This document shows, one piece after another, positions 1 through 64,000 of a stretch of 64,000 bases of DNA. The notes under the pieces are model-generated. The model made no database searches, was not told where the DNA came from, and worked only from the letters and a program-made list of their open reading frames with translations. The position numbers were made by a program, and so were the translations under genes. How positions within the stretch are numbered: the stretch's first letter is position 1; the number at the start of each line of letters is the position of its first letter. The stretch spans positions 1,536 to 65,535 of the forward strand of contig JBAWWL010000007.1 of assembly GCA_037146775.1 (NCBI GenBank), in the 5' to 3' direction. This DNA is from Candidatus Omnitrophota bacterium. Its GTDB lineage: Bacteria; Omnitrophota; Gorgyraeia; Duberdicusellales; 4484-171.

Positions 1-920
<920 letters not shown>

Positions 921-1036
921 TACTCAGCCTTATTTTTCTATTGACGAATTAACGGATTAAAGAATTAACTAATTGAAGAATTATTTAATTCGATAGTCCG
1001 TTGGTTCGTTAATGTTTTAATCCTTTAATTGACATT

Positions 1037-1155
1037 TATGGGGGTGCTCACACCGAAGGGGCCACACCCGTTCCCATTCCGAATACGGCCGTTAAGCCCT
1101 TCAGGGCCAATGGTACTGCCTTCGAAAGGAGGTGGGAGAGTAGGTCGGTGCCCCC
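1037..1155 (+). rRNA. rrf: 5S rRNA
   Basis: About 118 nt immediately downstream of the 23S with the 5S signature (CCGTTCCCATTCCGAACACGG-like CCGTTCCCATTCCGAATACGGCCGTTAAGCCC and a 3' GAGAGTAGGTCGGTGCCCC helix). Ends are approximate. Confidence 0.8.
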
Positions 1156-1377
1156 TTGTCTTTTTCTCCTTAAAAGGAGGAAAAAACAAATTGTCACCGC
1201 TAAAAGATTAGGCGGATAGTAACCAATCTCTCCGCCTGAGGCGAGCAAAGCGGCGGGCAAAGCGCAAACTTCAAAATTCCAAACAAGAAATTAGAATTCA
1301 AAAAACATCCGTTTATTTTACTGCCTCGGTGGTGACCTTTGTTGATTTTTCCTTTCTTTAGCATATAATATTTAAAT

Positions 1378-2046
1378 ATGAAATACGACGTATTGTTATG
1401 TTTGAGCGGAGGCAAAGACAGCTGTTCTCTTGCCTGTAAACTTAAAGAGAAAGGGCTTTCGATTTTGGCCTTTACCAACGACGTTGGTTTTATGAGTCCG
1501 GTAGCCCTGGAAAATATCAGGAAGCTGGTTGATGTACTGGAAATAGATCACCTTATGTTTAGGCCTAAACCAAGCGTGCATAAAAAAATTATTGACGAAT
1601 ATTTTTCTGACTCCCGGCAGAGCCTTGAAGATGTGTGTGGCCGTTGCGCCAGCTTGATGGCTCAGGCTGCCGCTTTTTTCGCGCGGGCCCACGGTATCAA
1701 CACTATCGTTTCAGGCTTTACCAAATACCATGCACAGGCCCTTCAGGCCGATAGAGGTATGCAGATATTACCTAAAATGGATATGGGAGGTATTACCGCG
1801 CTTAACCCTTATTGCAAATTTTATAACTTGAAAAAAATTGAACAGATGCTAAAAAAATTTGATATTGTTACCGATCCTACCCAGACTAACTGTAAATTTT
1901 TGCCTAAAATTATTGCCACCGATATAAAGCGTTTCGGCAAATGCTCAATGGAAGATGAGTTTAATTTGTTGCTTCAGGATAAGCAGATTACCCAGGAAGA
2001 ATACACCTATTACCGTAAATGGGTTACCAAGGAATTCAAACTTTAA
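1378..2046 (+). CDS. PP-loop superfamily ATP pyrophosphatase (N-type ATPase), subfamily unresolved
   Basis: N-terminal SGGKDS PP-loop motif (LCLSGGKDSCSLA). 222 aa with CxxC near residue 85. QueC/LarE/TilS-like fold, but the subfamily cannot be assigned by eye. Confidence 0.6.
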   Translation: MKYDVLLCLSGGKDSCSLACKLKEKGLSILAFTNDVGFMSPVALENIRKLVDVLEIDHLMFRPKPSVHKKIIDEYFSDSRQSLEDVCGRCASLMAQAAAFFARAHGINTIVSGFTKYHAQALQADRGMQILPKMDMGGITALNPYCKFYNLKKIEQMLKKFDIVTDPTQTNCKFLPKIIATDIKRFGKCSMEDEFNLLLQDKQITQEEYTYYRKWVTKEFKL

Positions 2047-2052
2047 GAAATT

Positions 2053-2916
2053 ATGCAACGAAAATTGTTGGTTTTCATTTGTTTCATGATTTTTGGTGTT
2101 GGTGTGGCGCGCGGCGAAATTATTCGGTTGAAAAACGGTAAAACTATTGAAGCGAGGATTACCGAAAGAAATGAGCGCTCGATTACGCTGGATATGTCAG
2201 GAGCTCCGCTCACTTATTATCTTTATGAGATCGATACTATCGATGGCGCGATACCGAAAGTATCTCTCCCGCAGCAGAAAATCGATCCCCAGCCATCACT
2301 GGTGGCTGTGCCGACAAAAGCGTCTTTAACTGCGCAGCAAATACAGGAAGCAGACGCGCACATGCAGAAAGGTTCGGACTATCTTAACGAACGTAAACAT
2401 CGGTTAGCGCTGGAGGAGTTTCAGAGCGCGGTTACTTTTAATCCTTATTTAGCCGATGGCTACTACAACATTGGTAATATTTATGCTTCTTCGCGCCAAT
2501 ACCCCGAGGCTATCGAAAATTATAAAAAAGCTATTGAGCTCAATCCTGTTTTCGAGAAGGCATATAGTAATCTTGGCCGTGTGTATATCTATAAGATGCA
2601 TCTTCATGAGGCAGCTATTTATTTGCAAAGGACCATTGAGCTTAATCCGCAGTCCGCTGAGGCGTACGATCAGCTTGGTCTTATTTACGTTCTTTCCGGA
2701 CAATATCAGCAAGCGCTTGATTATTATCAGAAGGTACTGCGGCTGGAGCCTAATTATCCCGATGTGTATTTTAAAATTGGCCTGACTTATTCTTCACTGG
2801 GAAAATATGCTAAGGCGCGCGAATATATCCAGAAAGCAAAACGTTTATTCCAGGCTCGCGGCGATATGATGAGCATAAAAGAAATGGACAAATATTTGAA
2901 GGAAATACCGCAATAG
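2053..2916 (+). CDS. Secreted TPR-repeat protein with conserved N-terminal LKNGKTIEA...PVTYYL module
   Basis: Signal peptide. Multiple TPR-like repeats (AxxYxxAlelnP pattern repeated). N-terminal 45-aa module shared with the 3486 and 10970 proteins. Confidence 0.7.
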   Translation: MQRKLLVFICFMIFGVGVARGEIIRLKNGKTIEARITERNERSITLDMSGAPLTYYLYEIDTIDGAIPKVSLPQQKIDPQPSLVAVPTKASLTAQQIQEADAHMQKGSDYLNERKHRLALEEFQSAVTFNPYLADGYYNIGNIYASSRQYPEAIENYKKAIELNPVFEKAYSNLGRVYIYKMHLHEAAIYLQRTIELNPQSAEAYDQLGLIYVLSGQYQQALDYYQKVLRLEPNYPDVYFKIGLTYSSLGKYAKAREYIQKAKRLFQARGDMMSIKEMDKYLKEIPQ

Positions 2917-2940
2917 CAATTGCATGTAGCAGGAGAAAAC

Positions 2941-3414
2941 ATGGAAAGAACATATTTAACACAGGAAGGCTATGATAAGTTGGTTCATGAACTTGAGTAT
3001 TTAAAAAATGTAAAACGCAAAGAAATATCAAGCGCGATTGAACACGCGCGTTTGCTCGGTGATTTGCGAGAGAACGCCGAATATAGTGCGGCCAAGGAGG
3101 CCTGTGCGTTTAATGAAAAACGTATTCGTGAGTTAGAAGATAAGATGAGCAGAGCGGAAATTATCGAACATATTGGTAAAGCCGCGGAAGGTGTTTATCT
3201 TGGCTCAAAAGTAACATTACTTGACGTTGAGACAAATGAAAGAATAGAGTATATGTTGGTCGGTCCGGATGAATCAAATCCTTCGGAAGGGTTTATTTCC
3301 GTAGCTTCCCCGGTGGGTAAGGCGTTATTGGGACACCAGGAGAATGATATAATCGAGATAACGATCCCCAGCGGTTTGCTAAAATATAAAATAGTGGGTA
3401 TATCATCCCGGTAA
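2941..3414 (+). CDS. greA: Transcription elongation factor GreA
   Basis: TYLTQEGYDKLVHELEYLKNVKRKEISSAIEHARLLGDLRENAEYSAAKE is the canonical GreA N-terminal coiled coil. AGGAG RBS 7 nt before the ATG at 2941; the upstream in-frame extension to 2920 is unlikely. Confidence 0.85.
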   Translation: MERTYLTQEGYDKLVHELEYLKNVKRKEISSAIEHARLLGDLRENAEYSAAKEACAFNEKRIRELEDKMSRAEIIEHIGKAAEGVYLGSKVTLLDVETNERIEYMLVGPDESNPSEGFISVASPVGKALLGHQENDIIEITIPSGLLKYKIVGISSR

Positions 3415-3485
3415 TGGCGGGATTATTGCTTGTCGGTGATAAAATTTCTTGCTTTTCTCGTTAAATATATATAAAATAAATTCAT

Positions 3486-4544
3486 ATGTTAAAAATCGTA
3501 ACCTTATTCATGGCAGTAATGTTTTTCTTGTATCCTTCCGTATTCGGCGAAAATATCAAATTAAAGAATGGCCAAACTGTTGACGCAAAGATTATTGAAA
3601 AAACAGACCGATATCTCAAGGTCGATATTGCCGGTATCCCAGTTACCTATTATTTAAACGAAATTGAATCCGTTGATGGAGTTGCAACCGGTGTTACTCC
3701 CCAGCAAGATGTAACCAAACCCCTGGAAACTCCGGCGGCGGAAAAAATTCCTTCTGATGCCACCAGCGTGTCGTCTACGGCACAGGATGATTTTCAGAAA
3801 GGCGTAGACTATCTCAACAATCGACAATACCCCGAGGCAGTCGCGGCATTCCAGAAGGCTGCACAGGCTAATCCCCGCGATGAGAAAACGTACTATAATC
3901 TTGGGTGCACTTACGATGCCATGGGCCAATACCCGCAGGCGGTTGATTTTTATAAAAAAGCCCTTGAAGTAAACGGTAACTATGTCGATGCTTATAACAA
4001 TCTTGGCGCCGACTATCATTCGTTAGGCAAGTATAAAGACGCGATCGAGTCGTATCAAAAAGCTATCCAGGTAAATCCTAATTTTAGCGAAGCGTATTCT
4101 AATATCGGAGCCGAATATATTTGTTTAGGCCAATATAAAGAGGCAATACCGTTTTTAGAAAAGGCTGTGCAAAAGAATCCTAAAAGCTCCGCGATCTACA
4201 ATAATCTTGGCGCGGCATATCGTTTTCTGGGGCAGCATCAGCAAGCTATAGATTATTATGAGAAGTCATTGAAACTTGAACCTTCTATTACTACCTATTA
4301 CGGTTTAGGGGCAAGTTACTATTATTTAAATAAACACAAAGAAGCGGTTGATTCTTTTAAGAAGGTTACGGAGCTTGATCCGAAGTACGCCGAGGCTTAC
4401 AGCGGTATGGGGCTTGCGTATGCCGGATTGAATAAAAAACAAGAAGCTATTCAGAATCTTACTAAAGCTAAGGAATTGTTTCAGGCTAAAGGCGACTCGC
4501 AAAGCGTTTCCCAAATCGAATCTTACTTGAAGAAATTACAATAA
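3486..4544 (+). CDS. Secreted TPR-repeat protein (paralogue of 2053 gene) with same N-terminal module
   Basis: Signal peptide. At least eight TPR units (YxNLGxxYxxxGxYxxAIxxYxKAlxlnP). N-terminal IKLKNGQTVDAKIIEKT...IAGIPVTYYLNEI module. Confidence 0.7.
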   Translation: MLKIVTLFMAVMFFLYPSVFGENIKLKNGQTVDAKIIEKTDRYLKVDIAGIPVTYYLNEIESVDGVATGVTPQQDVTKPLETPAAEKIPSDATSVSSTAQDDFQKGVDYLNNRQYPEAVAAFQKAAQANPRDEKTYYNLGCTYDAMGQYPQAVDFYKKALEVNGNYVDAYNNLGADYHSLGKYKDAIESYQKAIQVNPNFSEAYSNIGAEYICLGQYKEAIPFLEKAVQKNPKSSAIYNNLGAAYRFLGQHQQAIDYYEKSLKLEPSITTYYGLGASYYYLNKHKEAVDSFKKVTELDPKYAEAYSGMGLAYAGLNKKQEAIQNLTKAKELFQAKGDSQSVSQIESYLKKLQ

Positions 4545-4605
4545 AACTTCTTTTATCATTCGTTTCTTCCTCAGGTTTTATATTCGAACAAGGAGAGGTG
4601 AAGCT

Positions 4606-5022
4606 ATGGATAAAAAAATAATGTTATTTTTCTCAGCGTCATTTTTGGTTTTTTCTTTTCCTGCTTTTTCTCAGTTGGTTGACGATTCCGACTTTAATAT
4701 CCAGCATCAATATATTGGCAAATCGCAAAAAGAAACAGACGCTTTAAAAAAAGTGCATAATGGTATGGAGTACCTTAGTAAGGGGAAATATGACGATGCG
4801 ATAGTTGAGTTTAACAAAGCAATAGAAATTAATTCCAACTGCGCTGAAGCCTATTGTAAGAAGGGGATTGCTTATGTAAAGAAAGGCAATCGCCAAGAAG
4901 CCGCTTATAATCTTAAAAAAGCACTTATTATCGCTCCTCATTATTCCGAAGCCTTATCTGCCCTCTCTGATATGGGGTATGTTGAAGGGCTTAAAAGTGA
5001 TATATCCTCGGGTAATAAGTAG
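4606..5022 (+). CDS. Small secreted TPR-repeat protein
   Basis: Signal peptide plus 2-3 TPR units (AIVEFNKAIEINSNCAEAYCKKGIAY...). AGGAGAGG RBS. Confidence 0.55.
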   Translation: MDKKIMLFFSASFLVFSFPAFSQLVDDSDFNIQHQYIGKSQKETDALKKVHNGMEYLSKGKYDDAIVEFNKAIEINSNCAEAYCKKGIAYVKKGNRQEAAYNLKKALIIAPHYSEALSALSDMGYVEGLKSDISSGNK

Positions 5023-5128
5023 AGAGTTGTTCTGTGGATTAGTATTATTCCTGTAGTCCTTTTGCCTCTCCCTGCCATTAACCCCCTTACTATTTTTAGA
5101 GATAAGTGATATAATCAAAAAATAATAT

Positions 5129-6112
5129 ATGAAAAATACTATTATTTCGGTAGCTATTTTAATGGCACTTTTATTTCCACTAACCGTTAAGAGTGTTGTA
5201 AAAAAATACCCCGGTAAGAAAATACTCCTTATAAATTCTTATCATCAAGGATATTTTTGGAGCGATGGAGAACAGGAAGGGGTTGTAAAAACACTGGCCA
5301 ATACCGGCATACAACTTACGATCATATATATGGATACCAAGAATAATCCTTCGAATGAGTTTTGTAAGGAGGCGGGCCTTAAGGCAAAAAAGGCGATCGA
5401 AGAGTTTAAGCCCGATGTGGTAATTACCGGCGACGATAATGCTTTTCAATACGTCATTATGCCGTATTATCGCAACGCCCAGCTGCCGGTTGTATTTTAC
5501 GGTATTAACTGGGATATAACTGTTTATGGCGCACCTTACAAGAATACTACCGGGATGATTGAGATAAGTTTAGTTGAGTCTAATTCCAATCATTTAAAAA
5601 AGTTTGCCAAAGGTAACAAGCTCGGTGTTCTTGGTTTTGATTCGCTTGGTGAACGTGATACCGCCGCATATATTGGCCGATATTTTAAGGGCGAAGTGGT
5701 CTGTATGGAATTTGTAAAAGATTTCCAGTCCTGGAAGCAGAAATTTCTCGAGATTCAAAATAAAGCCGATATGATTTACATCACTTCTCCCGATGGAATC
5801 AAGAATTGGGATATAAAAGAGGCTGAGAAGTTTGTTTTGGAGAATGTGCGTATTCCGACTTGCGCGGATACGGGTCCGGCCTTAGCCACCTTAGCTTTGC
5901 TTGCAGTAATGAAGGTTCCTCAGGAAGAAGGCGAATATGCGGCCTTTACGGCTTTGCGTATCCTTGATGGCGAGAAGCCGTCCAGTATACCGATCGTCAC
6001 CAATAAGAGGGGTGATTTGTACTTGAATTTAAAAATTGCGGAAAAATTAAACGCGGTATTTCCGCCGTCAATGCTTCGAAGCGCTAAAATGATTGTTGAT
6101 AAGGATGGGTAA
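5129..6112 (+). CDS. Periplasmic substrate-binding-like protein (ABC_sub_bind/PF04392-like), probable sensor-associated
   Basis: Signal peptide. KKILLINSYHQGYFWSD...VVITGDDNAFQYV pattern typical of the uncharacterised ABC-type periplasmic component family that often partners with signalling proteins. Assigned from memory of the family only. Confidence 0.5.
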   Translation: MKNTIISVAILMALLFPLTVKSVVKKYPGKKILLINSYHQGYFWSDGEQEGVVKTLANTGIQLTIIYMDTKNNPSNEFCKEAGLKAKKAIEEFKPDVVITGDDNAFQYVIMPYYRNAQLPVVFYGINWDITVYGAPYKNTTGMIEISLVESNSNHLKKFAKGNKLGVLGFDSLGERDTAAYIGRYFKGEVVCMEFVKDFQSWKQKFLEIQNKADMIYITSPDGIKNWDIKEAEKFVLENVRIPTCADTGPALATLALLAVMKVPQEEGEYAAFTALRILDGEKPSSIPIVTNKRGDLYLNLKIAEKLNAVFPPSMLRSAKMIVDKDG

Positions 6113-6391
6113 GTATTTTTTTATTCTCCTTTGCCGAATAACCAGTGTGTATTACGGGGGTATTCTTTTTTACAAAAGTGTCGCAGAAATCTCTTCGAAG
6201 TTTTGCCTGTAGTCAAGAAAGAGCGTGGCAAAGGAGGATATCCGGGTATCCGTTTTGCCTTTGCGAAGATTTCTGTGAAACTTTTTTGAGGGATGTCTTA
6301 GAGGAATGAATCGGGCACTCCCCGTGGCTTGCGGGCCGCGAGAGTACGTGAAATTTATTGATTTAATCGAGAATATACGCGAGTACGCATT

Positions 6392-6718
6392 ATGACACTA
6401 GAAGAAATTCTTAAGGCATGCAAGGATCTGAGTATCTGCGAGGAGCGGTCTATGGGGGGAGAATATTGTGAATTGGTTTTTCTCAATAAAGAAATTGATA
6501 GATGGAATAAGATTTTTAATGGTATTTTTGGGCCTGCGATAAAACCAAAAGGATCAAAGCCCACCAAAGCAGACCTTCTCTTGACGGATGAACATGGCGG
6601 AATCTCCGACAATCAGACGTTGTTTCAGAGAGACTTCGGCAAAGAAATGATTTTTGCAATGTTTTGGCCATGGCAAGATGGTATCAACGTTACCTTAAAA
6701 ATAGTTCTCGTGAGGTGA
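6392..6718 (+). CDS. Hypothetical protein
   Basis: ORF only; no recognisable motif. Confidence 0.3.
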   Translation: MTLEEILKACKDLSICEERSMGGEYCELVFLNKEIDRWNKIFNGIFGPAIKPKGSKPTKADLLLTDEHGGISDNQTLFQRDFGKEMIFAMFWPWQDGINVTLKIVLVR

Positions 6719-6800
6719 TAGAGTTCTTTTTGGCAAGAGATTGCATTTGTTTATGAAGGCGATTTGCCATGCCTGTTAGCACGTTCATTTTTAGAGCGCA

Positions 6801-6836
6801 AACTCTTTACCTTTTTGTCGGGGTGGTGGTATAATT
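6801..6836 (+). promoter_or_regulatory. Sigma70-type promoter with extended -10 (TTACCT-N17-TGGTATAAT) and G-rich spacer; copy 1 of 3
   Basis: CTTTACCTTTTTGTCGGGGTGGTGGTATAATTA read directly. Same GGGGTGGTATAATTA core recurs at 9043-9074 and 12326-12357. Confidence 0.45.
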
Positions 6837-6906
6837 ATTTCGAAGTTTAAGAGTTAACGTGAAGTTATGGAAAATCCGGATTCCCAATCTTTATTATAGG
6901 TAGAAA

Positions 6907-8874
6907 ATGAAAAAGTTCAAAAAAACTAAAGCAAAAAATAAGTCACCAGGCTCCCGTAATGATAGTTTTATGCGCTCACACGAGCTGTTAAATGATTTGA
7001 TGCGTCTTATCCCCGATGTGATCTATTTTAAAGATAAGCATGGCAGGCTTGTCCTGGTGAATGAGGCCCACGCCAGAGGCCTAGGCCTTACGCCACAGCA
7101 GGTGATTGGTAAAACAGATTTTGATATTTTTCCCAAAGACAGGGCTAAGAAAATGTGGGACGATGACTTGCGCGTAATAAAGAGCGGCAAGCCTATTATT
7201 GATAAAATTGAACGAGCTACGCGCGCAGATGGAGCAGATAACTATGTTTCTACCACAAAGATACCGCGCTACGACGCTAAGGGCAATGTCATAGGCCTGA
7301 TTGGTATCACCAGAGATATTACAAAACGTATTCATCTTGAACAGTTAACGGAGCAAAGGCTGCATATTGAGAAAAAATTCAAGGCCCTGGAAGACCTGCA
7401 TAAGATCAAGTCGGAATTCATATCGGTTATATCGCATGAGCTCAGGACTCCGCTGGCGATTGTTCAAGACGCAGTTCTTCTTATATCTGAAGGTTTGGCC
7501 GGGCCAACCACCGAGAAACAGAGAGAATTGATTGCCAAAGCAAAAAATAATATTGAACGTTTGAAAAAGATGATAGATGAATTACTGGATTTGTCGCGGA
7601 TAGAAAATAGCCAGTTCAAATTGCAATATTCGCTAGTGAATTTTAATGATTTACTGCAAGATTCTTCGGAATTCTTTCGGAAATTAGCGCACGATAAAAA
7701 CATCACTCTGGAGTATGGCTTTCCGGAAAAACAGGTAAATATATTTTTGGATTATGAAAGGATAAACCAAGTCGTGTCAAATTTGATTACCAACGCGATA
7801 AAGTATACCGAGCCTGCCGGGACGATCAAGGTTGATCTAAGAATTCTTGAAAATAGAGTAAGGGTGGGCGTTATAGATACGGGTGTGGGAATCTCCAAGG
7901 AAGACCTCCCGAAGTTATTCAACAGATTTATGCAATTGGGCACGGTGCGTGAAGTTGACAGGAAAGGCGTGGGGTTGGGTTTATCTATCGTAAAACATCT
8001 CGTCGAGAAACATGGAGGGGAGATCTGGGCTGAGTCAAAATTGGGAGTGGGCAGTAAATTCTATTTTACCGTACCCAGATTTTATACTACCAGTGTATTG
8101 GAAAGCGATGTGAGAATGCGAATAGACCAGCTCCTGGAAAAGGATATATCGGTATATTTGCTTAATGCTTTAATCGTAAATTATGCGCTTTTTAAAAAGA
8201 GGATCAAGATAGAACCAAAGAAATTATTTAATGATCTTATCGTGATTTTGGGGGAATATTTGAAAGAGCGGGTTCAGGCAAAAACAGAGAAACCTCAGAT
8301 GATCTTCGGCAATGCAAGGTATGGAGAATTTAGCGTTCTTTATCCTGAGGCGACAGAAGAGGAAGCCGAAAAAGTTTGCAGGGATATCAAGGGTAAAATT
8401 CAGCAGTATCTCACAGATAACCAAATAGAGAATGTATTTATTAATATGGGAGTTATGTCTTATTCCGCGGAGAGCCAGCTTAAAACCACCCAACAGCTTC
8501 TTGCTAATCTCTATATGAAAAGGGTATACATTGGTTCAAATGTAAGGCGCCACCAGAGGATTGCCTATAAAGCTAACTTTGATATCCTTTCATCCAAGGG
8601 GGTAAGTGAATCGTTACATACGGTAGATATATCCGAAGGAGGATTGTGTTTTATTAGCCGCGATCCCCTAAGAACAGATTCCGAGGCAGAGGTAAGATTG
8701 AAGTTGCCCGGGAATTTGACTTTTCTTCTTAAGGGCAGAGTCGCCTGGATGAAGCCGCTGGAAGACTTGGCTAGCCCCGATACCTATACCTATAAAATCG
8801 GCATAGAGTTTATGAACCTGAAAGCCAAAGATAGAAAGAATCTGCGTAAGTTTATTACATCCATACCTTCCTAG
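6907..8874 (+). CDS. PAS sensor histidine kinase with C-terminal PilZ (c-di-GMP binding) domain
   Basis: PAS-like N-terminus. H-box SVISHELRTPL. HATPase N/G boxes (NAIKYT, DTGVGI, GVGLGLSIV). C-terminus carries both PilZ signatures, RRHQR (RxxxR) and DISEGG (DxSxGG). Confidence 0.8.
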   Translation: MKKFKKTKAKNKSPGSRNDSFMRSHELLNDLMRLIPDVIYFKDKHGRLVLVNEAHARGLGLTPQQVIGKTDFDIFPKDRAKKMWDDDLRVIKSGKPIIDKIERATRADGADNYVSTTKIPRYDAKGNVIGLIGITRDITKRIHLEQLTEQRLHIEKKFKALEDLHKIKSEFISVISHELRTPLAIVQDAVLLISEGLAGPTTEKQRELIAKAKNNIERLKKMIDELLDLSRIENSQFKLQYSLVNFNDLLQDSSEFFRKLAHDKNITLEYGFPEKQVNIFLDYERINQVVSNLITNAIKYTEPAGTIKVDLRILENRVRVGVIDTGVGISKEDLPKLFNRFMQLGTVREVDRKGVGLGLSIVKHLVEKHGGEIWAESKLGVGSKFYFTVPRFYTTSVLESDVRMRIDQLLEKDISVYLLNALIVNYALFKKRIKIEPKKLFNDLIVILGEYLKERVQAKTEKPQMIFGNARYGEFSVLYPEATEEEAEKVCRDIKGKIQQYLTDNQIENVFINMGVMSYSAESQLKTTQQLLANLYMKRVYIGSNVRRHQRIAYKANFDILSSKGVSESLHTVDISEGGLCFISRDPLRTDSEAEVRLKLPGNLTFLLKGRVAWMKPLEDLASPDTYTYKIGIEFMNLKAKDRKNLRKFITSIPS

Positions 8875-9042
8875 AATCGAGCAATTCCGGTCATTTTGTT
8901 TCTGTCAACACAATATAATTTTTGAGCCCGAGACAGCAGCAAGGTACTCTAGTTTTAGTATACCGTTGCATCATGAAGGCGGTATATCCACGGCATCTTT
9001 CTGGGTATTTTTTGTGATCCTTTAGATTTGATCCGGAAAATC

Positions 9043-9074
9043 GCTTACCATTTTGAAAGGGGGGTGGTATAATT
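9043..9074 (+). promoter_or_regulatory. Sigma70-type promoter, extended -10, copy 2 of 3 (TTACCA-N17-TGGTATAAT)
   Basis: TCGCTTACCATTTTGAAAGGGGGGTGGTATAATTAAAAAC, about 120 nt upstream of the 9192 ORF. Confidence 0.45.
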
Positions 9075-9191
9075 AAAAACAAGTTTGATTTGGCATAAAA
9101 TAGTGTCAGCAGAAATTTTTATAGACACTGGAAATTAAATAGTGAGGAGCCAGGTTTTTAAACCAAAACCTTGGATGGTCGGTGAATTAAG

Positions 9192-9464
9192 ATGATTTAT
9201 GCGCAAGCTCTGAAATATCAAAAAGTAGCTTTGTATGCAGGGTTAATTTTTGTTGGCGGGTTTCTTATCGTTGGAGCACTGCACCAGCGGTATACTGGCC
9301 AAACTTACGGTGAGGAAGGTAAGCCTGGAAGGGGCTATCACGTAGTAAGACGGCAGGAAATGCCGGTATATTTCGAATTTTTATTTTTTGTACGCTTAAT
9401 TCTGGGTATAATTTTATTGTTGTTGGGTTTGTATATGTGCGGACAGAAAACGGTTACTTTTTAA
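9192..9464 (+). CDS. Small membrane protein (2 predicted TM helices), hypothetical
   Basis: Hydrophobic segments LYAGLIFVGGFLIVGAL and LILGIILLLLGLYMC. Sits downstream of the conserved promoter. Confidence 0.4.
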   Translation: MIYAQALKYQKVALYAGLIFVGGFLIVGALHQRYTGQTYGEEGKPGRGYHVVRRQEMPVYFEFLFFVRLILGIILLLLGLYMCGQKTVTF

Positions 9465-9562
9465 TAAGTAGATATTCGTTATGGCCGTCAATGATGAGTT
9501 TTTAATCTAAGATTGTTGAAGTTTGCGGCCCCGGAAGGTGTTTTCTGCTAGTGAGAGGTAAA

Positions 9563-10867
9563 ATGAAGGATAATTGTTATATTCTGGGTGCGGGTGTTAC
9601 CGGCCTTGCCGCAGGTATCGCAACTAAATGGCCGATTTTTGAAACCGCAGACAGGGCTGGGGGGATATGCGCCTCGTATTATATACGGCCTGGTACAACA
9701 AAACGTTTAGCATGTTTTCCTCCGGACGAAGAAGCTTATCGGTTCGAGGTAGGCGGTGGACATTGGATTTTTGGAGCCGATTCTGCCACTAAGACGGTTT
9801 TGAATAAGTTTAGCCGGATGAAAGCGTATCGTAGAGCATCTTCCATATTTTTTCCGGATAGAAAAACAAGCGTTCCTTACCCCATACAAAACAATTTACG
9901 CTTTTTTAGCAAGAAAATAATTGCTAAAGTTTTAAAAGAGATATCTGGGTCGGGTAACCAAAAAAATAGAACCATGAAAGAATGGCTGGTTTCAAATTTT
10001 GGTGCCACATTAAGCAGTCTATTCTTTTACCCATTTCACGACTTATATACGGCTGGCTTGTATGACAGGATTGCCCCCCAAGATAGTTTTAAATCCCCGG
10101 TTGATATGGGGCTTATTAAAAAAGGTGCTCGCACAACGAACGCGCCGATTGGATATAACGCGAACTTTCTATATCCTTGTGAGGGGCTCGATTTTCTTAT
10201 TCGGCGAATGGCAAAGGAATGTCGCATTAGTTATTTTAAGAACGTCGAAGGGATCGACGTAGAAGCCCGCGAAATATATTTTTCCGATAAATCTACGGTT
10301 AAATATAAAAAACTGATATCCACGCTTTCCCTTGATGTGATGATCGGGCTTACAGGGTTAAAGCCAAGTGTTAAAGCCGATCCACATACTTCAGTGCTAG
10401 TTATGAATATCGGGGCAGTAAAAGGCAAAAATTGTCCGAAGGATCACTGGCTTTATGTCCCCGAAACGAGCTCCGGATTTCATAGGGTTGGTCTCTACAG
10501 TAACGTTGATGCGTCGTTTCTTCCTAAAACTTTCCGTAAATCGGGTACGCGGGTTGGTATGTATATCGAGCGAAGCTATAAGGCGGGGCAGAGGCCATCG
10601 AAACGCGCAGTAGAACAATATGTAAATTGCGTGATCAAAGAACTACAAAGCTGGGAATTTATACGGGAAGTCGACGTCGTCGATACCACATGGGTAGATG
10701 TTGCATATACGTGGAGTTGGCCGCAGTCTCAATGGAAAACAGAAGCCTTGAGGTTATTGCGCGAAAAAAATATTTACCAGATAGGTAGATACGGTGCTTG
10801 GAAATTCCAGGGAATCGCAGAGTCTGTGCAGCAGGGATTAGCAGCTAGGGCATTCGTTGATTGTTAA
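9563..10867 (+). CDS. FAD/NAD(P)-binding oxidoreductase (amine oxidase / UDP-galactopyranose mutase-like fold)
   Basis: N-terminal Rossmann dinucleotide-binding motif ILGAGVTGLAAG...ETADRAGG. GAGAGG RBS before the ATG at 9563; an alternative GTG sits at 9551. Confidence 0.65.
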   Translation: MKDNCYILGAGVTGLAAGIATKWPIFETADRAGGICASYYIRPGTTKRLACFPPDEEAYRFEVGGGHWIFGADSATKTVLNKFSRMKAYRRASSIFFPDRKTSVPYPIQNNLRFFSKKIIAKVLKEISGSGNQKNRTMKEWLVSNFGATLSSLFFYPFHDLYTAGLYDRIAPQDSFKSPVDMGLIKKGARTTNAPIGYNANFLYPCEGLDFLIRRMAKECRISYFKNVEGIDVEAREIYFSDKSTVKYKKLISTLSLDVMIGLTGLKPSVKADPHTSVLVMNIGAVKGKNCPKDHWLYVPETSSGFHRVGLYSNVDASFLPKTFRKSGTRVGMYIERSYKAGQRPSKRAVEQYVNCVIKELQSWEFIREVDVVDTTWVDVAYTWSWPQSQWKTEALRLLREKNIYQIGRYGAWKFQGIAESVQQGLAARAFVDC

Positions 10868-10969
10868 AAGAGGAACGGGTTGCTCGTGGGCGCGCGTTTC
10901 TTTTGCATTTTAGCATGCAGCGGTTAAATATGTTGGTGTGAAGGGTGGTATACGTCCTTTGAGGCATAC

Positions 10970-12145
10970 ATGATTAAATGTTTATTCCTTTTGTCACTTA
11001 TGTGTGTGGCGCATCCTTTGTGTTTTTCGGAAGTGATACGGCTTAAAAATGGCAAAACTATAGAAGCGGATATAATTGATAAAACCGGTAGTTGTGTCAA
11101 AGTAAATATTGCCGGAGTGCCTGTAACTTATTATTTGGAAGATATCGCTGAAATCAAAGGATTGGAAAACGCTGCCCCCAAACAAGCAAAAAACACAGTC
11201 ACCTGCAAGGTAAATAAGAAATTTTACTTAAAAGCTTTGAGTGATGTGTATAACTTGAAATTTTGCATGCCGCTGCCCCAGCAGGATTCGTTATATCAAA
11301 AAATAAGCGATATCGTGGTATATCCGGAGAAGAACGCGTTTATCAAGGCTGATTCGGGAGTAGATATACCGATTTTTTATTTTGGGGCACTTAGCGGGGC
11401 CAATACCGCGATCGTCGGGGTCAACTATACGGTTACGTTTGATGTTGAACCGTCTACGATTGATCGTTCTAAAATTGCCGATACCTATTCCAAGCTTGAT
11501 GCGGAATACACACGTTATATAGGCAGCGAAAGTGACATAGATATTGACGACCCTTTAATCAAAGAAAAAATGCACACCATAACCGATTCTTTGGGCAATC
11601 CCTATGATAAAGCCAAAGCATTATATGATTTTATTACATCGTATATTCATTACGATATGAATCTTGCTATGCAGGTTATGAGCGGCGGGTGGTACGAACC
11701 CGCGAAGCCGATGGATACGCTTCAGAGCGGTAAAGGTATTTGTTATGATATCGCTAAACTTTATGTTGCGCTTGCACGATCTGCGGGAATTCCTTCAAGG
11801 GTTGTCCGGGGTGTCGCGTTCCAACCCCAAGAAGGCGTGAATACGTATGTCGTAAAGATAGGCCATGCCTGGGCAGAGATTTATCTGCCGACATATGGCT
11901 GGCAGAAGGTTGATCCTACCTCGGGCATTGCGGAGAAAGACAGGTTTTTTTGTTTTAATGAGATTTCTCATATTGCGGAGGAATACGGGTTGATGAGTGC
12001 GCGAGAGTTTGGTTCTCTTGAAAAAGGGTGGTCACTGCAATTACGTACGAAAAGCCAGGTAGCCAGGATTCCTCTTCAGGTAGCCGAAGAGATCGAAATA
12101 GAGGTTGTCCCAAATTCGCCCTCAAAAGAAGATAAAAAACCATAA
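10970..12145 (+). CDS. Secreted transglutaminase-like cysteine protease-family protein with N-terminal LKNGKTIEA module
   Basis: Transglutaminase core: GKGICYDIAKLYVALARSAGIPSRVV (Cys) ... GHAWAEIYL (His) ... WQKVDPTSG (Asp). N-terminal VIRLKNGKTIEADIIDKT...IAGVPVTYYLEDI module. Confidence 0.7.
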   Translation: MIKCLFLLSLMCVAHPLCFSEVIRLKNGKTIEADIIDKTGSCVKVNIAGVPVTYYLEDIAEIKGLENAAPKQAKNTVTCKVNKKFYLKALSDVYNLKFCMPLPQQDSLYQKISDIVVYPEKNAFIKADSGVDIPIFYFGALSGANTAIVGVNYTVTFDVEPSTIDRSKIADTYSKLDAEYTRYIGSESDIDIDDPLIKEKMHTITDSLGNPYDKAKALYDFITSYIHYDMNLAMQVMSGGWYEPAKPMDTLQSGKGICYDIAKLYVALARSAGIPSRVVRGVAFQPQEGVNTYVVKIGHAWAEIYLPTYGWQKVDPTSGIAEKDRFFCFNEISHIAEEYGLMSAREFGSLEKGWSLQLRTKSQVARIPLQVAEEIEIEVVPNSPSKEDKKP

Positions 12146-12325
12146 CTACCCGTTTTTAGATCATTTTCGTTGCCATTTCATTCTTCCGTGTTTTTCTAGG
12201 TATAAAACATTACAAATAATTTTATCCGAAACGATAGCCCCGTTATTATATGAAAGATCGGTAATTTTTCTTTCCGCATAACGCCGCCTACTCTTATTTA
12301 TTCCTCAAAATCGAGCCGGGAAAAT

Positions 12326-12357
12326 GCTTACTATTTTCGAGGGGGGGTGGTATAATT
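12326..12357 (+). promoter_or_regulatory. Sigma70-type promoter, extended -10, copy 3 of 3
   Basis: TGCTTACTATTTTCGAGGGGGGGTGGTATAATTAAAAAAAC, about 140 nt upstream of the 12494 ORF. Confidence 0.45.
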
Positions 12358-12493
12358 AAAAAAACATAACACTATGAAGAAAAAACTTTTTTTACTATGT
12401 GTATGGTTTAACTGAATACTTGTCTCTTATGGCATTATTTTTTCTGCCTTTGTTACTGTTTGATTGTGTGAGTTTTAGGCAAAGAGAAGTTGT

Positions 12494-12799
12494 ATGAAAA
12501 AACTAATCTACCTGCTTATAATGACTGTGGTGGTGAACGGCTGCGTGGCTACCACCGCACGAACAAATAAGTTAAGTTTAGGGATGAGCAAAGAGGATGC
12601 GATCAGGGCCATGGGTAATCCTACGTCCGTCAAGGCAAAGGACAGCGAGGAAGTCTTGGAATACATCTTATATCCCACCTGGACTCCGTCAATTTATGAC
12701 AAAAGCCAGCAATTCTGGATAATCTTGCGGGATGGTAAGGTTGTCCAGTACGGTAATGCCGGTGATTTCAATTCCGCCATGCCGGAGGATGGAGAGTAA
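12494..12799 (+). CDS. Putative lipoprotein, hypothetical
   Basis: Signal peptide ending in lipobox-like VVNGC. Confidence 0.45.
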   Translation: MKKLIYLLIMTVVVNGCVATTARTNKLSLGMSKEDAIRAMGNPTSVKAKDSEEVLEYILYPTWTPSIYDKSQQFWIILRDGKVVQYGNAGDFNSAMPEDGE

Positions 12800-12855
12800 A
12801 AATAAATTTGTGAATGAGAATATTGGAGGGGAAAAGGTAAAAAGGAGGCTTAAAA

Positions 12856-13008
12856 ATGTGGTTAAGTGAGGTATTCATTATAATCATTACTTTTGGGGTA
12901 GTTGGCATCCTTATTGATTTGCACATTAACAGTAAAAAAGCACGAAAGGATATTGATGAAATAAAAGGAACTCTTCAAGAAATAAGCAATAAAATTGTTC
13001 CGAAATAA
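12856..13008 (+). CDS. Unlisted 50-aa single-TM small protein (MWLSEVFIIIITFGVVGILIDLH...)
   Basis: AAGGAGG RBS 8 nt upstream of the ATG at 12856. Below the ORF-track length cutoff. The overlapping minus ORF 12862-13128 looks spurious. Confidence 0.35.
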   Translation: MWLSEVFIIIITFGVVGILIDLHINSKKARKDIDEIKGTLQEISNKIVPK

Positions 13009-13213
13009 GAAGAAATAGAATCCAAAAAACCGCAAAAAGCCAACCTCCAAGAGTCTTCTCTGACATGTATCGGCTGGAGTTTTTGTGGTAGATTTTTCGA
13101 TTGATGATGGTATAATCATTAAAGTCAAAAATTAATGATTCAGTATCAACTTTTAATTTTTATTGCATCTATATATTTTTAATATTTGATATTTAATTTT
13201 TGATATTTCTTCC

Positions 13214-13286
13214 GGGCCATTAGCTCAGTTGGTAGAGCAGGACACTCTTAATGTCAAGGTCGTAGGTTCAAATCCTACATGGCCCA
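13214..13286 (+). tRNA. tRNA-Lys (anticodon CTT)
   Basis: Cloverleaf folded by hand: acceptor GGGCCAT/ATGGCCC, D-arm GCTC-AGTTGGTA-GAGC, anticodon loop CTCTTAA, T-arm GTAGG-TTCAAAT-CCTAC, discriminator A. No encoded CCA. Confidence 0.85.
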
Positions 13287-13386
13287 TGTTTTTATTCGAG
13301 ATAGGTAGCAAGTAGCGAGCATAGAGTAGCGAGATAAAAAATCAATAAAATAAGTCGTTTTACTTGCTACGCCTTACTTGCTGGCT

Positions 13387-13812
13387 ATGAAAAAGTACGA
13401 ACTGTTAGAACATACTGCTGATGTACGAGTTCGAGTGCACGGTAAAACGCTAGAGTTATTATTTAAGCATGCCGCAATAGCGCTTTTTGACCTTCTTGTA
13501 AACTATAAACCTAAGAGAAAAAAGACACGGGAAATCAGCCTTGAGGCGGAAACGCTGGAAGAACTTTTTGTTAACTGGCTCAACGAACTTATCTCCATAT
13601 TTTATGCCTACAAATTTTTGCCGTCAGATTATAATATTATTATTGTAGACGCCGAACATCGTAAAACCATGCATGCAAGCGTCAAGGGAGAATTCTTTAA
13701 TCCCTATGATAATAAGAAAATAAATCAGGAGATAAAAGCCGCTACCTATCATAATCTTAAGATAGAGAAAGACAAAAAAGGGTACCGCGCGGAAATTATA
13801 TTTGATGTATGA
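13387..13812 (+). CDS. Archease (RtcB activator)
   Basis: N-terminal YELLEHTADVRVRV archease signature. Lies 1.8 kb upstream of rtcB. The listed start at 13378 is TTG; the ATG at 13387 is preferred. Confidence 0.8.
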   Translation: MKKYELLEHTADVRVRVHGKTLELLFKHAAIALFDLLVNYKPKRKKTREISLEAETLEELFVNWLNELISIFYAYKFLPSDYNIIIVDAEHRKTMHASVKGEFFNPYDNKKINQEIKAATYHNLKIEKDKKGYRAEIIFDV

Positions 13813-14104
13813 GTAGGCATGTATCGGTAGTGTCATAAGATTTATGAAAAAATAAAAGCAAAAACTTTGATTTTTAAGGTTAATTTTATTGTAACCAGGG
13901 GCGAAGGAAACTCTAAGCCCTAAATAAACTTAAAATGAACCAAGCCCAAAACGAGATAAATTAAGACAAAAGCCTTGTATTTTTTAATATTTTGAGTTTG
14001 GGGTTTGATATTTTGGATTTGTTTAGGGTTTAGCGTTTCGGGTTTAGAGTTTGAAAAACAGAAGATAGTTTTGGCAGTAGGTATGTATCAAGGAGGAGGT
14101 GGCT

Positions 14105-15508
14105 ATGAAAAAGCTATATATATTTGTGGTAAGCATTTTTCTCTCCTTATCTGTCCATGCGCAGGAGAATGTCGAGTTAACGGTTTATAACCAGAATTTC
14201 GCGCTCGTCAAGGACCAGAGAACCTTTGAATTCAATAAGGGCGCGAATAAGATCGAATTTAGAGATGTTGCTTCGTTGATTGAGCCAACCTCGGTGCATT
14301 TTGTTTCGCTTACCGCGCCCGAATCCTGTTTCATCTTAGAGCAGAATTATGAATACGATTTAATGAGTTCGGACAAATTACTTTCCAAATATATCGATCA
14401 ACCGATCAAAGTGATTACAAAAGACGAAAAGAACTATGATGGCATACTCGCTAGTTATGACGCGATTAACTTAGTTTTGAATAATGGCGGGGCATTGAGC
14501 ATGATCACAAGAGCCGATAACGTTAAGCAGATAAGTTTTGAAAAAATCCCCGAAGGCCTCATTACTAAACCGACTTTAGTCTGGGAGATTGACAGCAAAA
14601 AGGAAGGAAAACATTTAACCGAAGTATCATATTTGACCGGCGGCGTTAACTGGAATTGTGAATATGTCGCGGTTTTGGACAAGAACGATAAAAACATTTC
14701 TCTTGATGGCTGGGTCAGCGTTGACAATAGAAGCGGCGCAAGCTACAAAAATGCGAAATTAAAGCTTATCGCCGGCGATGTCAAAAGGGTGGCCAATGCT
14801 TCCATGGAAAGGGCAGGTATGATGAAAGCATCGTATGCGTTAGCCGAAAAGGCTGTTCCACAGTTTGAGGAAAAAGCATTCTTTGAGTACCATATGTATA
14901 CATTGCAGCGTAAGGCTACTTTAAAGAATAATCAGACTAAACAGATATCGCTCCTTTCCGCCGCCAATATTCCGATTAAGAAGTTATTTGTTTATGATCC
15001 GGTAGATTATTATGGGTGGAATTGGTATTATTACGATACCCGTCCGGACAATAAAGAGCAGAAAATAAAGGTAAAATTGGAATTGGTGAACAGCAAACAG
15101 AATAATCTTGGGATTCCTTTGCCGAAAGGCAAAGTCAAAGTTTATAAAAAAGATACCGATGAAAGTTTGCAATTTGCCGGAGAAGATCAGATTGACCATA
15201 CGCCAAAAGATGAGACTGTCAGGCTTTATATCGGCGATGCCTTTGACGTGGTGGGTGAACGCAAACAGACCAGCTATCGCACCGGCCATGACTGGGCGGA
15301 AGAAAGCTTTGAGGTTTCATTACGAAATCATAAAGACAGTAATATTGAAGTAATGGTGGTAGAGCATCTTTACCGCTATGCGAACTGGAAAATTATTGAG
15401 AAATCCCACGAGTTTAACAAGAAAAATTCTAATACCGTAGATTTTAAGGTTCCGGTTTCTTCTAATGGTGAAACAAAGGTAACGTATACAGTGAGATATT
15501 GGTGGTAG
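14105..15508 (+). CDS. Secreted DUF4139/DUF4140-family protein (mucoidy-inhibitor MuiA-like), function unknown
   Basis: Signal peptide. N-terminal ELTVYNQNFALVKDQRTFEF pattern characteristic of this family (from memory). Strong AGGAGGAGG RBS before the ATG at 14105. Confidence 0.55.
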   Translation: MKKLYIFVVSIFLSLSVHAQENVELTVYNQNFALVKDQRTFEFNKGANKIEFRDVASLIEPTSVHFVSLTAPESCFILEQNYEYDLMSSDKLLSKYIDQPIKVITKDEKNYDGILASYDAINLVLNNGGALSMITRADNVKQISFEKIPEGLITKPTLVWEIDSKKEGKHLTEVSYLTGGVNWNCEYVAVLDKNDKNISLDGWVSVDNRSGASYKNAKLKLIAGDVKRVANASMERAGMMKASYALAEKAVPQFEEKAFFEYHMYTLQRKATLKNNQTKQISLLSAANIPIKKLFVYDPVDYYGWNWYYYDTRPDNKEQKIKVKLELVNSKQNNLGIPLPKGKVKVYKKDTDESLQFAGEDQIDHTPKDETVRLYIGDAFDVVGERKQTSYRTGHDWAEESFEVSLRNHKDSNIEVMVVEHLYRYANWKIIEKSHEFNKKNSNTVDFKVPVSSNGETKVTYTVRYWW

Positions 15509-15640
15509 GTTTTGCGTTATTAGGTTGATAGGTTATTATGTTGCTATGTGGATAGGTGGATAAGCTAGGTTTTCAAATGTAAACGTCGAACATTGAACAT
15601 CGGACGTTGAGCATTGAACTCTGAACGTTGAACATATCAT

Positions 15641-18613
15641 ATGTGGCAGGGTGAGTTAGAAAAAATCAACGACTATAAATTCAGGATTCCCAGAAGCTAT
15701 AAACCGGGAATGCGCGTGGACGGTATTATTTACGCGAACGAAAAGCTTTTGGTTGATATTAAACGCGATAAAGCGCCGGAGCAGGTGGCAAACGTTGCGT
15801 TTTTACCCGGTATAGTCAAATATTCCTTGGCAATGCCTGATATCCATTGGGGTTACGGTTTTTGTTTAACAAGGGACGCCAAAATATTAACTAATTTTGG
15901 TTTCTATAAAACAATCTGTGATTTTGAAAAAGATTGGTCTACGTGTTATCTCAAGAGCATGGATTTAAATTCGCAGAAACCAACAGAGACCCCCATTCTA
16001 AAATTTATAAAGTTAAAACCAAAAACATTATTTAAAGTAACTACTAAGACAGGTTATGAAATCAAAGCTACAGGAGATCATCCATTCCTGACGCCTTTCG
16101 GTATGAAGCCGATACAGCAATTGACCGCTCAAGATAAAGTAGCACTTTTTCCTTTTCGGGGAATTCAGTACGAACATGCTTCTACCAAAACCATCATTAC
16201 GGAGAAAGATGTTAAAAAAACTTTATTAAGATTGGCAAGGCGGCCAAATACTCCAAAATTCGAAATAATATTAGAGAAAATAAGAATGCGTAAACTTATA
16301 CCATTAACTTATGATCACCCAAGTTTGCCTTATATTTTAAAAATAATGGGTTTTATTTTCGGCGACGGTTCAATGAATTTCATCGGGAAAAAAGGAGATG
16401 GCATAATACATTTTTCGGGCAAGCCCGAAGATTTAGAGAACGTAAGAAAGGATATAGAAAAAATTGGCTATACGCCAAGTCCTATTCATTATCAGAAGTC
16501 AAAACTTGCTATCACTGGTAAAAATTATGATTCCTATTCGTTTGTGGTTAATGCATCTAGTTTGGTGGTTCTTTTGGAGACGTTAGGGGTTCCGCGCGGT
16601 ACGAAGGTGACTCAGTCATATAGGGTCCCCGAATGGATTTTGAAATCACCACTTTGGCAGAAACGTTTATTTTTAGCCTCTCTTTTTGGGTGTGAATTAA
16701 GAATGCCTCATAGACGATTGGGGAGGAGAGGCTATTTTAACGCCCCTGTTTTTCCTATGGCAAAAAGCGAAGAACTCATAAAGAATGGAAAAGAATTTTT
16801 AAATGATCTTGAGCGGCTTTTGAAAGAATTTGGAGTAAGAACAATCGGCATCAACATGAGAAGAAGGCATATTAGTAGAAGGGGGATAGTCACAAGGTCG
16901 TTGGAATTGTTAATTTCTCCGTCGCCGGAAAATCTTTTTAATCTATGGGGCAAGATTGGTTTTGAATATAATCTTAAAAGGTCTTTTGTATCAAATGTGG
17001 CGGTGCATTACCTAAAGTTGAAATTGAGGATATTGAAAGAGAAAGAAGAAGCAGTAAAAATAACTATCCCTAAATTGCTAAAAAATGGGTTAAGTTACCA
17101 AAAGATCGCTCTTCAATTGGCAGGAAATTCTCTAACCAAGAGGTTTATCATAGATATTTGTTGGAAGCTTAATAAAGGTAAAGTGGTTGTGCCGCGAATC
17201 CCTGCGAGTTTTCCTTTTTTTGAGAATCATCTCAGAGAAATTAGGAAAGGGCTTGGTGATAGTGGAATGCTTTGGGACGAAATTAAGACAATAGAAAGTA
17301 TTCCTTCCCAAGATTTTGTCTATGATTTTACCGTATCCCATCCGGATCATAATTTTATCGCAAATAATTTTGTTGTTTCGAACTGCATAGGTGGAGTTGC
17401 GGCAACCGATCCGCAAGATGGCGGCGTAATTTCTCCCGGAGGCGTGGGGTACGATATCAACTGTGGGGTGCGTCTGCTTAGAACCAATCTAAGCGTTGAA
17501 GATCTTAAAACTAAAGTAAATAAAATTGTAGATACTTTGTATAATGATATTCCTTCCGGCGTGGGCTCGACCGGTGAAATTAAGGTTTCTCATCAGGAAG
17601 AGAGGAAGTTACTTCTCGAAGGCGCAAGGTGGGCGGTTTTGCGTGGCTTAGGAGTCAAAGATGACCTGGAGTACTGTGAAGAATACGGAGCAATCGAGGG
17701 TGCGGATCCTGACAGTGTTTCTCGTCGGGCTTACGAGCGAGGCAAGGAGCAGGCCGGGACCTTAGGCAGTGGCAACCATTTTATCGAAGTGCAGGTTATT
17801 GAGGATATATACGATAAAGATGTAGCCCAGGTACTCGGATTAGACATCGGTCAGGTTACGGTGATGATCCATTCTGGTTCGCGCGGGTTGGGCTATCAGG
17901 TCTGTGACGATTATGCCCGGGAAATGATTGGATGTTTATCGAAATATTCTATAAATGTTCCTGATCCCCAATTGGCTTGCGCGCCCGTTAATAGTCCTGA
18001 AGCGAAAAATTATATCGGTGCAATGCGGGCTGCGGCAAATTATGCCTGGGCAAACAGGCAAGTGCTGATGCATTTAACCAGAGAAAGTTTTGGGCGAGTA
18101 TTTTCCAAGAGTTGGCAATCTTTGGGGATGGATTTGATCTATGATGTTGCGCATAATATCGCGAAATTTGAAAAACATATAGTAGATGGTAAAGAAAAGA
18201 TGCTTTGTATCCATCGTAAGGGCGCTACTCGTGCGTTCGGGCCGCAGCATCCGGAACTACCTGCACGATATAAAGCTATCGGCCAGCCGGTTATTATTCC
18301 CGGAGACATGGGCAGGGCATCGTATCTTTTGGTGGGGACCAAAAAAGCCGAAGAGGAAACATTTGCCAGTACTTGTCATGGTGCCGGTAGAGTTGCTTCG
18401 CGGCACCAAGCGTTGAAGACCATCGATTTAAATGATTTATTGCATGAGTTAAAAGCTAAGGGAATAGAGGTTAGGGCAACTAGTAAAAAAACCATTGTCG
18501 AAGAGGCTCCTGCGGTGTATAAGAATGTAGATGACGTGGTGGAGATAGTGCACAAGACAGGCCTGGCAAAGAAAGTCTGCAGGATGCGGCCGGTTTGTGT
18601 GGTGAAAGGCTAA
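15641..18613 (+). CDS. rtcB: RNA-splicing ligase RtcB containing a 507-aa intein
   Basis: N-extein ends MPDIHWGYGF. C-extein resumes CIGGVAATDPQDGGVISPGGVGYDINCGV and continues with RtcB motifs (GSGNHFIEVQ, HSGSRGLG, HRKGATRA, TCHGAGR). Exteins sum to about 483 aa, the normal RtcB size. Confidence 0.85.
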   Translation: MWQGELEKINDYKFRIPRSYKPGMRVDGIIYANEKLLVDIKRDKAPEQVANVAFLPGIVKYSLAMPDIHWGYGFCLTRDAKILTNFGFYKTICDFEKDWSTCYLKSMDLNSQKPTETPILKFIKLKPKTLFKVTTKTGYEIKATGDHPFLTPFGMKPIQQLTAQDKVALFPFRGIQYEHASTKTIITEKDVKKTLLRLARRPNTPKFEIILEKIRMRKLIPLTYDHPSLPYILKIMGFIFGDGSMNFIGKKGDGIIHFSGKPEDLENVRKDIEKIGYTPSPIHYQKSKLAITGKNYDSYSFVVNASSLVVLLETLGVPRGTKVTQSYRVPEWILKSPLWQKRLFLASLFGCELRMPHRRLGRRGYFNAPVFPMAKSEELIKNGKEFLNDLERLLKEFGVRTIGINMRRRHISRRGIVTRSLELLISPSPENLFNLWGKIGFEYNLKRSFVSNVAVHYLKLKLRILKEKEEAVKITIPKLLKNGLSYQKIALQLAGNSLTKRFIIDICWKLNKGKVVVPRIPASFPFFENHLREIRKGLGDSGMLWDEIKTIESIPSQDFVYDFTVSHPDHNFIANNFVVSNCIGGVAATDPQDGGVISPGGVGYDINCGVRLLRTNLSVEDLKTKVNKIVDTLYNDIPSGVGSTGEIKVSHQEERKLLLEGARWAVLRGLGVKDDLEYCEEYGAIEGADPDSVSRRAYERGKEQAGTLGSGNHFIEVQVIEDIYDKDVAQVLGLDIGQVTVMIHSGSRGLGYQVCDDYAREMIGCLSKYSINVPDPQLACAPVNSPEAKNYIGAMRAAANYAWANRQVLMHLTRESFGRVFSKSWQSLGMDLIYDVAHNIAKFEKHIVDGKEKMLCIHRKGATRAFGPQHPELPARYKAIGQPVIIPGDMGRASYLLVGTKKAEEETFASTCHGAGRVASRHQALKTIDLNDLLHELKAKGIEVRATSKKTIVEEAPAVYKNVDDVVEIVHKTGLAKKVCRMRPVCVVKG
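15863..17383 (+). mobile_element. Intein with LAGLIDADG homing endonuclease, inserted in rtcB
   Basis: Starts with Cys (CLTRDAKILT), ends ...FVVSN followed by +1 Cys. Internal LAGLIDADG-type motifs IMGFIFGDGSM and LASLFGCE. 1521 nt, in frame. Confidence 0.75.
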
Positions 18614-18684
18614 CGGTGAACAGGTTGATATGTCGTTAGGTTGTTATGTTGATAGGTTAAAACAATAGGTGGGGAAGGAGAATA

Positions 18685-19956
18685 ATGTTAGACCCGAAAT
18701 TTATAAGAGAAAATCAGGAAGCGGTGAGGCAGGCGTTAAAGAACCGCAACGATAAGTTTGATCTCGATAGTTTTCTGAAGCTTGACGAAGAACGCAGAAA
18801 AATAATGCACGAGATAGAGCAGCTATATGCCGCGCAGAATAAAATTGACGCTGACATGAAAGTATTGCTTAAAGAGAAAAAAGATCCGTCAACAAAAATT
18901 GCGGAAGCAAAGGAGATTAAAAAGCATACCGCGGAAATAGAGAAATCTTTAGCGGCCATTGAGGCACAATTTAAAGACCAGCTGTTGCGCATACCTAACG
19001 TGCCGCATCCGTCAATTCCTCTGGGGCATCCTTCGAATAATAAAATTGTCAAAGAGTGGTCGAGCCCGAAGCAATTTGATTTTAAACCGCTCGATCATAT
19101 CGCAATAGCGGAGCGTCTCGATATCATTGATTTTAAACGTGCCACTAAAATAAGCGGCTCCAACTTTATTCTTTTTAAAGGTATGGGGGCGTTGTTGGAG
19201 CGCGCATTGATTAATTTTATGCTTGATATACACACTACCCAGCATGGTTACAAAGAAATCTGTCCGCCGGTTTTAGTGAATCGAGATTCAATGCGTGCAA
19301 CCGGACAGCTTCCTAAGCTTGAAGAGGATATGTACCGTTTACCGGAAGATGATTTATTCATGATTCCAACCGCGGAGGTGCCGGTAACCAACATACATCG
19401 CGACGAAATATTATTGGAAGAGCAATTGCCCATTTACTATACCGCCTACACGCCTTGTTTCCGTCGCGAGGCAGGTTCGTACGGAAAAGATACCCGTGGT
19501 TTAGTACGGGTACATCAGTTTGATAAGGTTGAGCTGGTGAAGTTCGTAAAGCCGGAGTGTTCTTATGACGAGCTGGAAGCTCTTCTTGGAAATGCGTGCA
19601 AGATTCTTGAGCTTCTGGATATTCCTTATCGCATACTTATGCTGGCTACCGGAGATATTAGTTTTGCCGCGGCCAAATGCTATGACATCGAAATTCATGC
19701 TCCGGGTATAGATAAGTGGCTCGAAGTTTCCAGCTGCTCAAATTTTGAAGATTTTCAGGCTCGGCGCGGCAATATCCGATATCGGGAAAAAGCAACGGGT
19801 AAAATGCGTTTTGTCCACACACTGAACGGTTCCGGCGTTGCCTTGGCCAGGCTTGTTGTCGCCATAATAGAAAATTATCAAAATAAAGACGGTTCCATTA
19901 CCATTCCTGCGAAGCTACGAGAATATATGGGAAACAAAGAAGTAATTGCTGTCTAA
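18685..19956 (+). CDS. serS: Seryl-tRNA synthetase
   Basis: MLDPKFIRENQEAVRQALKNR N-terminal coiled-coil arm. Class II core motifs (FRREAGSYGKDTRGLVRVHQFDKVE, NGSGVALARL). AAGGAG RBS. Confidence 0.9.
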   Translation: MLDPKFIRENQEAVRQALKNRNDKFDLDSFLKLDEERRKIMHEIEQLYAAQNKIDADMKVLLKEKKDPSTKIAEAKEIKKHTAEIEKSLAAIEAQFKDQLLRIPNVPHPSIPLGHPSNNKIVKEWSSPKQFDFKPLDHIAIAERLDIIDFKRATKISGSNFILFKGMGALLERALINFMLDIHTTQHGYKEICPPVLVNRDSMRATGQLPKLEEDMYRLPEDDLFMIPTAEVPVTNIHRDEILLEEQLPIYYTAYTPCFRREAGSYGKDTRGLVRVHQFDKVELVKFVKPECSYDELEALLGNACKILELLDIPYRILMLATGDISFAAAKCYDIEIHAPGIDKWLEVSSCSNFEDFQARRGNIRYREKATGKMRFVHTLNGSGVALARLVVAIIENYQNKDGSITIPAKLREYMGNKEVIAV

Positions 19957-19981
19957 TATTTGATATTTTATATTTAATTTA

Positions 19982-20590
19982 ATGAGGAGAGGGGAGGATA
20001 CGATGGACGAAAAAGGCGCAAAACACAATTATTTTTTTACGTTAATAAAATTTTTCCTGTTTTTAATTATTTTCTGTTTTCTAGTCTCGATAAGTAAGGA
20101 GTTTTTCCGGCATGTGAGGGCGGTAAAGGCGCTTAATATCGATATTCTTTATCTGGCGGTACTTTCTGCTTTCGCTTTTTACGCTTTTGTCGCTGACTTG
20201 AATGATTTTTATAAAAAAATACAGAATTTTTTCTTCCACTCTTCTTTCTTGTCATACCTGGTCCCCTCTTTTCTTGTTTTGGTTGGATTGGGGTATTTTA
20301 TTCTGCCCAGAGTTTTTAACTTAGATATCGATAAAGAAATTTTTGTCTATGTGGGCGGTTTTATTTTCACTTCCCATCTTATTTTTATCGCGCGCGAAAA
20401 CAAAGGTGACACCTTTGCAGCTTTCATACACTATTTATTCAACTTCAGTATTCTTTATATTGTAAACCTTATTTTACTTGGACTATATTTAACATCGGCA
20501 TTCAAAATCAACTTGGGCAAAATCGTCGTTGATGGTCTTTCCGGGGGAGCCCTTTTAATTAAAAATCTTTTTACACAAGTTTTACATTGA
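19982..20590 (+). CDS. Polytopic membrane protein, hypothetical
   Basis: Five to six hydrophobic helices; no motif recognised. Confidence 0.4.
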   Translation: MRRGEDTMDEKGAKHNYFFTLIKFFLFLIIFCFLVSISKEFFRHVRAVKALNIDILYLAVLSAFAFYAFVADLNDFYKKIQNFFFHSSFLSYLVPSFLVLVGLGYFILPRVFNLDIDKEIFVYVGGFIFTSHLIFIARENKGDTFAAFIHYLFNFSILYIVNLILLGLYLTSAFKINLGKIVVDGLSGGALLIKNLFTQVLH

Positions 20591-20919
20591 TGGTTATGTT
20601 GGCTGAATTTCGTGAGTTTGTGGGTAGTAAAGTGTATAAGCAAAAAATAACTGGTTGCATACTAGTGTTATCATTTCTTTCTTTTCTTGTCTTTGCCGCA
20701 GATATTCCTCAGGAGCTGCAAAAGCTTGGTTTCACCGAAAAGAATCTTGTGAGCTACAATAAAGAAGGCTCGGAAGAATTCTTTACCTTCTCTGATCCGG
20801 AAACCATGGGCAAAGGAGACACCGTTACCTTTATCCTTGCGGATGGGAAGGTTGATCAGGTTGTCCGGGGCGAAGAAATAAAATCACTTCAATACAGTAC
20901 TTCCACTCAAAGTAAATAA
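20587..20919 (+). CDS. Hypothetical secreted/membrane-anchored protein
   Basis: Start overlaps the upstream stop. Single N-terminal hydrophobic helix. Confidence 0.35.
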   Translation: MMVMLAEFREFVGSKVYKQKITGCILVLSFLSFLVFAADIPQELQKLGFTEKNLVSYNKEGSEEFFTFSDPETMGKGDTVTFILADGKVDQVVRGEEIKSLQYSTSTQSK

Positions 20920-20979
20920 ATGGCTGCGGTTTTAAGGATGCGAGCTACTTGTTAATTCTACGGAGAAGGTTTAGGCCTC

Positions 20980-21354
20980 ATGAACGTGATAACGATACAT
21001 AATATTCTCGGGTTTGTGGCTTGCTTGGCTATTCTTTTGCTTTGTGTTTATGTGTTTGTTATCTTTAGTTTTTGTAGGATCCGGTGGGCTATCTTTTTAT
21101 GGCGAAACAGGAAAAAAATGAAAAGTTTATGGGGTATAAATTTAAATTATTTTTTCTTGGGTAATATCAATATGGCCGATTGTAAAAAGTTTATTAAGCC
21201 TGAATATCCCGATTTTGTCGATACTTTTAATGCATATGCCGTACATATTAGGAAGAAACTCGACAAAAGCGATCTTATTGTAAGTATTGGGATTATTGTT
21301 GCGGTTATGGCTTTTGTCGGGTATAAACTGGCAAGCAATGGACATGGTGATTGA
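20980..21354 (+). CDS. Hypothetical membrane protein
   Basis: ORF with two hydrophobic helices. Confidence 0.3.
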   Translation: MNVITIHNILGFVACLAILLLCVYVFVIFSFCRIRWAIFLWRNRKKMKSLWGINLNYFFLGNINMADCKKFIKPEYPDFVDTFNAYAVHIRKKLDKSDLIVSIGIIVAVMAFVGYKLASNGHGD

Positions 21355-21362
21355 AGGTATAT

Positions 21363-22223
21363 ATGGTGATTGATCTTTTAAGATATGCGATAGTTGGCTT
21401 TCTGTGTTTTTTTAGTTGTACTCCTGCGTTTTGTGCTCAGCAATGGCAAGAATTGGGGAGCGATCATTTTTTTGTATATTTCACTCAAGATGAAAATTTC
21501 GCTAAAGAGGTTTCCGATAAAGCCGAGGAGTACTATATAAAAATCGCCACTGATTTAGGCTACCCTCGCTATTCGCAATTCTGGACTTGGGAGAATAGGG
21601 TAAAAATTTTTCTCTATCCTGACCGCGATGCTTATCTGAAAGGAACAAATCAGCCCAGTTGGTCGGGAGGAATGGCGGATTATACTGCGAAACGTATCGT
21701 GAGCTATGTTAACAGTGAGGGGTTTGTCTATAATATTCTTCCGCACGAAGTCGCACATCTTATTTTCAGAGATTTTGTGGGTTTTAAGGGTGAGGTGCCG
21801 CTTTGGCTGGATGAAGGCGTTGCTCAGTGGGCCGAGCCGCTTAAGAGAGAAAAGGTAAAGGTTGTCAGCAAGAAACTTTTGGATAAGGGGCTACTTTTTT
21901 CCGTCGCAGATATGATTAATCTAAATATCAGAGAAGTTAACGAAAACGACGTAGTGAAGATCAACTCGATACGTAACCAAGACGGCAACAGGACTTTATT
22001 GTCTTTAAGCGGTGGGGAAGTCGTAGGAACCTATTATGTGGAGGCGGTTTCTTTGGTGGACTTTTTGGTAGATTATGGCGGTGCCAGTGGTTTTACCGAA
22101 TTTTGTAGGCAGCTACGTAATGGTAAAAGCCTTCAAAACGCCCTGAAGTCAGCGTATTCTACGCGCATAGGCAGCATAGAGGATTTAGAAAATGCTTGGC
22201 TAGGCTATTTAAGGGCAGAGTAA
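21363..22223 (+). CDS. Secreted peptidase MA-like (HExxH...EG) domain protein
   Basis: Signal peptide. ILPHEVAHLIF...PLWLDEGVAQWAEP matches the HExxH plus downstream Glu layout of the MA-clan metallopeptidase-like domain. The listed TTG at 21351 is less likely than the ATG at 21363. Confidence 0.45.
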   Translation: MVIDLLRYAIVGFLCFFSCTPAFCAQQWQELGSDHFFVYFTQDENFAKEVSDKAEEYYIKIATDLGYPRYSQFWTWENRVKIFLYPDRDAYLKGTNQPSWSGGMADYTAKRIVSYVNSEGFVYNILPHEVAHLIFRDFVGFKGEVPLWLDEGVAQWAEPLKREKVKVVSKKLLDKGLLFSVADMINLNIREVNENDVVKINSIRNQDGNRTLLSLSGGEVVGTYYVEAVSLVDFLVDYGGASGFTEFCRQLRNGKSLQNALKSAYSTRIGSIEDLENAWLGYLRAE

Positions 22224-22546
22224 TTGTGCATGGAAAGAGTTTATTTTGGAAACCTCAATAGCCCATTATAAAAAACTTTATTAAAGGAGGCCTTTTAAGT
22301 AGAGAATCTTCCCCGGGAAGTCCACAAGAAATGCGTTTGAAAAGGCCTTGAAAAATGCTATAATAAACAGCTTTATCAGCGTTCATTGAGGTATAGTTTT
22401 CTGAACCGTCTCGCCATGGAGTGATCATTTCTTGATGAACATTGAAGAATTATCCTTGGAAAGCCTGTTCATCGAAGGCATCTCGGATGCATATCCTCGA
22501 TGCCAATGAAAAACAAGGAATAACCTTAAATAATTTCTTTTTCATT

Positions 22547-22640
22547 GGAGAGGTGGCCGAGTGGTTTAAGGCGGCGGTTTGCTAAACCGCTGTATGGTCG
22601 AAAGGCTGTACCTGGGGTTCAAATCCCCACCTCTCCGCCA
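22547..22640 (+). tRNA. tRNA-Ser (anticodon GCT), long variable arm, CCA encoded
   Basis: Acceptor GGAGAGG/CCTCTCC. Anticodon stem GCGGT/ACCGC with loop TTGCTAA. 21-nt variable arm. T-arm CTGGG-GTTCAAAT-CCCCA. Followed by a 13-bp hairpin at 22660-22695. Confidence 0.85.
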
Positions 22641-22876
22641 TAATTTCTGTAAAGCAAAAATTATGGCGAGACCTCGTCAAAAAATCCTGAAGGATTTCTT
22701 GACGGGTCCGTTCACGGAATCAAGTTTTAGTAAATTTTGAAGAGGCGGACTCTCCGCATTATTTTGAAAAGGAAAAATAGCGGGTCCACGATTACCCATT
22801 GTTTTAAAAGTTGGAATAAAAAATAATAAATTATAAATCATTAGACTCTAAACATTGAACCCCGAACACTAACAAT

Positions 22877-24565
22877 ATGGACTATAAAGCATTTGCCTTA
22901 AAATATCGGCCGCAGAACTTTGATGAAGTCGTAGGTCAGGAACAAACCGTCCTTTCTCTGCGCAACGCCATTATTAAAAAACATGTTCATCATGCTTACC
23001 TTTTTAGCGGTCCGCGCGGGACCGGAAAAACATCTTTGGCAAGAATTTTTGCGAAGTCGCTAAATTGTCAAAGTGCGAACGGCCCGGTTATTAAGCCTTG
23101 CGGCAAGTGCGTGAGTTGCGCGGAAATCATCAAAGGCACCTCACTCGATATTATTGAGATAGACGGCGCTTCCAATCGCCAGATTGACGATATCCGTTCA
23201 TTGCGTGAGAACGTAAAGCTTTCGCCGGCACACTCGCGTTATAAAATCTACATTATTGATGAAGTGCACATGCTTACGTCGGAAGCATTCAATGCGTTGC
23301 TTAAAACCCTTGAAGAGCCGCCACCGCACGTAAAATTTATTTTTGCCACTACTCATCCTCATAAAGTTTTACCTACGATTTTGTCGCGCTGCCAAAAGTT
23401 TCCATTTAGCCTGGTGCCGCTGGAAAAAATCGTTGATAAATTAAAGCGAATAGTTACATCCGAAGGCTTAAAAATTGAAGATAGTCTTCTCTATGCTATT
23501 GGTAGAGCCGCAGGCGGGAGTATTCGTGACGCGGAATCGTTATTAGACCAATTAGTACCGGTGTTGGCACAAAACGGCTCGATAGAAGAGGTATTTTCTT
23601 TTCTTGGTATTATCGACGAAGAAACGCTCAACAGGGCGTTGCAATATATTATAGAAAAAGACTTGGATTCTTCTTTAGCCTTTATAGATAAAATTGCCAA
23701 AGAAGGAAAAGATTTGGGGATATTTCTTAATGCTTTGATCGAATATGTCAGGAATCTTCTTCTCTCGCAGGTCAGCGCAAAAAGCTTTAAAGAACTTATT
23801 GATATATCGCCTCAGGCAAAAGATTTTATTTCTAAATATTCTTCCGGTATTTCTACGACAGAGGTATTACGGATCATTGATTCGCTTATTGAAGCTAAAG
23901 ATTTATCGCATAAACTTAATACCGTGAGAATTCCTCTAGAGCTTGCTTTGGTAAAGTGCTCTTATCATGAGGAGAATCAGAAAATCCTGCCGCAAAAGAA
24001 GGACGATCCGGCCGTTGATACAAAGCCTGCAGTAAGCGACGCCGTTGTCGCGGCTAAGATTGTCGAGGACGAATTTGATTTAGATGTCGAGCCGACAGAT
24101 ATACATAAGGACAAAATGCTCGATGGCGATATTGAGGAAGACCGGCCGGCCGGTGAAGATAACGTGCTCTTTGAGGAGCTGAAAAGCAAATGGCAGGGAA
24201 TAATTGTGCATATTCAGAAAATGAGAGCGGCGATAGCTTCGCATCTTTCCCTTGCCGAGCCCCTTTCTTCGTCGGGGGCGGTTGTGACAATAGGTTTTTC
24301 CCGTAAGGACTATTTTCATAAAGAGATTGTGGAAAGTGCAAAAAACGCAAAGTTTATTGAGGGCGTAATTTCTAATATATTGGGCAAGTCTGTTGGCGTA
24401 AAATTTACTCTTTCTGACAGCGTGAAGCCTTCGGCGCAGCATAGAGTACGAGATGAAGAGGCGGCTAATGAAGAAATTGCTTCGCAGGCAGACGAAGGCG
24501 GTAATGAATTTATGAATGAATTATTGGATACATTTAAGGGGCAATTACATACGGAAAGCGAATAG
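22877..24565 (+). CDS. dnaX: DNA polymerase III subunit gamma/tau
   Basis: N-terminus MDYKAFALKYRPQNFDEVVGQE. Walker A GPRGTGKTS. DEVHML, SRC motif (LSRCQKF). Zn module CGKCVSC. Confidence 0.9.
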   Translation: MDYKAFALKYRPQNFDEVVGQEQTVLSLRNAIIKKHVHHAYLFSGPRGTGKTSLARIFAKSLNCQSANGPVIKPCGKCVSCAEIIKGTSLDIIEIDGASNRQIDDIRSLRENVKLSPAHSRYKIYIIDEVHMLTSEAFNALLKTLEEPPPHVKFIFATTHPHKVLPTILSRCQKFPFSLVPLEKIVDKLKRIVTSEGLKIEDSLLYAIGRAAGGSIRDAESLLDQLVPVLAQNGSIEEVFSFLGIIDEETLNRALQYIIEKDLDSSLAFIDKIAKEGKDLGIFLNALIEYVRNLLLSQVSAKSFKELIDISPQAKDFISKYSSGISTTEVLRIIDSLIEAKDLSHKLNTVRIPLELALVKCSYHEENQKILPQKKDDPAVDTKPAVSDAVVAAKIVEDEFDLDVEPTDIHKDKMLDGDIEEDRPAGEDNVLFEELKSKWQGIIVHIQKMRAAIASHLSLAEPLSSSGAVVTIGFSRKDYFHKEIVESAKNAKFIEGVISNILGKSVGVKFTLSDSVKPSAQHRVRDEEAANEEIASQADEGGNEFMNELLDTFKGQLHTESE

Positions 24566-24624
24566 AGGCAATTAACGAATTAAAACATTAACGGATTAAC
24601 TAATTTTTGCACAGGATAACAGAT

Positions 24625-25227
24625 ATGGGAAGTTTTCCTAAAATTTTTAACGATTTAGTCCACAGCTTGGCGCATTTCCCCGGAATAGGTAAGCGTAGTG
24701 CCGAGCGTATTGCGTATTATTTATTGAAGTTGTCGCCTGAGCAGGCTAGCGATCTGGCACAAAAAATAGAGAATATTCATCGCTATATCAAGCCGTGCAA
24801 ACTTTGCAATAATTTTTCTACAGAAGAAATATGCTCTATTTGTGCTGATTACAAAAGGGAAAAAGACATTATTTGTATTGTAGAAGAGCCGAAAGATATT
24901 TTAGCCATAGAAAAGACTGCCCACTATAATGGTCTTTATTATTGTTTGCTGGGGGCGCTTTCTCCCTTGGAGGGCGTGGAGGGCGAGGATTTAAATATAC
25001 GGAAGCTAACCCAGCGCGTTGAGCGTGGCGAAATCAGCGAAGTTATTATTTCTACCGATCCGGATAACGATGGCGAATTGACCGCTCAGTTCTTAATCCA
25101 GCAACTTTCCCCTTATAAAGCGAAAATCTATCGTCTTGCGATTGGTATACCTTTGGGCACGCAAATTGAATATATTGATTCTGCGACGCTGGGCAAAGCG
25201 CTGCTGGATAAGAAACCGGTTGTTTAG
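24625..25227 (+). CDS. recR: Recombination protein RecR
   Basis: HhH LAHFPGIGKRSAERIAYYLL. C4 zinc finger CKLCNNFSTEEICSICAD. Toprim region. The ATG at 24625 fits RecR length better than 24607. Confidence 0.85.
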   Translation: MGSFPKIFNDLVHSLAHFPGIGKRSAERIAYYLLKLSPEQASDLAQKIENIHRYIKPCKLCNNFSTEEICSICADYKREKDIICIVEEPKDILAIEKTAHYNGLYYCLLGALSPLEGVEGEDLNIRKLTQRVERGEISEVIISTDPDNDGELTAQFLIQQLSPYKAKIYRLAIGIPLGTQIEYIDSATLGKALLDKKPVV

Positions 25228-25265
25228 GTTTAATTAGTAGTATAAGATATTATAGTGAGGGTGTT

Positions 25266-25637
25266 ATGGGAAAGAGAAAAATATTAATTATTGACGATGA
25301 TCCTGATTTATCAAAGCTTCTGGCCATGCTTTTGAGGGCGAATGGTTATGGGGTGTGCAATGCGCTTGATGGTCATAATGGGTTTGTGCTTGCAGAACGA
25401 GAGAAGCCTGATCTCATCCTTCTTGATATAAAAATGCCCGGTAAAGGAGGATTATCAGCCTACAAAGATATCCGAAATTCTGCTGCGACAGCTACCATCC
25501 CTATTATTTTGATGTCGGGTTTATCCAGGGATACCGTTGAAACAGTCGCGAAGGAAATCGCAGCGAACGGTTTTGTGCATAAGCCTTGCGACTCATCAGA
25601 ATTGCTTACTAAGATAAAAGAGGTCTTGAAAGATTAA
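25266..25637 (+). CDS. Single-domain response regulator (CheY-like receiver)
   Basis: ILIIDDDPD...LILLDIKMPGKGG...KP receiver signature (DD, phospho-acceptor D, conserved K). Confidence 0.75.
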   Translation: MGKRKILIIDDDPDLSKLLAMLLRANGYGVCNALDGHNGFVLAEREKPDLILLDIKMPGKGGLSAYKDIRNSAATATIPIILMSGLSRDTVETVAKEIAANGFVHKPCDSSELLTKIKEVLKD

Positions 25638-25998
25638 TTTTGCTGGCACATTTGATTACTGTTGTTGACGCTGTGAGATAATTAAGTTATAATTGGAAAA
25701 TATTTTTTTGATAATTCGGTTTTTCTTACTTCAATATAGCTAAAAACACGCATGTTGGTGGGTAACTTTTATTAGCCAGTGTCTATAATGACGTGTTATA
25801 GATTTTTGTTATTGTTCATATCATATTTAATCTTTAATTTTTGATCTTTGATATTTGATTTTTAGTTCCCCGGTAGCTTCCGCCTCTCTGCCTTCGGCAG
25901 AGGGCGAGACCTCGCCACACGAAGGCGTGGCGGGCAATTGGTTTCTAGGTACAACCTTTGTTTAGATAGAAACCATTAGATGTTCTTTTAAAATTTAT

Positions 25999-26295
25999 TC
26001 CCCGGTAGCTCAATTGGTAGAGCGGCTGGCTGTGCGAAGAAGTGCAGCTTTCCCGAGAAATCGGGATTGAAAAAGCGGGCTAATTCAGGGAACCCCTATT
26101 CCATGTAAATGGAAGGGCAATCCTGAGCTAAGTGGCTAGAGCGAAAGCTTTAGCCTAAATGTGCAGAGACTATATACCCGCTGCCTAACCCCGTATCGTA
26201 TACGGGTATGGTGATGAGATAGTCCAGGCCTTAAAGTAATTTAAGGGATACCTGTAACCAGTAGGTCGTAGGTTCGAGCCCTACCCGGGGAGCCA
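25999..26295 (+). tRNA. tRNA (read as Asn, anticodon GTT) split by a 221-nt group I intron; exons 25999-26033 and 26255-26295
   Basis: Exon 1 TCCCCGG-TA-GCTC-AATTGGTA-GAGC-G-GCTGG-CTGT. Exon 2 TAA-CCAGT-AGGTC-GTAGG-TTCGAGC-CCTAC-CCGGGGA-G-CCA. Spliced length 76 nt with a 7-nt loop CTGTTAA. Confidence 0.7.
26034..26254 (+). ncRNA. Group I self-splicing intron in the tRNA anticodon loop
   Basis: 5' exon ends in U and pairs with an internal guide GCAGC (26044-26048), giving a U-G wobble at the splice site. The intron ends in G. R-like element GTGCAGAGACTATA (26161-26174) and S-like element ATGAGATAGTCC (26214-26226) match the group I consensus R/S sequences. Confidence 0.65.
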
Positions 26296-27894
26296 TATTG
26301 ACGTCTGACAGCGGATTGCTCCGTCAGACGCCGCAGTATCAAATAGCCCTATTTGGGGATACTTCCCGAATAGGGCTATTTTTATGCCCTCGGGGCCCAA
26401 GACGGCCTTTTTGAGGAGGAGCTTGAAGATCTCTTTCTTCTGGTAGGGATGCAGGGTGTCGAAAAGGCTGTTAAACTTGTCCACAGCCATCATCACGTCC
26501 TCTTTGCGGATCGCTTCACGCTGTATATCGTTTATCTGCGCGTCGAGTTCCACCATCCCGGCCTCAGTGTCTTTTCTTTCCTTGGCCAATTCATCGAGTT
26601 TTTCACGCAGGAATATGCTGTTGTCGGTTGTAGCAAGGGTTGTCCACTTGATCATGATGCCGTCAGCTTGCATTTTTATGTCTTCGAGCTTTCGCTTGAG
26701 CGCGTCACGTTGCGCGTTAAGCTGTGGCAGTTCTTTTTGAAGCTCAGCGTTTGCATCGCGCACCATTGTTTCAATAACGTCCTCTTGGGTTACGAGTCCT
26801 TTTATGTGGTCAATTACCACGCCTTCAATTTCATCGGCTGACATTTTGAATCTGCATGCTTTGCAGTGATAGTAAAAATATTTATTCCCTTTGTGGCCGG
26901 TTCCGCAGGTTCCTTCCATAGGCTTTCCGCAGTTTTCGCATAAGAGCAATCCGCTATTCAAAATATAAACATGTTTTATTGGCGCAGTCTCATTGTGTTT
27001 TGTCGCGGTGTTTTTGGCTAAAAGATTTTGAGTTTTGTAAAAAGTTTCTTCATCGATAATCGGTTCCCATACGGCAGGAACGGTGCGGTATCTGTTGTTT
27101 TCTGGAAGCTTGTCCTGATCCTGCGTTTTCCACTTTTTATTGATTTCCTTTTTACCGATATAAGCGAGATTCACAAGCATCTGTTTCATTGATGACCGGC
27201 CGAATGTTTGCGGTGATCGTGTTTTGTTGCGCCGGGATGTATATCCTTTGGTTCTGTAGCCGTTGGTATTTAACGCCCTGCCGGTTTCAATAAGCGATCC
27301 GCATTCCAGATATTTCCTGAAGGCGAACTGGATCGCGGCTTTTTCCTGTTCGCTTACTTCGAGGTAGCCTTTTTTGTTTGAATTCAAGTTATAGCCTAGT
27401 AAATGCCCGCCATTCCAGAGTCCGCGCTCTGCCCGAGCGATGGTAGCGTCTTTATTGCGCTCGGAGGTTTGCGTCCGTTCAAATTCTGCGAGCGCCATCA
27501 TGATCGTAATGAAAAGCTTGCCTTGCGAGGACGTGGTGTCGTAGTTTTGCTTTAAGCAGACGAACTCGACGTTGTATTTTGTGAGTATCTCGAAGAAGTT
27601 GAGAAAGTCTTTAACGGATCGGCTTATGCGGTCGAGGGCGGTGCAAATAACCGTGTCAACTTTACCGGATTCCATATCGGCAAAAAGTTGTGCGAATTCC
27701 GAGCTTCGAAATGAATCTTTACCCGATACGCCTTTAAGAATATACCGGCCGGTTTCAAGCCAGCTTTCACCGCAGGCTGTGTTCTTATATTCGATGTGGG
27801 CCTGTAACCGCTGGAGCTGGTTTGTGAGTGATCCTTCCGGGTTTCGGGCTTGTTTGTCGGTGCTGACTCTTATAACGAATCCACATTTTTTCAT
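26281..27894 (-). CDS. Large serine recombinase (island 1 integrase)
   Basis: N-terminal resolvase domain with catalytic Ser in CGFVIRVSTDKQ. Recombinase domain, zinc ribbon (CENCGKPMEGTCGTGHKGNKYFYYHCKAC) and coiled coil. The last 5 codons overlap the tRNA 3' end. Confidence 0.85.
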   Translation of the reverse strand: MKKCGFVIRVSTDKQARNPEGSLTNQLQRLQAHIEYKNTACGESWLETGRYILKGVSGKDSFRSSEFAQLFADMESGKVDTVICTALDRISRSVKDFLNFFEILTKYNVEFVCLKQNYDTTSSQGKLFITIMMALAEFERTQTSERNKDATIARAERGLWNGGHLLGYNLNSNKKGYLEVSEQEKAAIQFAFRKYLECGSLIETGRALNTNGYRTKGYTSRRNKTRSPQTFGRSSMKQMLVNLAYIGKKEINKKWKTQDQDKLPENNRYRTVPAVWEPIIDEETFYKTQNLLAKNTATKHNETAPIKHVYILNSGLLLCENCGKPMEGTCGTGHKGNKYFYYHCKACRFKMSADEIEGVVIDHIKGLVTQEDVIETMVRDANAELQKELPQLNAQRDALKRKLEDIKMQADGIMIKWTTLATTDNSIFLREKLDELAKERKDTEAGMVELDAQINDIQREAIRKEDVMMAVDKFNSLFDTLHPYQKKEIFKLLLKKAVLGPEGIKIALFGKYPQIGLFDTAASDGAIRCQTSIWLPG

Positions 27895-27949
27895 TCTTTC
27901 CTCCGTGTTATAGGTACAACAACACCCCTATAACAACAAGCGGTTCCAG

Positions 27950-28171
27950 TCAAGCTGAATCAATGCCTTGTGACGGCATATCGCGGTTTGCGATTTCGCG
28001 GGCATTGTCTATGGCTTGGCGGACTTTTTCATGTCGTTTAGGATCAACCCGCAATAATCCTTCTTTTTTAAGATAGGCGTATACGCCTTCCGCGAGGATC
28101 TTGGCGACCTTCCTTATCCGTTCGGCTTCGTCCGGGCTCTCAACGTATTCAACTTCAACTTTTAACGCCAT
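27950..28171 (-). CDS. Hypothetical small protein
   Basis: ORF only, adjacent to the recombinase. Confidence 0.3.
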   Translation of the reverse strand: MALKVEVEYVESPDEAERIRKVAKILAEGVYAYLKKEGLLRVDPKRHEKVRQAIDNAREIANRDMPSQGIDSA

Positions 28172-28264
28172 GCCTTAAGCCTCCTTAAGGCATATATACG
28201 GATTTTGATTACAGAATGTCGGAGGCGGTCATCACTGATACGTCAGTTATAGATTGGTAGTAAG

Positions 28265-28760
28265 TTTCGGCGTATTCTGATTTTGGGCTTGCAAGACACA
28301 CGCAAAACAAAGCGAAGGTGTCTCGCAGGCCCTCATCTTTTACGGCTTAGAACCTAAGTTAGCCCTATGTCGTAGCGCCGATGTCGGTTCGGGGATATTC
28401 TGATTCTGGGCTCGATTGAGACACCTGAAAAAAACGGCAAGGTGTCTTGATTGGGCCTTTTTATACCCCGCCGGTACATCCGTAATTATGGAGCTACTGG
28501 TTTCGGCGTATCCTGAATTTGAGCTCGTTTTCAAGACACCTGCAAAAAAACGCGGTGTCTTAAGGCGAGCTTTCTAATCACGGAGCCCTCCGTGATTTCC
28601 TAAGCCCTCAAACTGGCCTATTCTTTAGTTGGGCTTGCTTCAAGACACCGCAAAAAAAACAGCGCGGTGTCTTAGGCGGGCCCTAATTCATTTATACGGC
28701 AAAAGCCGTAGAAGTGTCGGCCTCAAAGGCACCTCGCACAACAGGAGGTGTCTTATGGGG
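28265..28760 (+). repeat. Array of 4-5 direct repeats (period about 90-125 bp), each with a hairpin AAGACACC-N10-14-GGTGTCTT
   Basis: Units begin near 28265, 28385, 28501, 28625 and 28715. The conserved 5' part is TTCGGCGTATYCTGAWTYTGGGCT. The last hairpin overlaps the RBS and start of the 28755 gene. Confidence 0.6.
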
Positions 28761-29327
28761 CTTACGTATGGGTGTGTATTTGAAGGTTGGGAGATCGCGG
28801 TTGCCAAGAAGCTGGTGGATCAGTTCAAGCGCAAGTGGAAGTGTTTTTCCAAGGATGATTTCGATGATCTTTTACAGGAATGTCTGAGCCATTGGTATTT
28901 CGTGAGGAAGAAATACGAAGTATCAAAAGGCGCGTCAAAATCAACGTATATGTCGAACGTCATTAAAAATAAGTTGATGGACATGGTCGAGGAGCGCATG
29001 GCGGAGAAGCGCAAGACTGATCAGATGAGTGTTTCGCTGTATGAGCCTATCAGCGAAGACGACGAAACCGCCATCATCGACAAAATCGCGGACAAATTGA
29101 CAGAGGATTTGACGGAAGTCTTTCGAGTAATCGGCTTAAAGCATGACCTTGCCAGTGCTTTGGAAAAACTTACGCCTCAGCAAAAAGAGCTTTGCCGTTT
29201 GCTTGAGGAAGGCGTGAGTATTAAGGAGGCCGGACAGAAGCTCAATATTCACCGAAGCACTGTTTATGAAGAAATAAAGCGTATCGCAGAGGCGTTCGAA
29301 GGAAACGGCTTAAAAAATTATCTATAA
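28755..29327 (+). CDS. Sigma-70-family-like / HTH transcription regulator (region 4-type HTH at C-terminus)
   Basis: C-terminal ELCRLLEEGVSIKEAGQKLNIHRSTVYEEIKRI helix-turn-helix. AGGAGG RBS before the ATG at 28755; the listed upstream extension to 28629 runs through the repeat array and is unlikely. Confidence 0.5.
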   Translation: MGLTYGCVFEGWEIAVAKKLVDQFKRKWKCFSKDDFDDLLQECLSHWYFVRKKYEVSKGASKSTYMSNVIKNKLMDMVEERMAEKRKTDQMSVSLYEPISEDDETAIIDKIADKLTEDLTEVFRVIGLKHDLASALEKLTPQQKELCRLLEEGVSIKEAGQKLNIHRSTVYEEIKRIAEAFEGNGLKNYL

Positions 29328-29382
29328 ATCACCCGACACTTTGGCGTGGGAGTCCGTATATATGCCTTAGGAGGAAAGAAAA

Positions 29383-29619
29383 GTGCAGGACACAGGTGAA
29401 ATATTTGAAGCAGGCAATATCTACTTAGCGGCCTATCTCGTTTACCGTGGATTTTCTATTCGCGGGCTTACCGGTTACGGCAGACAGAAACGCCTCCAGT
29501 TTGATAACTCCCCGGAAATTCAAAAGACCAGCAAAGAATTCTTCGAGAATTCCGATGCATCGCGTCTTTTCGATTGTTACCGCAAAACCAAAGACTATTT
29601 ATTTCAAAACGGAGTGTGA
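29383..29619 (+). CDS. Small hypothetical protein (possibly DUF5659-like, mobile-element associated)
   Basis: IFEAGNIYLAAYLVYRGFSI resembles small proteins seen next to phage or plasmid primases. Low-certainty recollection. Confidence 0.3.
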   Translation: MQDTGEIFEAGNIYLAAYLVYRGFSIRGLTGYGRQKRLQFDNSPEIQKTSKEFFENSDASRLFDCYRKTKDYLFQNGV

Positions 29620-29621
29620 TC

Positions 29622-31967
29622 ATGCAATTTGAGGAAAGAAAAGACAAGAAATGGATCATTGAAAATATCCCGCAGGAATTAAAAGCACTTCCCAACTGGG
29701 TCGGGTTTAAATTCATCCCGCAAGAAGGCAAAAAGCCCAAGAAAGACCCGATCAATGTCGCGACCGGCGGCCATGCTAAGTCTAACGATTCGAAAACATG
29801 GCGCCCATTTGATGAGGTTATCGCGAAAGCCGAAACGCTGAATTTTGACGCAATAGGCATTGCTGTTGTCGAGCCGTATATCGTTTGCGATATTGATCAT
29901 TCTGTTCGCGAAAAAATTATTGCACCGCTCGCAAAGAAAATAATATCCGCTTTTCCCAGTTACACCGAATATTCACCGAGTAAGACCGGCATTCATATTG
30001 TTGGCAAAGGCAAAATCCCAAGAGATCGTAAATTTACCACGCTCGACGTTGAGATGTATTCCGGCAGTAGGTTCTTTACTTTCACCGGCGACCTTGTGCC
30101 GGAGTGTCCTCAAGATATACGCGAAGTGGATATTTCGAAGCTCTACGGTGAGCTCGAGCAGATGGATGATGCGAATAAGCAGATCGACGCACTCTTCAAA
30201 CGCATAAAAAAGAGTAATGACGACACGTTTTTCGCGCTCTATGAAGGCAAGTGGCAGGATTCATATCCTTCTCAATCCGAGGCAGACCTTGCTCTGTGCA
30301 ATAAACTCGCCTTCTGGACGGGCAAGGATCCGGCGTTCATGGATTTGCTTTTCCGCAGGTCGGGCCTCATGCGCCCCAAGTGGGATGAAAAACATTTTAG
30401 CGACGGACGGACTTACGGCCAGTCGCTGATTGAGAAAGCCGTTGAGAGTTGCGCCAACTTCTATCACTCGTCAGGAAATGAATTTAAACACAAGCCCACT
30501 CAAGGCGAAATCATTACCTGCGACTGCGAGGAGAACAGTAAAGACTTTTTCCGCGATCAACATGGCAATTCAATAATCGTGCTTCCAGTCAGTGACCACC
30601 TCGAAGTGTGCCCTACAACGAGCACGAGTTTCAGGAATTGGACAGCTACCCGCTATCGTGAGAAATACGGTGTGCCACCCAAGACAGACGCAATCAATCA
30701 GGCGAAAGTTCAGATTGAGGCGCGGTGCGCGGCTTCCCGTCAGGTTGAATTATTTAATCGTGTCGGCTGGCATGATAACAAGATTTTCTTCGACTTGACC
30801 ACTGCAGATCATAAAGGCGTTGAGATCGACAGAATTGGTTGGAGAGTTGTTGGTATTCCTCCAATGTTCAGGCGTTATCAACATCAGGCTGAACAGGTCG
30901 TGCCGGTAGCTGGATGCGACCCGAAAGATTTCCTGCGGTTCTGCAATATCTCGATAGATGATCGTTGCCTTTTTATGGCGCTTATCGCTTCGTATTTTAT
31001 TCCAAATATTCCGCACGTTATTTTAAGCCAGACCGGCGAACAGGGATCTGGTAAATCGAACAACTCCCGCAAGATTAAAAGTTTGGTTGATCCCTCGCGT
31101 GTCACGCTCATCTCAAGCCCGAAAGATCTGGAACACGCGCAAATGATCGGCGAGAAACACTGGCTTATCTCATTTGATAATATCTCCAGAATTCCCGATT
31201 GGCTAAGTGACTACTATTGCCGTGGCGTGACAGGCGAAGGTGATATGAAACGAAGCCTGTACACCAATGACGATGAGTTTATCCGTTCATATCGCAGGTG
31301 TTTTGTTTTAAACGGTATCGGCTCATCCATGTATCGGCCTGATTTGCTTGATCGCTCGATCATCTTTGAAATTCCCATACTCAAAAGCTCCCGGCCGGAG
31401 AACGCCATGAATGAAGAATGGCACAAATCTCTACCGGGCATCTTAGGCGGGTTCTTCACTGTGGTTTCAAAAGCCATGAGTCGTGTGTCGCAAGTCAGCG
31501 GCCATGAGAAATTCCGCATGTCTGACTTCGCCCAGTGGGGCGGTGCTCTTGCCGAGGCTCTCGGGTATTCGCAGGATGAGTTTTTTAAGAAGTATCAGGA
31601 GTCCGTTGATCGCAAATGGCAGGACACCGCGGAGGACAGCGTATTTGCCAAAAGGATTACTGAATTCTTGGAGAGGCATGGCGGTTACTGGTCGGGTTCG
31701 CCCGCGGAACTTCTTTCTGAAATAAAGCCGGAAGATGATGAGAAAGGAATCCCCAAGACGGCCAAGTGGCTGTCGAATGAGCTGGTCAGGATCGCGCCGG
31801 TTATGCGTAATGTGGGCATTGACATCATCAAGGATAAACGCGAAGGCGGTACCGGCAGGCGCATTTTTGTTCTCAAGAAATGTGAGCGAAAAACTTGTGA
31901 GGATGGTGTGAGGATCGGGCAATTTTGTGAGGATGGCCATGAGGTGGACAGTGACCGGCCATTCTGA
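29622..31967 (+). CDS. Bifunctional primase-polymerase (prim-pol) with P4/D5-type helicase (SF3-like) domain
   Basis: N-terminal prim-pol motifs (FDAIGIAVVEPYIVCDIDH; D-x-D and His). Walker A SQTGEQGSGKSNNS. C-terminal CEDG repeats encoded by the iterons. GGAG RBS before the ATG at 29622. Confidence 0.7.
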   Translation: MQFEERKDKKWIIENIPQELKALPNWVGFKFIPQEGKKPKKDPINVATGGHAKSNDSKTWRPFDEVIAKAETLNFDAIGIAVVEPYIVCDIDHSVREKIIAPLAKKIISAFPSYTEYSPSKTGIHIVGKGKIPRDRKFTTLDVEMYSGSRFFTFTGDLVPECPQDIREVDISKLYGELEQMDDANKQIDALFKRIKKSNDDTFFALYEGKWQDSYPSQSEADLALCNKLAFWTGKDPAFMDLLFRRSGLMRPKWDEKHFSDGRTYGQSLIEKAVESCANFYHSSGNEFKHKPTQGEIITCDCEENSKDFFRDQHGNSIIVLPVSDHLEVCPTTSTSFRNWTATRYREKYGVPPKTDAINQAKVQIEARCAASRQVELFNRVGWHDNKIFFDLTTADHKGVEIDRIGWRVVGIPPMFRRYQHQAEQVVPVAGCDPKDFLRFCNISIDDRCLFMALIASYFIPNIPHVILSQTGEQGSGKSNNSRKIKSLVDPSRVTLISSPKDLEHAQMIGEKHWLISFDNISRIPDWLSDYYCRGVTGEGDMKRSLYTNDDEFIRSYRRCFVLNGIGSSMYRPDLLDRSIIFEIPILKSSRPENAMNEEWHKSLPGILGGFFTVVSKAMSRVSQVSGHEKFRMSDFAQWGGALAEALGYSQDEFFKKYQESVDRKWQDTAEDSVFAKRITEFLERHGGYWSGSPAELLSEIKPEDDEKGIPKTAKWLSNELVRIAPVMRNVGIDIIKDKREGGTGRRIFVLKKCERKTCEDGVRIGQFCEDGHEVDSDRPF

Positions 31968-32190
31968 TTTTGTGAGGATTGAGATGTATCCTCACGCAAA
32001 CTCACAGGCATCCTCACAGGGTCAACACGCCTGTTCACAAGTAGTTACACCAATCTGTGAGGATTGTGAGGCTATTTTCTTTAAAGTAGTAAGAAAGAAA
32101 AATATATAGGAAAGCTCATAAAAACTCACACGCAAATACATGAGGTTTAAGGATAGGGATTTTAGCCTCACGAACCTCACAAGCTCACAA
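31879..32190 (+). repeat. Iteron cluster: at least 6 direct TGTGAGGAT repeats plus about 4 inverted copies (ATCCTCACA / CCTCAC); putative origin of replication
   Basis: Direct copies at about 31894, 31905, 31924, 31969, 32054, 32063. Inverted copies at about 31988, 32009, 32167, 32176. The cluster spans the last 90 nt of the primase gene and the following 220 nt. Confidence 0.6.
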
Positions 32191-32273
32191 AAGGAGGTGA
32201 TGTCTGGGCAGGTGTAGAAGCGGAAAAACAATTGGCAATGTAATTAACATTTAACTAAATGAAAGGAAAAACC

Positions 32274-32948
32274 ATGAAACTGAATTTTTTGAACGCGTTA
32301 AACGGTAAGGTCAATCACGAAGAGATTGCCGAGCAGATCATCGCTCTGGAAATCAAACAAAAGGAATGCGAGAACGAGCGGAACCTCTCAAAGATTCTCT
32401 GCAAGGAAGTCCGGGGCAAGACCCTGTGCGGGGAAAAGATAAGCCCCGACGTCATTAAAAGCGCGGATAAAGGCTACGAGGAGGCATTGCTTAATCTCGA
32501 GATCGTTACCGAAGGCCTCGAGGAGCTCGGGAAAAAGCTCACTGTTGAGCTTGAGGCATACAGGCAAGACGAGGCAAAACGGATCGCTAATATGCGCAGT
32601 AAGCTTGAACAGGAGCGCGAGAAGGTCATGCGGGAGTTCGCCAAGGCCAAAGGAAGGCTGTTAGGGCTGGCTTTCGGTATTTACGGCCACCCGGCGGTTG
32701 CACGCAGGCACCTTGAGGTTTTACGGAGTTTTACCTATACCAATACGGATCAGTTTTCCGAGGAGTTCGAGGCTGAGCAAAACAAAACAGTCGCCGAGTT
32801 AAAACGTCCGACCTTTGCCGATCTTGATGAGGAGTGTCAGCAGAAAGACCGCTGGCTATCTTCTTTTAATATCGATGAAGAGTATGCCCGCATTCTCAAG
32901 AAGTATCGGGATCAGCATGGGGTTGAAGGTCAGCCGGTTGAGTCGTAG
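32274..32948 (+). CDS. Hypothetical coiled-coil protein
   Basis: Charged heptad-like sequence. AAGGA RBS before the ATG at 32274. Confidence 0.4.
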   Translation: MKLNFLNALNGKVNHEEIAEQIIALEIKQKECENERNLSKILCKEVRGKTLCGEKISPDVIKSADKGYEEALLNLEIVTEGLEELGKKLTVELEAYRQDEAKRIANMRSKLEQEREKVMREFAKAKGRLLGLAFGIYGHPAVARRHLEVLRSFTYTNTDQFSEEFEAEQNKTVAELKRPTFADLDEECQQKDRWLSSFNIDEEYARILKKYRDQHGVEGQPVES

Positions 32949-33380
32949 AGGCAAAGGACTGCGGAGGAGCCTGCGCGGGGTTTTCCTTTTTGTTTCCCTT
33001 CGTGCTGGCTTTGCCGGAGAAGCGCGTCCGGCAGGGGCGGTCTTGTTACCCGACCTCTTCGCACGCCCCCTTTTTTACGGGTCCTTGGAAGGGGGTGTCG
33101 GCCGAGGGTCGGGCGAGGCGCGGGCTTTGAGTGATGTCAGTTTTTGAAAATGTCATGTCGTGGTCGTATAGGCATATTTCGGGGTGTCCGGTTGGTAATG
33201 GCTCAAAAAGGCGTTTACCGTCGGGAAAACGGCTCAATTTTGGCTCAAAATCGGTTCAAAAACGATGTCCTACGAGTCGGACATATACGACATTTTCGAT
33301 GTCCGAATGTCCTATTGGTAGCGACAGGAAAATCAACTCGCATAAAACAAGGCGCGCTTCCATTTTTAAAAGAATAATAC

Positions 33381-33409
33381 TTGATTTTTTGTCTCTTGTG
33401 CAATATAAT
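33381..33409 (+). promoter_or_regulatory. Sigma70 promoter (TTGATT-N17-TATAAT) for the XRE gene, preceded by ATGTCCGA/TCGGACAT operator-like palindromes (33270-33320)
   Basis: Hexamers and the 17-nt spacer read directly. An ATG 8 nt downstream of the -10 suggests a leaderless mRNA. Confidence 0.4.
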
Positions 33410-33416
33410 GCAAGAT

Positions 33417-33647
33417 ATGCAAGATAGATCGAAGAATACAATCTCGCCGGAGCAAAATCCTATGGATATCGTCAAACAATTAGAGCTTTACCGTTTGGAG
33501 AACAGAATTACTCAAGATGAGCTTGCTAAGGAGATCGGCGTCAATTTCTCCACAGTGAGCCGGTGGCTCAATGGTAAAACCACTCCGAATAAGATTCAGC
33601 AGTATCATATAGAAAAATTATTAAAGCAAAAGGCAACGAGAAAATAA
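33417..33647 (+). CDS. XRE-family helix-turn-helix transcriptional regulator
   Basis: ITQDELAKEIGVNFSTVSRWLNGKTTPN is the classic XRE HTH. The start is uncertain (33417 leaderless or 33462); the listed TTG at 33381 overlaps the promoter. Confidence 0.6.
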   Translation: MQDRSKNTISPEQNPMDIVKQLELYRLENRITQDELAKEIGVNFSTVSRWLNGKTTPNKIQQYHIEKLLKQKATRK

Positions 33648-33654
33648 AGTATTT

Positions 33655-36600
33655 ATGAAAAACGATTCGTCAAAAATATCAAAGATGAAATTGCAGATCG
33701 AAGAGTGGAAGAAAAGACTCATAGATCTAACGCGAAGGAATCAGCTTGTTTTTTTTAATTCCACGAAAAAAAGCACTATTGAAATTAAACATCCTTCTTT
33801 CGAAGATGTGTTCAGTTCGCTATTCAATGAAAAGAAATTTAGTGTTTGGTTGCCACCAAAGGATGATGAAAATAATAAATTAAGTGACAGCGAAAAAGAG
33901 GATCTTTTTAATAGTAGCCCAGCGGACGATGATGAGTATAATTTAAGAGATAATGAGTTAGCTTTCGTTTTATCTGAGCGGAAGGAAACTGAACGTAGAA
34001 TAAAGAGCATTTATAGAAAAGCGTCCTCAGATTACCTTGAAAAAGGCATAAGAACGTCTATAGTTGCTTTTGGTTTACTATGGTGGAAAGAAAAGGATTC
34101 TCACGAAGAAGTATGCTCTCCTTTGTTGTTGTATTCAGTCGAGATATTGCAGGCCACTCCTGAAGAACCATATAAAATCCTTGGATCAGAAGAAGATGTT
34201 ATTTTAAATCCCGCAATTCAAGTCAAGATGAATTGGGATTTCAAAATTCAATTGCCCGAACCGGATTTTGATTCTGATGATTGGAATCTTGATGCATATT
34301 TATCTTCAATAGAAAAACTTGGCAAGCGGGACGGTTGGCGCGTTGAAAAGAGGATGTTTCTTGGAAACTTTTCTTTTCATAAGATAGCGATGTATCAGGA
34401 TCTTGCAGTTAATGCTTCAATAATGGAGCAACATCTGATAATAAAAGGGCTCGCAGAAGGATTTTTAGATGAGCGGCTTTGCGTAAATGATATCCCAAAT
34501 GAGAAAGAGCTCGATAATAATGCTGATTCGAAGAGGATGCTTTACATATTAGATGCAGATAGTAGTCAGTCGAAGGCCATTGAGTCTTCGATATGTGGGC
34601 ATAGCTTTGTCTTGAAAGGGCCTCCGGGTACAGGAAAAAGTCAAACTATTAGCAATATAATTGCCGAGTTTCTAGAGGAAGGTAAAACGGTTTTATTTGT
34701 CAGCGAAAAAATGGCGGCCTTGGAGGTTGTTTTTAATCGATTGAAACAGGCTCGATTAACCGATTATTGCCTTGAACTTCACAGCCACAAAGCCAATAAA
34801 AAAGAGGTTGTCAAAGAACTTAAGAGATGCCTAGACGAACAGCCGATCGCTAACAAGAAAGTTACTTCTCTTGAATTAGAAAAACTTCGGGCTCTTCGTA
34901 CTAGATTAAATGAGTATGTTCTTGAGCTACATTTTGTTAGAGATCCACTTGGGGAGAGCATGTATCAAGTGTTTGGAAAATTATCAAGGCTAGATAGAAT
35001 GACGCTTATTCCCATAAAACTTCCCGACGATAGTTTTTCCCCAATTTCATTTCAATCGATGAAAGATTTAATTTCAAGACTTCGGAATTGCTTCATTGTT
35101 ATTGAGGAGGGGCGAGTTTTCCCTTGGCGAGGATTTAAACCGCAAAGATTTACACATAGTTTACGAGCAGATCTTATTGATAAGCTTACAAAAATAAGGT
35201 CACAAATAAGTAAGTTGGATGGGCTTTTTAAGGATCATTCATCTATTTTAGGATTAGACTCTCCAGTTAGTCTTTCTGGATGTAAATGGATGCTTCAGAT
35301 GAGCAGAAAGTTAACCAATAATCCATCCCCGGTCAAGCTGTGGTTTTCCGAAATCGAGAGAAAGCAATTGTTATTAGAGGCACAGAAATATTGCGATTTA
35401 GACGAGCGTTACCAGCTATTAAGGAATGAAGTTCTTGGTGATTTTAACGAAACTTTCTTTGGCCTGACTGTTAGTATAAAAAATGATTTTCAATCAGTTT
35501 GGGGCGACCTAAGCGCCCTAATATCGAAAGATGCGGGCATGGACGCTCAGCTACTTGTTGTTCGAAAAGAACTAGAAGCATTTTCGGATAGCTCTAGGCA
35601 ATATTTAGAAGGTTATATACGGGATGTTCGAGAGATTAAAGAAGCTTTTGGCTTAACGATTCCAGAGAATTATTCGATAGAGCGTATCAAGCAATTAACA
35701 GAACTAGTTTCCCTCCTATTCGTAGAGAATAAGCCTGAGAAGGCGTGGTTTGACCCTGTGGCCCTCAACAGAGCGGTCAATATGATCAAGAAGCTCCGAG
35801 TTTATTGTGAAAAATACTCCCAGCTCACGACTGAAATAGCCTCAAAATATTACACTGGATTCCTAACGCTAGACACCGAACGGTTAATAAAAAACTTTGA
35901 GGGTAGATATAAAAGTATATTCAGATTTTTTATTCCCGGATATTATTTCGATATTAGTCGTATCAAGAAAATCAGCAAAACAAAAAGTTTTCTCGCCACG
36001 ATTGTCACCGATTTAAGGAACGTTAGAGAACTAAAAGAGCTTGAGAACACTTTTAATGTCGAGAGTCCGTCCATAAAAGAAGCCCTTGGGAATTATTTTA
36101 ATGGGTTTGATACAAATCTTGAAGCCACAGAGTTTGCAATTGAGACGGCGGATAAGATCATCCGTCTTGTTGGCGAGCTACCTTTACCCGTAGGCGTCTT
36201 AAATGCCGGGGCTTTTGGTGGAATTGCGCATCCAAATTTGAAAATCATTTCTAGCCGGCTTCATAATACATTAACTGTGTGGTTACGTGAACTTGAGAAA
36301 TTCGGAATAATTGTTTCAGACAAGTGTTTGATGGTAACAAAATTACCCCTTGTCGAAAGTTCCGTTGTTTCACTAAATCAGTATTTTTATGACTTATCTC
36401 TCGCTCTAAAGAATTTAAATATAGTTGTTAATGCAATTGAACAACCTAAACGAGTGGGGCATTTTAATTCATGTTCGGAAATATTTGAAAAATTGGATAG
36501 TCTTGCCCAAATCCGAGATTTTGAGAAAGATATTCAAGGAAGATCAGAAAAACTAAGTCAATCATTTGGTAATAAATTTCTTGGTCTACAAACAAATTGG

Positions 36601-39258
36601 CGAGAAATAGTGAATGCTTTAAATTGGACAAAAGAGTTTACTGGGATGATCGAAGGAGTTCCTCTTTCCGACGATTTTCTTGCCAACGTTATTTCGGGGA
36701 TACGGCCCAAAGAATCTGAAATATCAGAATTGGATTCCGAACGTCAGACGGCCGAAAACAGGATTAAAGAATTCGAAGAATTATTTAACGACAAAGAAGA
36801 TCAATTTCCTCCTGTTCGTCTCGAAAATCTCGATTTCGATCACATCACTATGGATCTAGATCAACTCATCAGTAGGATTGATGATCTTTCGTATTGGCTT
36901 GAATACATCAACATAGCCGGAGAATTACGGAAATACGGGCTATCATCTTTCATAGAAAAGATTGTTGCTATTCCACCCAACCCCGATCAATTAGGTGATA
37001 TTTTTGTTAAATCTTTTTACAATGCATGGGTGAACAAAGTTTCTGAACAAGTTCCGGTGCTGGGTGAGTTTAAGGGTATTAATCATGAAGATACGGTTAC
37101 TGAATTTAGGGCGCTTGACAAGAAATTAAATTCACTCTCATCTTCTTTAATTATTGAGAAATTAAACGAATCAAAAAGTGGCTTGTTGGATGGGGTGCGA
37201 GGCAGTGAGGTATCAGTATTGCGAGACCAATCAGCTCGTGTTCGTCGGCATTTTCCCTTGAGGGTGCTTTTTTCTCGTATTCCGCATTTATTGCTTAAAC
37301 TAAAACCTTGCCTACTTATGAGTCCTCTTTCCGTAAGTCATTTTATTGACCAAACGAACTACAAATTTGATCTTGTAATTTTCGATGAGGCTTCGCAAAT
37401 ATGTTCGGAAGACGCCGTAGGTGCGATTGCGCGAGGTAAACAATTAATTGTAGCTGGAGATAACAAACAATTACCTCCGACTAAGTTTTTTCAAGGAGAT
37501 TCGACTGACGAGGATGATATTGAGGAGTCTAATGAATCATTTGGAGTATATCAAAGCGTTTTAGATGATTGCGAGAGAATAGGATTGACGCCACAGCCTT
37601 TAATGTTGAAATGGCATTATCGAAGTAAGCACGAAGGTTTAATCGCATATTCGAATTTGCGATTTTATGAGAATAAGCTTGTTACATTTCCATGTGCAAA
37701 AGAAAAGCATGACGATTTAGGCATTAAGTTTATTTATGTAAGCGATGGTGTTTTTGATCGTGGAGGGAAAAGGAACAACTTAAAAGAAGCTGAAATAGTT
37801 GCGGATTTGGTTTTTGACCACCTCACTAAGTATGGTGACAGTAAAACATTGGGCGTTGCGACATTAAATCTGCCGCAGAAAGATGCTGTGCTGGATGCTA
37901 TAGAACAAAGGAGAAAAATTCATCCGGAGCTGGACAAATTTTTTCTCACTGATAGACTGTCAGGTTTCTTTGTGAAAAACCTTGAATCAGTACAAGGCGA
38001 TGAGCGCGATGTTATCATTCTGAGTCTCGGGTACGGGCGTGATTCTCAAGGTAGATTCACAATGAATTTCGGGCCAATTAATAAAGATGGTGGTGAAAAA
38101 CGCCTAAATGTTATTGTTACTCGAGCAAAAGAAAAGTTGATTTTAGTAAGCTCAATCAAGGCATCCGATTTTGATTTAAGCAATCTTAATACAGAGGGCG
38201 TTAGACACTTATATCGCTACTTGGACTATGCTGAGAGAGGCAAAGAGGCTCTTGAGCTACAAGATATTACCGATGGAGATGTCGACTCTCCGTTTGAGGA
38301 AGATGTGAAGAATGCAATCAGGGCGTTTGGATTTGACGCGGTTAGTCAAGTTGGTTGTAGTGGATTTAGAATTGATATTGGGGTCATTGATCCTGCTCAT
38401 CCCGGATGTTTCATCTTAGGCGTTGAATGTGATGGCGCCACATATCACTCTGCATTCACAGCTCGAGAGAGAGATAGAATTAGGCAAGAAATCTTAGAGA
38501 AGCTAGGATGGAAAATGCATAGAATTTGGTCGCCGGATTGGTTCTATAGAAAAGCAGAAGAAATCGCAAAATTGAAAGAAGTGATTGATAAGGTGCGGAC
38601 TAATGGTTATTGTTCAGGCGTATCACATAAAAGTCATGAGATAGAAATTCGTTATGATAAACGAGAACCAAATGATTTTAAGGAAAATTTTGTTGACGGG
38701 ATCGTTGAATACTCAATATACAAGCGGAGGAACACGTATCCATCGTATGAATTTAATCTTCCGGAAAGTTGCGAAAAACGAGCTGATATTCTTGTAGAAA
38801 TAGTAAGGCATGAAAGTCCAATCCATGTTGATTTAGTTTCAAGACGTCTTCTTTCGATCTGGGGTATACAGCGTATGGGTTCTGTAGTTGAAGACACGAT
38901 GGATAGAACGGTGAGATATTGTTTAAGAAAGGAATATATCTTCCGAAAAGGTAAATTCCTGTACTCAGATTCGTTATTTGTAGTTAATAATGTTCGAAAA
39001 CCGATTGAGGGCAAGCCTGAGACATTTCGAGACGCCGAGCTCATTTCCGAGGATGAAGTTGAGTTAGCCCTAACACTTTTCATTAAAAATGCAATGAGTA
39101 TCGATAAAGAGGCTCTTATTACTGAGACCGCAAGGCTCTTTGGCTGGGCAAGAAATGGATCAAAAGTGGAGTCTCTTATTGTCAAGGCTTTTGGTGAGCT
39201 TTTAAAGAAAGAACTAATCGTAACAAATAATAATTTAGTTTATCTAAAAACGAATTGA
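33655..39258 (+). CDS. 1867-aa DUF4011 / Upf1-like SF1 helicase (AAA_11-AAA_12) / REase-fold (DUF559-like) / DUF3320 protein
   Basis: N-terminal WKKRLIDLTRRNQLVFF (DUF4011-like). Walker A LKGPPGTGKSQT and motif II VIFDEASQ. Helicase C-terminal motifs (NVIVTRAKEKLILV). REase-like FRIDIGVIDP...GVECDGATYHS. C-terminal conserved tail. Confidence 0.75.
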   Translation: MKNDSSKISKMKLQIEEWKKRLIDLTRRNQLVFFNSTKKSTIEIKHPSFEDVFSSLFNEKKFSVWLPPKDDENNKLSDSEKEDLFNSSPADDDEYNLRDNELAFVLSERKETERRIKSIYRKASSDYLEKGIRTSIVAFGLLWWKEKDSHEEVCSPLLLYSVEILQATPEEPYKILGSEEDVILNPAIQVKMNWDFKIQLPEPDFDSDDWNLDAYLSSIEKLGKRDGWRVEKRMFLGNFSFHKIAMYQDLAVNASIMEQHLIIKGLAEGFLDERLCVNDIPNEKELDNNADSKRMLYILDADSSQSKAIESSICGHSFVLKGPPGTGKSQTISNIIAEFLEEGKTVLFVSEKMAALEVVFNRLKQARLTDYCLELHSHKANKKEVVKELKRCLDEQPIANKKVTSLELEKLRALRTRLNEYVLELHFVRDPLGESMYQVFGKLSRLDRMTLIPIKLPDDSFSPISFQSMKDLISRLRNCFIVIEEGRVFPWRGFKPQRFTHSLRADLIDKLTKIRSQISKLDGLFKDHSSILGLDSPVSLSGCKWMLQMSRKLTNNPSPVKLWFSEIERKQLLLEAQKYCDLDERYQLLRNEVLGDFNETFFGLTVSIKNDFQSVWGDLSALISKDAGMDAQLLVVRKELEAFSDSSRQYLEGYIRDVREIKEAFGLTIPENYSIERIKQLTELVSLLFVENKPEKAWFDPVALNRAVNMIKKLRVYCEKYSQLTTEIASKYYTGFLTLDTERLIKNFEGRYKSIFRFFIPGYYFDISRIKKISKTKSFLATIVTDLRNVRELKELENTFNVESPSIKEALGNYFNGFDTNLEATEFAIETADKIIRLVGELPLPVGVLNAGAFGGIAHPNLKIISSRLHNTLTVWLRELEKFGIIVSDKCLMVTKLPLVESSVVSLNQYFYDLSLALKNLNIVVNAIEQPKRVGHFNSCSEIFEKLDSLAQIRDFEKDIQGRSEKLSQSFGNKFLGLQTNWREIVNALNWTKEFTGMIEGVPLSDDFLANVISGIRPKESEISELDSERQTAENRIKEFEELFNDKEDQFPPVRLENLDFDHITMDLDQLISRIDDLSYWLEYINIAGELRKYGLSSFIEKIVAIPPNPDQLGDIFVKSFYNAWVNKVSEQVPVLGEFKGINHEDTVTEFRALDKKLNSLSSSLIIEKLNESKSGLLDGVRGSEVSVLRDQSARVRRHFPLRVLFSRIPHLLLKLKPCLLMSPLSVSHFIDQTNYKFDLVIFDEASQICSEDAVGAIARGKQLIVAGDNKQLPPTKFFQGDSTDEDDIEESNESFGVYQSVLDDCERIGLTPQPLMLKWHYRSKHEGLIAYSNLRFYENKLVTFPCAKEKHDDLGIKFIYVSDGVFDRGGKRNNLKEAEIVADLVFDHLTKYGDSKTLGVATLNLPQKDAVLDAIEQRRKIHPELDKFFLTDRLSGFFVKNLESVQGDERDVIILSLGYGRDSQGRFTMNFGPINKDGGEKRLNVIVTRAKEKLILVSSIKASDFDLSNLNTEGVRHLYRYLDYAERGKEALELQDITDGDVDSPFEEDVKNAIRAFGFDAVSQVGCSGFRIDIGVIDPAHPGCFILGVECDGATYHSAFTARERDRIRQEILEKLGWKMHRIWSPDWFYRKAEEIAKLKEVIDKVRTNGYCSGVSHKSHEIEIRYDKREPNDFKENFVDGIVEYSIYKRRNTYPSYEFNLPESCEKRADILVEIVRHESPIHVDLVSRRLLSIWGIQRMGSVVEDTMDRTVRYCLRKEYIFRKGKFLYSDSLFVVNNVRKPIEGKPETFRDAELISEDEVELALTLFIKNAMSIDKEALITETARLFGWARNGSKVESLIVKAFGELLKKELIVTNNNLVYLKTN

Positions 39259-39411
39259 TTGAAATTATTGGCGCCAGAAGCTGATTGCTCGAATAATATG
39301 GTTAATCAAAGCGCGGTTGCAGAATTTGAGAAACAAATAAATGATTTGGTTTATGGATACTATGGTTTAACGAAAAAAAATAGACTTACTGGAAAACTCG
39401 GCTGGAGATAA

Positions 39412-40029
39412 ATGAATCAAAGAGACATTAAAGAGTTATACTTCATAACCCCGATTGATAATATTCCATCGATATTCCAACATGGGATTATGTCGCATAA
39501 TAAAATTAGGGCAAGCAAGTTATCTCATAAGAGCGTTGCTCATGGAGAAGTCCAGAAGCGCCGGGAGGACAAAGTCATTCCCGGAGGAAAACGCAAGTTG
39601 CATAATTATGTGAATCTGTACTTTAACCCTCGAAATTCAATGATGTATAGTCGTAAAAACTTACATGAAGATCTTTGCGTTTTGGCTGTACATGCGGATG
39701 TTTTAACTCATCAAGGTATTATTATCGCGGATGGAAATGCTTCGAGCAACTATACTCGTTTTTTTGAAACATCCGAAGGCATTAAATCTTTGGATAAAGA
39801 TTCCGTTTTTACTGAAAACTGGTGGGACCCGGATCATTACGAGATGTGTCGAAAACGAAGTGCGGCTTGTGCCGAAGCCTTATTCCCCGATCAATTGCCA
39901 CCATCCAAAATTACAGGGATATATGTATCGAGCGAAGAGGCTCATGGGAAGGTGGCGTCAATTATTGCCGATATTCGTATCAATATACCAGTTATTATAA
40001 ATGGCAAAATGTTTTTTAAGGAGGCTTGA
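39412..40029 (+). CDS. darT: DarT-like DNA ADP-ribosyltransferase toxin (DUF4433)
   Basis: N-terminal ELYFITPIDNIPSIFQHGIMS matches the DarT/DUF4433 signature (YHFTHI-NL-SIL-GL). About 205 aa. Immediately followed by a macrodomain gene. Confidence 0.65.
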   Translation: MNQRDIKELYFITPIDNIPSIFQHGIMSHNKIRASKLSHKSVAHGEVQKRREDKVIPGGKRKLHNYVNLYFNPRNSMMYSRKNLHEDLCVLAVHADVLTHQGIIIADGNASSNYTRFFETSEGIKSLDKDSVFTENWWDPDHYEMCRKRSAACAEALFPDQLPPSKITGIYVSSEEAHGKVASIIADIRINIPVIINGKMFFKEA

Positions 40030-40030
40030 A

Positions 40031-41152
40031 ATGGTAAAGAATATTTTAATCGGGGATATTTTTAATTCGGAAACTCAGACATTGGTAAACACTGTCAATT
40101 GCGTCGGTATCATGGGTAAAGGAATCGCGGCTGAATTCAAGAAACGCTATCCCGAGATGTTTGATGATTATGTGGCACGTTGCCAAAAAGGCGAAGTCAA
40201 GCCGGGCGTTCCTTACCTATTCAAAATGCCTTCGCTTTTTGCTCCGCAGGTGATTAATTTTCCAACAAAAAGCGATTGGCGAGCGGCATCGCGGGTCGAG
40301 GATATAGAAAAGGGTCTCAAAATACTTATTTCGAAATATAAAGAATGGGGTATTGAGTCAATAGCGGTTCCCCCGTTAGGCTGTGGCAATGGTCAATTAC
40401 TTTGGGAAACCGTTGGCCCTCTGATTTACAAGTATCTCTCGAAGCTGGATATTTTGGTCAAAATTTATGCTCCATATGGCACACCGCCTGCACAGTTGAC
40501 CGAGAAGTTTCTCTCGCAAGAGTATAATTTGCGGGATGCTAAGTCAGGCGAGGCAATCCTTCAGAAACTGGAACCCGCTTGGGTCGCGTTGATTGAGATA
40601 GTTCATCGCATTGAAAAGCAGGCGTATCATATGCCTGTCGGCAGGACTATTTTTCAAAAGATTGCCTATGTTGCCACTGCATTAGGTATCCCTACCGGTT
40701 TGGCGCATGTTCGTGGATCATATGGGCCTTATTGCAAAGAGCTAAATGATGTTAAAAAACGATTATCGAATGATGGATTATTGCAGGAAGAAAAAAGCGG
40801 GTCTATGTTTCAGGTTATTCCGGGCCTCGCGTATGAGAAGAATCGTTTGAAATATCAGGATACTTTTCAAAAATGGGATAATATGATCGACAAGACGGTT
40901 GATCTTTTTCTGCGATTAGATACTAATAAGGCCGAAATTGTGGCAACCGTTCTTTTCGTTGAGCGCGAAATGAATAAAAACAATATGTCTGAGGATGATA
41001 TTTTGCAAGAAGTGATGAAGTGGAAACAGAAGCGCATTCCTCCAATTAATAAGAAAGAGGTCGCTCAAGCTATCCGCAATCTTGGTGTGTTGAAATGGTT
41101 TACGCTGAAGCCTTCGGCAGACTTGCCGGTTGAGGAAGATTGGGCAAATTAA
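40031..41152 (+). CDS. darG: DarG-like macrodomain antitoxin (N-terminal macro domain + C-terminal DarT-binding region)
   Basis: LVNTVNCVGIMGKGIAAEFKKRYPEMF matches the DarG/ADP-ribose-processing macro domain. AAGGAGG RBS inside the 3' end of darT. The listed start at 40001 is unlikely. Confidence 0.7.
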   Translation: MVKNILIGDIFNSETQTLVNTVNCVGIMGKGIAAEFKKRYPEMFDDYVARCQKGEVKPGVPYLFKMPSLFAPQVINFPTKSDWRAASRVEDIEKGLKILISKYKEWGIESIAVPPLGCGNGQLLWETVGPLIYKYLSKLDILVKIYAPYGTPPAQLTEKFLSQEYNLRDAKSGEAILQKLEPAWVALIEIVHRIEKQAYHMPVGRTIFQKIAYVATALGIPTGLAHVRGSYGPYCKELNDVKKRLSNDGLLQEEKSGSMFQVIPGLAYEKNRLKYQDTFQKWDNMIDKTVDLFLRLDTNKAEIVATVLFVEREMNKNNMSEDDILQEVMKWKQKRIPPINKKEVAQAIRNLGVLKWFTLKPSADLPVEEDWAN

Positions 41153-41158
41153 AAAATT

Positions 41159-41587
41159 ATGGATATAAAAAACGATAACCATGACTTTTTACTCAAAGAG
41201 ATTGATCTAATTCAAGATGTGATCAGGCGAATGGCTCATAATTCATTCTTGATCAAAGGATGGGCTGTTACTTTGATCGTTGGTTCTTTATTATTAAAAG
41301 GGACGATGCTTGAAGTTTATATTGCGGTGATTCCGCTGATTTCTTTTTGGATTCTGGACGCTTATTTTCTTAGGCAAGAACGTCTATATCGGAAACTTTA
41401 CGATTGGGTTATTAATAATCGGCACAAAACAAGCGAATATCTTTTTGATTTAAGCACGTCGCGATTCAAGGGCGCGGTGCAGTCAATTCCTCGAATTATG
41501 TTTTCGATTACTTTGGGCATCTTTTATGGTTCGATTGCAGTTTTATTGGCTATTTATATTGTCATGCTTTTGAAATTTCATGCATAA
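41159..41587 (+). CDS. Small 3-TM membrane protein, possible membrane effector
   Basis: Three hydrophobic helices; no catalytic motif. 7-nt gap from darG and 13-nt gap to the TIR gene. Confidence 0.45.
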   Translation: MDIKNDNHDFLLKEIDLIQDVIRRMAHNSFLIKGWAVTLIVGSLLLKGTMLEVYIAVIPLISFWILDAYFLRQERLYRKLYDWVINNRHKTSEYLFDLSTSRFKGAVQSIPRIMFSITLGIFYGSIAVLLAIYIVMLLKFHA

Positions 41588-41599
41588 GGAATTGATATT

Positions 41600-42181
41600 A
41601 TGGCTAAACAAGTATTTTTTAGCTTTCATTATGATGATGTAAAAACATTTCGTGCGAATGTTGTTAGGAACCACGGATTTACAAAGGAAGATGGTCAAGA
41701 AGCAGGATTTTTTGATGCCTCAATCTGGGAAGATGCGAAACTACATGGTGATATTTCTGTAAAAAGACTCATCAATTCGAATCTGGACAACACATCGGTT
41801 ACTTGTCTTTTAATTGGTACAGGAACGTGGAATAGGCGTTGGGTCAGATATGAGATATTGAAAAGCTATGATCGGGGCAACGCACTGTTTGGAGTTCATA
41901 TCAACAGCGTGACTGATAAAAATAGGCAGACGTTTCCTCAAGGACTAAATCCATTCGATTATTTAGGATTTATCGTTAGTGAAGACGGGAAGAAGCTTAC
42001 TTATCAAGAACACGATGGAACAAGTTGGAAAGTTTATCAAGACTTGCCACCTAAAATGACAAACTTTGACAGACAACATTGGAATAAAGGTTTTAAGCTA
42101 TCCAGCTGGGTTCCGTGTTACGACTGGACAAGTGGGGATGGATATAATAAATTTTCATCTTGGGTAGAGAGTGCCAAATAA
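41600..42181 (+). CDS. TIR-like domain protein (ThsB-like / DUF1863-type)
   Basis: N-terminus VFFSFHYDDVKTF. WVRYEI (Trp-x-x-x-Glu) region typical of bacterial TIR NADase domains. 193 aa. Confidence 0.55.
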   Translation: MAKQVFFSFHYDDVKTFRANVVRNHGFTKEDGQEAGFFDASIWEDAKLHGDISVKRLINSNLDNTSVTCLLIGTGTWNRRWVRYEILKSYDRGNALFGVHINSVTDKNRQTFPQGLNPFDYLGFIVSEDGKKLTYQEHDGTSWKVYQDLPPKMTNFDRQHWNKGFKLSSWVPCYDWTSGDGYNKFSSWVESAK

Positions 42182-42251
42182 ACCCTATGGCGTTGTGGTT
42201 CGAGCTGTAGGCTAACTTGGCGATACTCTCTAAAACTTGGAGGTTTGAACA

Positions 42252-42497
42252 ATGGGTAATCGAGCAGAAAATAATTTCAAAAAACGTTTCGGTGATCCTC
42301 CTCGGTTTAATGTTATATACCCGAAAAAACCTTTAGAAGGGTCTGAGCGGATATACCGCAATCAAAAAATCGCTGACGCGGTCGATAAAGTCTTAACCGG
42401 TATTTTAGGACGGAAGCCAACAAAAGACGAATTGATCGGACGCAAGCGTATAAATGAAGCGGAAATCCAAGCGTGCTTGGTCGGTAAAACGGAATAA
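42252..42497 (+). CDS. Small hypothetical protein
   Basis: ORF within the operon; no motif. Confidence 0.3.
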   Translation: MGNRAENNFKKRFGDPPRFNVIYPKKPLEGSERIYRNQKIADAVDKVLTGILGRKPTKDELIGRKRINEAEIQACLVGKTE

Positions 42498-42561
42498 GCG
42501 CAGATTACGCTATATTTAGAGCGAGACTTTTTTATAGCCATTATTAAGTTAGGAGTTATTC

Positions 42562-43542
42562 GTGGCATCAATGGGCGATTTAATTGATGAATTGAAACGT
42601 GTCGATTTTGAAAGACCGATTGTCTTTATCAGTTACGCTGGCGAGGAGCTTGCGTTAGCGGATTTTATTAGGGACATCATAAGTCGTCTCACTGAATTTA
42701 AGGTTGAGGCGTTTGTTGCTAAAAGAGATATCCCGCCCGGAGATAATCCACTAAAAACAATGATGGAAGAAAAACTTAAGAATGCAAAAGCGATTATTCC
42801 TATATGTTCTGTCAAGTCGAAGATGTCATCATGGGTCTGGTGGGAATCGGCCGCTGTTTGGGCTAAGGACAAAAAGGTTTATCCCCTGTTTACCAATATT
42901 TCAGCAAGTGATTTTGGTGCGCCTTTAACGCTGGTAAGCCAAGGGAAAGAATATTTTATTAGATCGGAGTTTATTGAGACAGTGAGAATGGTTTGTGAGG
43001 ATGTCGGGACCCCGGTTGTCGATAAGGATTTAACCAAAGAGGAATGGGATGAATATGAGAAGCTAAAAACTGAGTATTCTAAGCCGGAAACTTCAGCAAA
43101 AGTTACAGCGGATTATAAGAAACTTGAAATGACTCAGGATTTACACAAATATTCTTTTGTTTTTGAAATCGAGAATAGGAATCAGAAAAGATTTGATGAT
43201 GTTGATGTAGAGCTTTATTTCCCGGTAGACTACATTGAGGAGAAAAAATGGGAATATCCGCATTTAAGATCTTCTACTTCACATGACAAACCGGGTTACT
43301 TATGCTTAACATTTTCTTTTTCCGGGTTGCCAGAAACTGCGAAAAAACAATTCATCAGCAGTTTATTGCCCGGTAAAAAGCTAAAGGTTTTTGGTGAAGA
43401 TGGAATGACCAAACTTCATTATTACATGGATCATGATCGTTGGGACAAAAGGTTTAAGTATGATGTGCAGTGGAAAGTTTATATCAATGGCGGAGCCCCT
43501 CAAGAAGGCAGTATCCCATTAAATTCAATTCAGTATTTTTAA
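42562..43542 (+). CDS. TIR-domain protein with about 170-aa C-terminal domain of unknown function
   Basis: IVFISYAGEELALADFIRDII...SSWVWWESAAVW matches the bacterial TIR pattern (FISY..D, SxWCxxE-like). Confidence 0.6.
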   Translation: MASMGDLIDELKRVDFERPIVFISYAGEELALADFIRDIISRLTEFKVEAFVAKRDIPPGDNPLKTMMEEKLKNAKAIIPICSVKSKMSSWVWWESAAVWAKDKKVYPLFTNISASDFGAPLTLVSQGKEYFIRSEFIETVRMVCEDVGTPVVDKDLTKEEWDEYEKLKTEYSKPETSAKVTADYKKLEMTQDLHKYSFVFEIENRNQKRFDDVDVELYFPVDYIEEKKWEYPHLRSSTSHDKPGYLCLTFSFSGLPETAKKQFISSLLPGKKLKVFGEDGMTKLHYYMDHDRWDKRFKYDVQWKVYINGGAPQEGSIPLNSIQYF

Positions 43543-43781
43543 GGATGGTTGGTCTGTAATCGCGTTACAAAGCTTTCTTGTTCTTTGGGACTTTTAAGCA
43601 TCTGCCGTAGCTGGCGTTCAGTTATCAGTCGTTTGGGCATGGGATCGCCCAGCGCTTCAACGGCTTCGACCAGCGAGGGGTTAAGGTCGAGAAGGCTCGT
43701 ATATTGCCAGATTCGGACCCGGGAGATGCCTACCTTGCGAGCAAGGTCACTTTCGTTCTTGGCTTGGCCGGATTCAATCAT
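43539..43781 (-). CDS. Small HTH DNA-binding protein next to the island junction (candidate excisionase/RDF or ParB-like fragment)
   Basis: ESDLARKVGISRVRIWQY helix-turn-helix-like segment. Location adjacent to the 13-bp repeat. Confidence 0.35.
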   Translation of the reverse strand: MIESGQAKNESDLARKVGISRVRIWQYTSLLDLNPSLVEAVEALGDPMPKRLITERQLRQMLKSPKEQESFVTRLQTNHP

Positions 43782-43964
43782 GCGGGCGTATTCCTTGGCT
43801 CGAAAGATGGGGTTGCGGTAGGTACGGACGGGTTTTGGGGGTATTCTTCGGGCCTGTTCAGGCGTCTGGCCTTCTCGGATGACTGAAATGAGCCGGTGAT
43901 TCCACTTTTCCTTCTCGGTAATGAAGGCGGTGAACTGCCATAAAAGCCCGCAGTCAGACGACTG

Positions 43965-43977
43965 CCCGGGGAGCCAT
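43965..43977 (+). repeat. Second copy of the tRNA 3'-end repeat CCCGGGGAGCCAT (att-like site)
   Basis: Exact 13/13 match to 26284-26296; no other copy was noticed in the window. Confidence 0.6.
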
Positions 43978-44014
43978 CTTTATATCTCTCAATCCATAAG
44001 GAGAGATGCAAAAA

Positions 44015-44041
44015 GCCCTGATTGCCATCAACGATCAGGGC
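44015..44041 (-). terminator. Rho-independent terminator downstream of recombinase 2 (minus strand)
   Basis: GCCCTGAT-N11-ATCAGGGC hairpin followed on the minus strand by TTTT. Confidence 0.4.
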
Positions 44042-44289
44042 TTCTTTATCCCTTGGTTTTTCAAAGAGTTATGCCATTAATTTCAAACGCTATTCCAGTA
44101 AATTATTGATATCTTTCCCGCCACTATATAAACCACCAAAGTTAGCAAAATATTCCTGAAATTACCCCATTTATCTCGGCATGGGCTCATTTATAATGGT
44201 TCGTATATAATCATAAAATACGCCAATAGTAAGGGAATTAAAGCAGACTATCGAGCCATTATATAGAAAAAGAAGGTGGTGAAGCGAGA

Positions 44290-45894
44290 TTACGCGGTAG
44301 GTTTCTGAATAAGTGATCGCCACATATCGTATTGCTTTCCCCAGTCTGGCTCTCTGGCAATAATGTTGGCTTTATACTCGGGTATTTCAGAGATAGTTTC
44401 ATTAGGCCCAAGAAGGATTTCTTCCTGTATCCTTGGTGAAATATAGAGCAGCTCCATAACAAGATGTAGCTTAATGGCCGACATATTAAGCCAAATAGCA
44501 AGCAGTTTAATGTTTTCAGCTTGACCAGAGTCAAGCAGCTGTTGTGCTTGGTGGGCAAGAATCAGCAGTTGGCGCAGTTTTGGTTCTTTCAAGATGCCAT
44601 CTTTAGGGTCATGTGTAATAGTATGGTTTACTTCTTTTAACTCCCCGCTATATTCTTGAGAAATCCCGTCAGAGAATGCAACCATCAGTTTTTTAGTTAC
44701 CCCGTCATAATCAACGCGTTTAATATGGCTGACTAAGATAGATTTTTGTTCCTGGGCAGTAATACTTTTCCAGTTTTCTTTAAAGCTAGCCGCGTCAGCT
44801 CGCGTAAACAAACATTCCGCCACGGCATTCTCAATTTCAAGAGCGTTAACTGATTTTGTCGCGCAGCCGTCGTAGCCGTATTTCTGCGCATGGAGGCATA
44901 CGTAATATCGGTAGTAGATTTTCTGTTCCTTGAAAGTGCTTGTGCCAAACATTGGCGTATTGCAATGCTTACAGAAGAGAAGCTTGGTTAGTGGGTTTAC
45001 GACGTTCTTTCCGCGGGTTAGTTCCTGATAATTACGGTTTTTCTTTAGAGCCTCTTGTGCCTTATTATAAGTTTCCTCGTCAATTATGGCTTCCTGTTGT
45101 CCGGGGTAAAATTCGCCCGCATATTTGACTTTACCGATATAAAGAGGATTCAGAATAATACTGTTAATTGAATTATTCTGAAATATGTTACCGCCGTTTG
45201 TTTTACCTTTTTTATTGGTATGGACTTTACTTCGTAACCCTCTTTCATTTAGTTCTCGCGCCAGCATTCTGAGCGAATATCCTTTCAGATAAAGCTCATA
45301 AATGGTTTTAATTATTTGAGCCTCAGCAGGATTAATAACAAGTTTTCCGGCTTCTTTGTCGAAGTCATACCCTAATGGAGGCCTGCCGCCTAGCCATTTA
45401 CCTTTCTTCCTGGCCGCTCCCATTTTATCTTTTGTGCGCTCTGAAATAATCTCACGTTCAAACTGGGCAAAGGAGAGCAGGATGTTAAGTGTAAGTCTGC
45501 CCATAGAGGTATTGGTATTAAAGGCTTGAGTTACTGATACAAAAGTTACCTTATTTTGATCAAAAAGCTCAAGAAGCTGGGAAAAGTCAATAAGAGAGCG
45601 GGAGAGCCGGTCAACTTTGTAAACTACAACGCAGCTAATTTTTCCAGCCCTAATATCCTCAATAAGCTTTTGAAGCGCCGGCCTGTCAGTATTTGCTCCT
45701 GTATATCCACCGTCGTCGTAACGGTCTTCCAGGGCGATCCAGCCTTCATTCTTTTGGCTGTTAATATAGCTAATCGCCGATTCTCGTTGGGCGTCCAGCG
45801 AGGTAAAGTCCTGGTCCAAGCCTTCAGAAGTTGATTTACGTGTATAGATAGCGCAATAAAGGTTAGGTTTATCTTTAATATTGTCGTTGTTCAT
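44290..45894 (-). CDS. Large serine recombinase (island 2)
   Basis: LYCAIYTRKSTSEGLDQD catalytic-Ser resolvase domain. VYKVDRLSRS. Recombinase and zinc-ribbon domains (CKHCNTPMFG). The start may be 45894 (MNNDN) or 45921. Confidence 0.85.
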   Translation of the reverse strand: MNNDNIKDKPNLYCAIYTRKSTSEGLDQDFTSLDAQRESAISYINSQKNEGWIALEDRYDDGGYTGANTDRPALQKLIEDIRAGKISCVVVYKVDRLSRSLIDFSQLLELFDQNKVTFVSVTQAFNTNTSMGRLTLNILLSFAQFEREIISERTKDKMGAARKKGKWLGGRPPLGYDFDKEAGKLVINPAEAQIIKTIYELYLKGYSLRMLARELNERGLRSKVHTNKKGKTNGGNIFQNNSINSIILNPLYIGKVKYAGEFYPGQQEAIIDEETYNKAQEALKKNRNYQELTRGKNVVNPLTKLLFCKHCNTPMFGTSTFKEQKIYYRYYVCLHAQKYGYDGCATKSVNALEIENAVAECLFTRADAASFKENWKSITAQEQKSILVSHIKRVDYDGVTKKLMVAFSDGISQEYSGELKEVNHTITHDPKDGILKEPKLRQLLILAHQAQQLLDSGQAENIKLLAIWLNMSAIKLHLVMELLYISPRIQEEILLGPNETISEIPEYKANIIAREPDWGKQYDMWRSLIQKPTA

Positions 45895-46358
45895 AGTCTG
45901 AAAAATTGGTAACCGTTCCAATGGTTACCTCCAATTAGTGAGGCTACACTGGAAAGAGTTTTATATATCTTCCCATTATATTCAAAACCATTTTCTAAAA
46001 CTTTCACCATGATTTTTTGCCCTTTATAATTCTTGGTAATTATGCTTCCTGGGATAGGCAGGCGCCGGTCATTTTTACGAGAAGGCCTTTTTCCGGGAGT
46101 ATTCTCGCTTTCTGGCCGTAATAATGGATTGTTTACAGGTTCATATTTTTGTATTAATTCGTCTAATTTGCTTTTAACTTTCTCTGAAAGTCCGCCAAAT
46201 TCTAATTCCTGGTTACGATAGGCGATTTTACGCCATAAATGTACCTTATTGTTGGAAGGTCTCTTGTTATCCCCAAAAGCTTCCTTGTATTTCTTCTGTA
46301 ATTCATACAGGGGTACGCTTTTTAGCTCCGTTATCTTGGTTACCGCATTTTCGCTCAT
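45891..46358 (-). CDS. DUF2924-like recombinase-associated protein
   Basis: LYELQKKYKEAFGDNKRPSNNKVHLWRKIAYRNQ resembles the DUF2924 motif (LWKRIAWRLQ) that commonly precedes large serine recombinases. Overlaps the recombinase start. Confidence 0.5.
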   Translation of the reverse strand: MSENAVTKITELKSVPLYELQKKYKEAFGDNKRPSNNKVHLWRKIAYRNQELEFGGLSEKVKSKLDELIQKYEPVNNPLLRPESENTPGKRPSRKNDRRLPIPGSIITKNYKGQKIMVKVLENGFEYNGKIYKTLSSVASLIGGNHWNGYQFFRL

Positions 46359-46866
46359 ATTCGTCTCCTTTTGTCAGTACACATATAGCCATACAATTAG
46401 AGATATAGCAAGGGAAATAGAGAGGTATTTTAAGGGATATTAAGGATAAAAAGAGAGCATAATTAATACCAAATTAGCATTTTTTATAAAAGGTAAATCT
46501 ATAACTATCCAACGTAATACCTCTTTAATCACAAACCGTCTTATTAAGCTAATGCTATTTTTCACACTTGACCAATATCTACTATAGCGGTATTATTCTA
46601 TCTTATTGACTACAGAGGCGTAGTTGATAGATGAGGGTAAAGTGGCATCTGAAAGTACAATTGGGTTATTTTTTCTAAGGCAATTCTCTAGATAGGGGAT
46701 TGCCTTTTTTATTTGAAGGAAAATGAGGGTTTAGCTGGAAACAGTGAATGAATTTTTTGTTTGATTGCAGAAGTTATGTTTTAATGTGGATCTTTAGGGT
46801 TGGTGGACAGCGGAGATTTGATAAATCTGAGATACAAAAATGGACTACTAATAAAGGAATAAAAGA

Positions 46867-49800
46867 ATGAATACCGATCTCACATTTTTTACAAACGAAA
46901 AAGGAGCAACCCTGCTAGACAGGTTCAAAGTAACCCTTGAAAACAATACAAAGTTTTTTGATGTCCTAGTGGGTTATTTTAGAACGAGTGCATTTTTTAG
47001 TTTATATAAGTCGCTTGAAAAAGTTGAAAAAATTAGAATTTTGGTTGGGATTAATGTTGATAAACAAACACAAAATCTATTAGGGCAAGCCAAGGAAGGG
47101 CAGCTTACACTTAAGTTTTCGCATAAAGAAGTAAAAGACGCTTTTGTCGAAGAAGTTAGCAAGGAAATGGAGGAGTCCGAAGATAACTCAGAAATAGAAT
47201 TAGGTGTCTATAAATTTATCGAATTTATAAAATCTGGTAAGCTAGAAATCAGAGCCCATCCTTCGCAGTCTATTCACGCCAAGCTCTATATAATCCGTAA
47301 AGATTCTACAAAAAGTGAAGATTATGGTAGGGTTATAACTGGTTCGAGTAATTTTACCTTCTCTGGTCTCCAGGAAAATATCGAATTTAATGTAGAATTA
47401 AAAGATAGCCGGGATGTGGAATATGCTTTAAAAAAATTTGATACACTTTGGGAACAATCAGTGCCTATCTCTAATGAATACATCGAAGCAATCAATGATA
47501 AGACTTGGCTTAATGACGCAATTAAGCCTTATGAACTTTACCTAAAATTCCTTTACGAATATTTTAAAGATAAAATAAATGAAGATATGGATTCCATTTA
47601 TAAGGATAGAAGATTCTTGCCTGAAGGCTACATGGAGCTTGAGTATCAAGACGAAGCCGTAAAAGATGCTTTAGCTAAATTAGGTGATTACGGTGGAGTT
47701 TTCTTAGCAGACGTTGTCGGCCTAGGAAAAACTTATATTTCAGCTTTACTTGCCCAGCAGCTCGACGGTTATACTCTTATAATTTGTCCACCGGTACTAA
47801 AAAACTATTGGCATGATACCTTCCGAGATTTTGGAGTAAGGGGATTTGAAGTAGAATCTTTGGCCTTGAGCAAAATTGATAGAATAATTGAGGAAGGTCC
47901 TGAAAAGTACAAGAATATTTTCATCGATGAGGCACATCGCTTCCGTAATGAGACAAACCAGACTTATGCAAAGTTAAAACAGCTTTGTTGGGGGAAGCGA
48001 GTTATTTTAGTTTCTGCAACACCATTGAATAATACTCCATTTGATATCCTAAGTCAAATAAAGCTATTTCAAAAGGAACATAATAGTACGGTTCCTAATG
48101 TTCGGGATCTAGGAAGATTCTTCGCTGGACTACACGAGAGATTAAAATCAACTGATCGTAAGAATCTCAAGGAATATTTAGCGATAGTAAAGGAGAATTC
48201 ACAAGCAATTAGAGAGAATGTGCTTAAATATTTGATGGTTAGAAGAACCCGTTCAGAAGTTCTGAAATACTTCAAGAAAGATCTTGATAAGAGAAAGATT
48301 AAGTTTCCTTCAGTGGCTGAGCCCAAGAGGGTCTACTATGAATTTGATAATAATCTAGAAAATGTATTTATTCAAACAATCAAACTCATTAAGACATTTA
48401 AGTATTCCAGGTATATGCCATTCAATTACTTAAAGAATCCAGATGCGGAAGACAGACAGGAACAAGTTTCTCAACGTAACCTTGGTCGTTTCATGAAGAT
48501 ACTATTAGTGAAGCGTCTAGAAAGCAGTTTTTATGCTTTCAACATGACTCTGGACAGGTTCATTAATTCTTACAAGGATTTTATCGATATGCTAAATAAA
48601 GGGAATATTTATATAAGCAAGAAATATAGCGATAAAATTTACGAAGCAATAGGTAATGACACAGAGGATAGTCTAGATGAACTAGTTAATCAGGAGAAAA
48701 TTAAAAAATATAAGAAAGGTGATTTTGCAAATGATTTTCAGAAAGATTTAGAAAGCGATTATAAAATATTATTGGAAATAAAAAAAATGTGGAACAGTGT
48801 AAAAACAGATCCTAAGATAATAAAATTTAAGGCTATACTTAATAATGATAAGATTCTAAAGAATAATAAAATAATTATCTTTACAGAATCTAAGGAAACA
48901 GCAGAATATCTAGATAGAAATTTAAGAGATGTCTTTGGCGATAAGATCATATCTTATTCAAGCAAGTCTGGCTCTACTGTTCGTGATGAAATCACTGCAA
49001 ACTACGACCCTAATTCTAAGATCCACAAGGACAACATAAGAATACTAATTACTACTGATGTACTGGCAGAGGGTGTTAATATGCATCGTTCCAATGTGGT
49101 TATAAATTATGATATTCCTTGGAACCCTACCAAAGTCTTGCAAAGAGTGGGACGTGTTAACAGGATTGGGACTATTCATGACAATATATATGTTTATAAC
49201 TTTTTTCCTACCGTTTATTCAAATAGTGAAATTAAGCTAGAGGAGGCGGCTATTGCAAAAATTCAAGCATTTCATCATACTCTCGGAGAAGATGCGCAAT
49301 ACTTAACCGACGGGGAAGAAATCAGCTCCCATGAGTTGTTTACTAGGCTTAATTCTAAAAAGGTACTCGAAAATGGCGAAGAAGAAGAAAGGGATTCAGA
49401 ACTTCAATATTTATCTGAGATACGTAATGTCCGCGATGCTAACCAACAGTTATATGAAAGAATTAAAAAACTTCCTAAGAAATCACGGAGTGCTAAGTTT
49501 TATAAAGGGGAGAAAGAATCAGGGGTAACATTTTTTAGAAAAGGAAAATTACGTAAAATGTTTATTGCTGACTCTCAAAGTGCAAGAGAATTAAACTTCT
49601 TTGCCGCGGCTCGGTTATTAAAAGCGGAAGCCAGTGATATCAGGGAAAAAATTGCAGCGAGTTTTTATGAATTCATTGTTAAGAACAAAAAAGCATTCAG
49701 CTCGGCCACTGCTGAAGAGGTGAGACAATTTGGGCAACTGGGAGCCGGTAGTAATGAGAAAAAGCTTATTCGATACACAAAGGCAATCAGAAAAACTGCT

Positions 49801-50082
49801 GGATTCACTGATCGAGACGAAGAATATCTAAATAAAATAATAACGATTTTAGAAGATGGAACGCTAGCTAAACAGACAACCAAGGTTTTAATCAAAGAGA
49901 TTGATAAAGAGACTAAAAAAGAAATAAAAAAAGACAAAGTCCCCTTTAATATTTTAAAGAAATTTAAAGAAAAAATTCCAGATACATTTTTTGCCGAATC
50001 TATTTTGAGCAGCCCACATCAGGTTTCTTCCCCGAAGGAAGTTATTCTCTCCGAACTTTTAATTCCCGAAAGAAAAACTTAA
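46867..50082 (+). CDS. PLD-family nuclease (HxK) fused to SNF2-family helicase (DISARM DrmC+DrmD-like fusion)
   Basis: N-terminal HAKLYIIRK...GSSNFT (PLD HKD motif). SNF2 motifs: GLGKTYISA, DEAHRFRN, SATPLNNT, helicase-C ITTDVLAEGVNMHRSNVVINYDIPWNPTKVLQRVGRVNRIG. Confidence 0.8.
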   Translation: MNTDLTFFTNEKGATLLDRFKVTLENNTKFFDVLVGYFRTSAFFSLYKSLEKVEKIRILVGINVDKQTQNLLGQAKEGQLTLKFSHKEVKDAFVEEVSKEMEESEDNSEIELGVYKFIEFIKSGKLEIRAHPSQSIHAKLYIIRKDSTKSEDYGRVITGSSNFTFSGLQENIEFNVELKDSRDVEYALKKFDTLWEQSVPISNEYIEAINDKTWLNDAIKPYELYLKFLYEYFKDKINEDMDSIYKDRRFLPEGYMELEYQDEAVKDALAKLGDYGGVFLADVVGLGKTYISALLAQQLDGYTLIICPPVLKNYWHDTFRDFGVRGFEVESLALSKIDRIIEEGPEKYKNIFIDEAHRFRNETNQTYAKLKQLCWGKRVILVSATPLNNTPFDILSQIKLFQKEHNSTVPNVRDLGRFFAGLHERLKSTDRKNLKEYLAIVKENSQAIRENVLKYLMVRRTRSEVLKYFKKDLDKRKIKFPSVAEPKRVYYEFDNNLENVFIQTIKLIKTFKYSRYMPFNYLKNPDAEDRQEQVSQRNLGRFMKILLVKRLESSFYAFNMTLDRFINSYKDFIDMLNKGNIYISKKYSDKIYEAIGNDTEDSLDELVNQEKIKKYKKGDFANDFQKDLESDYKILLEIKKMWNSVKTDPKIIKFKAILNNDKILKNNKIIIFTESKETAEYLDRNLRDVFGDKIISYSSKSGSTVRDEITANYDPNSKIHKDNIRILITTDVLAEGVNMHRSNVVINYDIPWNPTKVLQRVGRVNRIGTIHDNIYVYNFFPTVYSNSEIKLEEAAIAKIQAFHHTLGEDAQYLTDGEEISSHELFTRLNSKKVLENGEEEERDSELQYLSEIRNVRDANQQLYERIKKLPKKSRSAKFYKGEKESGVTFFRKGKLRKMFIADSQSARELNFFAAARLLKAEASDIREKIAASFYEFIVKNKKAFSSATAEEVRQFGQLGAGSNEKKLIRYTKAIRKTAGFTDRDEEYLNKIITILEDGTLAKQTTKVLIKEIDKETKKEIKKDKVPFNILKKFKEKIPDTFFAESILSSPHQVSSPKEVILSELLIPERKT

Positions 50083-53000
50083 TGAAGAACATAATTAAAC
50101 AATCTTTAGAAGGCAGCTTTAATCTAGATAATTTTAGCCTATTAGTTAAGAATATTTTCAATAAAATTGATATAAACCCACAAGAGATAACAGTATTTAA
50201 TGGTTTCGAAGAGCATATAAAGAGTCTTACTTTTCTAGGAGAATATTGCGATTCTCAAGATAAAAATCTTGATGTTTTAGCTATCGAGTTAATAGGTGAT
50301 ACGAAAATTGAAAGAGCCCGCTCATTTCAGAGGAACATAGTTGCTAAATATCTTAAAAATAATACTAAAGATTCTAGCCTTGTTGCTTTTTATTCCCAAG
50401 GCAACCCCGATTGGCGGCTATCATTCGTAAAACTCGATTATAAGCTTACCGATAAAGGCCCGAGAGCTGAAGTTGGTACACCTGCAAAGCGATATTCATT
50501 TCTTGTAGGAGAAACAGAACCATCACACACAGCTCAAGCTCAGTTACTTCCTATCCTAGAGAAGCAAAAAGAGAATCCGTCAATTTCTGAAATTGAAGAG
50601 GTTTTTAGCGTTGAAAAAGTTACGAAAGAATTTTATGAGAAATACCTAGATCTATTTAAAAGGCTGTCAAGAAACTTAGAAAGAAATAAAGAATTTGAAG
50701 ATATTGCCAATAAAGAACAGATTGATATTGAAAACTTCACGAAAAAACTAATTGGCCAGATAGTTTTCTTATATTTTCTACAGAAAAAAGGGTGGCTAGG
50801 AGTACCCCGTAAAAAATCTTGGGGTGAGGGGGATAAGTTTTTCTTAAGAACCTTATTTGATAAAGCAGAAAAAGAAAAAGGAAACTTTTATAACGATTAC
50901 CTCGAAATCCTCTTTTATGATACATTAAACAATCCTCGTAAAGATAAAGATGAGCCAGAATATTCTACTTATTTTGACTGTAAAATACCTTTCTTAAATG
51001 GCGGACTATTTGGACCAGATTATGATTGGAAGAATACAACGGTGAAACTATCCAATGAGATTTTTGAAGACATCATATCTACGTTCGATATTTATAACTT
51101 TACTGTGAAAGAGGATGACCCACTAGAGAAAGAAATTGCTGTTGATCCAGAAATGCTAGGTAAGGTTTTTGAGAATCTACTTCCGGAAAACCTACGTAAA
51201 GGTAGGGGCGCCTATTATACTCCTAGAGAAATAGTTCACTATATGTGTCAGGAAAGCTTAATTAACCATCTTTCTACTGAAACAAAGGTGGATATTGAAA
51301 AAGTCAGAAAATTAGTCAATTTAAGCGATTCAGGAATATCTAAAAATGAAGCAGAATCAATTGATAAGGCAATTTCCAGCATAAAGGTCTGCGATCCGGC
51401 TTGTGGCTCTGGTGCATTTCTTGTAGGCATGCTTCACGAAATAGTGAATACGCGTCACAACCTAACTAATCTCCTGAATTTAGAAGGTAAAGATTTAAAA
51501 GAAAGGGGCGAATACAACCTAAAGAAGCAAGCGATAGAAAATTGTATATATGGGGTTGATATAGACCCTGGAGCCGTGGATATTGCTAAGCTCAGGCTTT
51601 GGCTTAGCCTAGTTGTAGATTACGATGAAGAAGTTATTAAACCATTGCCTAATCTTGACTATAGAATAATGTGTGGTAACAGTCTATTAGAGGAATTTGA
51701 AGGTGTTAGATTCTATGATGGTAGTAATGGAAATGGAGAGAAATCTTTGTTTAAAGATGAGCGGAAGGAAAAGATAGAAGAGCTAAGAAGAAAAACGAAA
51801 GAATATTTTAATATTTTTGATGATGAAGAAAAACACAATAAAAGTAAAGAAATTAATAAACTCAAAGATTGGTTTATAAGGACAACTTTAGAAAAGAGAA
51901 GAAAGAAAATTACTCTTCAGCGTAAGAAAATAGAAGCCAATGTAAATATGTTTAACAGTGAAAGCCAGAAAGAATATTTTGTGAATCAAAAGCATATATT
52001 TATTTCAGAAGCAAAAATCAATGAGGTTTTACAAAATTTGCATAATCCACAAAAGGCGCGGCCATTCTTTATTTGGAAGCTAGAATTTATGGATGTTTTT
52101 GAGGAAAAAGGTGGGTTTGATGTGATAATGGCAAATCCGCCGTATGGGATAATTTTCAAAGATGATCTTAAGGAAGAATACGAAGGTAAATACAATACAT
52201 TTTTGAGGAATAACGATATTTATGTTGCATTTATTGAACGCGGAATAGATCTAATACAAAACAATGGCATGATAACATACATAACGCCGAATACTTACCA
52301 AAATGGAGATTATTTTATCAAATTAAGAAACTTTATGATTTCGAATTTAAAAATTTTTGAAATTCTTGATTTTAAAAATATTCCAGTTTTTGACGATCCG
52401 ACGGTTTTTGTGTCAATTTTTAATGCACAAAAAAATAACTCAGGGTCTTCTATAATTCCCCTGGGAATAGTAATAAGTTATAAAGAAAGGATGGAGCGCG
52501 TTCTTTCACTTATCAGAATTGACAAAGGGGATAAAAATTTATTTTTTAAACCTCAAAATCAAATTATTCAAAAATTCATTAAGGACTGCTCAATAGAAGA
52601 ATTTGACAAAGTATTTTATATAAAAGATGTTGGTTTCAATTACTGGACAGTAGGAAAGGGTAAAAAGAGAGATGGCAATTCTATCGGAGACAGGATTTTT
52701 TACGCAGGTAAAAGACTCAGTGAATCAGACATCCCATTTCTTAAAGGTAGGAATATTGATAGGTTTTTCATACAAGAACCAGATAATTATTTGAGACATA
52801 ATTATAAAGACTTCCTTAATTCTAAATTTGACGTTTTTAGATTTTCCAAAGAATTTCTTGAAATTTCACCTAAAATAATTTATAGACAAACTTCCGCAGA
52901 TATTAAGGCAACAATTGATCATGGTAAGAACTATCTGGATAAAACTGTTCATTTGATTGTGTTACGTGATATTAATTTAAAAATTAATTTAAAATATGTT

Positions 53001-53321
53001 TTAAGTTTACTTAATTCGAAATTATTCCAATATCTATACGCTTATATCTCGCAAGAAAGCTATGGGAGGACATTCGCACAAGTCAAAACTACATATATAA
53101 AGAAGCTGCCCTTTAAAAAAATATCCGAGGACGAGCAAATCTCTTTTGTTAAGCTTGTTGATAGGATTCTTTCTGTCACGAAGGATGAAGACTACTTAAC
53201 TAATTCTGTTAAGCAAGCAAAAGTCAAAGAATACGAACACCAGATTAACCAGATGGTCTATAAACTTTACGGACTTACCAAAGAAGAAATTGAAGTCGTT
53301 GAAAGTTTTAATAAAAAATAA
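50082..53321 (+). CDS. Large N6-adenine DNA methyltransferase, Eco57I/PglX/DrmMI-like
   Basis: GAYYTPREIVHYM (motif X/I region). CDPACGSGAFL (FxGxG SAM site). IMANPPYG (NPPY catalytic motif). 1079 aa. Start overlaps the upstream stop (TAATG). Confidence 0.8.
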   Translation: MKNIIKQSLEGSFNLDNFSLLVKNIFNKIDINPQEITVFNGFEEHIKSLTFLGEYCDSQDKNLDVLAIELIGDTKIERARSFQRNIVAKYLKNNTKDSSLVAFYSQGNPDWRLSFVKLDYKLTDKGPRAEVGTPAKRYSFLVGETEPSHTAQAQLLPILEKQKENPSISEIEEVFSVEKVTKEFYEKYLDLFKRLSRNLERNKEFEDIANKEQIDIENFTKKLIGQIVFLYFLQKKGWLGVPRKKSWGEGDKFFLRTLFDKAEKEKGNFYNDYLEILFYDTLNNPRKDKDEPEYSTYFDCKIPFLNGGLFGPDYDWKNTTVKLSNEIFEDIISTFDIYNFTVKEDDPLEKEIAVDPEMLGKVFENLLPENLRKGRGAYYTPREIVHYMCQESLINHLSTETKVDIEKVRKLVNLSDSGISKNEAESIDKAISSIKVCDPACGSGAFLVGMLHEIVNTRHNLTNLLNLEGKDLKERGEYNLKKQAIENCIYGVDIDPGAVDIAKLRLWLSLVVDYDEEVIKPLPNLDYRIMCGNSLLEEFEGVRFYDGSNGNGEKSLFKDERKEKIEELRRKTKEYFNIFDDEEKHNKSKEINKLKDWFIRTTLEKRRKKITLQRKKIEANVNMFNSESQKEYFVNQKHIFISEAKINEVLQNLHNPQKARPFFIWKLEFMDVFEEKGGFDVIMANPPYGIIFKDDLKEEYEGKYNTFLRNNDIYVAFIERGIDLIQNNGMITYITPNTYQNGDYFIKLRNFMISNLKIFEILDFKNIPVFDDPTVFVSIFNAQKNNSGSSIIPLGIVISYKERMERVLSLIRIDKGDKNLFFKPQNQIIQKFIKDCSIEEFDKVFYIKDVGFNYWTVGKGKKRDGNSIGDRIFYAGKRLSESDIPFLKGRNIDRFFIQEPDNYLRHNYKDFLNSKFDVFRFSKEFLEISPKIIYRQTSADIKATIDHGKNYLDKTVHLIVLRDINLKINLKYVLSLLNSKLFQYLYAYISQESYGRTFAQVKTTYIKKLPFKKISEDEQISFVKLVDRILSVTKDEDYLTNSVKQAKVKEYEHQINQMVYKLYGLTKEEIEVVESFNKK

Positions 53322-53335
53322 CTTAAGAAATTATA

Positions 53336-54265
53336 GTGGTAATTAAACATAAAATTGAGCCACAATCTGAAGCAAAGCCTTTTTTGAAATGGGCTGGGGG
53401 AAAAACAAGATTACTTAAATATTTCAGGGAATATTACCCTAGAAATATTGGAAGAGAATTCAAAAGATACAGTGAGCCTTTTGTTGGTAGCGGAGCTGTT
53501 TTTTTTGATTTGGTATCCCAAGGTGCGCTAAAGGGTAAGGAGGTAGTATTAGCTGATTCTAGCAATTATTTGATTAATTGTTATAAGCAATTGCAAAAAA
53601 GTACCTGGCTAGAAGTATTGCGCCAATTAAATAGACTAACTAAACAATGGCAGGATAACGAATCGTATAGTAAAAATAAAGATGAATATAACGAATTAAT
53701 CGAGGATGATCGTTCTGGTAGACGAGTTGATCTTATTCGCTGCGCAGCTTTGTTTATTTTTCTAAATAAGACTTGTTTCAATGGGGTTTACCGGGTTAAT
53801 AGTAAAGGTTATTTTAATGTACCAAAAGGCAAATATGCTGAAGTTCCAGTTTTTAAAAGAGGAGCCCTTGAGGCAATCCATTCGGCGTTAAGGGGTGTTA
53901 AACTAATGAGCGGTCCGTATAAACAAATTATTGAAGGTATAAAGGTAACTAGAAATGATTTCTTGTATATGGACCCTCCTTACATAAAATTAAGTAAAAC
54001 ATCAAGTTTTACTGGTTATCAACAAGAACCCTTTGGAATGGATGAGCAGAAGGAATTAGCCGAATATTGCGTAGAACTTCAGAAGAAAGGTTGTTATTCG
54101 TTAATAAGTAACCATTGGGTAGAATGTATTAAAGAATTATACCCTAAAGATTATTTCAAATATAAAACTTTTTCAGTTTCAAGATGTATTAATTCAATTG
54201 CCGAAAGAAGAGGTAATCTAACAGAAGAAGTTTTAATCATCTCTAAAGAAAAAGAGACAAACTAA
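53336..54265 (+). CDS. Dam-family (D12 class) N6-adenine DNA methyltransferase
   Basis: FLKWAGGKTRLL N-terminal motif. FVGSGAVFFDL (SAM). LYMDPPYI (DPPY). Confidence 0.75.
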   Translation: MVIKHKIEPQSEAKPFLKWAGGKTRLLKYFREYYPRNIGREFKRYSEPFVGSGAVFFDLVSQGALKGKEVVLADSSNYLINCYKQLQKSTWLEVLRQLNRLTKQWQDNESYSKNKDEYNELIEDDRSGRRVDLIRCAALFIFLNKTCFNGVYRVNSKGYFNVPKGKYAEVPVFKRGALEAIHSALRGVKLMSGPYKQIIEGIKVTRNDFLYMDPPYIKLSKTSSFTGYQQEPFGMDEQKELAEYCVELQKKGCYSLISNHWVECIKELYPKDYFKYKTFSVSRCINSIAERRGNLTEEVLIISKEKETN

Positions 54266-54266
54266 A

Positions 54267-54809
54267 ATGAAGAAGAACATAGATTTTCTTAATTATGGTA
54301 CGGTTAAACATATTAAAGACTTGCTTAGAAGGGTTGATGAAGGAAAAGAGCCATACGCCCAAGGGGTTTGCTATCCGCAGGCTGATGATGTTGAGAAGGT
54401 CAATAGGCTTGTGATCAGTATTTTTAATGGTCAGACTAGCAAGGAAGATTTAGGCAGAATATTAAATGTTACCTTAAGGCAGGTTGATTACTATGGTAAT
54501 GCAGCAGTTTATCTCGGTTTCTTGCAGACAAACCGAGGACAATTTCAGCTTACTGAATTGGGGAAAAAGTTTGCTCAATATGATAAAAAACAAAGAGAAA
54601 ATTTGCTTATTGAGCAGTTTTTTAAAATTCCTAGTATAAGGAAAGTTTTCAGACAGTTACTTCCCTTGACGCTTGATATTAATTTAGTGATGGATTCTAT
54701 GGCTAGGGCACAAGTAAACCTAAACACAAAGAAAATGCAACGTAGAAGGGCACAAACTATCCACGCTTGGGTTAATTGGGCTTTAGAAAACATGGAAAAG
54801 ACAATTTAA
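54267..54809 (+). CDS. Hypothetical 180-aa protein in the methyltransferase-helicase operon
   Basis: No nuclease or HTH motif confidently recognised. 1-nt gap after the Dam gene. Confidence 0.35.
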   Translation: MKKNIDFLNYGTVKHIKDLLRRVDEGKEPYAQGVCYPQADDVEKVNRLVISIFNGQTSKEDLGRILNVTLRQVDYYGNAAVYLGFLQTNRGQFQLTELGKKFAQYDKKQRENLLIEQFFKIPSIRKVFRQLLPLTLDINLVMDSMARAQVNLNTKKMQRRRAQTIHAWVNWALENMEKTI

Positions 54810-54817
54810 CATATATG

Positions 54818-56743
54818 GCAATTATAATTCCGAGTAATTTTAGTAAACTTAAAGGCGATCTCGAACTTAAGAATAAAGAAGAGAATCTAATTATGACCTT
54901 ACAGGAGTTATTTAATGACCAGACAATATGTTTAGTGCAAGTTAACTCATTCCCGTACGAGAAGGCGAAGTTTTTGGCTTGTTTAATCTTGAAGGATAAA
55001 GGGATAATTCTCATAAAATCAATGGAGACTAAAAAGACCCCTAATTTTAAAGAACTTGAGGTAGACGTCCACTCATTGCTTTTTGAGTGTAGCTATAAGA
55101 AATTAGCAAACCATAGACAGTTGCAACTAACAGCACCTGATGGTGTATACCTTAAATTTCCTTTGAAAATTATTTTTTATTTTTATTCTCTTAATAGAAA
55201 AGATATCGATTCGAATGGTGTAAAAAAGTTTACTGAGGAGAATACACTCTTTGATGATGATGTTGATAAGTCTTTTGATGATCCTGATAAATTTAAGAAT
55301 CGTTTATATAGTGGTTTAAAAACAGTTAATCCAGAGTTCGCGCAATTATCGGCCGATGATATTCAGGCTATTACTTTTCAGGTTTGTCCTGAGTATACAA
55401 TCCCGCGATATTTATGCGAGGCAGTTCAGCCCATAAAAGTTACTTCGATTAATCCTGAAAAATCGTTAAGACCCATAGAGGTAACAGGAGACGAGAATTT
55501 TGTTAAAGCCTGGGGTATGGATGATGAGCAGATAAAATTAGTAAACAGCCTTCTTGAGCAGCATGAGCTTTTATTAGCATGCGCAGGTAGTGGTAAGAGT
55601 GTTTTACTTCTCTCGCGTGCTATAAAAATAGCTAAGATGTATCCAGAGAAGAAAATCTTACTTACTTTTTACAATACCCCCCTGCGCTCTTTTTATGAAT
55701 GGCGTCTTGCTGTGGCGGGGGTTAACTTGCGCAACATAATTTGTACAAATTTTCATCAGCTATGTTTTCAGTTGCTAGAAAGAAATCATTTACCAACGCC
55801 AACTCGCAGGCCAGAAGAAGATGAAGATCATTTCTTTAAAAGAGTTATAGCTGAGACGCGTCAGGCAATTGAAGATGAAGAAATAGAAGACAGATTTGAT
55901 GCGATATTTATCGATGAAATACAAGATTTTGATTCAGAATGGTATAGATTGTGCTACAGTCTTTTCAAGGATAAAAAGAAAAACTATATTTTGTGTTTAT
56001 GTGGCGATGTAACTCAAGATGTAAATAATCGAATTAAGGGAAGTACAGCTCCTTGGCATGGTGAAGGTTTGCCAAGTTTCAAGGGCCATGCAAAGAGATT
56101 AAGAAAAAACTACCGTAACAGTAGAGAAATAAATGAGTTGGTGAAAAACTTTTCTAACCTTTGTTGTAGTTGGGCTCTTGGTAATCTTGGTATTAAAATT
56201 AATGATGATGATTTTCTGGATGGTGTAGCAGAAAAAATAACAGGTATTTATCCAAAAATACATCAAGCGACGCGAATGGAAGAGAGTTCTTTGGTATTAA
56301 AAATAGTAAAAGAACTCAAAGAAAAACATGGAGTTCCTTACAGCGACATAGCCGTTTTGTATCCATATAAAGGATTTACAGGGGCGTTAAATTATCACAT
56401 ACAACATTGGTTATCAGAAAAGCTTAGAGAAGCAGGGATTCAACATTCTTTTGTCCGCGATTGCGATAACTTTCCTACTTTTTATCATTATGCGACAAGG
56501 AGGGGTGTTACTTTGGCTAGTATGGGGGTGATTAAGGGATTAGATTTCCAAGCAATTATAATTTGCGGCCTTTTACCATTTGTTTGTAGGAATCAACAAA
56601 GCCCTGAACAGCTATTAACTAACATGAAAAGAATTTACACGGCCATGACTAGAGCAATGACGCATTTAGAGGTAGTTTTAACTAATCCTCCAGAAAGAGA
56701 CTTGATTACTAAGTTTATTTTAGAGGCGTATAAGAGTCTTTAA
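54818..56743 (+). CDS. NERD-like N-terminal domain + UvrD/Rep-like SF1 helicase
   Basis: Walker A LLACAGSGKSVLL. Motif II IFIDEIQDFDSEW. N-terminal FLACLILKDKGIILIKSMETK resembles the NERD segment of the 62012 paralogue. ATG at 54818 preferred over 54776. Confidence 0.55.
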   Translation, partial: AIIIPSNFSKLKGDLELKNKEENLIMTLQELFNDQTICLVQVNSFPYEKAKFLACLILKDKGIILIKSMETKKTPNFKELEVDVHSLLFECSYKKLANHRQLQLTAPDGVYLKFPLKIIFYFYSLNRKDIDSNGVKKFTEENTLFDDDVDKSFDDPDKFKNRLYSGLKTVNPEFAQLSADDIQAITFQVCPEYTIPRYLCEAVQPIKVTSINPEKSLRPIEVTGDENFVKAWGMDDEQIKLVNSLLEQHELLLACAGSGKSVLLLSRAIKIAKMYPEKKILLTFYNTPLRSFYEWRLAVAGVNLRNIICTNFHQLCFQLLERNHLPTPTRRPEEDEDHFFKRVIAETRQAIEDEEIEDRFDAIFIDEIQDFDSEWYRLCYSLFKDKKKNYILCLCGDVTQDVNNRIKGSTAPWHGEGLPSFKGHAKRLRKNYRNSREINELVKNFSNLCCSWALGNLGIKINDDDFLDGVAEKITGIYPKIHQATRMEESSLVLKIVKELKEKHGVPYSDIAVLYPYKGFTGALNYHIQHWLSEKLREAGIQHSFVRDCDNFPTFYHYATRRGVTLASMGVIKGLDFQAIIICGLLPFVCRNQQSPEQLLTNMKRIYTAMTRAMTHLEVVLTNPPERDLITKFILEAYKSL

Positions 56744-56762
56744 CTAACAAAGGATCGAATTT

Positions 56763-59700
56763 ATGAATGATATTCGTGCAAAAATAATTGAGCATATTAA
56801 CCAGAAGCTTTTTCAAGAAGTTACTGGTAGAAATATAGACAGATTGATATGGCAAGATAGGTTTGATGAAAAATTCTTTATCGGCTTGCTTTCAGCCGGA
56901 AGCACAGAGCATGAAGAATTTCAAACTCGTGCTCGGACAAAGCAGATAGGTATCGATATATTATTAAAAAAGGAAGAAGTTGAAAAAATAAAATTAACCT
57001 ATTCTGTAAGTGGCTCATTTTTTTATAGAGTTTTTCCTAGTCTTACCGAGCAAAGAGAATTTTACGTTAAAAAGTTTAATGAGAACTTTTCGCAACAGAT
57101 TGATTCCTGGAATGATTTAACCTATTTTCTTCAGAATAATCCCTCCTTCAAACCAATCAAGTGTGATGTTGCTCCAGTTTTTTGTAAGATTAAGCTTGTA
57201 GATGAACCAATTGAATATAGGTTAGCAGGTAAAGAGCTTGATTCACATTTGAATGTAAAGAGCGATGCGCACAGGGAGTTTGTTTTGAATATGGCAAATA
57301 GTAGCACTGACTATTATTATATTATTCGCGAAGAAGTAGAATTAAAAGATTTAAATAGCAAAGATAAATGGCAAGAGTTTATTAGAAATAACAAAAGCGA
57401 TAGAATGCCTTTACAGTGGGACTTTGATTATAACATCAAAGAAATTGATTATGATAAAGATAGAATGCGTATTTCTTTTACTTGGTCGAATATGGCGCAG
57501 GTGGAAACAAGAAATGGCAAATTAGTATATGATGGAATTAGGGTGAATGAGATATTTGATTGTAAGATTAAGTTAAAAGTTGATGGCGGCGAGCCTTGTA
57601 GGTTTACGATGAAGGGCTTCGCAGAAGATTATAAATACGACCGTACTATAAAAGCAATAGGAAAGAATTGTTTCATCGAGGAAAATAATGTTAACGGTAA
57701 TATTCTTGAGACGAATCCGTGCCCTGTGTATGAACAGTACAGGTTAAAAGTAAGGCGTTTTGGCTTAATTCCAACTTTTGAGGGGTTTTCTAAAGAACCT
57801 TTGCCTATTCTTGATTCTATTGCTTCGGAAATGGATAAGTACATTGAAAATTTTGATATTGAAGTAAAAGAGTTTTTTGCACATAAAGGTTTGGATATGC
57901 AAGAAAAGAAGACGCAGCTAGATTACGAGAAGGCAGATTTTTCTAGAGAAAGAGAAAGATTCAAAAAAGGTATTAGTATTTTAAAAAACTGTCCGGACGT
58001 TCTGCAAGCATTCAGACTAATGAATAAAAGTTTTCTAAATAGTAGCATTAACTTTAATTCTTGGCATTTATTTCAGATAGTATTCATTGTGTCTTTGCTT
58101 CCAGATTTCGCGAAGAATAAGTATAGTGAAATAGAGGGTGATAGCTTAGACAAGGTTGATTTATTATATTTTCCAACCGGTGGTGGAAAAACAGAGGCTT
58201 TCTTGGGGTTAATAATTTTTAATCTGTTTTTTGATCGCCTTAGAGGGAAAAAATTAGGTGTTACCGCTTTAGTTAAATATCCATTAAGGCTTTTGTCTAT
58301 TCAACAGATGCAAAGAATCGCTGATATAGTAGCTTCTGCAGAAAAGATACGAAGAGAGGAGGAGAACTTAAAGGATAGCGAAGGCTTTGCGGTTGGATAT
58401 TTTGTAGGAGAAAGTAATACTCCTAATAAGATAGACAAGAAAGAGTCCCAAAATTTAGTTAAAATGAGTCAAGATAACTTAACGAAACAGTACCTCATTC
58501 TCGACAAGTGTCCTTTTTGTCAGAAAAAAGGTATGATAATTAAGTATCTTGAGCAAAACAATCGACTAGCACATTTTTGTCCCAATTGTGATGAGGGCTT
58601 ATTACCGATCTATATTGTTGATAGAGAAATATATAGATATTTGCCTTCAGTTGTAGTAAGTACGATTGATAAATATGCTGGAGTTGGTAATCAGAGAAAT
58701 TTCAGAAACATTCTAGGCTGCGTATCTGCAAGATGTTCTCTGCATGGGTTTACCAGCCAACTTGAATGTACGGAAAAGGGTTTTGCTGGGGTTTGCACTT
58801 TATCAAAAGACAAGTTAGAAAAAGTTAATTATCAGAATTTATCTCCCACTCTCTTAGTTCAAGATGAGTTACATCTTTTATCGGAATCATTAGGGATATT
58901 TGATTCTCATTATGAGACGTTTATTAAGTATTTCATTGAGCATTTAATGAGTAGTACGAGTAAGCTTAAAATTATTGCTGCAACAGCTACAATTTCACAT
59001 TATAAGAATCAAATAAAGCATTTATATATGCAAGATGCTATTCGTTTTCCAACCCCATCTCCAAATCCAAATAAGTCTTTTTATTATATGGTTGACTATA
59101 ATGAATTAAATAGAGTATTTATCGGCATCGCTCCTGTAGGCATAACCCCTAAGACTGCCGTTTATAAGATTGTTGAACTTTTACGTAATTATATTTTTGA
59201 ATATTATGATAGCCCAGTAAAATTAAATAATGAATTAAAGCTAAAGCTGAGCGATTCAGAGATTAAAGAAATTCTTCGTGATTACTGGACTATATTGGAA
59301 TATAACCAGAAGAAAAGTGACACATTAAATATTTGTGATACCCTTGGTAAAACAGTAAATCCGAAGCTTAAGGAGCAAGCTAGGTTTAATATTGAGAACT
59401 TAACTGGAGATAAGAAGTTAGAAGAGGTACGACAAATAATTTCAGATATAGAAAATCCTAATAATCCATTACCAAGCCCGGATTTTCTTGCGGCGACCAG
59501 CATGATATCTCACGGAGTCGATATTGATATCTTTAATATTATGGTACTCTATGGTGTTCCTCAGACCATAGGTGAGTATATTCAGGCTACGAGCCGTGTT
59601 GGGAGGCAACATCCTGCTTTTGTCTTCTGCATATTTATAGTTAATAGGGAAAAAGATAGAAGCTATTATAAATATTTCAAGCAATTCAACGAGTGTAAAG

Positions 59701-62003
59701 ATATTCTTATTGAACCAGTTCCGATTAATAGGTGGGTAAACAATGCTGTCGACAGGACTCTTCCAGGTATATTTTTCGCATTAATGCTTCTTTACTATGA
59801 TTTCAAAATTCAGAATGAGCATGGTTCTAATATTTATTTAACCGGTGGATTTCGTGATGCAGTAAAAAATGGCTGGTTGGCTAGCTCTGACAATATAGCC
59901 GATATGGTTATTCAATCTTATTTAGCTTATGGGCCATCAGGAGAATTATTTCGAGAGAAGATAAAAGTCAAAGTGAAAGACATTTACGATAAGCTAAGTA
60001 ATTGGTCGTTAAGCAAGAGAGACTTTATCGCTACGGCTCTTGATGGATATCATCCTATGCGCAGCTTGCGAGATACAGATATTCAGATAGAGATCGAGCA
60101 TCCGCAGCTAAATAAAACAATGAGTCGGGGAGTTATGCAGTTGTTGTATAGACACTTTCCTTGTACCTGGTTGTATTTTGATAAAGGTAGATTAGAGCAA
60201 GAAGTTTCTTTTATTGATTTCTGGGATAGCCGTGAAATACCAGTCGCAAATTTAAATAAGAAACGGTTATTAAAAAGAGTAGAAAAGTATATAAGTGGTT
60301 TTGGTAATAGAAAGAACATCAATATTCCTTTAAATGAGAATGAATATTTAGTATTACAACCAATAAGAGCTCATGCAGTTACAAAAGCAGAAACGTATTT
60401 CTGCACCAATAATAAGTGCAATAAAGTATTTAAAAAACATGCTTTAATTAATGGAAATTGCCCAGATTGTCATCGTAGAGCTAGCCAAATGCCGCTAGTA
60501 TATGCATGTGATTGTGGCTGGACAGGTCCAGTAGAGGTTATGGGTTGTAGACAGCATGGCTTGCAGGATATGAGATTTCGTGACGGCAGGTATGATACTA
60601 GGAGTTGGATTTGTAAAATAGATAACCAAGCCGTTAATGTAAGAACACGTTGCCCGGAGTGTCAGAAGGTTCCCCTATATCCTAAGAATATCGGAGATGC
60701 TTCTATTTCTATACCTAGAACTGTAACAATGATTGATCTTGTTGAGTCTGATAAGGAGAAATCACTTGAGCATCCAAATGGGGTCCCCCTCATATATGCT
60801 ACATGGCTAGGTAAAGTTTCAATTTCAGAAGCCGCAGACTTATTTAGGAGCATTCTGAATCCATTGCCAGAACAGGAAGATTTAGCTAAGAAGATGGAGG
60901 AAGAAGTTAAACAAAATATGGAAAATCTGGGAGTTGACGAGAACTTAGCCAGAAGGATTGCGGAGAAATATCTTAAGGGTAGCCGTGATATTACCGGTAG
61001 ATTAAATGAAATTAATAACTGGATTTCAGATAAAATCGTTAATCTATCTGAAGATGCTAAAAGAATAAATGCAACTAGCATTCTTGAGTTTGAGACAATA
61101 AATTCTTTAAAAGAAGCGCGGGATCTTAGCACTATTTCTGAATTTAACAAGCAGCTTTTATCCCAAGAGAATTTACAGGATTATAAGAGCATTGCAAACA
61201 AATACGGATTTATTAGCGTAAAAGCTTGTTCTAACGTTCCTATGGTGTATTGCAATTATGGATACTCAAGAAATGAATTTGAAATGGGCGGTTCAACAAC
61301 ATTATTAGGTTTTCCTCCTGATAGAGAAGTAAAGGCTAGATTTCCCGGAAAGAAGAATATTTATGCCCAAAAATATAATACAGAAGGTATAGTTTTTGAG
61401 CTTGATAGGGCACGAATATTATTCTGGTTGCTTAAAAACAAAATAGTTGATAGGGTTACTAATAATTTACCCGGAAATTTAAATAACGAAGAAGAAGCGA
61501 AACTATGGTTTATAAACAACTTAAGGCAGGATTTACTTTCTCCATTCAAACCTATTAAAGTAATAGATCATAAAATTACCTATTATGTGCATACCCTAAC
61601 CCATACACTTTCACACATGCTCATAAAAAATGCCGAAGCCTTGTTGGGGTTAGATAAAAATTCTTTAGGCGAGTATTCATTTTTAACTGTTCCCAGTTTC
61701 TTAATATATTCACATGACATGCACGATTTTCCGCTAGGAGCATTCTTTAATTTATTTGCGAACTCTTTCCAGGCGTGGCTTGAGAATTCGTTTGAGGCTA
61801 GTTCGTCTTGCATAAACGATCCAATATGTATCGAACATTTAACTAAAGAGCCTGGAGATGAAACAGCTTCGTGTTTCGATTGTCTTCACCTCAATGAAAT
61901 ATCTTGCCAGTATATGAATTATAATTTAGATAGAAAATTGTTAACTGGTAAGGTAAAAGAAGATAAACATATTTTCTTCGGTTATTGGGAGAATCTGGAG
62001 TAA
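56763..62003 (+). CDS. 1746-aa SF2 (DExH) helicase with multiple zinc ribbons and DUF1998-like 4-Cys C-terminus (DrmA+DrmB / DruE / MrfA-like)
   Basis: Motif I YFPTGGGKTEAFL. Motif II LVQDELHLL. Motif VI QATSRVGRQ. Cys clusters CPFCQ...CPNC, CTNNKCN...CPDCH, CDCGW, CPECQ. C-terminal SCINDPIC...SCFDC...C. Confidence 0.7.
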   Translation: MNDIRAKIIEHINQKLFQEVTGRNIDRLIWQDRFDEKFFIGLLSAGSTEHEEFQTRARTKQIGIDILLKKEEVEKIKLTYSVSGSFFYRVFPSLTEQREFYVKKFNENFSQQIDSWNDLTYFLQNNPSFKPIKCDVAPVFCKIKLVDEPIEYRLAGKELDSHLNVKSDAHREFVLNMANSSTDYYYIIREEVELKDLNSKDKWQEFIRNNKSDRMPLQWDFDYNIKEIDYDKDRMRISFTWSNMAQVETRNGKLVYDGIRVNEIFDCKIKLKVDGGEPCRFTMKGFAEDYKYDRTIKAIGKNCFIEENNVNGNILETNPCPVYEQYRLKVRRFGLIPTFEGFSKEPLPILDSIASEMDKYIENFDIEVKEFFAHKGLDMQEKKTQLDYEKADFSRERERFKKGISILKNCPDVLQAFRLMNKSFLNSSINFNSWHLFQIVFIVSLLPDFAKNKYSEIEGDSLDKVDLLYFPTGGGKTEAFLGLIIFNLFFDRLRGKKLGVTALVKYPLRLLSIQQMQRIADIVASAEKIRREEENLKDSEGFAVGYFVGESNTPNKIDKKESQNLVKMSQDNLTKQYLILDKCPFCQKKGMIIKYLEQNNRLAHFCPNCDEGLLPIYIVDREIYRYLPSVVVSTIDKYAGVGNQRNFRNILGCVSARCSLHGFTSQLECTEKGFAGVCTLSKDKLEKVNYQNLSPTLLVQDELHLLSESLGIFDSHYETFIKYFIEHLMSSTSKLKIIAATATISHYKNQIKHLYMQDAIRFPTPSPNPNKSFYYMVDYNELNRVFIGIAPVGITPKTAVYKIVELLRNYIFEYYDSPVKLNNELKLKLSDSEIKEILRDYWTILEYNQKKSDTLNICDTLGKTVNPKLKEQARFNIENLTGDKKLEEVRQIISDIENPNNPLPSPDFLAATSMISHGVDIDIFNIMVLYGVPQTIGEYIQATSRVGRQHPAFVFCIFIVNREKDRSYYKYFKQFNECKDILIEPVPINRWVNNAVDRTLPGIFFALMLLYYDFKIQNEHGSNIYLTGGFRDAVKNGWLASSDNIADMVIQSYLAYGPSGELFREKIKVKVKDIYDKLSNWSLSKRDFIATALDGYHPMRSLRDTDIQIEIEHPQLNKTMSRGVMQLLYRHFPCTWLYFDKGRLEQEVSFIDFWDSREIPVANLNKKRLLKRVEKYISGFGNRKNINIPLNENEYLVLQPIRAHAVTKAETYFCTNNKCNKVFKKHALINGNCPDCHRRASQMPLVYACDCGWTGPVEVMGCRQHGLQDMRFRDGRYDTRSWICKIDNQAVNVRTRCPECQKVPLYPKNIGDASISIPRTVTMIDLVESDKEKSLEHPNGVPLIYATWLGKVSISEAADLFRSILNPLPEQEDLAKKMEEEVKQNMENLGVDENLARRIAEKYLKGSRDITGRLNEINNWISDKIVNLSEDAKRINATSILEFETINSLKEARDLSTISEFNKQLLSQENLQDYKSIANKYGFISVKACSNVPMVYCNYGYSRNEFEMGGSTTLLGFPPDREVKARFPGKKNIYAQKYNTEGIVFELDRARILFWLLKNKIVDRVTNNLPGNLNNEEEAKLWFINNLRQDLLSPFKPIKVIDHKITYYVHTLTHTLSHMLIKNAEALLGLDKNSLGEYSFLTVPSFLIYSHDMHDFPLGAFFNLFANSFQAWLENSFEASSSCINDPICIEHLTKEPGDETASCFDCLHLNEISCQYMNYNLDRKLLTGKVKEDKHIFFGYWENLE

Positions 62004-62011
62004 GGTTAATT

Positions 62012-63697
62012 ATGGCGAAAATGATTCCCGAAAGCTTAACTTATTATAATTTTACTGAATCGGAAAAGTTAGTTTTTGATTCTTTGCGTACCCTAGGAGA
62101 AAATTTTACAGTTTTTTATTCTGTTCCTTGGCAAAAGAAAACCAATTTGGGTAACTTTAGATTCAATGGTGAGTGCGATTTTATAATCGAACATAAGGAT
62201 AAAGGATTTATATCCCTAGAAGTTAAGGGCGGTAAGGATATTAAAATAGAGAATAACATTTGGTACCTATATTTTAGTGAACGAGAACGACTAGACAGTG
62301 ATGAATATTTAGAAAATACTAATCAATTTATCAGGCGATTAAGGCAAAGTCCATTAGCTCAGTCACGGGATTCCATGTATTTCTTCGTTGATCATTTCAA
62401 GGAAAAATACGGAAGAGATTTCTCGGGGTTATTTGGGCATGCTGCTTGTTTCCCTAACTTTCGAATTAAGGATGACCTTGGGCCTGAAGCGCCAAAACAG
62501 ATTATTATTGATGCAAGCGGCATGATTAATATCGAGAAAAGAATTAATGAAATTTTTACTTATTACGAACATGATAGGAAGGGGCGATATATAGATAAAG
62601 ATCATTACGACTTTATTAATATAATTAGACTTAGGCGACACTATTCTATAACTAAAGGTAGCTTGATTAGAAATAGAAGCGATATCTTCGAGTCGATAAA
62701 CCATACTCAAGATTTATATTTAGAAATGATTGGAGAATATAAAGATGCTCTTATAACGGGTGGAGCTGGTACAGGAAAAACCTTTTGTGCTATTAAAAAA
62801 ACTAAACAATTAGCTAGCCAAGGGAAAAGAGTACTATTCATATGTTTTAATAAAAATCTTGCGGAGCATATAAAAGTTAATTATTTTTATAACATACATA
62901 ATGTCGATTGTTATAACTTTCATGAATTTATAAAGCTTTCGATAGGTTTAGACTTTTATAAAAAAATTTTCTTAGAGAGCAATAATAGATTTAACGGGCT
63001 TTTAAACCAGCTTCAAAATTCGCTCGAACGACTACCAAAATTCGATGCAATTATAGTAGACGAAGGACAGGATTTTGAAGAAGAGTGGTTTAAGTGTTTG
63101 AGTTTATTTGCGAAGGATGTACAAAACAAGATATTTTATGTTTTCTATGATAAAAATCAAGACATCTTTCAGGGGAATATTAGTCGGATATTAAAACTAT
63201 TTAATTATCCGCCTTTTCATTTGATTGAAAATCTTAGAAATTGTTCAGAAATTCAGAAGTGGGTTGTTGAAAAAACTGGTTTCGGTCATGATGTCATGCC
63301 CAACAAAATAGAAGGGGTGGAGCCGATAATATTTGAAGTAAAAAGTTTCGAACAAGTAAGTAGTGTTTTAAGTTCACTTTTTGACTCTCTTATCAAAAAT
63401 GAACTTATTGAGAATCACCAACTGATAATACTTTCTGATAGAAAACTGGAGAATAGTATTTTAAAAGAAAATAGACGAGTTGGTAACTATAGAATAATCG
63501 ATAGCATAATTGTTTGCGATCCCAACCCCGCCAATATTAGATTTGCTACTGTTCAGTCTTTTAAGGGGCTGGAATCCGATGTGGTTATCTATTTACAGCA
63601 CGATAATATTGAGCAAGGAAATAATAATATGCTTAAATATGTTGCATATACTAGAGCCCGGTTCATTCTTTATATTTTTAAATGTTTTATTTCTTAA
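62012..63697 (+). CDS. NERD domain + UvrD/Rep-like SF1 helicase (paralogue of 54818 gene)
   Basis: NERD: GECDFIIEHKDKGFISLEVKGGKDIKIENNIWY. Walker A ITGGAGTGKTF. Motif II IIVDEGQDFEEEW. GGAG RBS before the ATG at 62012. Confidence 0.6.
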   Translation: MAKMIPESLTYYNFTESEKLVFDSLRTLGENFTVFYSVPWQKKTNLGNFRFNGECDFIIEHKDKGFISLEVKGGKDIKIENNIWYLYFSERERLDSDEYLENTNQFIRRLRQSPLAQSRDSMYFFVDHFKEKYGRDFSGLFGHAACFPNFRIKDDLGPEAPKQIIIDASGMINIEKRINEIFTYYEHDRKGRYIDKDHYDFINIIRLRRHYSITKGSLIRNRSDIFESINHTQDLYLEMIGEYKDALITGGAGTGKTFCAIKKTKQLASQGKRVLFICFNKNLAEHIKVNYFYNIHNVDCYNFHEFIKLSIGLDFYKKIFLESNNRFNGLLNQLQNSLERLPKFDAIIVDEGQDFEEEWFKCLSLFAKDVQNKIFYVFYDKNQDIFQGNISRILKLFNYPPFHLIENLRNCSEIQKWVVEKTGFGHDVMPNKIEGVEPIIFEVKSFEQVSSVLSSLFDSLIKNELIENHQLIILSDRKLENSILKENRRVGNYRIIDSIIVCDPNPANIRFATVQSFKGLESDVVIYLQHDNIEQGNNNMLKYVAYTRARFILYIFKCFIS

Positions 63698-63750
63698 CCA
63701 GCATTTTCGAGATATTTGAAATTATTTATTAAATAAAAAAATGGGGGGGT

Positions 63751-64000
63751 ATGAAATATAAATTAGATAAGATTAAGAAAAGAGAAGAATGTTTTGGCTC
63801 TGTGCAGATTGGAAAGGAAAATTCCAATCTTGCTGAATTGATGGTTAGAAAGAGCATGAATATAAAATTATCCTTAGAGAATGTTTTAAAACTAAAGTTG
63901 GCCCTTGAGGCAGCTGCTTTGGAGCTTAACAAATATCATTTGGGCCAACTAAAAGCGCGTAATATAGGAGTAAATTTATTTATAGGCCCACAGAAGCAAA
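63751..64000 (+). CDS. 5' part of an unlisted ORF running off the window (MKYKLDKIKKREECFGSVQIGKEN...)
   Basis: G-rich RBS (GGGGGGG) 4 nt before the ATG. Open to the window edge. Function unknown. Confidence 0.3.
   Translation, partial: MKYKLDKIKKREECFGSVQIGKENSNLAELMVRKSMNIKLSLENVLKLKLALEAAALELNKYHLGQLKARNIGVNLFIGPQKQ

Follow-up and report, generated by a model that had tools for sequence, protein, structure and literature searches.

The six genes analysed here very probably constitute a mosaic of three independent two-gene anti-phage modules, inserted successively into a defence island beside a serine recombinase. They are co-directional ORFs on the plus strand (39412–43542) of the window, a stretch of 64,000 nucleotides from an Omnitrophota contig, and identical calls were made on the source contig (Table 1). 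The modules would be mobile independently and packed head to tail, with none functionally dependent on another. An earlier note on this DNA had offered stacked systems as its fallback reading; the stacking stands, but with three modules rather than two, the 81-aa protein and its TIR partner being a pair that also occurs elsewhere.

Table 1. Features of the six-gene region and its surroundings (window positions)
Feature	Coordinates	Strand	Length and remarks
Hhe/ProA/PDC-S37-type helicase, separate single-gene defence protein upstream of darT	33655..39258	+	1867 aa
darT (module 1)	39412..40029	+	205 aa
darG, macrodomain antitoxin with C-terminal DarG domain (module 1)	40031..41152	+	373 aa
ThsF-like three-helix membrane effector, type V Thoeris, PADLOC PDC-M50A (module 2)	41159..41587	+	142 aa
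ThsB, TIR signal synthase of type V Thoeris (module 2)	41600..42181	+	193 aa
Conserved basic protein, partner of downstream TIR gene (module 3)	42252..42497	+	81 aa
TIR and C-terminal beta-sandwich protein (module 3)	42562..43542	+	326 aa from GTG; 323 aa from ATG at 42571
ParB-like HTH gene, end of cargo slot	43539..43781	-	80 aa; weak Pfam HTH_ParB match (7e-4)
Mobility module: large serine recombinase (44290-45921) and DUF2924 gene (45891-46358)	44290..46358	-	

From the first gene to the sixth, the intergenic gaps are 1, 6, 12, 70 and 64 nt, the last becoming 73 nt if the second TIR protein starts at the downstream ATG. The operon-like spacing noticed earlier is thus real, although the gaps then given as 7, 13, 71 and 65 nt were each one too high. 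The darG ATG lies 1 nt past the darT stop, and its AAGGAGG ribosome-binding site falls within the final darT codons, as the earlier note had described; the mechanical ORF list runs to 40001, and the ATG start gives 40031. A consensus scan gave promoter-like and terminator-like sites at no higher frequency than shuffled sequence did, and none of the spaces between the six genes held a convincing terminator. Given gaps of 1–70 nt and no detectable intergenic terminator, the six genes may form one transcript, making co-regulation or synergy possible; the short gaps between modules probably permit read-through transcription.

On profile and motif evidence, the darT–darG pair is a canonical DarTG toxin–antitoxin and anti-phage module. 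DarT covers the whole Pfam DarT profile (2.3e-46) and matches PADLOC DarT (2.3e-44); its 132 bits against NCBIfam toxin_DarT, under the equivalog cut-off of 150, mark it as divergent. The closest solved structures are the DarT–macro fusion 7OMU (6e-26) and Thermus DarT 7OMV. Both the KRRE (R50/R51) and AEALF (E155) motifs are present, the arginine motif being conserved and AEALF E155 representing a candidate catalytic glutamate motif. DarG matches PADLOC DarG over residues 6–351 (1.4e-89), Pfam Macro (2.5e-19) and, with 297.5 bits over a cut-off of 250, NCBIfam antitoxin_DarG. Its macrodomain aligned to the DarG macrodomains 5M3I (4e-37) and 5M31 (2e-33), and the INFPTK lysine K80 is conserved. 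Pfam, PADLOC and NCBIfam profiles therefore agree with the DarT and DarG macrodomain calls made previously. Known DarTG toxin–antitoxin and anti-phage systems include those of T. aquaticus, M. tuberculosis and E. coli (LeRoux et al. 2022, cited in PMC13069673). As in known DarTG systems, a DarT (PF14487) gene directly precedes that of a macrodomain DarG with a C-terminal DarG domain; the differences here are confined to the DarT score below the NCBIfam equivalog cut-off and to the host, an uncultured Omnitrophota-type genome. By analogy with the family, DarT would ADP-ribosylate thymidines in single-stranded DNA, while DarG would undo this modification by its macrodomain and restrain DarT by its C-terminal domain. 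DarT would presumably be released when a phage infects the cell.

Judged by homology, the TM protein and the 193-aa TIR protein are an already-described type V Thoeris system (ThsF and ThsB), equivalent to the PADLOC candidate PDC-M50; the two genes had been recognized as a Thoeris-like module. The three-TM call is supported by hydrophobic stretches at about residues 29–47, 52–70 and 113–139 of the 142-aa protein, which also matches PDC-M50A (1.5e-44); its AF2 monomer model is of low confidence (pLDDT 62). The family comprises 4337 cluster representatives, and a TIR gene adjoins the TM homologue in 47 of the 80 genomic loci listed, with two TIR genes in 12 of the 47. ThsB matches PADLOC PDC-M50B (2.6e-56) and ThsB1 (3.6e-53) as well as Pfam ThsB_TIR (7.9e-19), bearing out the initial ThsB-like call. 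It is 57% identical over 191 aa (E 2.6e-65) to the canonical B. cereus MSX-D12 ThsB (PDB 6LHY/9B7D), and the WVRYE glutamate E85 is conserved.

Type V Thoeris, consisting of ThsB and the 'DUF2270' protein ThsF, was reported in a preprint of December 2025 (Yirmiya et al., bioRxiv 10.64898/2025.12.03.692087), in which Table S1 gives the label 'DUF2270 - Type V' to IMG 2627819578 and to a Klebsiella plasmid TIR. The present ThsB is 88% identical to the former over 112 aa, and the upstream neighbour of the latter encodes a PDC-M50A protein that shares 31% identity with the TM protein here; TIRs that the preprint assigns to type V are thus flanked by members of the TM family. The Pfam DUF2270 model (PF10028) matched neither the TM protein nor its family, and the type V assignment therefore rests on the preprint labelling and PADLOC rather than on Pfam. 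Among the profiles that the earlier note had proposed, DarT, Macro and TIR gave matches, but SLATT gave none to the 142-aa protein.

Like type V Thoeris, the module is a two-gene pair of a TIR and a three-TM-helix effector. With the effector gene leading, the order matches that of the Klebsiella, E. coli and Priestia plasmid loci. The validated type V systems come from Bacillus and have another ThsB subtype. The full-length similarity of ThsB to that of B. cereus MSX-D12, with the same catalytic glutamate position, also recalls type I Thoeris; however, type I pairs ThsB with the SIR2-SLOG protein ThsA, which is absent here, its place as partner being taken by the 142-aa membrane protein. By analogy with the published Bacillus type V systems, ThsB would sense infection and then convert NAD+ to a cyclic ADP-ribose isomer, most likely 3'cADPR considering its 57% identity to the B. 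cereus synthase of that molecule. An oligomeric three-helix ThsF would bind the signal, breach the membrane and abort the infection.

The remaining two genes, encoding the 81-aa protein and the 326-aa TIR/beta-sandwich protein, are by their distribution a separate co-travelling pair, as yet uncharacterised. Sequence conservation shows the 81-aa ORF to be a genuine gene: it has 14 homologues with 63–95% identity, nearly all of its length and ten of precisely 81 aa, and GGAGG stands 8 nt ahead of its ATG. Searches of Pfam, PADLOC and NCBIfam profiles gave no match to this protein. In three loci (L145–L147), a homologue of the 81-aa protein (86% identity) is followed after 64 nt by one of the 326-aa protein (83% identity), so that the same spacer is kept in an unrelated neighbourhood of Fic, DUF4236 and transposase genes. 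Two further loci (L083 and L084) retain a C-terminal remnant of the 81-aa protein upstream of a second-TIR homologue.

The TIR domain of the 326-aa protein occupies residues about 18–125, and Pfam TIR_2 (4.3e-12) matches this N-terminal part only; the WWESA glutamate is present. PADLOC, including its system models, offered nothing beyond a weak bSEFIR match (1e-6). In the AF2 model (mean pLDDT 82.6), the C-terminal beta-rich domain exceeds 90. Foldseek against the PDB related the modelled TIR to SPARTA TIR-APAZ and BtpA, and for the C-terminus it gave generic beta-sandwiches, consistent with the earlier description of a second TIR protein whose C-terminal domain has no assignment. The homologues number about 100, many of them solitary in unrelated contexts, including six contexts apart from those above. 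In the closeness of its modelled TIR fold to SPARTA TIR-APAZ and BtpA, the protein resembles effector-type TIRs (SPARTA TIR-APAZ and single-protein defences such as SpbK), and, like the single-protein defences, its homologues are often solitary. Unlike these systems, it occurs here without pAgo or APAZ, its beta-sandwich C-terminus has no specific match, and its family is partnered in some genomes by the conserved 81-aa protein. Our best guess is that the pair may be a sensor–effector TIR NADase, in which the beta-sandwich would be the trigger-binding domain and the 81-aa protein a regulator or inhibitor.

The DNA itself bears the marks of this assembly. Homology to the nearest relatives ends exactly at the module boundaries, and the nearest relative differs from module to module: the DarTG block ends at 41156–41159, the Thoeris V block spans 41159–42182, and the second TIR block restarts at 42550. 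The closest ThsF/ThsB copy (92%/93% aa and 91.5% nt identity) is located after GmrSD and methyltransferase genes, beginning 28 nt after the unrelated GmrSD gene, so the tight packing looks like cassette insertion rather than a specific pairing with DarTG. At locus L096, a Pycsar pair, a signalling system with a TM effector, starts 40 nt after a DarG 89% identical to the one here and is followed by the same HTH gene. By tblastn and family HMMs, neither DarT nor DarG occurs in any of the 80 TM-homologue loci listed, of which, many contigs being short, 59 have at least 2 kb upstream. Conversely, none of the 42 loci listed for close DarG relatives has the TM protein, ThsB, the 81-aa ORF or the second TIR beside it; many of these contigs are short too, and wherever at least 1.2 kb is available downstream (24 loci), different genes follow. 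The gene order uniting DarTG with the TIR/TM genes, as the earlier note had envisaged it, thus recurs in none of the loci listed.

The three modules might nevertheless be mechanistically independent but co-transcribed, protecting more together than their summed parts. [quoted passage not shown] However, the Liu-DS6 pairing recurs in 107 of 149 Pycsar homologues, whereas the present one was seen once and in 0 of 122 related loci listed, and the same Thoeris V cassette also follows GmrSD. We consider this synergy unlikely.

Another possibility would be an extended type V Thoeris, in which the 326-aa TIR is a second ThsB for other phages, sending its signal to the same ThsF, and the 81-aa protein has an accessory role. 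Thoeris loci with several TIRs are common, and the 12 two-TIR loci above offer a precedent for a second TIR that serves one effector; the Priestia plasmid locus L140 has the order TM, TIR, TIR, and the 326-aa TIR has the catalytic glutamate. Yet its family appears in 0 of the 80 TM loci listed, the sole match being 29% identical in the TIR domain only, while the 81-aa/TIR pair and solitary homologues are found without any ThsF. The TIR domain of the protein also resembles NAD-depleting SPARTA effector TIRs rather than ThsB_TIR (Pfam TIR_2 4e-12 versus 4e-4), and such an extension seems quite improbable. Least probable by far, and rejected here, is the new composite considered plausible in the earlier note, for example one in which the DarG macrodomain would sense or degrade a TIR-derived ADPR signal, or DarT activity would trigger ThsB: the spacing of only 6 nt from darG to the TM gene, the general binding of ADP-ribose by macrodomains and the type II Thoeris effector that binds His-ADPR through a Macro domain speak for it, but co-occurrence is absent in both directions, the recombination breakpoint separates darG precisely from the TM gene, DarG is not a modified sensor but a full-length equivalog that scores above threshold and has a DarT-binding C-terminal domain, and DarTG and Thoeris V are each complete, known stand-alone systems.

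Liu-DS6 and DarHTG are precedents for independent defence modules sharing one operon and for DarTG gaining neighbours; both are recurrent, experimentally required combinations, whereas the combination here is unique among the related loci listed. As in DarHTG, a helicase gene lies directly upstream of darT, but it encodes an Hhe/ProA-type DUF4011 protein, not a UvrD-like DarH, and DarG is a macrodomain protein, not a DarG3 glycohydrolase. This helicase scores 1383 bits against PADLOC PDC-S37 and 1.4e-170 against Hhe, and, in NCBIfam, 1263 bits against ProA and 858 bits against Hhe, each under the equivalog cut-off. At the other end, the HTH gene is 79.5% identical in nucleotides to its counterpart after the Pycsar cassette of L096. 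The mobility module, with Pfam Resolvase, Recombinase, Zn_ribbon_recom and DUF2924 matches on the source contig, shows homology to the recombinase region that lies downstream of DarG in locus L102. The island also holds DISARM-like, restriction-modification and NERD-UvrD helicase genes.

The six plus-strand ORFs described in the earlier note, together with their domain calls, were confirmed by ORF analysis, by the gene calls of the source contig and by profile searches. The intergenic gaps along the cluster measure 1, 6, 12, 70 and 64 nt, and the AAGGAGG ribosome-binding site of darG lies inside the final darT codons. The note had proposed that DarTG and the TIR and membrane-protein genes form a new integrated system or, alternatively, two stacked systems. 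Our analyses indicate a stack, but one of three modules instead of two: a known DarTG system, a known type V Thoeris system, and an uncharacterised pair encoding a small protein and a TIR protein.

Genes of the cluster, blocks of nucleotide homology to comparison loci (L082 to L096) and defence genes further downstream, in window coordinates
Feature	Positions	Strand	Product or content	Comparison locus	Nucleotide identity
darT	39412-40029	+	205 aa		
darG	40031-41152	+	373 aa		
TM protein (ThsF-like)	41159-41587	+	142 aa		
TIR protein (ThsB)	41600-42181	+	193 aa		
Small ORF	42252-42497	+	81 aa		
Second TIR protein	42562-43542	+	326 aa from GTG; 323 aa from ATG 42571		
Mosaic block	39341/39423-41159			L091, L092, L094	82-84%
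Mosaic block, TM start codon to ThsB stop	41159-42182			L082	91.5%
Mosaic block	42550-43541			L083/L084	79%
Mosaic block	43574-43948			L096	79.5%
DISARM-like set, downstream of recombinase	46867-63697		PLD+SNF2 DrmD-like protein; type IIG/DrmMI-like methyltransferase		
Other genes of the same region	46867-63697		Type II MTase and small REase-like ORF; NERD-UvrD helicase; second NERD-helicase		

The toxin of the first module is a divergent member of the DarT ADP-ribosyltransferase family. It matches Pfam PF14487 over profile positions 1-201 (158.5 bits, cut-off 22.5; 2.3e-46) and the PADLOC DarT profile (2.3e-44), and its divergence shows in the stricter NCBIfam DarT equivalog model, where its 132 bits fall below the cut-off of 150. 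The catalytic residues of Thermus DarT, said to have been described by Schuller and colleagues in 2021, are reportedly R51 and E160 in that numbering. The arginine pair of the window protein aligns with that of the Thermus enzyme (VQKRRED against IQERRNR in 7OMV). Its AEALF motif resembles QAEFLV, and E155 within it is provisionally the candidate catalytic glutamate; the HMMER alignment is shifted there, and the glutamate is seemingly absent from the deposited chains. The antitoxin is a full-length DarG, with a DarG-type macrodomain and the C-terminal DarG domain. It scores 297.5 bits against NCBIfam antitoxin_DarG (cut-off 250, profile positions 4-338) and 1.4e-89 against PADLOC DarG, and its macrodomain aligns with the solved DarG macrodomains 5M3I and 5M31, with the lysine of INFPTK (K80) kept. 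The genes are adjacent and co-directional, a single nucleotide separating the darT stop from the darG ATG, and the pair is kept in 37 of the 42 related loci listed, the exceptions being contig ends. The DarTG of the window is a well-characterised known system.

Two further observations concern this module. In the comparison loci L095-L102, the DarG protein is 86-89% identical to the window copy, but identity falls to 39-47% for the neighbouring DarT. Their DNA starts to match the window at position 40039, just within darG; in L091, L092 and L094 the match already starts at the darT start codon or ahead of it. It seems that the antitoxin was conserved and its toxin exchanged, which would be odd if DarT has to match the C-terminal domain of DarG. 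Moreover, a Hhe/DUF4011-type helicase gene lies upstream of DarTG in the window (33655-39258), in L092 (50% amino acid identity) and in L096 (32%), and downstream of it in L094; it may be shared island backbone only. We considered it as a partner of the kind needed by DarHTG, a published helicase-dependent variant of DarTG, and rejected this, because DarH belongs to another helicase family and only 3 of the 42 loci listed have a Hhe-like gene close to DarTG.

In the second module, the 193-aa protein is a ThsB-type TIR with its catalytic glutamate. It is 57% identical over 191 residues to ThsB of Bacillus cereus MSX-D12 (PDB 6LHY/9B7D, E 2.6e-65), keeps the glutamate E85 within WVRYE, and matches Pfam ThsB_TIR (68.4 bits), PADLOC ThsB1 (3.6e-53) and PDC-M50B (2.6e-56), the last being one half of a PADLOC candidate system. 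Its neighbour, the TM protein, is predicted to have three membrane-spanning helices: Kyte-Doolittle analysis gives hydrophobic stretches at about 29-47, 52-70 and 113-139, and the AF2 monomer is all-helical with three long helices, at a pLDDT of only 62. Profile searches assigned it no Pfam or NCBIfam family. The SLATT domain for which the earlier note had suggested looking had no match there, and we rejected SLATT or another known effector domain, given that only weak compositional matches were obtained (DUF4395, RPN7 and one DUF4231 at 0.04). The protein matches PADLOC PDC-M50A at 1.5e-44 and, since the TIR protein matches PDC-M50B, the pair corresponds to an already catalogued candidate two-gene system; a literature search on 'PDC-M50' found no paper. 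The effector gene repeatedly has a TIR gene as its neighbour. A TIR ORF lies within 1.5 kb in 47 of the 80 genomic TM loci listed (38 of the 60 with adequate flanks), two such ORFs do so in 12 of the 80, and plasmids of Klebsiella, E. coli, Priestia and Clostridium likewise carry the two genes side by side. The TM family counts 4337 representatives at 50% clustering, ranging over bacteria and archaea.

A December 2025 preprint (Yirmiya et al., bioRxiv, doi 10.64898/2025.12.03.692087) describes type V Thoeris as ThsB plus ThsF, a three-TM-helix effector annotated by its authors as DUF2270. A Bacillus type V system was shown there to signal via 3'cADPR, ThsF was modelled as a channel of seven identical subunits with positively charged pockets between the protomers, and the effector labels are stated to be representative-based and noisy. 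We searched plasmids with two queries, the window TM protein and the validated B. thuringiensis type V ThsB. Both match the same plasmid kinds, mainly about 40 Klebsiella and 36 Escherichia records each, and both hit neighbouring positions on Priestia CP023318, Klebsiella AP022022 and C. botulinum CP063819. On Klebsiella CP024543 and E. coli CP098957, the TM homologue is directly followed by an annotated TIR gene. The CP024543 TIR (comparison locus L142:2913-3776) is identical to entry 2683723276 of Table S1 of the preprint, labelled type V. The gene upstream of this TIR encodes a member of PDC-M50A (3.7e-32) sharing 31% identity with the window TM protein. In addition, the TIR domain of IMG 2627819578, labelled 'DUF2270 - Type V' in Table S1, is 88% identical to the window ThsB. 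At the sequence level, the window effector belongs to the same family as the effectors so labelled.

Pfam PF10028 (DUF2270), at E-value limits up to 1-10, matched neither the window TM protein and its 22 close and 81 diverse relatives nor the TM homologues of the Klebsiella, E. coli and Priestia plasmids. PGAP names the plasmid homologues examined mostly as hypothetical proteins. Given this result and the noisy labels of the preprint, we file the pair as type V Thoeris as its authors define the type, and not by the Pfam family. Because PF10028 misses the widespread ThsF family found here, annotation pipelines that rely on Pfam will miss type V Thoeris. The pair differs from type I Thoeris, which has a SIR2-SLOG effector, in that profile searches found no SIR2 or SLOG domain in the cluster. 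It also differs from type II, whose effector combines Macro and TM parts, as the window TM protein has no Macro domain and the sole Macro resides in the full-length, TM-less DarG.

The TM protein is unusually conserved for a defence gene, with 46-68% identity across bacterial and archaeal phyla (L002-L081), while ThsB in most of the same loci is only 33-47% identical. No TIR gene was detected within 1.5 kb for 33 of the 80 TM homologues listed, so that some members of the family may serve a purpose other than Thoeris or work with a distant partner. In Beggiatoa/Thiomargarita-type genomes (L070, L073, L075, L077 and L081), the TM gene lies immediately upstream of a GspG-like pseudopilin gene. 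On the Rhodococcus ruber plasmid NZ_CP129903 (L144:2033-2923), a protein annotated as HIT family adjoins a TIR gene and carries an N-terminal HIT domain and a C-terminal PDC-M50A (ThsF-like) membrane domain (6.5e-21). The ThsF membrane module thus also occurs joined to a Thoeris effector of the HIT hydrolase type, type XI in the preprint (doi 10.64898/2025.12.03.692087).

The third module consists of the 81-aa ORF and the second TIR protein. The former has no profile match in Pfam, PADLOC or NCBIfam and has 14 homologues, nearly all of exactly 81 aa. In the latter, an N-terminal TIR_2 domain (4.3e-12) is followed, in the AF2 model (mean pLDDT 82.6), by a confidently folded C-terminal beta-sandwich; the annotation of a Candidatus Omnitrophota metagenome-assembled genome at NCBI includes an identical copy. 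Compared with the PDB, the TIR is nearest to SPARTA TIR-APAZ and BtpA TIRs, and the sandwich matches generic folds only. Both genes occur together in L145-L147 (86% and 83% identical, respectively) with an identical 64-nt spacer, adjoining Fic, DUF4236 and transposase genes and with neither DarTG nor ThsF nearby. A C-terminal remnant of the small ORF precedes the TIR homologue in L083/L084; elsewhere, homologues of the second TIR stand alone among unrelated, in part housekeeping, genes. The pair is an independent, uncharacterised module. The effector-type TIR fold and the solitary occurrence hint weakly at a sensor-effector NADase. Its family was not found among the rows of Table S1 of the preprint that were listed (doi 10.64898/2025.12.03.692087).

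Several other identities were considered for these proteins. A SPARTA/short pAgo TIR-APAZ protein was rejected, as the structural match covers the TIR only and the C-terminus is a beta-sandwich; no pAgo gene was found near the second TIR in the window or in nine homologue contexts. About half of the homologues are long forms of about 436 aa (P0122, P0125, P0134 and P0161), the window copy being a short form. At their N-terminus, the long forms have about 110 additional residues that make up a conserved domain; the idea that the 81-aa ORF is this domain in detached form fits the summed lengths but fails, as the two have no sequence similarity. The second TIR of a Priestia TM+TIR+TIR locus was also dismissed as a homologue of the 326-aa TIR, having no similarity to it and a different domain order. 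In L085/L086 (6858-8981), a 378-aa SIR2-like protein (PADLOC SIR2 2.8e-11) ends 6 nt before a 78%-identical second-TIR homologue, which may represent a SIR2+TIR pairing for this family.

The proposal of a new DarTG-Thoeris composite did not hold. On the Thoeris side, DarT and DarG were searched for by tblastn with the window proteins and with HMMs built from 41 DarT and 41 DarG sequences, and were found in none of the 80 TM loci listed, 59 of which have at least 2 kb upstream. The pair most similar to the window TM protein and ThsB (92% and 93% amino acid identity, respectively) follows a GmrSD gene and two methyltransferases at a distance of 28 nt. On the DarTG side, the 42 metagenomic loci listed encode a DarG 47-90% identical to that of the window, and the TM protein, ThsB, the 81-aa ORF and the second TIR are absent from all of them; in the 24 with at least 1.2 kb downstream various other genes follow DarG. 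The homology breakpoints fall at the module borders. In L096, DarG is 89% identical and is followed, after 40 nt, by a Pycsar pair (L096:9004-10405; PycC 4e-26, PycTM 5e-23). Next comes the same HTH gene with which the slot ends in the window, where Thoeris V and the TIR pair take up the corresponding place; the comparison clearly points to a cassette swap. In L102, two genes without assigned identity and a homologous serine recombinase follow DarG. The contents of L096 and L102 thus mark the position after darG as a cargo slot for differing cassettes. As whole two-gene cassettes are placed between constant flanking genes and break off at start and stop codons, close packing should not on its own be taken for functional fusion. 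The identities of the parts, the conservation of their key catalytic residues (that of the DarT glutamate provisionally) and the independence of the modules can be read from these comparisons, and nothing ties the DarG macrodomain to the Thoeris signal.

A single six-gene transcript is possible. In a consensus scan of the cluster, promoter- and terminator-like sites were no commoner than in shuffled sequence, so that the scan is uninformative for transcription units, and no convincing intergenic terminator was found. Co-transcription of the modules with synergy is likewise possible, the precedent being Pycsar and type IV Thoeris, which are co-transcribed and act in synergy (PMC13069673). The 81-aa/TIR-beta-sandwich pair is a candidate for an undescribed two-gene TIR defence module, and we consider this more likely than a true hybrid. 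In such a hybrid, the three modules would be transcribed as one unit in this lineage, cross-talking via NAD/ADP-ribose chemistry; ThsF might, for example, receive its signal from ThsB or from the second TIR, with the ADPR-derived signal adjusted by the DarG macrodomain. Recent assembly would explain why it has not yet been seen elsewhere, but we regard this reading as very improbable. For the stacked modules, the mechanisms would follow those of their families: DarT would ADP-ribosylate thymidine in ssDNA and DarG would reverse this, while ThsB would make a cADPR isomer upon infection, probably 3'cADPR because the B. cereus enzyme is a close relative, and oligomeric ThsF would bind the signal and permeabilise the membrane.

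The locus carries little weight as a discovery: much is known of DarTG, and the TM+TIR pair already has a catalogue entry (PDC-M50) and a description as type V Thoeris in the preprint. It is, however, a clean example of defence-island assembly from complete two-gene cassettes. The island takes up 33.6-64 kb of the window. Its order is a Hhe/ProA-type helicase, the three modules, the HTH gene, a serine recombinase with DUF2924, DISARM-like genes, a restriction-modification pair and NERD-UvrD helicases. Within the DISARM-like region, a 1746-aa protein joins matches to DrmA (2.7e-160) and DrmB (1.1e-43). The 153-nt spacer between helicase and darT (39259-39411) contains the in-frame reading ...AEFEKQINDLVYGYYGLTKKN..., which we take to resemble the conserved C-terminal tail of type IIG/BREX-type methyltransferases; the spacer may be what is left of a gene that was deleted as cassettes turned over.

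Follow-up and report, generated by a model that had tools for sequence, protein, structure and literature searches.

Seven co-directional genes in a 64,000-nt stretch of a Candidatus Omnitrophota contig (hereafter the window; Table 1) probably form a co-transcribed, modification-linked anti-phage or anti-plasmid operon composed of three separable modules. Judged by sequence, the genes are a mosaic in which a widespread nuclease-helicase/methylase pair (module A) is joined to a rare fused DISARM-like cassette (module C), with a Dam-linked pair (module B) between them. Gene content, motifs and co-conservation patterns were read directly from the window and the sampled loci. From analogy with known systems we infer a defence function of the operon; module A beside the cassette appears to be a recruited or stacked RM-like pair.

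Table 1 Features of the operon and its flanks (window positions; genes after the ORF list, w5 and w7 with both possible starts)
Feature	Position	Strand	Length	Module	Assignment
Promoter match	46568-46596	+			putative, sigma-70-like (consensus scan)
Hairpin upstream of w1	46677-46706	+	13 bp		with T-run (consensus scan)
w1	46867-50082	+	1071 aa	A	N-terminal single-HKD PLD nuclease fused to SNF2-type SF2 translocase
w2	50082-53321	+	1079 aa	A	PglX/Eco57I-type gamma-class N6-adenine DNA methyltransferase, TaqI_C specificity domain
w3	53336-54265	+	309 aa	B	Dam-family (D12 class) N6-adenine DNA methyltransferase
w4	54267-54809	+	180 aa	B	DUF7226, small all-alpha protein, central winged helix
w5 (Hel1)	54776/54815-56743	+	642 aa	C	UvrD/GajB-like SF1 helicase
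w6	56763-62003	+	1746 aa	C	DrmA::DrmB fusion
w7 (Hel2)	61985/62012-63697	+	561 aa	C	N-terminal NERD (PD-(D/E)xK) nuclease fused to SF1 helicase
Eighth ORF	63751-64000, running past window end	+			53 nt 3' of w7

As the first-pass annotation had described, the nuclease, helicase and methylase genes are tightly packed on one strand. With the conserved starts MAIIIP for Hel1 (54815) and MAKMIP for Hel2 (62012) in place of the TTG starts of the ORF list, the gaps from w1 to w7 are -1 (TAATG), 14, 1, 5, 19 and 8 nt, and a scan of the seven-gene stretch found no strong + strand terminator. The GC content is 0.32-0.36 in all seven genes compared to about 0.41-0.43 upstream; ORFs of 1071-1746 aa in DNA of 33 % GC, each with significant homologues, are not chance products. 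The hairpin lies 160 nt ahead of the first ATG of the operon, and the leader region (46300-46900) has no Rfam match. The eighth ORF is preceded by a GGGGGG ribosome-binding site and is called as a gene of 89 aa, its full length, in the identical Logan contig L001; it has no Pfam match.

The operon resides in a defence island (DarTG, TIR proteins, a DUF4011 helicase-nuclease) and is adjoined by serine recombinases, both in line with the earlier description. The tRNA hotspot proposed there was not recovered: dnaX, recR and a response regulator separate the nearest tRNA gene, tRNA-Ser at 22547, from the island. Such an island also suits a reading in which an RM-like HKD-SNF2/methyltransferase pair, a Dam-linked element and a DISARM-like cassette were compacted into one transcript as two or three defence systems that are independent of each other and do not interact functionally. 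Independent systems usually have their own promoters and larger spacers, whereas the junctions here measure at most 14 nt save one of 19 nt. Pure stacking is considered unlikely.

The w1 protein carries the Pfam domains PLDc_2, SNF2-rel_dom and Helicase_C, and its H137, K139, GSSN159-162, GLGKT285-289 and DEAH354-357 are invariant among 22 homologues. In PADLOC it matches 'HKD+Snf2' (C3a139) over nearly its full length with 160 bits and DrmD partially with 137 bits; the NCBIfam DrmD model gives 156 bits at a cut-off of 610. The w2 protein comprises Eco57I (127 bits), TaqI_C and MmeI_Mtase domains (Pfam) and scores 531 bits with REase_MTase_IIG and 121 bits with DrmMI (PADLOC). It remains below the cut-off of the NCBIfam PglX models, and its PDB sequence matches are limited to methyltransferase cores (the N-terminal part of w2 measures ~400 aa). 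By score, w1 and w2 are not orthologues of DrmD and DrmMI; HmaA of PADLOC matches w1/w2 only partially (86 bits).

Relatives of w1 are numerous (> 7900 at E<=1e-20; the best 120 listed share 52-74 % identity), and a w2-type gene directly follows the w1 homologue in 17 of ~20 other sampled loci. DrmA or DrmB occurs in none of the ~20 other sampled loci with this pair; DrmAB, Hel1 and Hel2 are likewise absent from 14 viral-contig relatives and from the w1 relative that is nearest (73 % identity) among those whose neighbourhood was sampled. The methyltransferase gene of module A relatives is followed by an AriA/PtuA-like ATPase (L088), PDC-S06 (686 bits; L091) or NYN (L086). Unrelated defence genes in this slot suggest an insertion hotspot, which favours stacking, as does the separate conservation of the modules. 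Module A is best described as an RM-like pair which is autonomous elsewhere and lies here directly upstream of the rest.

In module B, w3 clearly exceeds the threshold of TIGR00571 'dam' (219.8 bits, cut-off 114.85) and scores 170 bits with Pfam MethyltransfD12. The 180-aa gene w4, listed before as an unknown, exists as annotated and belongs to Pfam DUF7226 (PF23871, 76 bits). Its AlphaFold2 model (pLDDT 89) matched winged-helix domains only in Foldseek (E>=0.016), with no nuclease fold among the matches. DUF7226 is found next to a D12 methyltransferase in L093-L097, and the Dam/DUF7226 pair recurs in two further lineages, the Dam genes adjoining DUF7226 in L093/L094 and L097 being 31-33 % identical to w3. 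These neighbourhoods point to w4 as a conserved partner of the Dam methyltransferase. A link to module C is seen in L002, which encodes a fused DrmAB (39 % identity), Hel1, Hel2 and, placed after Hel2, a Dam 33 % identical to w3, compared to 34-39 % for the remaining cassette components; the Dam appears to have diverged in step with the cassette. Directly 5' of Hel1, L003 and L004 retain a C-terminal DUF7226 remnant (78 % identical to w4), and in L003 remnants of DUF7226 and Hel2 lie on either side of an 88 %-identical cassette. Module B may therefore be a self-marking and DNA-binding pair which moves together with the fused DrmAB sub-lineage.

The central protein of module C, w6, consists of a YprA-family SF2 helicase (aa 1-~1115) and an OB-CON-DUF1998 module (aa ~1119-1746). 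PADLOC assigns DrmA (533.5 bits, aa 198-1112) and DrmB (147.8 bits, aa 1464-1743), and split DrmA and DrmB homologues cover aa 5-1111 and 1119-1743, respectively. The helicase motifs GGGKT473 and DELH701 are present, together with Cys clusters (CxxC) at 583/586/606/609 and 1214/1219/1233/1236 and a C-terminal 4-Cys cluster (1683/1689/1704/1707), 39 aa past which the protein ends. Only 3-4 of the best 150 representative clusters carry the fusion, which makes w6 a rare DrmA::DrmB form. Pfam and PADLOC thus bear out both fusions of the first-pass annotation, PLD with SNF2 and DrmA with DrmB. Its proposed relation to Druantia DruE finds no counterpart: only the DrmA and DrmB models match w6, with no DruE or Dpd match among the PADLOC models.

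The YprA family also contains repair helicases such as MrfA, serine recombinases adjoin the locus and some related loci lie on IMG/VR contigs, all of which would fit a DNA repair, recombination or mobile-element maintenance module (MrfAB/YprA-like) on an integrative element. Among PDB chains, however, w6 matches Serratia DrmA (E=9e-53) and DrmB (E=2e-5) and not MrfA. The consistent company of methyltransferases and nucleases in defence islands and the patchy distribution, consistent with horizontal transfer, argue in the same direction, and a non-immune role is very improbable.

Both flanking helicases resemble GajB in PADLOC, and neither matches the Nhi model. Hel1 comprises UvrD-helicase and AAA_12 domains (Pfam) with invariant AGSGKS and DEIQD motifs; its PADLOC match C3a187 is confined to aa 207-643, and the DrmE model does not match it. 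The N-terminal domain of Hel1 (~200 aa) aligns in register with the NERD of Hel2 (hhalign, E=0.0086) and has no conserved D/E/K among 62 homologues; it may be a degenerate NERD-like domain devoid of conserved catalytic residues. Hel2 matches RTasNERD-Hel of PADLOC over its full length (200 bits), all of 44 homologues share its NERD residues E54, D56, E70 and K72 (numbered from 62012), and its orthologue in L007 scores above the threshold of Pfam NERD (33.2 bits versus 22.1). An intact NERD motif is thus demonstrable in Hel2 only, which is the predicted effector of module C. The earlier domain calls were mostly right (PLD/SNF2, Eco57I/TaqI_C, Dam and the SF1 helicases), except for the two NERD-helicase paralogues: no catalytically intact NERD is detectable in the first.

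The cassette Hel1-DrmA-DrmB-Hel2 is present in roughly 50 genomes of several phyla. Among the 49 Hel1 loci whose downstream sequence is long enough, DrmA follows in the same order in 47, DrmB in 46 and Hel2 in 41. The carriers are Bacillota, Desulfovibrio, Spirochaetales, Thermoguttaceae, Bacteroidota and Omnitrophota, a patchy distribution with pairwise identities of 27-40 % to the window proteins. DrmC and DrmE are absent from the cassette, and methylases are not its usual neighbours, which are GHKL ATPases, a FapA-like protein and a radical-SAM enzyme. Most members of the clade lack a recognisable methyltransferase; methylation dependence may therefore not belong to the core. In a rough neighbour-joining tree with two canonical outgroups only, the Hel1-linked DrmAs group apart from these haloarchaeal class 2 DrmAs, whose loci contain DrmE and PLD and neither Hel1 nor Hel2. 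The searchable literature yielded no description of the cassette, which is apparently an undescribed DISARM-like helicase cassette.

The first-pass annotation regarded the seven genes as one candidate defence system and named the neighbourhood comparison beforehand as its refuting condition. The genes are not co-conserved: module A occurs without DrmAB in ~20 loci and the cassette without module A in about 50. Linkage of A and C is confined to this locus among those sampled, and functional coupling between them may be absent. One obligate system, a fused and expanded class 1 DISARM, would read PLD-SNF2 as DrmD plus DrmC, w2 as DrmMI, Dam as the extra methylase and the SF1 helicases as new essential subunits. 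Every class 1 domain is indeed present, as had been noted (SNF2, N6A methyltransferase, DrmA, DrmB, PLD), the first four in canonical order; the w2-w3 junction (14 nt) lacks a terminator, the GC content is uniform, and in L063 (Neobacillus), too, Hel1-DrmA-DrmB is preceded by a DrmD-type SNF2 helicase. This exact completion of the DISARM complement speaks against pure stacking, as do class 1 DISARM and ARMADA, where pairs of SNF2 and a PglX-type methyltransferase are known to cooperate with YprA-family helicases. However, the combination was found in none of the other sampled loci, the w1 relatives described above lack module C, L002 has neither SNF2 nor the large methyltransferase, and w1 and w2 do not score as DrmD and DrmMI. 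A single obligate system is accordingly judged distinctly unlikely. In L003, the closest relative, both ends are truncated, so that the history of the A-C junction is not legible from it, a point against the composite reading.

For the preferred composite operon, a mechanism can be modelled by analogy on Serratia DrmAB, which shows autoinhibition, loading at 5' overhangs and a methylation-sensitive ATPase (PMC9142583). Both methyltransferases would mark host DNA at two motifs, and DrmAB would load where incoming or replicating DNA has 5' single-stranded ends, while methylation would damp the translocation that its ATPase drives. Unmarked DNA would then be degraded by the nucleases of Hel2 (NERD) and of the SNF2 protein (HKD), with Hel1 assisting as a helicase or sensor that is itself non-catalytic. 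The same analogy suggests methylation dependence, complex formation and A-C cross-talk. In the clade of module C, the DrmAB core lies between two SF1 helicases, in place of DrmE and DrmC.

Among named systems, class 1 DISARM consists of drmD, drmMI, drmA, drmB and drmC, as in Serratia sp. SCBI (Ofir 2018; Aparicio-Maldonado 2021; Bravo 2022), and is sometimes joined by an extra methyltransferase (10.1101/2021.12.28.474362). The operon shares five domain types with it, four of them in the same order, matches its solved DrmA and DrmB and has Dam as second methylase. It differs in the DrmA-DrmB fusion, in the PLD forming the N-terminus of the SNF2 protein in the absence of a DrmC gene, in two extra SF1 helicases around DrmAB, one with a NERD nuclease, in a methylase which is Dam (not C5) with a DUF7226 partner, and in an SNF2/methyltransferase pair that is not co-conserved with DrmAB. 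All NCBIfam DISARM models stay below their cut-offs, and HMM searches returned no complete canonical system, as the earlier annotation had held. Class 2 DISARM (drmE, drmA, drmB, drmC, drmMII), e.g. on a Halomicrobium urmianum plasmid (L098), has a DrmA/DrmB core of about 28-35 % identity, approximately as near as the remoter members of the Hel1-linked clade, and an analogous four-gene layout (X, DrmA, DrmB, nuclease). Here, Hel1 stands upstream in place of DrmE and the NERD-SF1 protein Hel2 downstream in place of the PLD nuclease DrmC, and the C5 methylase is absent.

ARMADA type II comprises ArmA (SNF2), ArmB (PglX-like methyltransferase), ArmC (YprA helicase) and ArmD (GajB-like helicase) (Bell et al. 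2025 preprint). Its order, SNF2, PglX-like methyltransferase, single-chain YprA-family helicase with fused DUF1998 and last a UvrD/GajB-like SF1 helicase that bears a nuclease or toxin domain at its N-terminus, resembles the operon and would also favour one integrated system. However, w6 falls on the DISARM-like side of the family (DrmA/DrmB matches only) and has no C-terminal Vsr nuclease, the last helicase has NERD instead of RelE, and Dam, DUF7226 and Hel1 are additional. Type-2 BREX-related ('BR', formerly Hma-like) systems, proposed to contain an RM-like effector and marker pair (NAR 2026, PMC12839542), likewise combine an SNF2 helicase with N-terminal HKD endonuclease and an N6-adenine methyltransferase, but their DUF499 ATPase and DUF3780 protein are absent from the window and the sampled w1/w2 relatives. 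Hel1 and Hel2 are SF1 UvrD-like helicases like Gabija GajB and Nhi, and Hel2 joins a PD-(D/E)xK nuclease and an SF1 helicase in one chain; unlike those systems, Hel1 and Hel2 have no GajA partner and sit within a DrmAB cassette.

The seven open reading frames of the first-pass annotation were all recovered at the same positions on the + strand, and they form a real, tightly packed operon (w1 to w7 in order). With the starts that are kept among homologues (those of w5 and w7 are listed in the table), successive genes from w1 to w7 are separated by −1 (TAATG), 14, 1, 5, 19 and 8 nt. The GC content is 0.32-0.36 in each of the seven genes compared with about 0.41-0.43 upstream, and a consensus scan revealed no convincing + strand terminator inside the block, which is probably co-transcribed. 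The sole strong hairpin with a T-run is located in the 500-nt operon leader, 3' of a promoter-like site; it may represent a small RNA, an attenuator or the remnant of a terminator. An Rfam search of the 5' leader gave no match.

Features of the window and of loci sampled in other contigs and genomes
Feature	Coordinates	Strand	Remarks
RtcB RNA ligase gene	15641-18613		split by intein (Pfam Intein_splicing + RtcB, 990 aa)
tRNA-Ser	22547		followed by dnaX, recR, response regulator
Large serine recombinase	26281-27894	−
NrS-1-type primase-polymerase	29574-31967		in GC-rich segment (0.46-0.49)
Upstream defence genes as a whole, with an 1867-aa DUF4011/AAA_11/AAA_12/MTES_1575 helicase-nuclease	33655-43542		upstream defence genes
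DarT	39412-40029		upstream defence gene
Macro-domain DarG-like protein	40001-41152		upstream defence gene
TIR-domain proteins (two)	41600-42181, 42562-43542		upstream defence genes
Large serine recombinase	44290-45921	−	adjoins DUF2924 gene (44290-46358 region)
Promoter-like site	46568-46596
Leader hairpin	46677-46706		13 bp, terminator-like
Seven-gene operon	46867-63697	+
Start of w5 (Hel1)	54815	+	MAIIIP
Start of w7 (Hel2)	62012	+	MAKMIP
Eighth small ORF	from 63751		continues past window end
Contig identical to the window's own, 3' of operon	L001:16989-22615		89-aa ORF, 120-aa ORF, DUF8426 protein, chaperone-like pair
Closest cassette relative (DrmAB 88% identical)	L003:2267-2482, 9692-9742		broken inside DUF7226 and Hel2; then Hypoth_Ymh gene
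DUF6339 module, Ureibacillus	L006:4141-7693		three genes ending in DUF6339 protein, beside DrmAB-type locus
DUF6339 module, Halomicrobium plasmid	L098:17348-20977		as above
Eight-gene operon (also L008-L061, L180)	L007:5224-20477		highly conserved; ~650-aa radical-SAM enzyme
Neobacillus sp. Marseille-Q6967 locus	L063:2144-17292		DrmD-type SNF2 helicase, TmtA-like protein, Hel1, DrmA, DrmB
Hyphomicrobiales MAG, three-gene cluster	L079:2766-11191		PglX/IIG-like methyltransferase, HKD-SNF2, NERD+UvrD helicase; without DrmAB
DUF7226 locus (L093/L094)	L093:1-3046		DUF7226 directly 3' of SNF2-type helicase C-terminus; convergent with and overlapping Dam-type methyltransferase
DUF7226 locus	L097:181-3627		DUF7226 directly 3' of Mrr-like protein; convergent with and overlapping Dam-type methyltransferase

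The 1746-aa protein w6 consists of DrmA and DrmB in one chain, in line with the fusion of a helicase with a DUF1998 domain that had been proposed. Its DrmA part (aa 198-1112) reaches 533.5 bits with PADLOC PDLC02576 and matches Serratia DrmA (7s9v_A, E=9e-53), and its DrmB part scores 147.8 bits with PADLOC and carries the four-Cys motif C1683/C1689/C1704/C1707. Furthermore, GGGKT and DELH motifs, internal CxxC clusters and the terminal four cysteines are present. The DrmB module is in frame with DrmA, and where the two are split, the homologues cover aa 5-1111 and 1119-1743 of w6. In the PDB, w6 matches only DrmA and DrmB of Serratia, and no DruE or Dpd model of PADLOC matches it. Since its score with NCBIfam DISARM_DrmAS (372.6 bits) is below the cut-off of 950, the DrmA part is placed in a divergent clade. 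When the junction-spanning half of w6 was used in an exhaustive HMMER search, just 3-4 of the 150 best representative clusters turned out to be fused; on the tree, the fusion appears to have at least two origins.

Two NERD::UvrD-like helicases had been suggested to bracket this protein; a NERD domain could be demonstrated in w7 (Hel2) but not in w5 (Hel1). w7 is a NERD nuclease joined to an SF1 helicase, with E54, D56, E70 and K72 kept in 44/44 homologues; a w7 orthologue passes the Pfam threshold for NERD, and the comparison with phage genomes gave one weak match. w5 is a UvrD/GajB-like SF1 helicase whose N-terminal domain has neither a Pfam match nor conserved acidic or lysine (catalytic) residues among 62 homologues, and an intact NERD nuclease was therefore rejected. 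The same domain shows a weak, in-register profile match to the NERD domain of Hel2 (hhalign, E=0.0086).

Outside the window, these three genes recur together. Hel1 was found directly 5' of DrmA(B) in every neighbourhood of a w6 relative, and a Hel1-anchored scan (one genome per species, loci annotated by phmmer) revealed DrmA in 47, DrmB in 46 and Hel2 in 41 of the 49 loci that extend far enough downstream, with a constant gene order. The loci belong to Bacillota, Desulfovibrio, Spirochaetales, Thermoguttaceae, Bacteroidota and Tenericutes. The cassette is usually accompanied by two GHKL ATPases, a FapA-like protein and a radical-SAM enzyme, and none of these proteins has a match in PADLOC 2.0. 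An operon of the L007 type, in the order GHKL ATPase, Hel1, FapA-like, DrmA, DrmB, NERD-Hel2, radical-SAM, GHKL ATPase, occurs frequently in Clostridia of gut and rumen and also in other phyla. It has no evident methyltransferase and may represent a DISARM-like system in which self is marked other than by methylation.

Other loci vary the companions. In L063 the DrmD-type SNF2 helicase (354 bits with PADLOC DrmD) neighbours a 1500-aa Tiamat TmtA-like/sacsin-GHKL protein, and methyltransferase and Hel2 are absent, so that the locus is a further hybrid of the cassette. The Ureibacillus variant L006 has a DUF6339 triplet; the DUF6339 module may be a recurrent companion system. L002, a fused DrmAB with 39% identity, consists of Hel1-DrmAB-Hel2-Dam and no other genes. 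A rough neighbour-joining tree separates DrmAs that are linked to Hel1 from those of haloarchaeal class 2 DISARM. A literature search yielded no paper on a DrmA/B pair flanked by UvrD/NERD helicases or accompanied by radical-SAM/GHKL proteins.

The third gene, w3, had been called a Dam-type methyltransferase, and with 219.8 bits it lies above the trusted cut-off of TIGR00571 (114.85) for this family. w4 is a DUF7226 protein; in a confident model (pLDDT 89) it is all-alpha, has a winged helix at its centre and shows no nuclease fold. Foldseek returned generic winged-helix matches only (E>=0.016), and no specific function is assignable. In each of two further independent lineages DUF7226 adjoins a methyltransferase of the Dam type, and the two genes could by themselves constitute a small restriction-like module linked to Dam. 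In L003/L004, where the cassette is 88% identical, Hel1 is preceded by a C-terminal remnant of DUF7226, and DrmAB is followed by the 17 initial codons of Hel2. These broken ends suggest that the module boundaries have recently recombined or decayed.

The first gene, w1, is the proposed PLD::SNF2 fusion: a single-HKD PLD nuclease joined to an SNF2 ATPase, with H137, K139, GSSN, GLGKT and DEAH invariant in 22 homologues. More than 7900 of 8000 scored candidates are related at E<=1e-20, the best 120 listed being 52-74% identical. w2 combines an N6A methyltransferase of the Eco57I/PglX type with a TaqI_C specificity domain, and its match to PADLOC REase_MTase_IIG (531 bits) takes in aa 2-402. The N-terminus has no Pfam MmeI_N match and no PDB sequence match, a canonical D...ExK motif is not conserved in five homologues, and an AlphaFold2 model of aa 1-410, computed from the single sequence without homologues, has a pLDDT of 37, which is too low for a reading of the fold. 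In type IIG restriction-modification enzymes a PD-(D/E)xK nuclease precedes methyltransferase and TRD in one chain; the first ~400 residues of w2 match 'type IIG' profiles and can at most be called a putative nuclease.

Neighbourhoods of w1 relatives were obtained by exact-protein look-ups and an IMG/VR scan, giving roughly 20 other loci (L079, L086-L092, L100-L114). A w2-like methyltransferase lies directly 3' of the w1 homologue in 17 of them; the three most distant loci have the two genes in reverse order or with a single gene between them. DrmA/B and Hel2 are absent from all of these loci, and so is Hel1, save for the NERD+UvrD gene of L079, a distant Hel1-like relative. The slot 3' of the methyltransferase is occupied by unrelated defence genes (AriA/PtuA-like ATPase, PDC-S06, NYN). 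The full-length NERD+UvrD helicase of L079 matches PADLOC C3a187 with 206 bits; C3a139 and C3a187 are accessory families of type III CRISPR and belong to no named system (PMC6546367). L079 suggests that NERD-UvrD helicases have joined HKD-SNF2/methyltransferase pairs on independent occasions.

A single co-conserved unit of seven genes can thus not be upheld, as w1-w2 occur without DrmAB in about 20 other loci and the cassette occurs without w1-w2 elsewhere. The operon is a mosaic of w1-w2, w3-w4 and w5-w7, of which the latter two are ancestrally linked in this sub-lineage; among the sampled loci, w1-w2 are joined to them in the window alone. w1-w2 may be coupled to w5-w7: the 14-nt junction, the domain set of class 1 DISARM in canonical order and the parallel in ARMADA type II speak for it, the missing co-conservation against it.

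The expected serine-recombinase island is present with two large recombinases, and together with the GC-rich segment these suggest nested or adjacent integrative elements. A repeat search found no att-like pair at the junction of recombinase and operon, only short repeats at chance level. In contrast, a tRNA hotspot is unsupported because dnaX, recR and a response regulator follow the tRNA-Ser. In L001 the chaperone-like pair, in a defence-island setting, consists of a 659-aa Hsp70 and, beside it, a 661-aa protein whose C-terminus is GrpE-like.

For Serratia DrmAB, autoinhibition by a trigger loop, loading on 5' single-stranded overhangs and a lower ATPase on methylated DNA have been described (PMC9142583). 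By analogy, the fused DrmAB would act as sensor and motor. Hel2 would be the likeliest effector, in the place of DrmC, because its NERD site is strictly conserved, and Hel1 could serve as sensor or scaffold since its N-domain looks like an inactivated nuclease-like domain. Dam (w3) and w2 would each contribute a motif to the marking of self DNA, w4 with its winged helix might read or target this mark, and w1 would be a second nuclease-translocase.

A tentative reading, to which we give slightly less than an even chance, is that Hel1-DrmA-DrmB-Hel2 constitutes an unnamed, phylogenetically broad DISARM-like class in which two SF1 helicases, one with an active NERD domain, replace DrmC and DrmE, and in which a core is combined with interchangeable modules. 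The latter would include Dam + DUF7226, HKD-SNF2 + PglX-type methylase, and DrmD + Tiamat-like GHKL protein; the commonest, GHKL ATPases + FapA-like + radical-SAM, might install a non-methyl DNA mark. If this is true, the window is a natural experiment in which two methylation systems and two nuclease-helicases are connected to one DISARM-like sensor. DrmC, the candidate nuclease of DISARM for the destruction of invading DNA, is dispensable in both characterised classes (10.1101/2021.12.28.474362), and the activity of DrmAB by itself is limited to sensing and translocation on ssDNA. A sister clade with helicase-nuclease partners and a strictly conserved NERD site would offer a direct test of whether DrmAB is a generic sensor/loader for interchangeable effectors. 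Moreover, the window shows that the SNF2 + PglX-type pair, an architecture common to class 1 DISARM and ARMADA and loosely to BREX/BR, is joinable to a third, independent YprA-family lineage, and the radical-SAM/GHKL version is widespread in gut Clostridia.

Compared with the DISARM core, w6 shares DrmA (SF2, Helicase_C), as a divergent clade. However, drmB is a separate gene beside drmA in DISARM and fused here, and the DrmC PLD gene that follows drmB is replaced by a NERD-SF1 helicase; the only PLD domain of the window is the N-terminus of w1 (NCBIfam DrmC_I 19.6 bits, cut-off 133). As in class 1, an SNF2 protein and an N6A methyltransferase precede the core. Assignment of w1 and w2 as orthologues of DrmD and DrmMI was rejected owing to low scores (w1 156 bits with DrmD, cut-off 610; w2 121 bits with DrmMI against 531 for the type IIG model) and because their relatives never stand beside DrmAB in about 20 other sampled loci. 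The suggested likeness to class 1 therefore stands for the complete domain set and its canonical order, but not for w1/w2 orthology or a DrmC gene. All scores with NCBIfam DISARM models are far below cut-off, and none of the seven proteins matches a model of DrmE or the C5 methyltransferase DrmMII; for comparison, the genuine DrmE of L098 reaches 1624 bits with this library. Class 2 DISARM of haloarchaeal plasmids has DrmE and PLD without Hel1/Hel2, and with 28-35% identity it is about as distant in sequence as remote members of the Hel1-linked clade.

ARMADA type II was rejected since w6 matches DrmA/DrmB models and no DruE, an indirect placement outside the ARMADA/Druantia clade of YprA helicases, and since w6 stops 39 aa past the DUF1998 cysteines, with no C-terminal Vsr-type nuclease. 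In addition, the last helicase differs, as w7 begins with a NERD domain whose D-ExK motif is conserved. The supposed relation to Druantia (DruE with DruA-D or DruH) was not borne out, as no PADLOC Druantia model matches any of the seven proteins at E<=1e-3. Type-2 BR (Hma-like) shares HKD-SNF2 and an N6 methyltransferase, but DUF499 and DUF3780 are absent from the operon and from the neighbourhoods of the sampled relatives. The locus is thus outside DISARM class 1 and class 2, ARMADA, Druantia and Type-2 BR. DISARM has been described as the branch with helicase and DUF1998 consistently split, next to 'many uncharacterized DISARM-like classes' (Bell et al. 2025), and the Hel1-DrmAB-Hel2 cassette appears to be one such class, with the window as a rare fused member. 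With function predicted from homology and context, the locus is best described as a new DISARM-like variant combined with an RM-like HKD-SNF2/methylase pair.

Follow-up and report, generated by a model that had tools for sequence, protein, structure and literature searches.

A DrmA-DrmB fusion protein between two distantly related SF1 helicases in a DISARM-family locus of Candidatus Omnitrophota

Introduction

The anti-phage system DISARM class 2 (Ofir et al. 2018; definition after PMC9252829 and PMC9142583) is composed of DrmE-DrmA-DrmB-DrmC-DrmMII. DrmC is frequently absent and is not essential (PMC9142583), and the swapping of nucleases in DISARM-like operons has a precedent in RmuC/ShdA (PMC10270631). 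Separate, adjacent genes for helicase and OB-CON-DUF1998 module are a hallmark of the DISARM branch (PMC12458937). In the solved DrmAB complex from Serratia, the C-terminus of DrmA wraps and contacts the N-terminus of DrmB, and DrmAB was shown to load on single-stranded or 5'-overhang DNA (PMC9142583). A further system, ARMADA type II, comprises ArmA (SNF2), ArmB (PglX-like methylase), ArmC (YprA helicase) and ArmD (GajB-like UvrD helicase), the YprA homologue being marked by a Vsr-type nuclease at its C-terminus and a BrxA-like insert behind RecA1; the same source acknowledges "many uncharacterized DISARM-like classes" (PMC12458937).

Here, we analyse a locus from a Candidatus Omnitrophota bacterium (GCA_037146775.1, JBAWWL010000007.1:1536-65535). 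The whole stretch of 64,000 nucleotides is referred to as the window. In this locus, the gene for a 1746-aa protein is separated by gaps of 19 and 8 nt from two genes for SF1 helicases (Table 1). For such an SF1-DrmAB-SF1 variant, we found neither a name nor a description in the literature searched, PADLOC v2 or NCBIfam.

Results

The 1746-aa reading frame is present as proposed by the first-pass annotation. PADLOC assigned aa 198-1112 to DrmA (PDLC02576, 2.7e-160) and aa 1464-1743 to DrmB (PDLC02582, 1.1e-43), and a search of the PDB yielded DrmA (7s9v_A, 9e-53) and DrmB (7s9v_B, 1.9e-5). NCBIfam matched DrmAS (4.5e-111) and DrmB_fam (1.7e-19), both under the curated cut-offs: the scores were 372.6 versus 950 bits for DrmAS, 260.5 versus 999 for DrmAL and 70.1 versus 240 for DrmB_fam. 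The protein consists of DrmA and DrmB of DISARM, joined end-to-start. Due to these PADLOC and PDB matches, the locus is to be regarded as a DISARM-family defence locus and not as that of an unclassified helicase. It possesses a DrmA-type SF2 helicase, as judged from PADLOC, 7s9v_A and the N-terminal fold, and a DUF1998 DrmB with a Cys4 zinc motif, as judged from PADLOC, 7s9v_B and the conserved cysteine cluster. The earlier description as a giant zinc-ribbon-rich DExH helicase with a DUF1998-like tail was correct with respect to reading frame, motifs and tail cysteines; the identity as DrmA-DrmB had been overlooked.

Table 1. Position of genes, domains and motifs in the window, counted from its first nucleotide.
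Feature	Position	Strand	Evidence
PLD(HKD)-SNF2 helicase, DrmD-like	46867..50082	+	Pfam PLDc_2, SNF2-rel_dom, Helicase_C
Type IIG-like Eco57I-family N6-adenine methyltransferase, weakly DrmMI/PglX-like, paired with the PLD-SNF2 gene	50082..53321	+	Pfam Eco57I, TaqI_C
Dam-type (D12 class) N6-adenine DNA methyltransferase	53336..54265	+	Pfam MethyltransfD12 9.9e-50
DUF7226 protein, 180 aa	54267..54809	+	Pfam DUF7226 3.1e-21
Upstream SF1 UvrD-like helicase, 641 aa from ATG, degenerate NERD-position N-terminal domain	54818..56743	+	Pfam, PADLOC, BLASTP, AF2
DrmA-DrmB fusion protein, 1746 aa, YprA-family SF2 DExH helicase, DISARM branch	56763..62003	+	ORF; PADLOC, NCBIfam and PDB matches
DrmA-specific N-terminal domain, aa 1-460	56763..58142	+	Conservation, AF2 model, Foldseek
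RecA1 part of helicase core, Walker A (G473-T477) to DELH motif II (D701-H704), two Zn sites inserted	58179..58874	+	Alignment, Pfam
Fusion junction: DrmA C-terminal motif (..MRSLRDTDIQIEIE), 7-aa linker HPQLNKT, DrmB N-terminal motif (MSRGVMQLLYRHFP..)	60099..60125	+	Separate-gene termini
Zinc-binding modules of the DrmB-derived half (C1214, C1219, C1233, C1236; C1249/C1251, C1297, C1300)	60402..60662	+	Comparison of 74 sequences
DUF1998/MZB Cys cluster C1683-x5-C1689-x14-C1704-x2-C1707...C1715	61809..61907	+	Conservation, DrmB spacing
Downstream NERD-SF1 helicase, 561 aa from ATG; E54, D56, E70, K72 encoded 62171-62227	62012..63697	+	PADLOC, family Pfam, conservation

The DrmA part contributes the N-terminal domain, the DExH SF2 core and a zinc ribbon; the DrmB part contributes zinc modules and the DUF1998 Cys4 cluster. 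All of these, including the DrmA-specific N-terminal fold, are shared with DISARM class 2. The N-terminal domain (aa 1-460) is kept in every unfused DrmA-type homologue of ~1140 aa. An AF2 model of the N-terminal ~450 aa (pLDDT 87.4) matched only DrmA when compared to the PDB by means of Foldseek (7s9v_A/7s9w_A, E 4e-11, probability 1.0); this previously unassigned region thus adopts the DrmA-specific fold. The similarity to the Serratia class 1 DrmAB (7S9V/7S9W) comprises the sequences of both chains, the N-terminal fold and a near Cys4 spacing, whereas the identity of the N-terminal domains is only 12-13%. In an alignment of 23 homologues, the Walker A and DELH residues listed in Table 1 are invariant, and the helicase core gave Pfam DEAD and Helicase_C matches. 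The first zinc site is a CPFC...H.C..C ribbon with invariant C583, C586, H604 and C609 and with C606 in at least 90% of the same 23 homologues; in the second site, C658, H661, C669 and C678 are invariant. Of the C4 zinc ribbons that had been assumed to interrupt the DExH core, the CPFC ribbon does lie inside it, whereas CTNNKC..CPDC and CPEC belong to the DrmB-derived half.

In that half, C1214, C1219, C1233, C1236, C1251, C1297 and C1300 are kept in 74/74 DrmB-type sequences; position 1249 is a Cys in SF1-type loci and a His in classic loci. The terminal C-x5-C...C-x2-C...C cluster had been likened to the Zn domain of MrfA/DrmB, a reading that was to be given up if the cysteines were not conserved in homologues. 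They are kept in all 74 DrmB-type sequences, with the exception of C1715 (73/74), and the cysteines C559, C565, C581 and C584 of Serratia DrmB are spaced nearly as those of the C1683-C1707 cluster (PMC9142583). The likeness to the MrfA/DrmB zinc domain therefore stands. Pfam MZB alone is weak on this region (E 0.35), although the match covers the profile in full length.

The junction was defined from eight loci in which the two genes are separate, by comparison with the C-termini of their DrmA and the N-termini of their DrmB. DrmA and DrmB are encoded separately in 80/80 genome loci; the fusion is restricted to the window, L002, L003, L085/L086 and L087. The fused form was seen in independent samples at identities of 88%, 39%, 39% and 31%. 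In contrast to the hallmark of the DISARM branch, the window contains a single ORF with a 7-aa linker. An end-to-start fusion is structurally natural, because it connects the two termini that touch each other in the solved DrmAB complex.

Both flanking proteins had been annotated as paralogous NERD::UvrD-like helicases. For the downstream protein, the domain assignment holds. PADLOC matched it over the full length to RTasNERD-Hel (2.4e-59), and also to AbiO and GajB. In its family, 28/30 members match Pfam NERD (PF08378, best E 9.5e-14); the window copy alone stays above E 0.01. The NERD catalytic residues E54, D56, E70 and K72 (E/D/ExK) are invariant in 52/52 sequences, and Walker A (GGAGTGKT) and motif II (VDEGQDF) of SF1 are present, as expected of a NERD-SF1 helicase.

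The upstream protein contains at best a dead, diverged domain at the NERD position. Pfam yielded UvrD-helicase, UvrD_C and AAA_12, and the PADLOC model 'NERD+UvrD' covers only aa 207-643. None of 29 N-termini of the family matches PF08378, the NERD catalytic positions are not conserved, and a catalytic NERD PD-(D/E)xK domain was not found in the upstream gene. An hhalign comparison of the N-terminus alone gave P 0.0038 and a probability of 8.8%. The AF2 model of the N-terminus (pLDDT 90) has an alpha-beta-beta-beta-alpha core, and its weak matches in the PDB are to PD-(D/E)xK nucleases. In BLASTP, the protein aligned with P0231, a genuine NERD-UvrD protein, from just past the NERD core to the C-terminus (aa 102-617, 28% identity, E 8e-37). 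This supports a NERD-UvrD descent of the upstream helicase, whose N-terminal domain has lost the catalytic residues and is predicted to be catalytically dead. With 71 clusters at E<=1e-30 among 1.84 billion representatives, the upstream family is a small and distinct one; in the loci examined, it was found only beside DrmA.

The two helicases are 25% identical over 265 aa (BLASTP, E 5e-12), and their family profiles could be aligned end-to-end (hhalign, probability 99.6%, E 3.7e-24). Judged by these alignments, they are homologous, as had been proposed, but distantly so; the term "paralogous" overstates their closeness. NERD-UvrD proteins resemble both of them, but differ from the locus in that the window has a pair flanking DrmAB, one copy of which is without NERD signature and catalytic residues.

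The linkage of the SF1 helicases to the DUF1998 helicase was determined in 80 genome loci; because these are the best matches to the clade of the window protein, the frequencies of loci are not population estimates. Both flanks were readable in 62 loci. The order upstream helicase-DrmA-DrmB-downstream helicase was found in 45 of them, the upstream helicase alone in three and the downstream one alone in none. The remaining 14 lack both SF1 helicases, and all 14 have DrmE and/or DrmC; no readable locus mixes SF1 helicases with DrmE/DrmC. The order and a near-zero spacing are fixed in Bacillota, Desulfovibrio, Spirochaetales, Lentisphaerales and Omnitrophota. The earlier suggestion that three helicases of two superfamilies and a nuclease domain form one unit agrees well with this tight, non-accidental arrangement. 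A physical multi-motor complex, also suggested there, is plausible. In the closest relative (L085/L086, 88% identity), the downstream helicase is reduced to a 71-aa stub and the other two genes are kept. Given this stub and the three genome loci lacking the gene, the downstream helicase may be dispensable or separable.

Compared to DISARM class 2, the window has DrmA and DrmB fused, lacks DrmE, a PLD DrmC after DrmB and the C5 methylase, and contains NERD-lineage SF1 helicases at the DrmE/DrmC positions as well as a Dam methylase. Neither PADLOC nor NCBIfam gave a DrmE match. The position after drmB is occupied by the NERD-SF1 helicase instead of a PLD nuclease, and DrmC occurs in no SF1-type locus. 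The sole PLD domain forms the N-terminal part of the SNF2 protein (46867). In an NJ tree (without support values), the closest outgroup consists of archaeal loci of the classic class 2 type, which have DrmE, DrmC and a C5 methylase.

Four further genes precede the upstream helicase. The PLD-SNF2 protein matched 'HKD+Snf2' (2.1e-47) and DrmD (2.4e-40) in PADLOC; its NCBIfam DrmD score is 156 bits versus a cut-off of 610. This DrmD-like gene, which could have served as a marker of the DISARM class, is not conserved with the cassette: it is missing from L002, L085, L087 and most genome loci. An SNF2 gene lies in the vicinity in only two loci, in both cases with neither PLD domain nor methylase. 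The adjacent methylase matched REase_MTase_IIG (1.8e-159) and, far more weakly, DrmMI (8.4e-36), and was not found beside the cassette in the other loci examined. Either the pair is an RM-like module of its own, or it is an accessory restricted to this locus; the pair would contribute functions like those of DISARM class 1 (DrmD, DrmC domain, DrmMI). In Serratia class 1, the partners of DrmAB are separate genes; in the window, only diverged DrmD/DrmMI-like genes lie upstream, and these are not conserved with the cassette. The DUF7226 protein, which in PADLOC weakly matches a type II REase model at the model's C-terminus (5e-9), has no homologue in the other loci examined. Beside the cassette, a Dam homologue occurs in L002 and in 10/62 SF1-type genome loci, in none of them alongside gene X; it is probably the self-marking component of its subtype. 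The largest subtype (33 loci) contains GHKL ATPases and two unknown proteins, and no methyltransferase is detectable in its cassette; methylation-based self-marking is therefore not general for the family.

The seven genes from 46867 to 63697 are tightly packed on one strand without internal terminator-like sites. They lie in a low-GC island beside a serine recombinase, after DarTG and TIR genes. Defence genes are densely clustered in the window. Integrases flank the L002 locus.

Discussion

The genes from 54818 to 63697 probably constitute a hitherto uncharacterised variant of the anti-phage system DISARM, to which the Dam gene at 53336 probably belongs as well. The three helicase genes might instead be clustered neighbours and not one machine, namely a minimal DISARM core DrmAB, a stand-alone NERD-SF1 defence gene (Nhi/AbiO-like or RT-associated) and the upstream UvrD-like gene as a Gabija-GajB-like orphan. 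The downstream helicase has an RT-associated NERD-helicase as top PADLOC model and AbiO and GajB as further matches, so that such proteins work in other contexts; moreover, its gene is deleted in the 88% relative that retains the other two, and the surroundings are rich in defence genes. Nevertheless, we consider this explanation unlikely, given a gene order that is fixed with near-zero spacing in 45/62 loci across the taxa named above, the strict mutual exclusivity with DrmE/DrmC, and an upstream family that is small and confined here to the vicinity of DrmA. UvrD is a repair helicase, and the combination of a MrfA/YprA-like DUF1998 helicase with UvrD-type helicases could accordingly be a DNA-repair module. 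DUF1998 helicases of the YprA/MrfA branch do act in repair (PMC7797055; PMC12458937). Here, however, the best matches are DrmA/DrmB and not MrfA, the low-GC island lies beside a recombinase amid DarTG and TIR genes, the occurrence is scattered and associated with mobile elements, as the integrases at L002 illustrate, and methyltransferases and a NERD nuclease are linked to the cassette. A role in repair is thus highly improbable.

It is also quite improbable that the whole string of seven genes forms a hybrid of DISARM class 1 and an ARMADA type II-like system, in which the PLD domain substitutes for DrmC. The PLD-SNF2/type IIG pair is missing in all other fused or unfused relatives examined, including the one with 88% identity, and DrmD falls far short of its NCBIfam cut-off. 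By sequence and fold, the helicase is a DrmA-type and not an ARMADA-type protein; it lacks a Vsr domain and groups with classic class 2 DISARM. What the hybrid would explain are the DrmD-like, DrmMI-like and DrmC_I-like matches, the co-directional, tight and terminator-free arrangement, and an order SNF2-methylase-YprA-family helicase-SF1 helicase that mirrors ArmA-D of ARMADA type II (PMC12458937). With the latter, the window indeed shares three helicases that correspond in kind, an adenine methylase, a similar gene order and a toxin/nuclease-type domain at the N-terminus of an SF1 helicase. In contrast, its YprA-family helicase belongs to the DISARM branch and has no C-terminal Vsr nuclease, because the protein ends 31 aa past C1715; no nuclease domain was detected there. 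Furthermore, the N-terminus of the downstream SF1 helicase is NERD instead of the RelE of ARMADA, that of the upstream helicase has a PD-(D/E)xK-like topology, a second SF1 helicase is present, and conservation with the cassette does not extend to the SNF2/methylase pair.

For the DISARM variant, the following division of labour is proposed. DrmA-DrmB, as one polypeptide of 1746 aa, would be sensor and motor. The two distantly related SF1 helicases of NERD-UvrD lineage would replace DrmE (upstream) and the PLD nuclease DrmC (downstream). The downstream helicase with its intact PD-(D/E)xK NERD nuclease is the likely DNA-degrading effector, and the upstream one, having intact ATPase motifs and a dead nuclease-position domain, is likely a regulatory or second-motor subunit. 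Host DNA would be marked by Dam methylation. On incoming DNA that is not methylated, DrmAB would then load at single-stranded regions or 5'-overhangs and recruit or license the NERD-helicase, together with the upstream helicase, such that the invader is unwound and cut.

More tentatively, the cassette dead-NERD SF1-DrmA-DrmB-live-NERD SF1 may represent a distinct, widespread and unnamed class of DISARM-derived immunity. The three motors could then form one helicase-nuclease machine, whose SF1 pair would resemble AddAB/RecBCD, with one nuclease active and one inactivated, and would be loaded onto foreign DNA by DrmAB. If this is true, the lack of a methyltransferase in the largest, GHKL-bearing subtype would mean that the discrimination of self and non-self is not methylation-based in this family.

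The DrmA-DrmB fusion

The 1746-aa protein, which is identical to a recorded protein annotated as "DEAD/DEAH box helicase" from a Candidatus Omnitrophota MAG, matched the PADLOC profiles of DrmA (aa 198-1112, 2.7e-160) and DrmB (aa 1464-1743, 1.1e-43). NCBIfam yielded 4.5e-111 for DrmA and 1.7e-19 for the DrmB family, both under the curated cut-offs. The only solved structure with sequence similarity was the Serratia DISARM core complex (DrmA, 9e-53; DrmB, 1.9e-5). The best 120 of 2310 homologues were nearly all about 1140 aa long and matched the query over its first 63%; no more than four were of full length. Where the two are separate genes, the C-terminus of DrmA reads ..M.SLRDTD....IE.. and the N-terminus of DrmB ..M.RG..Q.LY.YLP. 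The junction in the window reads ..MRSLRDTDIQIEIE-HPQLNKT-MSRGVMQLLYRHFP.. and is, judged from these termini, a clean end-to-start fusion of DrmA and DrmB. The fusion is real: five distinct sequences, obtained from independent samples, contain it. In a neighbour-joining tree without support values, four fused sequences belong to one clade and the fifth is located elsewhere, which suggests two separate fusion events. In the cryo-EM structure, the C-terminus of DrmA wraps the N-terminus of DrmB (PMC9142583); a fusion would therefore be easily accommodated. According to Bell et al., DISARM is the only YprA branch in which both parts are consistently separate genes (PMC12458937); the 1746-aa protein is an exception to this rule.

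Most motifs listed by the first-pass annotation were confirmed. Walker A (G473-T477) and DELH (D701-H704) of the DExH core are invariant in 23 homologues, as are C583, C586, H604 and C609 of the first zinc ribbon in the helicase part (C606, at least 90%) and C658, H661, C669 and C678 of a second zinc site. The motifs CTNNKC..CPDC and CPEC, which had been assigned to the helicase core, are present in 74 of 74 DrmB-type sequences but are sited in the DrmB half, outside that core. The DUF1998 cysteines C1683-x5-C1689-x14-C1704-x2-C1707 were likewise found in all 74 DrmB-type sequences, C1715 in 73. The N-terminal region, previously described as unassigned, is the N-terminal domain of DrmA, because the significant PDB matches of its 460-aa model (pLDDT 87.4) are only DrmA 7s9v_A and 7s9w_A (E 4e-11). 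Single-sequence Pfam searches were too weak for DUF1998/MZB (best E 0.35) and for NERD, which was detected in neither window helicase; family-level scans and alignments were used instead.

The flanking SF1 helicases

The two proteins flanking the fusion had been described as a paralogous NERD::UvrD pair. Their homology holds: a BLASTP alignment, confined to the helicase cores, spans 265 aa at 25% identity (E 5e-12), and that of the family profiles, built from 54 and 52 members, extends over the full length of both (probability 99.6%, E 3.7e-24). Both proteins retain Walker A and motif II. The NERD assignment applies to the downstream family only. Its N-termini matched Pfam NERD in 28 of 30 cases and share the motif MA.M.P...SE.DF...G...EVKGG; all 52 sequences of the family have E54, D56, E70 and K72. 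The window protein additionally matched the PADLOC model of the RT-associated NERD-helicase over its full length (2.4e-59).

In the upstream family, the catalytic E/D/ExK residues are all absent. Pfam NERD was found in none of 29 N-termini, and hhalign of the N-termini of both families alone gave a weak match (P 0.0038, probability 8.8%); on these grounds the label of a pure NERD::UvrD paralogue pair was rejected for the upstream gene. Alignment with a bona fide NERD-UvrD protein (E 8e-37) starts just past the NERD core and runs as far as the C-terminus. The model of the upstream N-terminus (pLDDT 90.3) has an alpha-beta-beta-beta-alpha core, and its top PDB neighbours, all non-significant, are mostly PD-(D/E)xK nucleases. 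This domain is probably an inactivated domain of the NERD lineage. The family is small: at E<=1e-30, a search of 1.84 billion representatives gave 71 clusters. DrmE was rejected as an identity of the upstream helicase on the basis of PADLOC and NCBIfam profile searches and locus annotation. The upstream helicases of loci L045, L047, L070, L073 and L074 comprise 750-1036 aa and possess N-terminal extensions.

Conservation of the cassette and subtypes

The ORFs of 80 genome loci with relatives of the big helicase were searched with the window proteins, neighbours were clustered and representatives annotated. The loci are the best matches to the window clade, and counts are based on the 62 with enough sequence on either side. 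The order upstream SF1 helicase, DrmA, DrmB, downstream SF1 helicase was found in 45 of the 62 loci; three contained only the upstream helicase, none only the downstream helicase, and 14 neither. All 14 helicase-less loci are classical DISARM class 2 with DrmE (PF24957), DrmA, DrmB, the PLD protein DrmC and often a C5 methylase. An SF1 helicase together with DrmE or DrmC did not occur in any of the 62 loci. In the neighbour-joining tree (without support values), DrmA of the SF1-type loci falls into one clade, adjoining archaeal classical systems. By sequence and gene content, the cassette represents a sister lineage in which two SF1 helicases have replaced DrmE and DrmC; one of the two carries an invariant predicted PD-(D/E)xK nuclease.

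The PLD-SNF2 helicase and the type IIG-like methylase of the window do not accompany the cassette in the other loci examined, nor in an 88%-identical relative. In this relative, the downstream NERD-helicase is a 71-aa stub, whose first 19 residues and codons are as in the window protein and which diverges thereafter; the presumed effector appears to have been deleted recently. The SNF2/sacsin-like pair of locus L005 lies directly upstream of a cassette without a downstream helicase.

Subtype 1 (33 loci, mostly Clostridia) has as extras two GHKL ATPases, a protein of about 680 aa and, lying between the upstream helicase and DrmA, a protein X of about 350-550 aa. Its eight-gene arrangement, represented by locus L007, is the commonest form of the cassette. 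Apart from KH or DUF3553 domains in some copies of protein X, neither X nor the 680-aa protein has a Pfam assignment; PADLOC v2 (2023) models did not match the added genes, and no methylase is visible in this subtype. Subtype 2, which contains a Dam methylase, comprises 10 genome loci, the metagenome locus L002 and the window. In this subtype, a DndB/DpdB-like protein often comes after the Dam gene; the window has DUF7226 beside Dam instead.

Genomic setting

The seven co-directional ORFs of the operon are tightly packed and have a GC content of 0.32-0.36, versus 0.37-0.49 across most of the window upstream. A promoter/terminator scan found no internal terminators in the operon and was otherwise uninformative, since sites were fewer than in shuffled sequence. 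The serine recombinase and the DUF2924 gene are located directly upstream of the operon. As the recombinase lies exactly where the operon-bearing low-GC segment starts, its site is probably a mobile-element boundary. Integrases are found on both sides of the L002 cassette; together with the island context, this fits the cassette being mobile defence cargo.

The same island contains a further large helicase-nuclease, the 1867-aa DUF4011 protein. The DarT and DarG ORFs share a 29-nt overlap, and the window ORF list holds no obvious ThsA/SIR2 partner for the two TIR proteins. A GrpE-like/HSP70-family pair, located about 1.7 kb beyond the downstream end of the operon, may be further island cargo.

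Coordinates of the features in the window and in compared loci
Feature	Location	Strand	Remarks
DUF4011 helicase-REase, 1867 aa	window 33655-39258	+	DUF4011, AAA_11/AAA_12 SF1 helicase, MTES_1575 REase, DUF3320
DarT and macro-domain DarG	window 39412-41152	+	DarT (ssDNA thymidine ADP-ribosyltransferase) 2.3e-46
Two TIR-domain proteins	window 41600-42181, 42562-43542	+	ThsB_TIR 7.9e-19; TIR_2 4.3e-12
Large serine recombinase, overlapping DUF2924 gene	window 44290-46358	-	Resolvase, Recombinase, Zn_ribbon_recom
Operon, seven ORFs	window 46867-63697		
Upstream SF1 helicase	window, ATG at 54818		
DrmA-DrmB fusion	window 56763-62003		1746 aa
Downstream NERD-SF1 helicase	window, ATG at 62012		561 aa
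GrpE-like (661 aa) and HSP70-family (659 aa) pair	L001 18645-22615, past window end		DUF8426 gene before pair
SNF2 helicase without PLD domain, then sacsin-like (GHKL-type) protein	L005 168-7879		sacsin-like protein 1500 aa
Commonest cassette form	L007 5396-20459; about 32 similar loci (e.g. L008, L014, L020)		GHKL ATPase, upstream SF1 helicase, protein X, DrmA, DrmB, NERD-SF1 helicase, 680-aa protein, second GHKL ATPase
DndB/DpdB-like (ParB-fold) protein, 768 aa	L040 17594-19900; homologues in L047, L073, L074, L077		PADLOC DpdB 7.2e-27
Stub of the downstream helicase	L085 9683-9898; L086 7485-7586		88%-identical relative

Relation to known defence systems and proposed function

The locus is clearly built on DISARM parts. 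It differs from DISARM in several defining respects: DrmC and DrmE are missing, the core is fused, and the NCBIfam scores are sub-threshold. ARMADA type II has similar gene kinds in a similar order, but its helicase contains a Vsr nuclease, whereas the window helicase, a member of the DISARM branch, has none. Membership in ARMADA, Druantia or Dpd was rejected; in PADLOC, the big helicase gave no DruE- or Dpd-type matches, and DpdE matched the SNF2 protein only. The upstream pair of the window resembles the BREX-related "BR type 2" (HKD-SNF2, N6 methylase and DUF499; PMC12839542), but a DUF499 gene is absent from the locus. Bell et al. refer to "many uncharacterized DISARM-like classes" (PMC12458937); the accessions of the window protein and of four relatives do not occur in the examined portions of text of their 2025 supplements. 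A published description of the gene combination of the cassette was not found in the literature searched.

DrmAB from Serratia has been shown to bind ssDNA that carries a 5' overhang; a trigger loop keeps it autoinhibited, and it requires ATP hydrolysis; DrmC is outside the core complex, dispensable and often absent, and the effector nuclease of DISARM has not been pinned down (PMC9142583). By analogy, DrmAB would serve as sensor and loader, the NERD-SF1 helicase, standing in for DrmC, would act as effector nuclease, and the upstream SF1 helicase might take over from DrmE as a second motor or regulator. Dam may mark self DNA in its subtype; the existence of a subtype without a methylase argues against methylation as a general discriminator.

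The split of DrmA and DrmB, which has been called a hallmark of the DISARM branch, was undone at least once, perhaps twice, and the single-chain DrmAB fusion would be a handy construct for biochemistry and cryo-EM. The swap of DrmE and DrmC is a natural experiment that points to an explicit effector and a testable three-motor architecture. Among the genomes sampled, the cassette occurs commonly in Clostridia from gut and rumen, so that it may have a bearing on phage-host dynamics in these communities.
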